A stretch of 20,000 nucleotides of DNA, taken from an uncultured virus (IMG/VR IMGVR_UViG_3300031693_000204). Taxonomy: Duplodnaviria; Heunggongvirae; Uroviricota; Caudoviricetes. The DNA is taken from the IMG/VR virus record IMGVR_UViG_3300031693_000204. One strand, 5' to 3'. How positions within the stretch are numbered: position 1 is the stretch's first letter; each line of letters begins with the position of its first letter. The notes under the pieces were generated by a model, which saw only the letters and a list, made by a program, of their open reading frames with translations, ran no database searches and was not told the DNA's origin. The position numbers and the translations under genes were made by a program. Positions 1 through 20,000 of this stretch are shown in pieces.

Positions 1-1029
1 GAAATGGCAATCGAGCAAGGTGTTCCCGAAGACCGAATCGAGTTGTGGCACCAAAACATTGATGGTGATCCCGCCGACAACGGTGAAGCCTTCATGGATT
101 GGCCGGTAACTCACGCTTACGCAAGTGCGGTAGCAAAAGCACTTGATCTGAAATTGAGATTCCAATGGAAAGACGGTGGATTCGAGGGCGAGTTGCTCCG
201 AGAAAACGTATCGACTGCGGGAGTCTACTTTGAAGATCAGTTCGGCAAAACGCAATTCGCTCCACCACAAGCACCCTCAAGGAACTGCGCTTGTAAAAGA
301 CACACATTCCCGAAAGCCGAATGGGACACCGGGATACGTCGTTGGAGAGTGGCTGATGAAAGTCATCTGATTTGCCCAGTGTGCGACAAGGTTCGCAAGG
401 GAATCGACAGTCGGCTCAAGTGGCCTGCCAAAGCAGCGAGTCTAACCACCCGCTGGTGCAGTGCCTACTTAAAGATTGATGTTGCAAAGCGAGCGATCAA
501 CAATGATCCCCGATTTGACAATGCGAAAGTTTTGATCCTCACAGGAGAACGTCGAGAAGAAAGCACAGCACGATCCAAGTACGATGAAGTTGTGAAACAT
601 GGTAGCACGACAAAGAAGCGTCGAGTGGACCAGTGGCGAAGTGTTATTGATTGGTCTGAGAACGATGTGTGGGAAGCAATGGAACGGTGGCGATTGAGGC
701 CGCACCCTGCTTATTCTGTTGGCTTTGGGAGAGTCAGTTGTATGGCTTGCATCTTCGGAGACAAGCACCAGTGGGCAAGCGTCCGAGAACTTTCCCCTAA
801 CATGTTCAATAACATAGTACAATTAGAAACCAAGCTCAACCACACCATCGACAGCAAGAAGACAGTGCTGGACATGGCGGATGCTGGAACTGCCTACCCG
901 GAGTGCAAATCGGAAGTAGCAGAACAAGCAATGTCGCTGAACTATAACGTAAGCGATGTGTTCGTACCAGATGATGAAGAGTGGAAGTTACCGAGTGGTG
1001 CCTTCCGAAAGTGTGGTGGTCCCATATAG
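1..1029 (+). CDS. PAPS reductase-family (PP-loop, CysH/DndC-like) protein, 5'-truncated at window edge
   Basis: Motifs RWCSAYLKID, LTGERREESTARS, W-E-DVW...HPAY..GFGRVSCMACIF typical of phage/plasmid PAPS-reductase-like proteins. The N-terminal SGGKDS loop is absent and the frame is open from base 1. Confidence 0.8.
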   Translation, partial: EMAIEQGVPEDRIELWHQNIDGDPADNGEAFMDWPVTHAYASAVAKALDLKLRFQWKDGGFEGELLRENVSTAGVYFEDQFGKTQFAPPQAPSRNCACKRHTFPKAEWDTGIRRWRVADESHLICPVCDKVRKGIDSRLKWPAKAASLTTRWCSAYLKIDVAKRAINNDPRFDNAKVLILTGERREESTARSKYDEVVKHGSTTKKRRVDQWRSVIDWSENDVWEAMERWRLRPHPAYSVGFGRVSCMACIFGDKHQWASVRELSPNMFNNIVQLETKLNHTIDSKKTVLDMADAGTAYPECKSEVAEQAMSLNYNVSDVFVPDDEEWKLPSGAFRKCGGPI

Positions 1030-1602
1030 GACACCGGAAAGACCAGTACGAACGATGTCTAACCATTCCAGAAACTCCGAATCCAACATATCATTTTTCA
1101 TTCGGTTTACTGTAATGTGTACCCAACGAAGATTGCCCAGTTCATTCCCGCCTCCTCTGGATGTGGGAATGATATGGTCAAGGGAGGCATCGCCAGTACC
1201 CAATTCTATTGACTTGCCAGTAACGGCACAACAACCATTTTGAGATTCATAGAGTTCAGATAACTCTGTCCAGCGACTTCTATCTTGTAAACCTTTGGTG
1301 GCAATGTTTTTGATTACGCACTTCTTACACAAAGATCGGGAATTGTGTTTAGCACCACCACAAGACTGACACTTGCCTTGCTCTTTCAGTCGAGCCTTGA
1401 CTTTTCGACAACATTTGAGGCAACGTGTCTTGCCGTCAGAAGTCTTACCGCAGTCGCAGCATTTGCCTGATGATTTACGGTCTGACTCCCATTTCCTTTT
1501 TCGCTCTAAGCATTTTGAACATCGGGAGTAGAACTTGCCGGTTTTGGCGTTGATTTCATCACGCTCATTTTTACACGAGTGGCATTTTTGTTTTTCATTC
1601 AT
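988..1602 (-). CDS. Free-standing HNH endonuclease with Cys-rich (CxxC) N-terminal repeats
   Basis: CAVTG...SLDHIIPTSRGGGNELGNLRWVHITVNRMK HNH core plus several CxxC pairs. It is the only credible minus-strand gene and its 3' end overlaps the PAPS gene by 42 bp. Confidence 0.85.
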   Translation of the reverse strand: MNEKQKCHSCKNERDEINAKTGKFYSRCSKCLERKRKWESDRKSSGKCCDCGKTSDGKTRCLKCCRKVKARLKEQGKCQSCGGAKHNSRSLCKKCVIKNIATKGLQDRSRWTELSELYESQNGCCAVTGKSIELGTGDASLDHIIPTSRGGGNELGNLRWVHITVNRMKNDMLDSEFLEWLDIVRTGLSGVLYGTTTLSEGTTR

Positions 1603-1702
1603 ACCCTATCTAGTATTTAGGGTGAGGAAATTATAAAATAAAATTTGGACTAATCGGACACCGGGAAGGGAAGAGTAACGACAACCACATTTGGAGAGAG
1701 AC

Positions 1703-2470
1703 ATGACGAAGCGACAACCTTTACCAACCGAAATTCGTGAACGGGAAACCCCTGTTGATTTCACTGAAACTTTCAAGTGGCAGAAGTCAGTCACTTTTAC
1801 TACTGAAAGTTTCGTGAAGTGGATGGAGCAAAATCTCCCTTCCATCAAGGGCATGACTCCCGGAATGCAAAATGGGATCAAGGTCGGCGACAAACTCTTC
1901 TACTTGAAGTCGCTGCCGATCTGGTACTACACGTCGCACTTCGGATTCTCATTCATGCCAGTTTTGGGAACAATTCCGGCCCGTAGTGGATTGGAAATCT
2001 ACAAAGGTAGGACTGCCGGTTACGCATACTTTGATCAACAAGTCAACATCCCTGTACTTGTCAACAATGACAGAGAACCGTGGATGTCGCTGACCCCGAA
2101 TGAAATTCTTACTCTCCGTGGATCGGTTCGCCGAACGAAGGGCAACGTGGGAATGGCCGGTCTTGGTCTTGGCTGGGTTGCAAGGAAAGTCTTGGAACGG
2201 TCCAAGGTCAAGCACTTGACGATCCACGAAATCGACCAGAGCGTTATCGACCAGTTTGGAAAATCTCTGATTGAAGACTTTGGTGATCGAGTCAAGATCG
2301 TTCACGGCAACGCTTACGAGGCCGACTGGTCATCCTATGATGTGTCTCTGTGGGACATTTGGAAAGACTACGGTGGTGCATCTTGGGACAGCAAGTACAA
2401 AAAGATTCGTGACTCATTGCACAGAGATAACAAAATTTGTATTGGTTGGGGAGAAGGTGTTGGCGCATAG
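1703..2470 (+). CDS. SAM-dependent methyltransferase-like (spermidine synthase-like fold) protein
   Basis: WMSLTPNE...GNVGMAGLGLG (motif I), HLTIHEID (motif II), VKIVHGNAY, YDVSLWDIW. Start moved to ATG 1703 after the GGAGAG SD. Confidence 0.7.
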   Translation: MTKRQPLPTEIRERETPVDFTETFKWQKSVTFTTESFVKWMEQNLPSIKGMTPGMQNGIKVGDKLFYLKSLPIWYYTSHFGFSFMPVLGTIPARSGLEIYKGRTAGYAYFDQQVNIPVLVNNDREPWMSLTPNEILTLRGSVRRTKGNVGMAGLGLGWVARKVLERSKVKHLTIHEIDQSVIDQFGKSLIEDFGDRVKIVHGNAYEADWSSYDVSLWDIWKDYGGASWDSKYKKIRDSLHRDNKICIGWGEGVGA

Positions 2471-2516
2471 GACACCGGGAAGAGAGTCGTAACAACCACA
2501 ATTAGGAGAGACGACA

Positions 2517-2996
2517 ATGCACTGGTCAATTGAAAACGCCAACTTTGCGAACGATCCTCGTGTTCGGGCTGCTCAACGTGGAGCATGGTTCAAGTCTGTG
2601 GACAAGAGCCGGATGCGTGCGGTAGTTTCCTTGCGATGGGAAGATGATGAAGGCGAAGAGTTTGAGAAGGATGTTGAAGTCCCGATCAAGTTCGAGGTTT
2701 GCCAGACTTGTAACGGCAAAGGCACTCACGTCAATCCTTCCATCGACAGCAACGGAATCACGGCGGAAGAGTTTGCCGAAGACCCGGATTTCCGGGAAGA
2801 GTATTTTTCTGGTCGGTTCGATCAGACTTGCAACGAATGTCACGGCGAACGGGTTGTACCCGAAATCGACGAACAATGTGTCAATGAAGAAACTCGCAAA
2901 CTGCTCGATCAGGTGATGGCACAGATTGAGTCTGACCGACAGTTTGAGGCAGAATGTCACGCCGAACACATGGCAGAAATAAGGATGGGAGCATGA
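2517..2996 (+). CDS. Protein with DnaJ-type CxxCxGxG zinc-finger motifs
   Basis: CQTCNGKG and CNECHGER; AGGAGAG SD upstream. Confidence 0.75.
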   Translation: MHWSIENANFANDPRVRAAQRGAWFKSVDKSRMRAVVSLRWEDDEGEEFEKDVEVPIKFEVCQTCNGKGTHVNPSIDSNGITAEEFAEDPDFREEYFSGRFDQTCNECHGERVVPEIDEQCVNEETRKLLDQVMAQIESDRQFEAECHAEHMAEIRMGA

Positions 2997-3250
2997 TGAA
3001 AGCAATGATCGGATTCCAAAGGACAAGTATGATATACATGTCAAACAACGGGACTTGTCTTTGTGACGAACACGTCCGCTCTGGTGGAGCGTACTTGGAA
3101 GCGGAAGTCAGGCAACCCAACAATACCGTGTCAAGTAGGACAACACAAGATGGAGTGGATATCATTAAGACTCCGCTCGATGAATGGTTGTGCCTCACGC
3201 CGGAAATTGCCAAGCAAGAAAACGTCGAATGTGACGTGTGTAACCAATAG
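2993..3250 (+). CDS. Hypothetical protein (85 aa, Cys pairs)
   Basis: ATGA overlap with the upstream stop; CLCxxH and CDVC; ends at a TAG fused to the repeat. Confidence 0.65.
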   Translation: MMKAMIGFQRTSMIYMSNNGTCLCDEHVRSGGAYLEAEVRQPNNTVSSRTTQDGVDIIKTPLDEWLCLTPEIAKQENVECDVCNQ

Positions 3251-3268
3251 GACACCGGGAAGAACATT

Positions 3269-3460
3269 ATGGAAAACAAACTAGGCATTACCCACACACC
3301 TGTTGATAATGGTGGCGTGAAAGAAAATCAATGGGTAATCAAACTCCCTGAGAATTGCGAAGTGGATATTTACGAAGAGTCTGGGACAATAACAATACAA
3401 GGTGGCGAACTGGACCTGAGAATTGCGAAGTGGATATTTGCGAAGAGTCTGGGACAATAA
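3269..3460 (+). CDS. Short hypothetical protein, C-terminus altered by tandem duplication (possible pseudogene)
   Basis: 63 aa ORF whose last ~14 codons come from an out-of-frame second copy of a 68-bp duplication. Confidence 0.5.
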   Translation: MENKLGITHTPVDNGGVKENQWVIKLPENCEVDIYEESGTITIQGGELDLRIAKWIFAKSLGQ

Positions 3461-3483
3461 CAATACAAGGTGGCGAACTGGAC
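3348..3483 (+). repeat. 68-bp tandem duplication (1 mismatch)
   Basis: 3348-3415 and 3416-3483, CTGAGAATTGCGAAG...GGCGAACTGGAC; A3372 vs G3440 differ. Confidence 0.95.
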
Positions 3484-3498
3484 ACCGGGAAGAACATT

Positions 3499-3942
3499 AT
3501 GGAAAATACACGAATGAGTTCAATGAGCGAAGAACAACTGGCACGATTTGGTCAGTATATCGTTGACTTGTTTGGCCTTGTGTCTTTGGATGGCGTGGTT
3601 AGCCACGAAGTCATCGAGCCAATGGTCAACAACGGTTGGTCGCTGGGGCAAGAGAATCCGAAGACCTTAGTTGGTCTGGGTCGAATCATCGTGCGGCTTC
3701 TCAGCAATGCCGTGGAAGCCGACGATCAGATTTTGGGATATGTCCGATTGGATACTCCCAACAACCATGTAGCAAAAGACTTGCTGCTGCAAGCAATTGT
3801 CGAGCTTAAAGCTCGCCGTGAACCAGCGGAAGAGTATGTTGAGAAGCGGTACGAAGGACACACTGACAAGTTCCGTGCCGATAAACTGGTCCAGATTCAA
3901 GAGAAGTTGAGACTTCTTGAGGATGCTGGTATCGAAGTATAG
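3499..3942 (+). CDS. Hypothetical protein (147 aa)
   Basis: ATG 7 nt after the repeat at 3480; ends at TAG-repeat. Confidence 0.7.
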   Translation: MENTRMSSMSEEQLARFGQYIVDLFGLVSLDGVVSHEVIEPMVNNGWSLGQENPKTLVGLGRIIVRLLSNAVEADDQILGYVRLDTPNNHVAKDLLLQAIVELKARREPAEEYVEKRYEGHTDKFRADKLVQIQEKLRLLEDAGIEV

Positions 3943-3967
3943 GACACCGGGAAAAAGGATATGAGAA

Positions 3968-4147
3968 ATGAAAGTTTTATCTTCAACAAAACCGGAGCAT
4001 CTTGAAGAAGATTTGCCGGAACTGGAAAGAGTCAATAAAGAACTAATGACTTCGGACAAACATCCAACTTGGAGTTGGTTTGGCGGAATGATCACGATCA
4101 AAGATCGTGAGTATCAAGTCGCACCAGATCCAACAGACGCAGAATAG
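3968..4147 (+). CDS. Hypothetical protein (59 aa, MKVLSSTKPEHL...PTDAE)
   Basis: Manually translated; fills the interval between two repeats; in-frame TAG fused to the repeat; AAGGA upstream. Confidence 0.65.
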   Translation: MKVLSSTKPEHLEEDLPELERVNKELMTSDKHPTWSWFGGMITIKDREYQVAPDPTDAE

Positions 4148-4160
4148 GACACCGGGAACA

Positions 4161-4403
4161 ATGGCACAAGCACACGTTTGGCACGAAGATGTCACAGACG
4201 AGGACTGGATGGAAGGTCACGGCGAGTCTGGTTTCTTCTGGGATGATGCCGAAGATCATGGCGGATTCGACCGGAATACACCGTGCGGACCTTTCGAGAA
4301 AAGAGAACAAGCCGTCCAAGACGCAACCAAGTGTTTCGGACAAGAGCCAACAATCATCGAAGGTAAACCGGAACGATACGAAGATCATTTCGACCACAAA
4401 TAA
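4161..4403 (+). CDS. Hypothetical acidic protein (80 aa)
   Basis: ATG 2 nt after the repeat; GFFW...PCGPFEKREQA pattern seen in small phage proteins. Confidence 0.65.
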   Translation: MAQAHVWHEDVTDEDWMEGHGESGFFWDDAEDHGGFDRNTPCGPFEKREQAVQDATKCFGQEPTIIEGKPERYEDHFDHK

Positions 4404-4412
4404 GGACAACCA

Positions 4413-4814
4413 ATGAATTTGAATTTCCCAGACAACTTGACGGAAGATGAACAAAAAGAATTCACTTCCGTCAACCTCATTGCTCACAACGTCCTGCGAA
4501 ATGCAGACCCAGACACGCATCATCCGTGCTGGCTTTGTATGAGCGACGAAGCAAAGCAGGAATCCCGTGAAATGGCAGCAACGTGGTACAATTTACACAA
4601 GCGACCTTTGATGCCAGTTGCGGCTGGCACAGAAGACGAAATTTTTCGCTTTGAGAGAGTCCTGTTGCCAATTGCCGGTCCCATGATTCAGCAATGGATT
4701 ATGGCAGAGGCAGAATTCAAACGATTGCGAGTGGAAGAGAATAACCCACGAACATTCTTCGCACCAGCATATGCGTGTCCGTGCGAAGCATGTGAGCGGG
4801 GGGATCGTTTCTGA
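4413..4814 (+). CDS. Hypothetical protein (133 aa)
   Basis: TAAGGA SD; CWLC and CPCEAC motifs. Confidence 0.7.
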   Translation: MNLNFPDNLTEDEQKEFTSVNLIAHNVLRNADPDTHHPCWLCMSDEAKQESREMAATWYNLHKRPLMPVAAGTEDEIFRFERVLLPIAGPMIQQWIMAEAEFKRLRVEENNPRTFFAPAYACPCEACERGDRF

Positions 4815-4966
4815 TGCCTGACGTGCTACCTGTAAATGGCAAAGTCTACTGGGAAGAACGTGGTCTCAAGCCCGTCCTGTACAACAACAGCACAGAAAAG
4901 TACGAGGACGTAGGACACCGGGAAACAGGGCAACGAAACACAATTTTTGTATTGGAGACACGATGA
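4814..4966 (+). CDS. Possible 50-aa ORF or gene remnant reading through a repeat copy
   Basis: TGATG coupling at 4812-4816 and ATGA coupling at 4963-4966; reads the repeat as GHRE. Confidence 0.35.
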   Translation: MPDVLPVNGKVYWEERGLKPVLYNNSTEKYEDVGHRETGQRNTIFVLETR

Positions 4967-5532
4967 AGTTGATTACAAAAGAACACAGTTGGTTGACGGA
5001 TGATGATGCCGGGATTCATTTCTCCCGTCAACAACGACCGTTTTCTCTGGAAGTCAAGACCGTTCCGCCAGCAACCATCACTGCTGTTCGTAATCAGTCT
5101 TGCTTGATTAAACCGCCGACTTTGGAGATCCCAATCTCCGAGTTGGAGTTGTTGATTGCCACTAAGTGTGAGCCTCGTGGCGGGAACACGAAGTGGAACA
5201 GCAACACCATCTGCGGTGCCTACCACTGGAAAAAGATGGGCAAACCCGGTCTGGTGATTTACCAAGTGAACGGCACTGGCAATCACTTCATGTTCATGGA
5301 CCAATTGGAATTGTTTGATTCCTTCACCGAAATCTCAAAGGTGGCAAGCCCAATCGTTGTTTGGGACTTGATTCAGTCTTGGTTCAACGCATACGAGCGT
5401 GGCAGCACTCACTCGCATAATGCAACGAAGACAGAATACACTCAAGCGTTTGTTGATGGAAGACTCAAGAAAAGGAAACACCGAGGTCTCCAGACCTATA
5501 AGGTTTGGATCGAAGAACGAAAAGTTGCGTAA
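4963..5532 (+). CDS. Hypothetical protein (189 aa)
   Basis: TTGGAGA SD; long ORF ending before a repeat. Confidence 0.75.
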   Translation: MKLITKEHSWLTDDDAGIHFSRQQRPFSLEVKTVPPATITAVRNQSCLIKPPTLEIPISELELLIATKCEPRGGNTKWNSNTICGAYHWKKMGKPGLVIYQVNGTGNHFMFMDQLELFDSFTEISKVASPIVVWDLIQSWFNAYERGSTHSHNATKTEYTQAFVDGRLKKRKHRGLQTYKVWIEERKVA

Positions 5533-5599
5533 CCGACTGGACACCGGGAAGCGATGTGTAAGAGAAACTTTCAGTTTGTGTATAATTGAAAGTGTGAGA

Positions 5600-5629
5600 A
5601 CGTCAGGTAAAACTGACGTGCTTCTTTTT
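5600..5629 (+). terminator. Possible intrinsic terminator/attenuator hairpin
   Basis: ACGTCAG-GTAAAA-CTGACGT 7-bp stem followed by GCTTCTTTTT. Confidence 0.4.
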
Positions 5630-5649
5630 CATTAACATTGGAGAACAAC

Positions 5650-6186
5650 ATGTCTAACGTGAAGCGACTTACGGTTGAAGGAAAGTTGCCGTTCAATTGC
5701 ACGGAGAACTATGAACTGCGCCAGTTGCTCGGGCAACTTAATGCTCCGCTGATGGGGATTCGCATCACTTGGGTTGGTTCTGCCGAACACATTCCAAACG
5801 AAGAAACTGGTGGATCAACAGCGATTGTGTATTTCACCATCCACGGAACAGAAGCGGTGAGCTACAAATGGATCGACCACTTGCTGGCGGTAATCGTCAA
5901 TGCTGGCGGCGAAATCATGCTTGCTGAATCTGCCGAAACAGACGAAGGTGCAAACACACTCAAAATAGCTATTCCAGAAAAGTCGAAAACCAAAGGGCAA
6001 GAGTTTGTTTGCCCGGTCGTCTTCAATGTGGAAGACAACGACAAACCATTCGAGTCACACCAACTACGGACATGGTTGGAAGAGGCAGTTTTTGTTGACC
6101 TGCGAACCGAAGATGGAAACTTTGATGCTGGCGAAGACACAACAGTCAGCATGGGACTCGATCTTCAACGACTTGACCCCCGGTAA
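5650..6186 (+). CDS. Hypothetical protein (178 aa)
   Basis: TTGGAGA SD then ATG; ends TAATC-repeat. Confidence 0.75.
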   Translation: MSNVKRLTVEGKLPFNCTENYELRQLLGQLNAPLMGIRITWVGSAEHIPNEETGGSTAIVYFTIHGTEAVSYKWIDHLLAVIVNAGGEIMLAESAETDEGANTLKIAIPEKSKTKGQEFVCPVVFNVEDNDKPFESHQLRTWLEEAVFVDLRTEDGNFDAGEDTTVSMGLDLQRLDPR

Positions 6187-6234
6187 TCGGACACCGGGAA
6201 GAGAGTTGTAACAACCACAACGGAGAAAACAATG
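6184..6234 (+). promoter_or_regulatory. Representative full intergenic module: stop-GGACACCGGGAA-N7-GTAA-CAACCACAA-GGAGA(SD)-ATG
   Basis: TAATC GGACACCGGGAA GAGAGTT GTAA CAACCACAAC GGAGA AAACA ATG. The same architecture recurs at about two dozen junctions. Confidence 0.75.
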
Positions 6235-6666
6235 GACCACATGATGAAATCAGTGACGCTAAATGTCAAGTCTCGAATTACGCCTTTGGTAAAATACGAA
6301 GTCAAGAGACTTCTTGCTGTTCAACACATCGTCGTCAATGGCGGCGGCGGAATGGGCGGAAGTCGTGAACACTTCTACGGTACAGTCACCAAAAGAGGCA
6401 AAGCTGAATCATGGGACACTGACTTTTGGGATGTCAAACTGACGGTCACGAATCGAAAGATTCGTCTCAACCCTGAATACATGGGAAGAGTTGAAGAAGT
6501 CGCTTTGTGGGAAGAGAAGATCACTCACAAGAACGGAAACTTTACAAGTCCTTTGGTGAATCACTTCATTGCTCATGTTGACACGGAATTGAAAGCAGTG
6601 TCAGGACAAAGCCACGAAGACAGTCCCGAAAAGATATTCGGGTTTCTGACAGGATGCAACTTCTAA
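6232..6666 (+). CDS. Hypothetical protein (144 aa)
   Basis: GGAGA SD; bounded by repeats. Confidence 0.75.
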   Translation: MDHMMKSVTLNVKSRITPLVKYEVKRLLAVQHIVVNGGGGMGGSREHFYGTVTKRGKAESWDTDFWDVKLTVTNRKIRLNPEYMGRVEEVALWEEKITHKNGNFTSPLVNHFIAHVDTELKAVSGQSHEDSPEKIFGFLTGCNF

Positions 6667-6723
6667 ACGGACACCGGGAAGAAGGGTAACGAAGTCAACC
6701 CAAAATTTGCATTGGAGACAAAG

Positions 6724-7035
6724 ATGCCAGCGAAAATGGAACAACCTTGGAACGAACGACGGGAAGCATTGTTTGGAGACCTGATCCAACTCACATTGGA
6801 CTTGGATCGTGGCAATGTTCCTCACGTTTCCAGCGACATGAACCACATCTACGTTCACTTTGAAGACGAAGATGGAAAAGACATTGGGCATCTGGCTTAT
6901 GCTAGTGCATTGCACGGTCTTTACAATGATGTTTGGATGTGGGCAGATAGCTCAACCGAATGTGACGACAACGGCGAGCCAGTTGATGATCTGGACATTA
7001 AACAAGCGGTTTGCCTTTCACTCAGAACCCACTAA
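6724..7035 (+). CDS. Hypothetical acidic protein (103 aa)
   Basis: TTGGAGA SD then ATG 6724. Confidence 0.7.
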   Translation: MPAKMEQPWNERREALFGDLIQLTLDLDRGNVPHVSSDMNHIYVHFEDEDGKDIGHLAYASALHGLYNDVWMWADSSTECDDNGEPVDDLDIKQAVCLSLRTH

Positions 7036-7045
7036 AGGATATGAC

Positions 7046-7507
7046 ATGAATACTCACTTGGGAGTCAACTGGCACGAAGACCAACGGAAACACAACTCAT
7101 TCTCAATTCGCATCGGCGGATCGAATGACTTTGTGAGCAAGATCGACCCGGAAGACAAACGAAGCTGTCCTCCCGGAAGCGTGGACTTGGTTGATGGAAG
7201 AAATTATCCAGACGTGATGAAGTTTGGAACACTGGACGAAGCACTGGAAGCTGCCGATCTGGTCTTCTCAATTGAAGGTTTCCACAACAGCATCGAGTCT
7301 GAGCTAGTACCGGACACCGGGAATCCAATTACTGTCGAGCACTTGGAAGTTTACTTCTGCCCTGAGTGGCAAAGTCGAGACGGTAACGGTTTTTGTGTAG
7401 ACAACAGCAATGACTCAACTGGTCATCGCTTCCCCGACAATTTCAGTTGCGGAGCGTTCATCTGCTCGGAACTGGAACGATTAAAGAAAGAAGCGAAAGC
7501 AGCATGA
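7046..7507 (+). CDS. Hypothetical protein (153 aa) containing an internal repeat copy
   Basis: AAAGGA SD; the repeat at 7312 is read as PDTGN; ends KEAKAA. Confidence 0.7.
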   Translation: MNTHLGVNWHEDQRKHNSFSIRIGGSNDFVSKIDPEDKRSCPPGSVDLVDGRNYPDVMKFGTLDEALEAADLVFSIEGFHNSIESELVPDTGNPITVEHLEVYFCPEWQSRDGNGFCVDNSNDSTGHRFPDNFSCGAFICSELERLKKEAKAA

Positions 7508-7887
7508 TCTTAGCAGAAGCCGGATACGAAAAAGAAACGCACGACACGGGAGTCGCCAAAATCAAGGCGATGAAACCCAACATCGAGCAAGCAATCCGGG
7601 AACTGGTTAAGTTGTACCACTCCCTTTACGAAGTGGACGCATACAACATTAACTGCGGAATGTGTGAAGATTTTTCCGCTGATGTGATTGCGATACTTGC
7701 TGACGGCAAAGAGTCAGAAGAACTTTGTGCCGTCTGGCATGACAATATGACAGATTGCACTCAAGCAGAAGAAAATCACTGGGCGCACAACTTCGTAATA
7801 TACGAAGGTCGCTTTTACGATTCACAATCACCCGAAGGGGTTGATGACTGGCGAAACATTCCAGCGTTTGCCAACAACCCTGTATAG
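7504..7887 (+). CDS. Hypothetical protein with possible Cys-His-Asp (papain/transglutaminase-like) triad
   Basis: INCGMCEDF...HNFVIYEGRFYD; ATGA coupling. Confidence 0.6.
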   Translation: MILAEAGYEKETHDTGVAKIKAMKPNIEQAIRELVKLYHSLYEVDAYNINCGMCEDFSADVIAILADGKESEELCAVWHDNMTDCTQAEENHWAHNFVIYEGRFYDSQSPEGVDDWRNIPAFANNPV

Positions 7888-7905
7888 GACACCGGGAAGG
7901 AAGAT

Positions 7906-8283
7906 ATGAAAGGTCAATGTTTCCCATACGCCGTGCAACAAGCAATGCAATTCGGCATGGCTGAATCAGAATCAGACTTCGCCGTGGTTCATGGTGTTGT
8001 GCATACTCCATGTGCTATTCCAGCACATCGTTATGTTCACGCTTGGATCGAATGGCATGGCGCAGTCCACGACTGGCAGACGATGAAAGCCGGTCATGGC
8101 GGCAAGTACGAGAAGAAAGGATACCCAAAGGTCATTTTCTATGCTCTTTACAAACCAGAGAGAATCAAGACCTACACCGCTGCGGAAGCAATGGCTGAAT
8201 GTCTAAAGAGTAATCACGAAGGACCGTGGACGGATGATTTCGATGATGTTATCATGGAGCAACTGGACCGGCAACCAGCATAG
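7906..8283 (+). CDS. Hypothetical protein, possible transglutaminase-like fold
   Basis: GQCF...VVHG...HAWIE...VHD pattern. Confidence 0.6.
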   Translation: MKGQCFPYAVQQAMQFGMAESESDFAVVHGVVHTPCAIPAHRYVHAWIEWHGAVHDWQTMKAGHGGKYEKKGYPKVIFYALYKPERIKTYTAAEAMAECLKSNHEGPWTDDFDDVIMEQLDRQPA

Positions 8284-8315
8284 GACACCGGGAAGAGAGT
8301 CGAAAGGAAAACATA

Positions 8316-8537
8316 ATGGTGAAACAAAAACACACTGTCGATTTCTTTGACTCAATGACGATGAAGAACCGGACTGAAAAATGTGTCGTATTGAGTATGT
8401 CTCTTAGCGACAACGAAGATGTTGAAGATATGGCAACTTGTCAGATCGAAAGACCAATCCGCAAACGTATTCGAGTACCGATTACTTGTCTGGTCTGTTT
8501 GCATACTGGACAACGATTGCCATTTCCAGTCGAGTAG
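8316..8537 (+). CDS. Hypothetical protein (73 aa)
   Basis: AAGGA SD; bounded by repeats. Confidence 0.65.
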   Translation: MVKQKHTVDFFDSMTMKNRTEKCVVLSMSLSDNEDVEDMATCQIERPIRKRIRVPITCLVCLHTGQRLPFPVE

Positions 8538-8586
8538 GACACCGGGAAGAGAACTGTAAGAAACAACCACATTCAGGAGACAAAGC

Positions 8587-9342
8587 ATGTTCGGTTACAA
8601 GATGGAAATTGAGAATCGCCAACGATACTGGGGCGCACGAGCTATCTTCAAGGGATACTCGGACAACTACAACATCGACCTCTTGTGGGATCGTCAATCC
8701 GTGGACGGGATGAGCGATCCGGCAACTCCCGAAGATGAAGCATTCGTGCTTTGGATTAACGAGCGAGCATTGCCTTGGCTGCGAGAAAAGGTCAAGGAAC
8801 TTGCCCTGTCAACCAACGAAGCACAGGACATTGTGTTGCAAGAGTTCAACTACGAACTGCGAGCCAACACCAATGCAAGCTGCGGATACCTCTACATCGG
8901 TGTTGCAGAACACCCGGTCGAGGAACTTGAGCCGATCAAAAACACCGCTTCCGGTAAGGACGAACGAGTCTTTCAAGTCGCTGGTAAGAAATTCATCTGG
9001 GGAGTTGACCACAATCCTCCGCTGCCCGGTACTCATGGTGATATTCCATGCAACCAGCGTGGCACCGGAAAGGTTGTCGGATACTTCGACGAACCTTACA
9101 AAGAAGGACACAATCTGCTCTGCCTCATGGTCGAGTACGATGAACCGGCTGATTGGCTGGTCTCCCAGACGATGGATGATCGTATCAAGAAAGACGTGAA
9201 AGCCTTTCGTCTGGAAGCTAAGCGTGGAACTGATCCAGAACACGGAATTCCTTCGCCAAAAGCATTGAAGGAATGGAAAAAGAACTTCAAGCTCGGACCT
9301 TGTATCGTCTGGGATGGTGACTTCAAGGTCAAGGCCGCATAA
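8587..9342 (+). CDS. Hypothetical protein (251 aa)
   Basis: AGGAGA SD; bounded by repeats; ends KVKAA. Confidence 0.8.
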   Translation: MFGYKMEIENRQRYWGARAIFKGYSDNYNIDLLWDRQSVDGMSDPATPEDEAFVLWINERALPWLREKVKELALSTNEAQDIVLQEFNYELRANTNASCGYLYIGVAEHPVEELEPIKNTASGKDERVFQVAGKKFIWGVDHNPPLPGTHGDIPCNQRGTGKVVGYFDEPYKEGHNLLCLMVEYDEPADWLVSQTMDDRIKKDVKAFRLEAKRGTDPEHGIPSPKALKEWKKNFKLGPCIVWDGDFKVKAA

Positions 9343-9395
9343 CCGGACACCGGGAAGAGAGTCGTACAAAACACAAAATTTGTAAAGGACAAGAC

Positions 9396-9851
9396 ATGAC
9401 AACAGACACACTACTTCCAATCTTTCACACTGTTAATGCTCCCATCACGGTCTCCGAAGGACGAATGCGGGACTTGCTTTGCTCCGCTATCGAGGGAGGC
9501 AGTGCGTATTGGGCATGTAACATGCAACACGAACTTGCCGAAGGTCTGGTCATCGGCGACTTCACCAAAGGCGGCAAGGAAGCACTCAAGGTCGAGGAAT
9601 ACTTTCCTTCGCACCAACTGATCCCATTCGTTGAGGGTTGTACTCTTCTGATCGAAGACACCGAAGAGGAAGACGAAGATGGAAAGCCAGTTGTGTACCG
9701 ATTGGATCGAGCCGCAATGCAACGTGGACTTGATCTGATGGCAACGCAAATGCCGAAACACTTCACCGACTTCATCGACGAAAACGATGATGCAATCACT
9801 GCCGATGTTTGGTTTCAACTATCCTGCATGGGCGAAGTTGTCTACGGATAG
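9396..9851 (+). CDS. Conserved phage-type hypothetical protein (151 aa)
   Basis: AIEGGSAYWA...DAITADVWFQ...GEVVYG signature recalled from small phage proteins. Confidence 0.75.
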   Translation: MTTDTLLPIFHTVNAPITVSEGRMRDLLCSAIEGGSAYWACNMQHELAEGLVIGDFTKGGKEALKVEEYFPSHQLIPFVEGCTLLIEDTEEEDEDGKPVVYRLDRAAMQRGLDLMATQMPKHFTDFIDENDDAITADVWFQLSCMGEVVYG

Positions 9852-9897
9852 GACACCGGGAAGAGAGTCGTAACAACCACATTCAGGAGAAAACGAA

Positions 9898-10311
9898 ATG
9901 CCGAAGCAAGAGATTCGAGTAACACGACCACTTTACAGCACCGACCCGGATCGAACCGCTCGGCAAGGTGAGTACATCTACGGCGATGAAGAGGCAACAT
10001 TCCAAACCATGCTATTGCGTGCCTTGGATAAGTTTCCCGGCGAACCTTTGGATGTTGAATCCGAAGATCAGTACATGGGACGCTTCATGGCGAAGCATCA
10101 TGGTACACCCGATCAAATGATCATCAAGTTGCCACTGGATGAACCGGGAGTCAGTAAGGACACTGCCGGTTACGCACTCGATGTGTTCACAAGCTATTGT
10201 AACACAAAAGAAACCTCGCTCGGAGTCGATCTTGCCTTGGCAAGACTTGCCAAAGCACTTGGACGACGACTGGACTACGAGCAAGTGGAACTGCTGGAAA
10301 GGAATGGATAA
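9898..10311 (+). CDS. Hypothetical protein (137 aa)
   Basis: AGGAGA SD. Confidence 0.7.
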   Translation: MPKQEIRVTRPLYSTDPDRTARQGEYIYGDEEATFQTMLLRALDKFPGEPLDVESEDQYMGRFMAKHHGTPDQMIIKLPLDEPGVSKDTAGYALDVFTSYCNTKETSLGVDLALARLAKALGRRLDYEQVELLERNG

Positions 10312-10487
10312 TGGCGGAACAGGACACCGGGAAGATGGATGAGAGAACAGTCCGAAGACTGATCGGAGAAATTGATGGTTTTCATGGGAATCAGTTGAAG
10401 CACCGAACTGAACAGCACATTGCTCAGGAAGTTCGAGTTATTCAACGATTCCTAAAGGAAGAAAAAGATGAGCGATCCAAGAGTTGA
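10311..10487 (+). CDS. Hypothetical protein (58 aa, MAEQDTGKMDER...), repeat within its 5' end
   Basis: Manually translated; TAATG coupling; alternative in-frame start at 10335. Confidence 0.5.
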   Translation: MAEQDTGKMDERTVRRLIGEIDGFHGNQLKHRTEQHIAQEVRVIQRFLKEEKDERSKS

Positions 10488-10722
10488 TGCAATCCGAAGC
10501 GATGCAAAAGTTGGACGGGGAACTTGCACGTCAATTGACGAAGCAATGACCGACGATGAATTGATTGAAGCACTTGACGAAGCAGGAGTGAAAACACCTG
10601 CCAAAGCGGTCAAGTGGGCAATCGACGACGAAGGATTGAGAATCGAGAACGCAACCAACCACCGCTGGGGAAGCGACGATGATCCTGAACTGAAACGCTT
10701 ACGGGAATGGAACGAAGAGTAA
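10468..10722 (+). CDS. Hypothetical protein (84 aa)
   Basis: AAGGA SD; ends TAACC-repeat. Confidence 0.7.
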   Translation: MSDPRVDAIRSDAKVGRGTCTSIDEAMTDDELIEALDEAGVKTPAKAVKWAIDDEGLRIENATNHRWGSDDDPELKRLREWNEE

Positions 10723-10770
10723 CCGGACACCGGGAAGAGAAGCGTAACAACCACATAAACGGAGAGACAA

Positions 10771-11247
10771 ATGAGCAATCGCATTACTGCCTACACCGAT
10801 GCACCAACTGATTATGATTATCGTTGGATGCGTACCGAAATTGAAAACTACGCACTCTACGACGGCAAGAAGTCGATCCGAATGTGTAGCAATGATGATA
10901 GCTGGCATTGCGATTCTCAAATCCAGCGATACGGTTCAGGAATGCACCTTGGACTTACGCAAGCGAGTTTCGACGATTATGTCACGAGTGGGCTGATTGT
11001 GCTCACGCCAGACCTGCAAATCGTTCATCACCGGGCAGTCATTAACCTGCCAGATGATTACGATTATGACAGTGACGGAACTTTCTTCAAGGCATACGAA
11101 TACTACGCTTGCGGTGAAGGTAAAGCCGAAAACGTGAAGGTCGAAAGTGGTGCCTTTGGTGGAGGATCGAAGGAAATCAGCATCTATGTTGTCGGCGACA
11201 AGCCGCTGTTCGACAAGATCGTTGCAGAACTTAAAGAAGCCGCATAG
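10771..11247 (+). CDS. Hypothetical protein (158 aa)
   Basis: GGAGAG SD; bounded by repeats; ends LKEAA. Confidence 0.75.
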   Translation: MSNRITAYTDAPTDYDYRWMRTEIENYALYDGKKSIRMCSNDDSWHCDSQIQRYGSGMHLGLTQASFDDYVTSGLIVLTPDLQIVHHRAVINLPDDYDYDSDGTFFKAYEYYACGEGKAENVKVESGAFGGGSKEISIYVVGDKPLFDKIVAELKEAA

Positions 11248-11294
11248 GACACCGGGAAGGGCAGTAACGAAACAACCACATTAAGGAGTTAAAA

Positions 11295-11807
11295 ATGAAT
11301 TTGCTGCTCGCCGAAAAATTGTGCAAACACTTGATGAAAGAGTGGGACATTGACCCAAAGTGGGAGTTTTGCTGGTCAAATGGCAAACGCCAACTTGGTT
11401 GCGTGAAACAAACAAAGCCAGAGTTTGTTGAAATACAGCGTGCCGCTGGTAAGAAAGTTATCAGCAAGCTCTGCCTTTCTCGTCATCTGGTGAGGAACAA
11501 TCCCGAAGATGAAGTGAGAGATACCATCCTGCATGAAATCGCTCACATCAAGGCCGGTCACGAAGCTGGTCATGGTCCGCTTTGGAAACAATGGGCCAGA
11601 AAAGTTGGTGCAAGGCCGGTTCGGTGTGCAACGCAAGTTCTCATGGTGCAAGCCAAGTACATTGTTGTTTGTACCGTGTGTGATTCAGTGACTCGGAAAG
11701 CACACAAGAGAGTTAAGTTGGCAAGACGATACTGCCGAAAGTGTGGAGTCTCTTCTTCTGGCAAGCTCGAACTACGACACAACCCCGAAGCTGGTCAAGT
11801 CAAGTAG
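11295..11807 (+). CDS. SprT-like zinc metalloprotease domain protein
   Basis: KRQLGC...LSRHL...DTILHEIAH...GHGPLWKQWARKVGA plus C-terminal CxxC/CxxC; TAAGGAG SD. Confidence 0.85.
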   Translation: MNLLLAEKLCKHLMKEWDIDPKWEFCWSNGKRQLGCVKQTKPEFVEIQRAAGKKVISKLCLSRHLVRNNPEDEVRDTILHEIAHIKAGHEAGHGPLWKQWARKVGARPVRCATQVLMVQAKYIVVCTVCDSVTRKAHKRVKLARRYCRKCGVSSSGKLELRHNPEAGQVK

Positions 11808-11841
11808 GACACCGGGAAGACAACCGAAAGGACAAAAAACT

Positions 11842-12099
11842 ATGAGCGAAACTAAAACATTACCCGAACTACAACAGCGTCTTATGGATGCTGAACTCGG
11901 ACTCGTCGAAGATGATTTCGGCTATCACGCTACCGATCTGTACGTTGTGGCAAAGCCCGGCGTTCGAGAGTGGTTGAAAGCCAACTACGAATTCTTTTCC
12001 AACATCACCGGATTCAGAAGCCAAGAGGGTTCTGACTGGAATGGTGCTGGCAAGTTCTGCTTTGATATCCCTTTCGCTGGCAATTGGGAAAGGAGATAA
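11842..12099 (+). CDS. Conserved phage-type hypothetical protein (85 aa)
   Basis: HATDLYV...FRSQ...FDIPFA pattern; AAAGGA SD. Confidence 0.7.
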   Translation: MSETKTLPELQQRLMDAELGLVEDDFGYHATDLYVVAKPGVREWLKANYEFFSNITGFRSQEGSDWNGAGKFCFDIPFAGNWERR

Positions 12100-12163
12100 C
12101 CGGACACCGGGAAGTGACCTGTAAGAGAAACGAACCTTTTTCAACCACACTGGAGACAAAGAA

Positions 12164-12508
12164 ATGACGAAGAACAAAACCGGCAATACGATCAATCAGA
12201 TGCTCAGCAAGGCACGCACCCGCTTTCAGTGGTTGCAAAAATTGCAAAAGAATGTTTCACCCTTGCTCAACAAGTTGTCAGACTTTGAACTGGCACGCAA
12301 TGTCTACGATCCGCCAAAGGTCGCCAACACGTTGACACTCACCTACTGTGGTGAAGAGACACCAGAAGCAGTGCTGAAAGCACGAAGTCGCTTCGAGAAG
12401 GTATTCGGCACGATCAACGATGACAATACCGTCGTTGTCAAGTGTGGTCGAATCACCATGACGATTACCGTGGTCACTCCGACCGTTACCTTGAAAAAGG
12501 CCGCATAG
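12164..12508 (+). CDS. Hypothetical protein (114 aa)
   Basis: TGGAGA SD; ends LKKAA then TAG-repeat. Confidence 0.7.
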   Translation: MTKNKTGNTINQMLSKARTRFQWLQKLQKNVSPLLNKLSDFELARNVYDPPKVANTLTLTYCGEETPEAVLKARSRFEKVFGTINDDNTVVVKCGRITMTITVVTPTVTLKKAA

Positions 12509-12560
12509 GACACCGGGAACAATGGCATGGAAGCCACTAAGCCCAATCGGAGAAAAGAAA

Positions 12561-13106
12561 ATGATACTGCAAAAAGAATCCATCACCAATGCTGCTCGTA
12601 ACTTGATGCTCATTACGGTTGAAAGCGAACTCGAAGATGCTGATGCCGGATGCTCATTGCCAAAGTGGTTTGCAGCAAAGAGATTTGACAAGCCCGATGG
12701 TGAAGGCGAAGTCACTGCTGAAAGCCTTGTCGATGCGATTCTGAAACACAATACTGCGGATGTGATGCTCACGATGGGTATTATCATCGGCAAGATTGAG
12801 AACGCTTGGGGCCACAGTATCGGACTCGTGTTTCATCACATGGGATTCACCGATATTGATGATCAGTCAAGTTTGCTCTACCGCTTGATTATGGGTTGTA
12901 TGGGACACGGAATCTGCCTTGATGATGATGGGCCTAGTGGTCCAGTCGCAATGGGATTCGACAATTCTGGTAAAATCCTCTTAAACATCATAGAGGACAC
13001 CGGGAAGAGATTTGAAGCAAGTCCAGTTCATCTGGACGGCGACGATCCAATCCGTGAACTGATCTCCGAACATCTTGAATATGAGGATACAACATGCACA
13101 GCATGA
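12561..13106 (+). CDS. Hypothetical protein (181 aa) containing an internal repeat copy
   Basis: GGAGA SD (alternative start 12522); the repeat at 12995 is read as EDTGK. Confidence 0.7.
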   Translation: MILQKESITNAARNLMLITVESELEDADAGCSLPKWFAAKRFDKPDGEGEVTAESLVDAILKHNTADVMLTMGIIIGKIENAWGHSIGLVFHHMGFTDIDDQSSLLYRLIMGCMGHGICLDDDGPSGPVAMGFDNSGKILLNIIEDTGKRFEASPVHLDGDDPIRELISEHLEYEDTTCTA

Positions 13107-13561
13107 TTACCGAAGCTCTGAAAGAAATGGATGGTTGCACTCCCGATACTTTCGCAGAACAGAATTCACGATGGGTGGATGAAATCTGCGAAGCTCACGA
13201 TGGGATGGGAATGCTGAAAGGCTGGTTATTCCGAATGGATGGTGGCGTTGTCGAGTCAACTGGTGTTCCTGCTGTTGACCTTGTGTTCGATCACGGAATC
13301 GTTTCGGCCTATCTGCCTTCACTGGTCGTGTATTCGTCAAGTCACGAGCAGGATTGTTTATTCTACACGATTGATGGTGTTTCCCCGAAATCGACCAATC
13401 GTCAATACGAGTTGGATGAGAACGAAGATGGAACAGTACAATTGAGACTCCATACCCAACATGGATTGCTCGATCTCGTGTTCTCCGAAAAAGAACAAGT
13501 GCTGCGGTACGTCGCTGGTCAACACCTTGAAATTGCGAAAAAGGTGTTGGTCGAAGCATAG
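13094..13561 (+). CDS. Hypothetical protein (~155 aa)
   Basis: GAGGA SD; overlaps the upstream stop; ends at TAG-repeat. Confidence 0.7.
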   Translation: MHSMITEALKEMDGCTPDTFAEQNSRWVDEICEAHDGMGMLKGWLFRMDGGVVESTGVPAVDLVFDHGIVSAYLPSLVVYSSSHEQDCLFYTIDGVSPKSTNRQYELDENEDGTVQLRLHTQHGLLDLVFSEKEQVLRYVAGQHLEIAKKVLVEA

Positions 13562-13602
13562 GACACCGGGAAGAGAGTTGTAACAACCACAAGGGGAAAC
13601 AA

Positions 13603-13830
13603 ATGATGCGACTTGGAATGAGGATGTATAACATCCCAGAGTTAAGATTGACTCAAAACTGTACCGAGTGTGGCGAACCACTGAATGATTCGCACATCGG
13701 AACACCGGAAGAGTTGACTGCTCAAGTTCAAGCCGGTTGTTTGGGTGAACCGAAGACTGCTGAAAGATTCACCTGCCCTAAGTGTGGGAGAACGACTCAC
13801 AAAATTGGAGATACAAATGACGACAACTGA
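13603..13830 (+). CDS. Small zinc-ribbon protein
   Basis: CTECG...CPKCG; AAGGGG SD. Confidence 0.65.
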   Translation: MMRLGMRMYNIPELRLTQNCTECGEPLNDSHIGTPEELTAQVQAGCLGEPKTAERFTCPKCGRTTHKIGDTNDDN

Positions 13831-14131
13831 ATTACGATCAGCCGACCCGAACAACACCGACAATCTTGTCGGTTGCTTTGAGGCAAGCGATCAAATGAAT
13901 CACTTCCCGTCTCACTACCAACCAAGTTTACGCTCTCACTTTGAACATGGTCAATGGTGGATTCAAGACACACCAAGTGGCGCAAGTTGGTCCGTCAATG
14001 ATGCCGAAACGAACGGCGAAGAACATTACTGTTTCGAGTTGGTTTCTGAGGGTGACGAAGATTGCTTCCAAGACGACGGCGATGATTACGAAGCTGCCGT
14101 CGAAGACCCGGATGATCCTTTCACTGGATAG
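13817..14131 (+). CDS. Hypothetical acidic protein (104 aa)
   Basis: TTGGAGA SD; ends at TAG-repeat. Confidence 0.7.
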   Translation: MTTTELRSADPNNTDNLVGCFEASDQMNHFPSHYQPSLRSHFEHGQWWIQDTPSGASWSVNDAETNGEEHYCFELVSEGDEDCFQDDGDDYEAAVEDPDDPFTG

Positions 14132-14265
14132 GACACCGGGAAGAGAAGTGTAAGAGTTACTGGTCGCCAACTGCGGATAAGAGACTTTAAGACTCTTTAA
14201 GCAACGTGACTGCGCTCGCTCCGTTCACTCCGTTTACCAACAAAACATAATAAGGAAAACCTCAA

Positions 14266-14433
14266 ATGATGGAAAACCTCGCCTTTGCCTTAGCCGATGC
14301 ACTATTAGGCTATGCCTCCGAACATGGTAGTGTTGACCGCTACATCTCACAACAAAAGTTTGATGCAGTGCTGATGGAATTGAAGAAAGCCAACCCCGAA
14401 CGGTACGAAAAAGAAATTAAACCGTTCCGCTAA
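14266..14433 (+). CDS. Hypothetical protein (55 aa, MMENLAFALAD...KPFR)
   Basis: Manually translated; TAAGGA SD; ends TAATC-repeat. Confidence 0.65.
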   Translation: MMENLAFALADALLGYASEHGSVDRYISQQKFDAVLMELKKANPERYEKEIKPFR

Positions 14434-14484
14434 TCGGACACCGGGAAGAGAAGCGTAACAACCACAATACTTTGGAGAGACAAA

Positions 14485-14799
14485 ATGGCATTCGGATTAT
14501 CTTTTAGCGATGCTTTCTTCAAGCAAGAGGGCGATGACGAAATTGATCCTGAAAACGCCGAATCCGAAATCGGCAACCCCACAAGCGTTTGGCAAGCGTT
14601 GATGTTAAAGACCGAAAAAGAATGGACCGAGATTGCCAAAGAAGTCTTCGACCTTGAAGACGGCGATCAGCTTGATTGCGATATGGTGATCGACAAGATT
14701 CGGGAAACCGACACTTGCACCGACCTTTCATCCCCCGTCCACGTCTATATCGACGAAGAGGGATTCTATACTGTAGACATTTACGATGAGGGAAACTGA
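14485..14799 (+). CDS. Hypothetical acidic protein (104 aa)
   Basis: TTGGAGAG SD. Confidence 0.75.
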   Translation: MAFGLSFSDAFFKQEGDDEIDPENAESEIGNPTSVWQALMLKTEKEWTEIAKEVFDLEDGDQLDCDMVIDKIRETDTCTDLSSPVHVYIDEEGFYTVDIYDEGN

Positions 14800-14817
14800 C
14801 AAATAGGACACCGGGAA

Positions 14818-15078
14818 ATGGCATATCGAGTCAGCGGCAAAGGCCGCAACCAACGAATACAAAAATTGTTGTTTGGCTGCTCCCTGTATAGGAACAGCAT
14901 CATGTGGTACGACGTAGGACCGTATGTGAGGCCCAATCAATTCAATCGGGCATTATGTCTCATGTCCCGCCTTGAACAGCGGGGATTGACCTCTCACTGG
15001 CTCTACGATGCCGCTCGAAATATCGCACAAGACCTGCTGGGAATCGGAGATAAAAAGAAATGGGATACGAAAGGGTGA
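14818..15078 (+). CDS. Hypothetical basic protein (86 aa)
   Basis: ATG directly abuts the repeat. Confidence 0.5.
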   Translation: MAYRVSGKGRNQRIQKLLFGCSLYRNSIMWYDVGPYVRPNQFNRALCLMSRLEQRGLTSHWLYDAARNIAQDLLGIGDKKKWDTKG

Positions 15079-15437
15079 TACCAAGAGACCTATTCAACGA
15101 AGCAAAATTGCTCAAGTGTTTAGGCCAGATGTCGCTTATCATTCACAGTAATGTCGGCATTGACAAATGGCGTTTGAGTATCGAACACGATACCTCAAAC
15201 CACGATGGTTTCAACATCGTCAAGGATGCTGGTTCAGGTGACATTGAATGTAACAACGTCCACGTCTACGTTGCTGGGGAATTGATTCAGTTGACCACTG
15301 GACTCAACAGTCGTCGAGCATATCCTTTGGTGTTTGAAAAGGAAGACGGCAAGGGTGAGATTCACGAAGGATTCGTCTTCGACGATAACGGAGATTTCAC
15401 TGGTGAATTTGTTGCCTACCTCGAAACTATGGAATAG
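15060..15437 (+). CDS. Conserved phage-type hypothetical protein (125 aa)
   Basis: YERVIPRDLFNEAKLLKCLGQ N-terminus recalled from phage hypotheticals; GGAGA SD. Confidence 0.75.
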   Translation: MGYERVIPRDLFNEAKLLKCLGQMSLIIHSNVGIDKWRLSIEHDTSNHDGFNIVKDAGSGDIECNNVHVYVAGELIQLTTGLNSRRAYPLVFEKEDGKGEIHEGFVFDDNGDFTGEFVAYLETME

Positions 15438-15482
15438 GACACCGGGAAGAGAGTCGTAACAACAACCACACAAGGAGAAGCA

Positions 15483-15749
15483 ATGTTTAACCTCGGACAA
15501 ATCGTAGCAACACCAGCCGCACTGCAAGTCTTGGAAAAGAACGGACAAGCCGCTTCCGACTTCATTGAACGTCACCACAACCGAGAACAAGGTGAACTCG
15601 GCGACGAAGACCACCAAGCAAACGACGAATCGGTCAAAGGCAAAGGTCAAATCCTGTCTGTCTTCAAGGCAAAGGATGAAACCAAAGTCTGGGTTATCAC
15701 CGATCCGGGCCATGAAGTGACAACCGTTCTGCTCCCGTCCGACTACTAA
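15483..15749 (+). CDS. Conserved plasmid/phage-associated small protein (88 aa)
   Basis: FNLGQIVATPAA...RH...GEL..ED..AND...ILSVF...VWVITD...TTVLLPSDY, a widespread mobile-element family of unknown function. Confidence 0.8.
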   Translation: MFNLGQIVATPAALQVLEKNGQAASDFIERHHNREQGELGDEDHQANDESVKGKGQILSVFKAKDETKVWVITDPGHEVTTVLLPSDY

Positions 15750-15807
15750 TCGGACACCGGGAAGAGAAATGTAAGACAACCACAACACAAAATTTGGAGA
15801 GAACACA

Positions 15808-16299
15808 ATGGGATGGTCATGTAACCGAGACGCTGGACTGAAACTGGAAGCAATCACTGAGTTTTGCCTCAAGTCAACCGGACTCCAGAACGTCTACATG
15901 GTAGGCAGCAAAAAGTATATGCTCGAAGTGGGCAGGGAACAGGGCGATGGTGCGATTTGTGCCTCGATCTACAAGTACGACGAAAATGGTCGTGTGAAGC
16001 GTTCAGGATCGTTGAGAATCGAAGGCGATGGCGGAATGAGCCGTGGTCCAGCGGTACTCAAGAAAATCGAAGTGCTGTTCTTCGACGTAAACGGACACCG
16101 GGAACGATGGCGTGGAGGGGAAGTGACTCAAGCGAACATTGATGCCCAGATCGCTGACTGGCGTAAGCAATGGGAGCCGGATGGTTGCAACTCCCACATC
16201 GGAGTTAGCGAGAAGACTCGCTTTCCGACTGCCGTTGTTCGGACCTACAAAGGTGAGGTTCTCGGAGAATACAAAACTCCGATGTTCCTCGTCGAGTAG
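15808..16299 (+). CDS. Hypothetical protein (163 aa) containing an internal repeat copy
   Basis: TTGGAGAG SD; the repeat at 16093 is read as GHRE. Confidence 0.7.
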   Translation: MGWSCNRDAGLKLEAITEFCLKSTGLQNVYMVGSKKYMLEVGREQGDGAICASIYKYDENGRVKRSGSLRIEGDGGMSRGPAVLKKIEVLFFDVNGHRERWRGGEVTQANIDAQIADWRKQWEPDGCNSHIGVSEKTRFPTAVVRTYKGEVLGEYKTPMFLVE

Positions 16300-16348
16300 G
16301 ACACCGGGAAGAGGATTGTAAGACAACCACAACACTTTGGAGAGAACG

Positions 16349-16669
16349 ATGAATCAACCTTTAGTTTGGACAGAGTATCTGATTACTCCCGATGCAGCAA
16401 TGCAAAAACTCGCTCAAGATGCTGTCGATGTGCAAAATGCCTGTAACGGAACAGCCGTTTCCGGCCTGCTCAATCGAACAATGTCTGCTCTGATGAAAGA
16501 GAAAAAGGGCAGCGATTACGTCAACCAGCATCCAATCGTGCAAGCAATCATTGATAAACTGCAAAGCCTTGCGAAGATACCACAATCAGGTACGTCAATG
16601 TTCCACATTCATTGTATGGAACTCGCCGAAGGGAACTGTGTTACCGTCAACATAGTGCCAACAGCATGA
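16349..16669 (+). CDS. Hypothetical protein (106 aa)
   Basis: TTGGAGAG SD then ATG. Confidence 0.7.
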   Translation: MNQPLVWTEYLITPDAAMQKLAQDAVDVQNACNGTAVSGLLNRTMSALMKEKKGSDYVNQHPIVQAIIDKLQSLAKIPQSGTSMFHIHCMELAEGNCVTVNIVPTA

Positions 16670-16916
16670 AGTATATCATCGTGAAAGACAGGGAAGACGA
16701 AGAACATGCAATCGTCTTCCCTGATGAAATTATCCACAAGGATGTGGCTCGGATTCATCGAGCTACCGACGTTCGTTTCATCTCAGCCGGTTTCTGCAAT
16801 CTGGAAACACTACAATGCTGGGGAAAAGCGAATCACTCAACAGAGAATCACGTCCCGAAGAGGATTCACAAGTCTTGAAGAAAGACTTCAATCGGACACC
16901 GGGAAGTGAAGCGTAA
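16666..16916 (+). pseudogene. Small phage-type protein with probable 1-bp frameshift at GGGGAAAA (16820-16827)
   Basis: MKYIIV...VFPDEIIH...ISAGFC...CWG continues plausibly as KSESLNRESRPEEDS if one base is added; as given, it stops at 16878. Confidence 0.5.
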
Positions 16917-16940
16917 CAACAACCACAACGGAGAAACGAA

Positions 16941-17165
16941 ATGGGAACTGGGAACTGGGTAGTCATTGAACTAATCAACGGAGTTATCACGAAGTGTCTG
17001 GATTACTTCGACCGCACTAAGGACGAAGTTCTGAATTGTGCCGTTGAGTTGGCAATGGAAAATAATTACCAACATGGTCGCAACGATGCTCTTGATATCA
17101 TCAACGATGCTGGCGTGCTGCACATCACTTCAACGTGTTCGGTTTACATCACTACCGCTAATTAA
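16941..17165 (+). CDS. Hypothetical protein (74 aa)
   Basis: GGAGA SD. Confidence 0.65.
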   Translation: MGTGNWVVIELINGVITKCLDYFDRTKDEVLNCAVELAMENNYQHGRNDALDIINDAGVLHITSTCSVYITTAN

Positions 17166-17173
17166 GGAAACTC

Positions 17174-17356
17174 ATGTCTTCTGCAATACGAATCACACTT
17201 AACACCGATCCAAACCAAGACATTGCCAAAACGAGAATCGAAGTAGGCAAACACTTGCATGAACTCGCTGATCGACTCCAAAAGGGTGAATACATTGGCC
17301 GATTCGTGCTGGGAAAAGGCGAAAACAAACTGAGTGGGGATGTTGACGAACTATAG
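17174..17356 (+). CDS. Hypothetical protein (60 aa)
   Basis: TAAGGA SD; ends at TAG-repeat. Confidence 0.65.
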   Translation: MSSAIRITLNTDPNQDIAKTRIEVGKHLHELADRLQKGEYIGRFVLGKGENKLSGDVDEL

Positions 17357-17401
17357 GACACCGGGAAGAGAGTTGTAAACAACAACCACTTGGAGAAAAC
17401 A

Positions 17402-17743
17402 ATGGACCACTTCATCGAGACTTTCAAAGGCAAAGGCAGCAACCTAGTCATTACAGTTGATGCTGATGAACAAACCGAACTCAAGGAATTGCGAGAAGAC
17501 GAAGAGTCTTTCTTTCACTCCGATCAGACAATGCACGATCAGCTTGAACCACTGACCTGCAATTCCGAATTGAATTTCGTCGATCCAGCCGACACTGGCG
17601 ACTTGACCGATGCTCCAATGCTCGGAATACTTGACGAAGATGATAAGATCGTCAACCGATGGGCGTTTATGGACTATCAAGTTCGATCTCTGCTGGATGA
17701 CCTTGCCGACAAAGGGCGAGCGGTGTTAGTTGGTGGCAACTAA
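17402..17743 (+). CDS. Hypothetical acidic protein (113 aa)
   Basis: TTGGAGA SD; bounded by repeats. Confidence 0.75.
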   Translation: MDHFIETFKGKGSNLVITVDADEQTELKELREDEESFFHSDQTMHDQLEPLTCNSELNFVDPADTGDLTDAPMLGILDEDDKIVNRWAFMDYQVRSLLDDLADKGRAVLVGGN

Positions 17744-17795
17744 CCGGACACCGGGAAGAGAGTTGTAAGAACAACACAAAATTTGGAGAGAACAA

Positions 17796-18224
17796 ATGAG
17801 CGACATCGACCAAACCAGATTCAATGCCTTATGTGATGTGGTAATCTATCACTTCTGCGACCTGATGCACAAAGCCGGGGATGAAAACAGCAAATCGGCC
17901 AAACTGCTCGTCGAACAAAATGTGATGGAAGATACAGAAAATGGCGAAGCAGCGTACACCGAGTACGAAGAATTGCTTGTCGAACATGCTCTGGCTGAAT
18001 TGCCTGATGGATTCAGTAAGACTTACGACTACTGGGGCGCACCTTGTATCAGCAACAAACAAGGATGGAATGCTCCAAAACATGACAATCCCGAAGGCGA
18101 TAGAGTGTTCTTCGCTGGTGACTCAACCAGAATCATGTTCTTTCAGAATCACGAAGCTCTGGTAGAATACACTACCGAGAAAGTTGCCGATGCTGAGTGT
18201 CCACCAGCATCGTTGCTGGACTAA
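17796..18224 (+). CDS. Hypothetical protein (142 aa)
   Basis: TTGGAGAG SD; bounded by repeats. Confidence 0.75.
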   Translation: MSDIDQTRFNALCDVVIYHFCDLMHKAGDENSKSAKLLVEQNVMEDTENGEAAYTEYEELLVEHALAELPDGFSKTYDYWGAPCISNKQGWNAPKHDNPEGDRVFFAGDSTRIMFFQNHEALVEYTTEKVADAECPPASLLD

Positions 18225-18274
18225 TCGGACACCGGGAAGAGAGTTGTAACACCGACAATCACTTGGAGAGAACA

Positions 18275-18499
18275 ATGAAACTTATTGTGCGTGATGGAGA
18301 TGAATTTGTATTAGAAACACCTGCTGGCGATGTGCGGATCAGTTACGATAAACCCGATCAAGAATCAGCCCCGCAGTTGGAGTTGGTTTTTGCCAAAGAA
18401 ATCACATGCAACGCATGGCCGGATAGCAAGGGCATCCTTGTAATTCGCAGAAACGAGCCTGTTGTTTCCGAAGCGACACAAATCGTAGTATGTTTCTAA
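18275..18499 (+). CDS. Hypothetical protein (74 aa)
   Basis: TTGGAGAG SD then ATG 18275; bounded by repeats. Confidence 0.7.
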   Translation: MKLIVRDGDEFVLETPAGDVRISYDKPDQESAPQLELVFAKEITCNAWPDSKGILVIRRNEPVVSEATQIVVCF

Positions 18500-18551
18500 T
18501 CGGACACCGGGAAGAGAGTTGTAACAACAACTAACATTTTTAAGGAACTCT

Positions 18552-18848
18552 GTGATGTTTGGAAGAACTCAAGTTGGAGTCGATAAGGAACTCGTTCTCT
18601 CAATGAGAATGAAACGTATTGTGAAAGGTGGAAAATTTCACAACCTATCACGATTTTGGGAAACAACCACAATTTGTGGAAGTGACCGAAAAGGTGAAGA
18701 GTGGGCCGATGATCGACAATTCGATGATGTGGACGGGAAAGACATTTGCAAAAAGTGTTATGAACTCGCTGGAAGACCACAAAAATTGATCTTCAGGGAT
18801 GAAGACGTTTGGCGTGATGAAATCAAAAAGTTGGATTTTGTGGCCTAA
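18552..18848 (+). CDS. Hypothetical protein with putative Zn-binding motif (98 aa)
   Basis: H...TICG...ICKKC; TAAGGA SD. Confidence 0.7.
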   Translation: MMFGRTQVGVDKELVLSMRMKRIVKGGKFHNLSRFWETTTICGSDRKGEEWADDRQFDDVDGKDICKKCYELAGRPQKLIFRDEDVWRDEIKKLDFVA

Positions 18849-18896
18849 TCGGACACCGGGAAGAGAGTTGTAAGACAACCACACTTGGAGAGAACA

Positions 18897-19244
18897 ATGA
18901 CAACTGTACCAACAGAACTAGCAAGACACGTTGCCGACAATCCCGATGGATGTGATGCTGATGATCTGGAAAAGTTCATCAACTATGTCGGTCAAGGTGA
19001 CAAGCCAGCACCACAAGCCGCTGCAATCTGGCCGAACAACGAAGTTGAAGCAATTGAGGGATATTCTCACCAACTTGACCATGACACAAATCGTGTTCGT
19101 GTTGTTGTCCTGATTCGTGACTACTGCCGTCGATCAGTCAAGGCAAGAGCATTGCGAAGCGATGGACAAGTGCAACGTGCTTTGAACCTTGAACAAATCA
19201 ATGACCGAATTCACGATGTGTTACCAGTCTGGGCAAGATGGTAA
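18897..19244 (+). CDS. Hypothetical protein (115 aa)
   Basis: TTGGAGAG SD; bounded by repeats. Confidence 0.7.
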   Translation: MTTVPTELARHVADNPDGCDADDLEKFINYVGQGDKPAPQAAAIWPNNEVEAIEGYSHQLDHDTNRVRVVVLIRDYCRRSVKARALRSDGQVQRALNLEQINDRIHDVLPVWARW

Positions 19245-19294
19245 ACCGGACACCGGGAAGAGAAGTGTAACAACAACCACTTGGAGAAAACAAA

Positions 19295-19624
19295 ATGATC
19301 TACAAAGTTCAGTTGCTCGCTAACAATCCTGATGACTGGGAAAACCCTCGACCAGTTGAAGTGCCAGACAATGAAGTTGTTGAATATGGCAAATCAGTGA
19401 TTGGATTGCTCGAAAGAATCTTCTATTGGGGACAAAATGATTTCCAACCTCGACAATGCTGTTCAGTCAGCATGGGCGATGTAGCGGAAATTCCCAATGG
19501 TGACACCATTCGTTACTATATGTGCAAAGGGTGTGGCTGGGAAGAGATTTCCGCCGAAGACCTTGAAGAGTACAAAAAGATTCCACAACGTGACCGAACA
19601 TTCTCAGAGTATGTGCGAGACTAA
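19295..19624 (+). CDS. YodL-like domain protein
   Basis: LERIF..GQN...SVSMGDV...YYMC...GWEEI resembles the YodL-like LExIF..N...SLSVSDVV...YYVD..GF pattern. Confidence 0.55.
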   Translation: MIYKVQLLANNPDDWENPRPVEVPDNEVVEYGKSVIGLLERIFYWGQNDFQPRQCCSVSMGDVAEIPNGDTIRYYMCKGCGWEEISAEDLEEYKKIPQRDRTFSEYVRD

Positions 19625-19678
19625 CCGGACACCGGGAAGAGAGTTGCAAGACCAGTAAACCACTAAACGGAGAAAACG

Positions 19679-20000
19679 ATGATTGCGTTCATTCACTTTG
19701 GCACCAAGCAATTTGGTAAATTTCAGCTTGATCGCTATGCCAGCGACAACAAGCTCGCCGTCCAGCTTATGAGCCAGACTGAGGATGGTAAATTCCTCGA
19801 ACCATACGCCACACTTAGCGTATGCACTGACCATACCCTCGAAAGCGAAGATGAATTCGTTGCGAAGGAATACAGCGAAAACGAAGGCATCATGCAACAG
19901 TTCATCGACGCTGGATACTTTGAAGAGACTGGAAGAACCGTCCAGTTCGGATATGTGAGTGGTCGAATTCTCCGACTCTTGCCCAAAGCAAAGGAAATGA
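19679..20000 (+). CDS. DUF4313-like protein, 3'-truncated at window edge
   Basis: Manually translated: ...RYASDNKLAVQL...EPYATLSV...EFVAKEYSENEG...GYFEETGRTVQFGY...; GGAGA SD. Confidence 0.6.
   Translation, partial: MIAFIHFGTKQFGKFQLDRYASDNKLAVQLMSQTEDGKFLEPYATLSVCTDHTLESEDEFVAKEYSENEGIMQQFIDAGYFEETGRTVQFGYVSGRILRLLPKAKEM

Follow-up and report, generated by a model that had tools for sequence, protein, structure and literature searches.

An invariant, polar 12-bp element heads the small genes of a marine phage and marks junctions of gene exchange: a probable core of a phage-specific promoter

Introduction

What is the role of a 12-bp sequence that recurs, invariant and always in the same orientation, throughout an array of small phage genes? 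The question is raised by the window studied here, i.e., the whole stretch of 20,000 nucleotides, for which a sequence-only reading had proposed an undescribed kind of gene-module system: a single polar element would express or control many accessory genes of a phage or mobile element and might also serve as the junction for their gain and loss. We analysed the number, polarity and anatomy of the copies of this element, compared the array with those of related phages, and weighed the functions that could explain its features.

Results

A polar motif array in an uncultured marine phage

The window derives from a marine phage that has not been cultured. A metagenome contig of 106 kb matches it, and a contig of 125.8 kb carries an identical helicase. 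No RNA run is listed among the sequencing runs that contain the stretch. The phage origin that had been suspected is borne out by genes resembling those encoding PAPS reductase, HNH/endonuclease VII and SprT, which lie amid ORFans, and by the marine origin of the metagenome contigs. The 12-mer GGACACCGGGAA is present in 39 exact copies from 1656 to 19638, all on the + strand (exact-match count), which is far above chance: 0.01 copies are expected, and 39 were reached in none of 200 shuffles. Near-copies on the + strand are restricted to two with one mismatch (324 and 1029) and none with two, and on the - strand of the window no site comes closer than three mismatches. The copies are spaced by 205-814 bp (mean 473). 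According to our own ORF calling (45 ORFs in the window), the units that they delimit contain one gene start in 29 cases, two in 8 and none in 2. An all-versus-all BLASTP of the 45 products (E<=1e-3) revealed no paralogous pair, so the description of the units as harbouring one or two unrelated genes holds, apart from the two units that have no start.

The polarity of the motif extends beyond the window. Motif and genes are co-oriented for 39/39 copies here and in all 24 metagenome contigs bearing at least two copies, and a composite of two contigs carries ~108 copies across ~47 kb, every one of them on the gene strand. This mapping, which the sequence-only reading had put forward as a check, supports its view that one polar element heads many genes. 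In L035, 8.4 kb past the array end, a search of both strands found no motif. Another exact motif lies ~208 nt upstream of the first base of the window (position 10001 of contig Ga0209402_10000091, i.e., L066, whose position 10210 is window base 1). The sole long minus-strand gene of the window, the HNH/endonuclease VII-like one, is placed between a degenerate copy of the motif and the first exact copy (Table 1), and its 3' end replaces the leader of the degenerate copy. Few cassette genes match a family; the SprT-like gene is one that does. The motif also precedes an AAA ATPase gene and, in a UvrD-like helicase gene that is split in two, each of the halves, one motif unit being cleanly placed between them. 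The element is thus not special to accessory genes, contrary to what had been supposed.

Table 1. Coordinates of the array, of representative motif copies and of neighbouring genes in the window.
Feature	Position	Strand	Details
PAPS-reductase-like gene	1..1029	+	phrog_424, 1.2e-25; PF01507
HNH / endonuclease VII-like gene	988..1602	-	phrog_1035, 5.1e-19; HNH families below Pfam cut-offs
Degenerate motif copy GGACACCGGAAA	1029..1040	+	1 mismatch; overlaps the stop codon (TAG) of the PAPS-reductase-like gene
Motif array, each copy heading 1-2 small genes	1656..19638	+	39 GGACACCGGGAA copies, 0.01 expected
Tandem 69-bp duplication ending in the 3480 motif	3347..3483	+	Self-matches 3347-3415/3415-3483, 98.6%
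Copy with ATG 2 nt past motif	4147..4163	+	ORF 4161-4403
Copy inside ORF 6872-7507	7312..7323	+	Next gene start 7504, 192 nt on; frame open 470 nt upstream, 196 nt downstream
SprT-like gene	11295..11807	+	PF10263, 2e-11
Motif with ~597 bp extra in L005 and L021 (different samples)	11807..11818	+	Contig comparison
Copy with ATG 2 nt past motif, same type as 4147	12508	+	ORF 12522-13106
Copy inside ORF 12522-13106	12995..13006	+	Next gene start 13094, 99 nt on
Copy with ATG at offset 0	14806..14820	+	ORF 14818-15078
Copy inside ORF 15808-16299	16093..16104	+	Frame open 318 nt upstream, 207 nt downstream
Typical unit head	17741..17798	+	Stop TAA + CC, 12-mer 17746-17757, conserved G, then leader
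Typical unit head, 3' part	to 17798	+	Leader GAGAGTTGTAAGAACAACAC.., GGAGAG ribosome site, ATG 17796 (ORF 17796-18224)
Two cassettes missing from Ga0302123_10000321	18279..18840	+	Alignment blocks overlap 62 nt (motif + leader)

The head of each unit combines stop codon, motif, leader and start codon

The window displays a repeated intergenic cassette layout, in which a stop codon is followed by the motif, a leader with GGAGA and an ATG. A stop codon is found 0-4 nt ahead of the motif start in 29/39 copies (ORF table), either as a TAG whose G also belongs to the motif (16), as TAA followed by YC (12) or at +4 (1), and five further copies start 7-20 nt past a stop codon. On the other side, the shared leader GAGAGTYGTAA(C/G)AACAACCACA..GGAGA, in which GGAGA is the ribosome site, leads to an ATG in 26/39 copies, at 33-62 nt counted from the start of the motif. 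This agrees with the earlier statements that most copies sit at a gene end and start a shared leader with a Shine-Dalgarno sequence. In eight copies the ATG is nearer, at 12-26 nt on the same count, and five have a long leader or none, three of them being inside ORFs (7312, 12995 and 16093).

The same anatomy is observed among distinct motif instances, where a stop codon is at the 5' edge in 163/226 and an ATG follows the motif after 33-44 nt in 120/219 and after 0, 1, 2 or 7 nt in 19/219. The sequence logo reveals a conserved element made of a single contiguous, asymmetric 12-mer, followed by G in 203/226 instances and preceded by A at -4 (173/226) and -3 (205/226), and conservation of the leader extends well past the 12-mer. 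The A-rich positions 5' of the 12-mer are kept even when there is no stop codon. The extended motif can be written as (T)AAYC or RTA, then GGACACCGGGAA, then G-A/T-G-A-R. Folding of the motif and leader (39 segments, 60 nt each) showed no RNA structure above that of shuffles (mean z -0.05), inverted repeats and hairpins included, in line with the reported lack of a long attC-type palindrome, and the element matches no Rfam family.

Gene exchange between relatives has its boundaries at the motif

The repeat marks the junctions of gene exchange, since between two lineages ~90% identical 16/23 distinct events of indel or replacement restart within 15 nt of the motif start. Both sides are within the motif or leader in 12 of the 23 events and boundaries are away from the motif in 7; one event (Crc 1745->4555) is probably spurious, produced when a paralogous cassette was chained. 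The left ends of homology blocks are within 15 nt of the motif start in 64/93 cases (8.5% under the null) and the right ends at -15 to +70 of the motif in 56/98 (23% under the null), counts that rest on metagenome assemblies and support the view that genes are gained and lost, as had been proposed, and also replaced, with boundaries at the element; they place the boundaries without demonstrating a causal role of the motif, because gene-sized indels must fall between genes and every gap holds a motif. Inside motif and leader, the block ends vary from +4 to +55.

Assemblers can jump between repeats of 50-70 nt, so variants present in a single contig may be chimeras. Four variants are present in two or three contigs. 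These are the extra sequence at 11807 (L005 and L021), where homology stops at +12 of the motif and resumes at -2, the deletion of 13336-13558 (L021 and L050), and two variants in the Crc part (one in L087/L037/L092, the other in L092/L035). Contig Ga0302123_10000321, which is 99.9% identical to the window at 3561-18278, lacks the next two cassettes (Table 1). The units at 3250 and 3480 have a common motif-to-ATG head, GAACATTATGGAAAA. Joints of Logan contigs were considered as candidates for excised mini-circles, which in T4-type phages form between neighbouring PeSL cassettes (see Discussion). Their sides, all 20-31 nt long, lie inside the repeat, and these joints are hence inseparable from assembly-graph effects.

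Discussion

A promoter fused to a leader

From this anatomy we infer that the 12-mer is probably a promoter core, invariant and specific to the phage, that is joined to a standard leader. The element has the traits of promoters of single-subunit RNA polymerases (T7/Syn5 class), which span ~15-23 bp, being contiguous, asymmetric, co-oriented with the genes and followed by a conserved purine that would be the initiating one. The distances to the ATG, either 0, 1, 2 or 7 nt or 33-44 nt, fit an RNA whose 5' end is at the 3' edge of the motif. No other recurring transcription signal was found that could serve the ~45 genes of the window, where neither sigma-70-like sites (23 vs 18.9 +/- 3.6, only 7 of them on the + strand, each 9/12) nor intrinsic terminators (26 vs 20.2 +/- 4.7) are enriched. 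The promoter of Syn5, given as ATTGGGCACCCGTAA followed by G, is identical to the motif at 9/12 positions, in register including the +1 G (PMC3950665, PMC11880802); the chance of such a match in a fixed register is ~4e-4 by hand calculation, and several promoter classes and registers were compared, so the match is no more than suggestive.

The polymerase reading the 12-mer is most likely encoded by the phage. With slightly less than even confidence, we favour a single-subunit enzyme of the Syn5/T7 class; most of what is left within the promoter reading goes to the polymerase of the host, redirected by a factor of the phage. The ~60 kb examined, which include ~30 kb of the 106-kb contig, contain no gene for an RNA polymerase, a sigma factor or an activator, and no ORF of polymerase size or likeness is found in these ~30 kb and in the array parts of the relatives. 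Some features speak against a promoter. The T7 promoter has TATA just before the start, whereas GGAA, the last four bases before the start proposed here, is less A+T-rich. A promoter alone does not require a stop codon at its 5' edge, as seen in most instances. Finally, a genome with more than 100 promoters would by far exceed the published averages, ~13 per genome for T7-like phages and 2 for every Syn5-like record (PMC11880802).

If the motif is a promoter, transcription would start at or beside the conserved G just past the 12-mer. Its main product would be an mRNA with an unstructured leader of ~35-45 nt and the GGAGA ribosome site, and a minority product would be almost leaderless; the mRNA from the copy at 14806 would have no leader at all, provided that its first base is immediately 3' of the motif. 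The promoter-leader, 30-60 bp long and present in more than 100 copies of one orientation, would also offer homology for recombination, and genes could therefore be gained, lost and replaced as motif-to-motif units, a process for which no dedicated recombinase would be required. Homologous recombination would most simply be the route of exchange, and nothing points to a dedicated recombinase.

Alternative functions of the motif

The 12-mer might act at the level of RNA, as the target of an endoribonuclease or of an RNA-binding regulator in a polycistronic transcript, and thereby cut a long RNA into units or jointly switch off the early mRNAs, functions for which RegB and RegA of T4 are precedents. 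The place of the motif between stop codon and leader in most units, the conservation of the leader well beyond the 12-mer and the lack of enrichment of any other promoter-like signal are in favour of this hypothesis, and the ATGs 0-2 nt past the motif also fit a 5' end made by cleavage. We nevertheless regard an RNA-level site as unlikely. The motif and leader show neither structure nor covariation expected of an RNA element, nor an Rfam match, the A-rich bases 5' of the 12-mer are conserved even without a stop codon, and the Syn5-like register and the conserved G fit recognition of DNA. Moreover, the three copies inside ORFs are harmless to a promoter and awkward for a cleavage site, because cleavage there would destroy the message of the upstream gene.

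Two DNA-level functions were also considered. An operator of the stoperator type would account for sites that are many, asymmetric, nearly identical, in a single orientation relative to transcription and placed in short intergenic gaps. It is nonetheless decidedly improbable: a roadblock needs neither a constant position at the start of a leader, nor the following G, nor a bimodal distance to the ATG, the more than 100 invariant copies are several times the number in L5, and the ~60 kb examined contain no repressor, integrase or other lysogeny gene or module. We give very little credit to the motif being a dedicated site for a site-specific recombinase or homing system, integron-like and with expression as a secondary matter, even though the motif is where boundaries of gain, loss and replacement cluster, one unit cleanly separates the two halves of a helicase gene and an HNH endonuclease gene adjoins the degenerate copy. 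Such a site would have to do without inverted-repeat or hairpin architecture and without an integrase or recombinase in the ~60 kb examined; the motif also heads conserved replication genes, the block ends vary as in homologous exchange instead of marking a fixed crossover, and the PeSL cassettes discussed below, as they have been described, give the same pattern without a recombinase (PMC2839356).

A bolder and rather doubtful extension of the promoter reading is that more than 100 identical minimal promoters drive the entire early and middle programme of a large, uncultured marine phage. They would be served by an RNA polymerase of the phage itself, Syn5-like in specificity but of an undescribed class, and each gene would have its own message, sometimes leaderless. 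The promoter-leader would then also be a portable 'plug' with which any incoming gene could be installed, expressed and later swapped, and which could even split genes, and the whole would make an integrase-free, self-expressing cassette system. The density of promoters would, to our knowledge, be the highest for any phage-polymerase system.

Comparison with known systems

Stoperators, found in Cluster A mycobacteriophages (L5 gp71), serve a temperate phage as repressor roadblocks. They are, like the motif, asymmetric sites (~13 bp) in many copies, with one orientation and in short intergenic spaces, but they have no link with a leader or a start nucleotide. The attC sites of integrons, which are imperfect palindromes, fold as single strands that an integrase recombines, and most of their cassettes lack a promoter. 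Integrons share with our array the co-oriented small unrelated genes and a recurring separator where cassettes come and go, whereas the motif has no palindrome and looks like a promoter itself; an attC array was rejected on the basis of the folding results and of the lack of an integrase in the ~60 kb examined. The start-associated sequences (SAS) of Cluster K mycobacteriophages, GGGATAGGAGCCC, are also asymmetric repeats at the scale of 13 bp, found in one orientation and in the non-structural half of the genome only, and sometimes overlap the upstream stop codon; they include the Shine-Dalgarno core and precede the start codon by 3-7 bp (PMC3203893), whereas the motif is mostly 33-44 nt before the ATG and apart from the GGAGA site.

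Promoters of the Syn5 class also come from marine phages and resemble the element studied here in being short, uninterrupted and asymmetric sequences of 15-17 bp that point the same way as the genes; they are followed by an initiating G, here a putative one, and a purine-rich start region (PMC3950665, PMC11880802). They differ in number, with 2 per genome (~13 in T7-like phages) against more than 100 here, roughly one per gene, and in genomic context, since the genome is at least 106-126 kb here and the reported coordinates of Syn5 promoters reach ~44.8 kb only.

A close parallel in the organisation of genes is provided by the PeSL (promoter-early stem-loop) cassettes of the T4-type phages phi1 and RB49, which have 52 and 51 copies per genome (Arbiol et al. 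2010, PMC2839356). Both elements are intergenic and lead from an upstream stop codon through the promoter, here a putative one, to a ribosome site and the next start codon; both are present in tens of copies per genome, concentrated in hyperplastic regions ahead of ORFans; and in both the ends of insertions, deletions and replacements between related phages fall in the cassettes. PeSL-like sequences even occur between the split g43A/B cistrons, as a motif unit does in the split helicase. The PeSL is described as a bipartite sigma-70 promoter, used by the host polymerase, with a stem-loop terminator, whereas the element studied here is a contiguous, invariant 12-mer without a -35/-10 pattern or stem-loop, is more uniform (two one-mismatch variants vs 39 exact copies) and, with ~108 copies in the composite array, reaches about twice the number. 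Since PeSLs are already known as cassettes that shuffle genes from promoter to start codon (PMC2839356), the claim of an undescribed kind of system does not stand, whereas the sequence of the motif itself and its type of element, non-sigma-70 and hairpin-free, appear to be undescribed.

An array of co-oriented motifs and small genes

The window contains 39 copies of the 12-mer GGACACCGGGAA, all of them on the + strand, against 0.01 expected from dinucleotide shuffles, and the distance from one copy to the next is 205-814 bp (mean 473). Two + strand variants differ from it by one mismatch; there are no two-mismatch copies on that strand, and the closest approach on the - strand has three mismatches. 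No pair among the 45 ORFs called on the + strand is related at E<=1e-3. The array is real and striking, and the sequence-only reading was right to describe perfect co-oriented copies separating units of this size, each with unrelated genes. The few recognisable genes of the window are phage-like, i.e., PAPS-reductase-like, HNH/endonuclease VII-like (on the opposite strand), and SprT-like. A tandem 69-bp duplication ends at a motif, and the two units concerned have an identical motif-to-ATG head and identical first codons, which looks like the footprint of unequal exchange between adjacent units.

Coordinates of features of the motif array in the window and on related contigs
Feature	Sequence	Coordinates	Strand	Remark
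Exact motif copies, first to last	window	1656 to 19638	+	
One-mismatch motif variants	window	324; 1029	+	within a gene; at a gene end
Motif copies inside open reading frames	window	7312, 12995, 16093	+	n=3
Region with HNH/endonuclease VII-like gene	window	988-1655	-	between one-mismatch motif (1029) and first exact copy (1656)
Tandem 69-bp duplication	window	3347-3415 / 3415-3483		its end is the motif at 3480
Units with identical heads	window	3250 and 3480		
Apparent unequal exchange	window	3250-3510		
Unit with long leader	window	5539-5650		
Hairpin followed by T-run	window	5600-5619	+	in the long leader
Motif with extra sequence in two contigs	window	11807		
Two cassettes missing from a contig	window	18279-18840		
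Split UvrD-like helicase	L066 (contig Ga0209402_10000091)	4152-6297		
Six larger genes behind one motif copy	L015 (contig Ga0209362_1004941)	107-7027		
Paralogous cassettes	contig Ga0209501_10002273	799-1243 and 4555-5012	reverse	
Array-end hairpin	contig Ga0209501_10002273	18620-18770	reverse	
Array-end hairpin	L035 (related contig)	6080-6230		
Different 12-mer of a distant relative	L142 (IMGVR_UViG_3300020577_007233)	191-2218		five copies

Anatomy of the motif and its leader

The upstream stop codon lies 0-4 nt from the motif in 29 of the 39 window copies (ORF table): a TAG stop shares its G with the first base of the motif in 16, TAAYC (TAA plus two bases) stands directly 5' of it in 12, and one copy begins 4 nt after the stop. 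A wider collection, which adds related contigs to the window and numbers 226 distinct instances, carries a stop codon at the 5' edge in 163 cases. An A is present at -3 in 205 and at -4 in 173, which is wider conservation than the stop codon would require. Directly 3' of the 12-mer comes a G (203/226), followed by A/T-G-A-R-T-Y-G-T-A-A; a C/A-rich stretch then extends to the ribosome site GGAGA and the ATG. Distances to the ATG are bimodal: of 219 instances, 120 have it 33-44 nt away and 19 at exactly 0, 1, 2, or 7 nt; the ATG-distance analysis found no qualifying ATG in 23 instances. Two of the copies inside open reading frames stand 192 and 99 nt before genes lacking a motif of their own.

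The motif-leader segments fold no better than shuffles (mean z -0.05), searches returned no Rfam family and no tRNA or tmRNA, and neither sigma-70-like sites nor intrinsic terminators exceed background in the window. In 21 orthologous pairs, leaders show no greater conservation than coding sequence (89-92% versus 90%). One unit has a 99-nt leader, measured from motif end to ATG, which contains the only convincing + strand hairpin and T-run of the window. The HNH/endonuclease VII-like gene has the look of a free-standing homing endonuclease that entered a motif-leader unit, and on its own strand it is preceded by an A+T-rich region with TATAAT.

Extent of the array

Window bases 1-19865 correspond, at 99.99-100% identity, to the end of contig Ga0209402_10000091 (106,117 bp). 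On its upstream side the array goes on for 9.5 kb or more past the window, and there the motif heads genes for an AAA ATPase, a 355-aa protein, and a UvrD-like helicase. The latter is encoded by a 501-aa and a 198-aa gene parted by one stop-motif-leader-ATG unit, and the split is clean, because an unsplit 743-aa homologue reads continuously across the junction (...VG/MKTAVLGRTN...). Among database homologues, about 50 with 40-80% identity share the split length; in six IMG/VR relatives at a greater distance the helicase is unsplit, and a 125,786-bp contig carries the identical helicase protein.

Downstream, a 20.3-kb contig whose overlap with the window end is 88.5% identical holds 57 further motif copies, a 39.5-kb contig bridges the two, and the composite array has about 108 copies across about 47 kb. 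It ends at a long perfect hairpin (GCCCAGC..GCTGGGC), after which the variant GGACACCGGGGG runs into a G-run/C-run hairpin with a T-rich tail, and then come convergent genes. The two hairpins might terminate transcription as a pair; alternatively, a variant promoter might produce a short structured RNA here. The 8.4 kb past this end, mostly opposite-strand genes, have no motif on either strand. On the related contig L015, one motif copy precedes six larger genes, including those for an AAA ATPase, a zinc-ribbon protein, an ArdC-like anti-restriction/metallopeptidase protein, and a T4-type RNA ligase, and a GmrSD_N-like gene follows the next copy; the group looks like an early counter-defence operon. 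Since six genes stand behind a single copy, the signal is per transcription unit, and motif density is greatest where genes are small.

Relatives and habitat

A 17-mer scan of metagenome contigs matched 119 stretches. At least two motif copies were present in 24 metagenome contigs, each in one orientation only; the remaining metagenome matches were single and at chance level, as were three single-copy loci in IMG/VR, and the 32 single-copy matches in GTDB genomes are about what our own arithmetic predicts by chance. Besides three possible source samples, at least half of the sampled words were found in eight DNA runs from eight studies, all marine or seawater metagenomes; there was no RNA run among those listed as containing the stretch.

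Among INPHARED phages, the window has no megablast match, the 60-nt motif-leader has chance-level matches only (E >= 0.4), the ATPase has none, and the helicase reaches 25-30% identity at most; the PAPS reductase is closest to that of Pseudoalteromonas phage KB12-38 (38%) and has no relative in IMG/VR. The helicase profile retrieved 51 IMG/VR loci at <=40% identity (<=36% for matches over 250 residues), none of which has a comparable array, the top 12-mer count being at most 10. One of these distant relatives, the 257-kb record L142 (helicase identity 36%), has its own different 12-mer, GGCTAGACTTTC, repeated within 2.2 kb ahead of small genes, a possible counterpart of the motif in another lineage.

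Gene exchange at the motif

Two lineages about 85-92% identical were tiled across the array. Over all pairwise alignments, homology blocks have their left end <=15 nt from a motif start in 64 of 93 cases (null 8.5%) and their right end at -15 to +70, within the next motif-leader, in 56 of 98 (null 23%); these ends do not count as independent events. When distinct events between the lineages are counted, 16 of 23 restart <=15 nt from a motif start and seven do not, in agreement with the earlier suggestion that the motif may also be the junction at which genes are gained and lost, with the limit that gene-sized indels necessarily fall between genes and every gap has a motif. Both sides lie in a motif or leader in 12 of the 23. 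A paralogous cassette, 79% identical to its partner, has probably produced one of the events as a chaining artefact; this pair lies outside the window and is the only one seen in the wider array. Window sequence comprising two cassettes is missing from an otherwise 99.9%-identical contig, the flanks overlapping by 62 nt of motif-leader, and about 597 bp are added at another motif in two contigs from different samples. The scatter of block ends, from +4 to +55, fits homologous exchange inside a shared promoter-leader and not a fixed crossover.

Short-read assemblers can jump between such repeats, and Logan contigs break and join exactly there. Every listed Logan joint, from four DNA runs, lies in a motif or leader with a shorter side of only 20-31 nt, and we therefore discarded these joints as independent evidence of rearrangement, taking them as repeat-induced contig ends or joins. 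Repeats that break or mis-join short-read assemblies matter to anyone assembling these phages.

A candidate phage promoter

The signal is contiguous, asymmetric, and strictly polar, is followed by a conserved G, and comes with neither RNA structure nor a competing promoter signal. For these reasons we favour, with some reserve, the reading of the motif as a phage-specific promoter. The larger share of that probability goes to recognition by a phage-encoded, probably single-subunit polymerase, and the smaller remainder to the host polymerase with a phage factor. Transcription would start at the G just 3' of the 12-mer, giving a leader of about 35-45 nt with the ribosome site in the main class and leaderless mRNA in the 0-2-nt class. 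On the part of the genome that was read, a stoperator-like operator seems to us an unlikely alternative.

The promoter of marine cyanophage Syn5 is reported as 15 bp, ATTGGGCACCCGTAA, with a +1 G (PMC3950665; PMC11880802 Dataset S1), and its last 12 bases, aligned in the same register, are identical to the motif at nine positions. At a fixed register such a match has a chance of about 4e-4, calculated by hand; several promoter classes and registers were compared, and for that reason we treat the likeness as a lead. A search for PF00940 in the fragmentary records of five distant relatives gave no match, and control genomes were equally silent. As for numbers, predicted promoters average about 13 in T7-like phages, and the Syn5-like records of the same dataset paper list two (PMC11880802); a copy number far above known cases is the main quantitative oddity of the promoter reading.

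If the motif is a promoter, a marine phage would add a new pair, very short and highly specific, to the polymerase-promoter pairs of Syn5, KP34, and VSW-3, which have already been made into RNA-synthesis tools. The motif would also tag the early-expressed ORFans, more than 100 in each genome and more still across lineages, and it is among early ORFans that host-takeover and anti-defence genes tend to be found. The principle of the promoter-early stem-loop (PeSL) cassette, a repeated expression signal turned seam for shuffling phage accessory genomes, would then also apply under another transcription system and in phages that are unrelated and uncultured, which would suggest that this principle is general and needs no recombinase.

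Comparison with known systems

The 12-mer was not found in the full text of the literature, the sole match being an unrelated human-gene paper, and a general-term search gave nothing pertinent among the matches listed. An attC-like site was rejected for want of a palindrome, and the start-associated sequence of Cluster K for its wrong distance to the ATG and the lack of a Shine-Dalgarno core in the motif. Among known systems, the PeSL cassette of T4-type phages comes nearest; it is described as running from a stop codon through a promoter and a ribosome site to a start, in about 52 copies per genome, placed ahead of ORFans and with a role in modular shuffling (PMC2839356). By analogy, the motif element appears to work like a PeSL but is not one, because two defining features were looked for and are lacking: the PeSL has a sigma-70 promoter, whereas the motif element has no sigma-70-like enrichment, and the PeSL has a stem-loop, whereas the motif-leader does not fold above shuffles. 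The proposal of an undescribed system consequently holds in part: a repeated expression cassette doubling as a recombination seam is a known kind of system, but this type of signal appears to be undescribed, and it is unusual in how uniform its copies are and how many there are.
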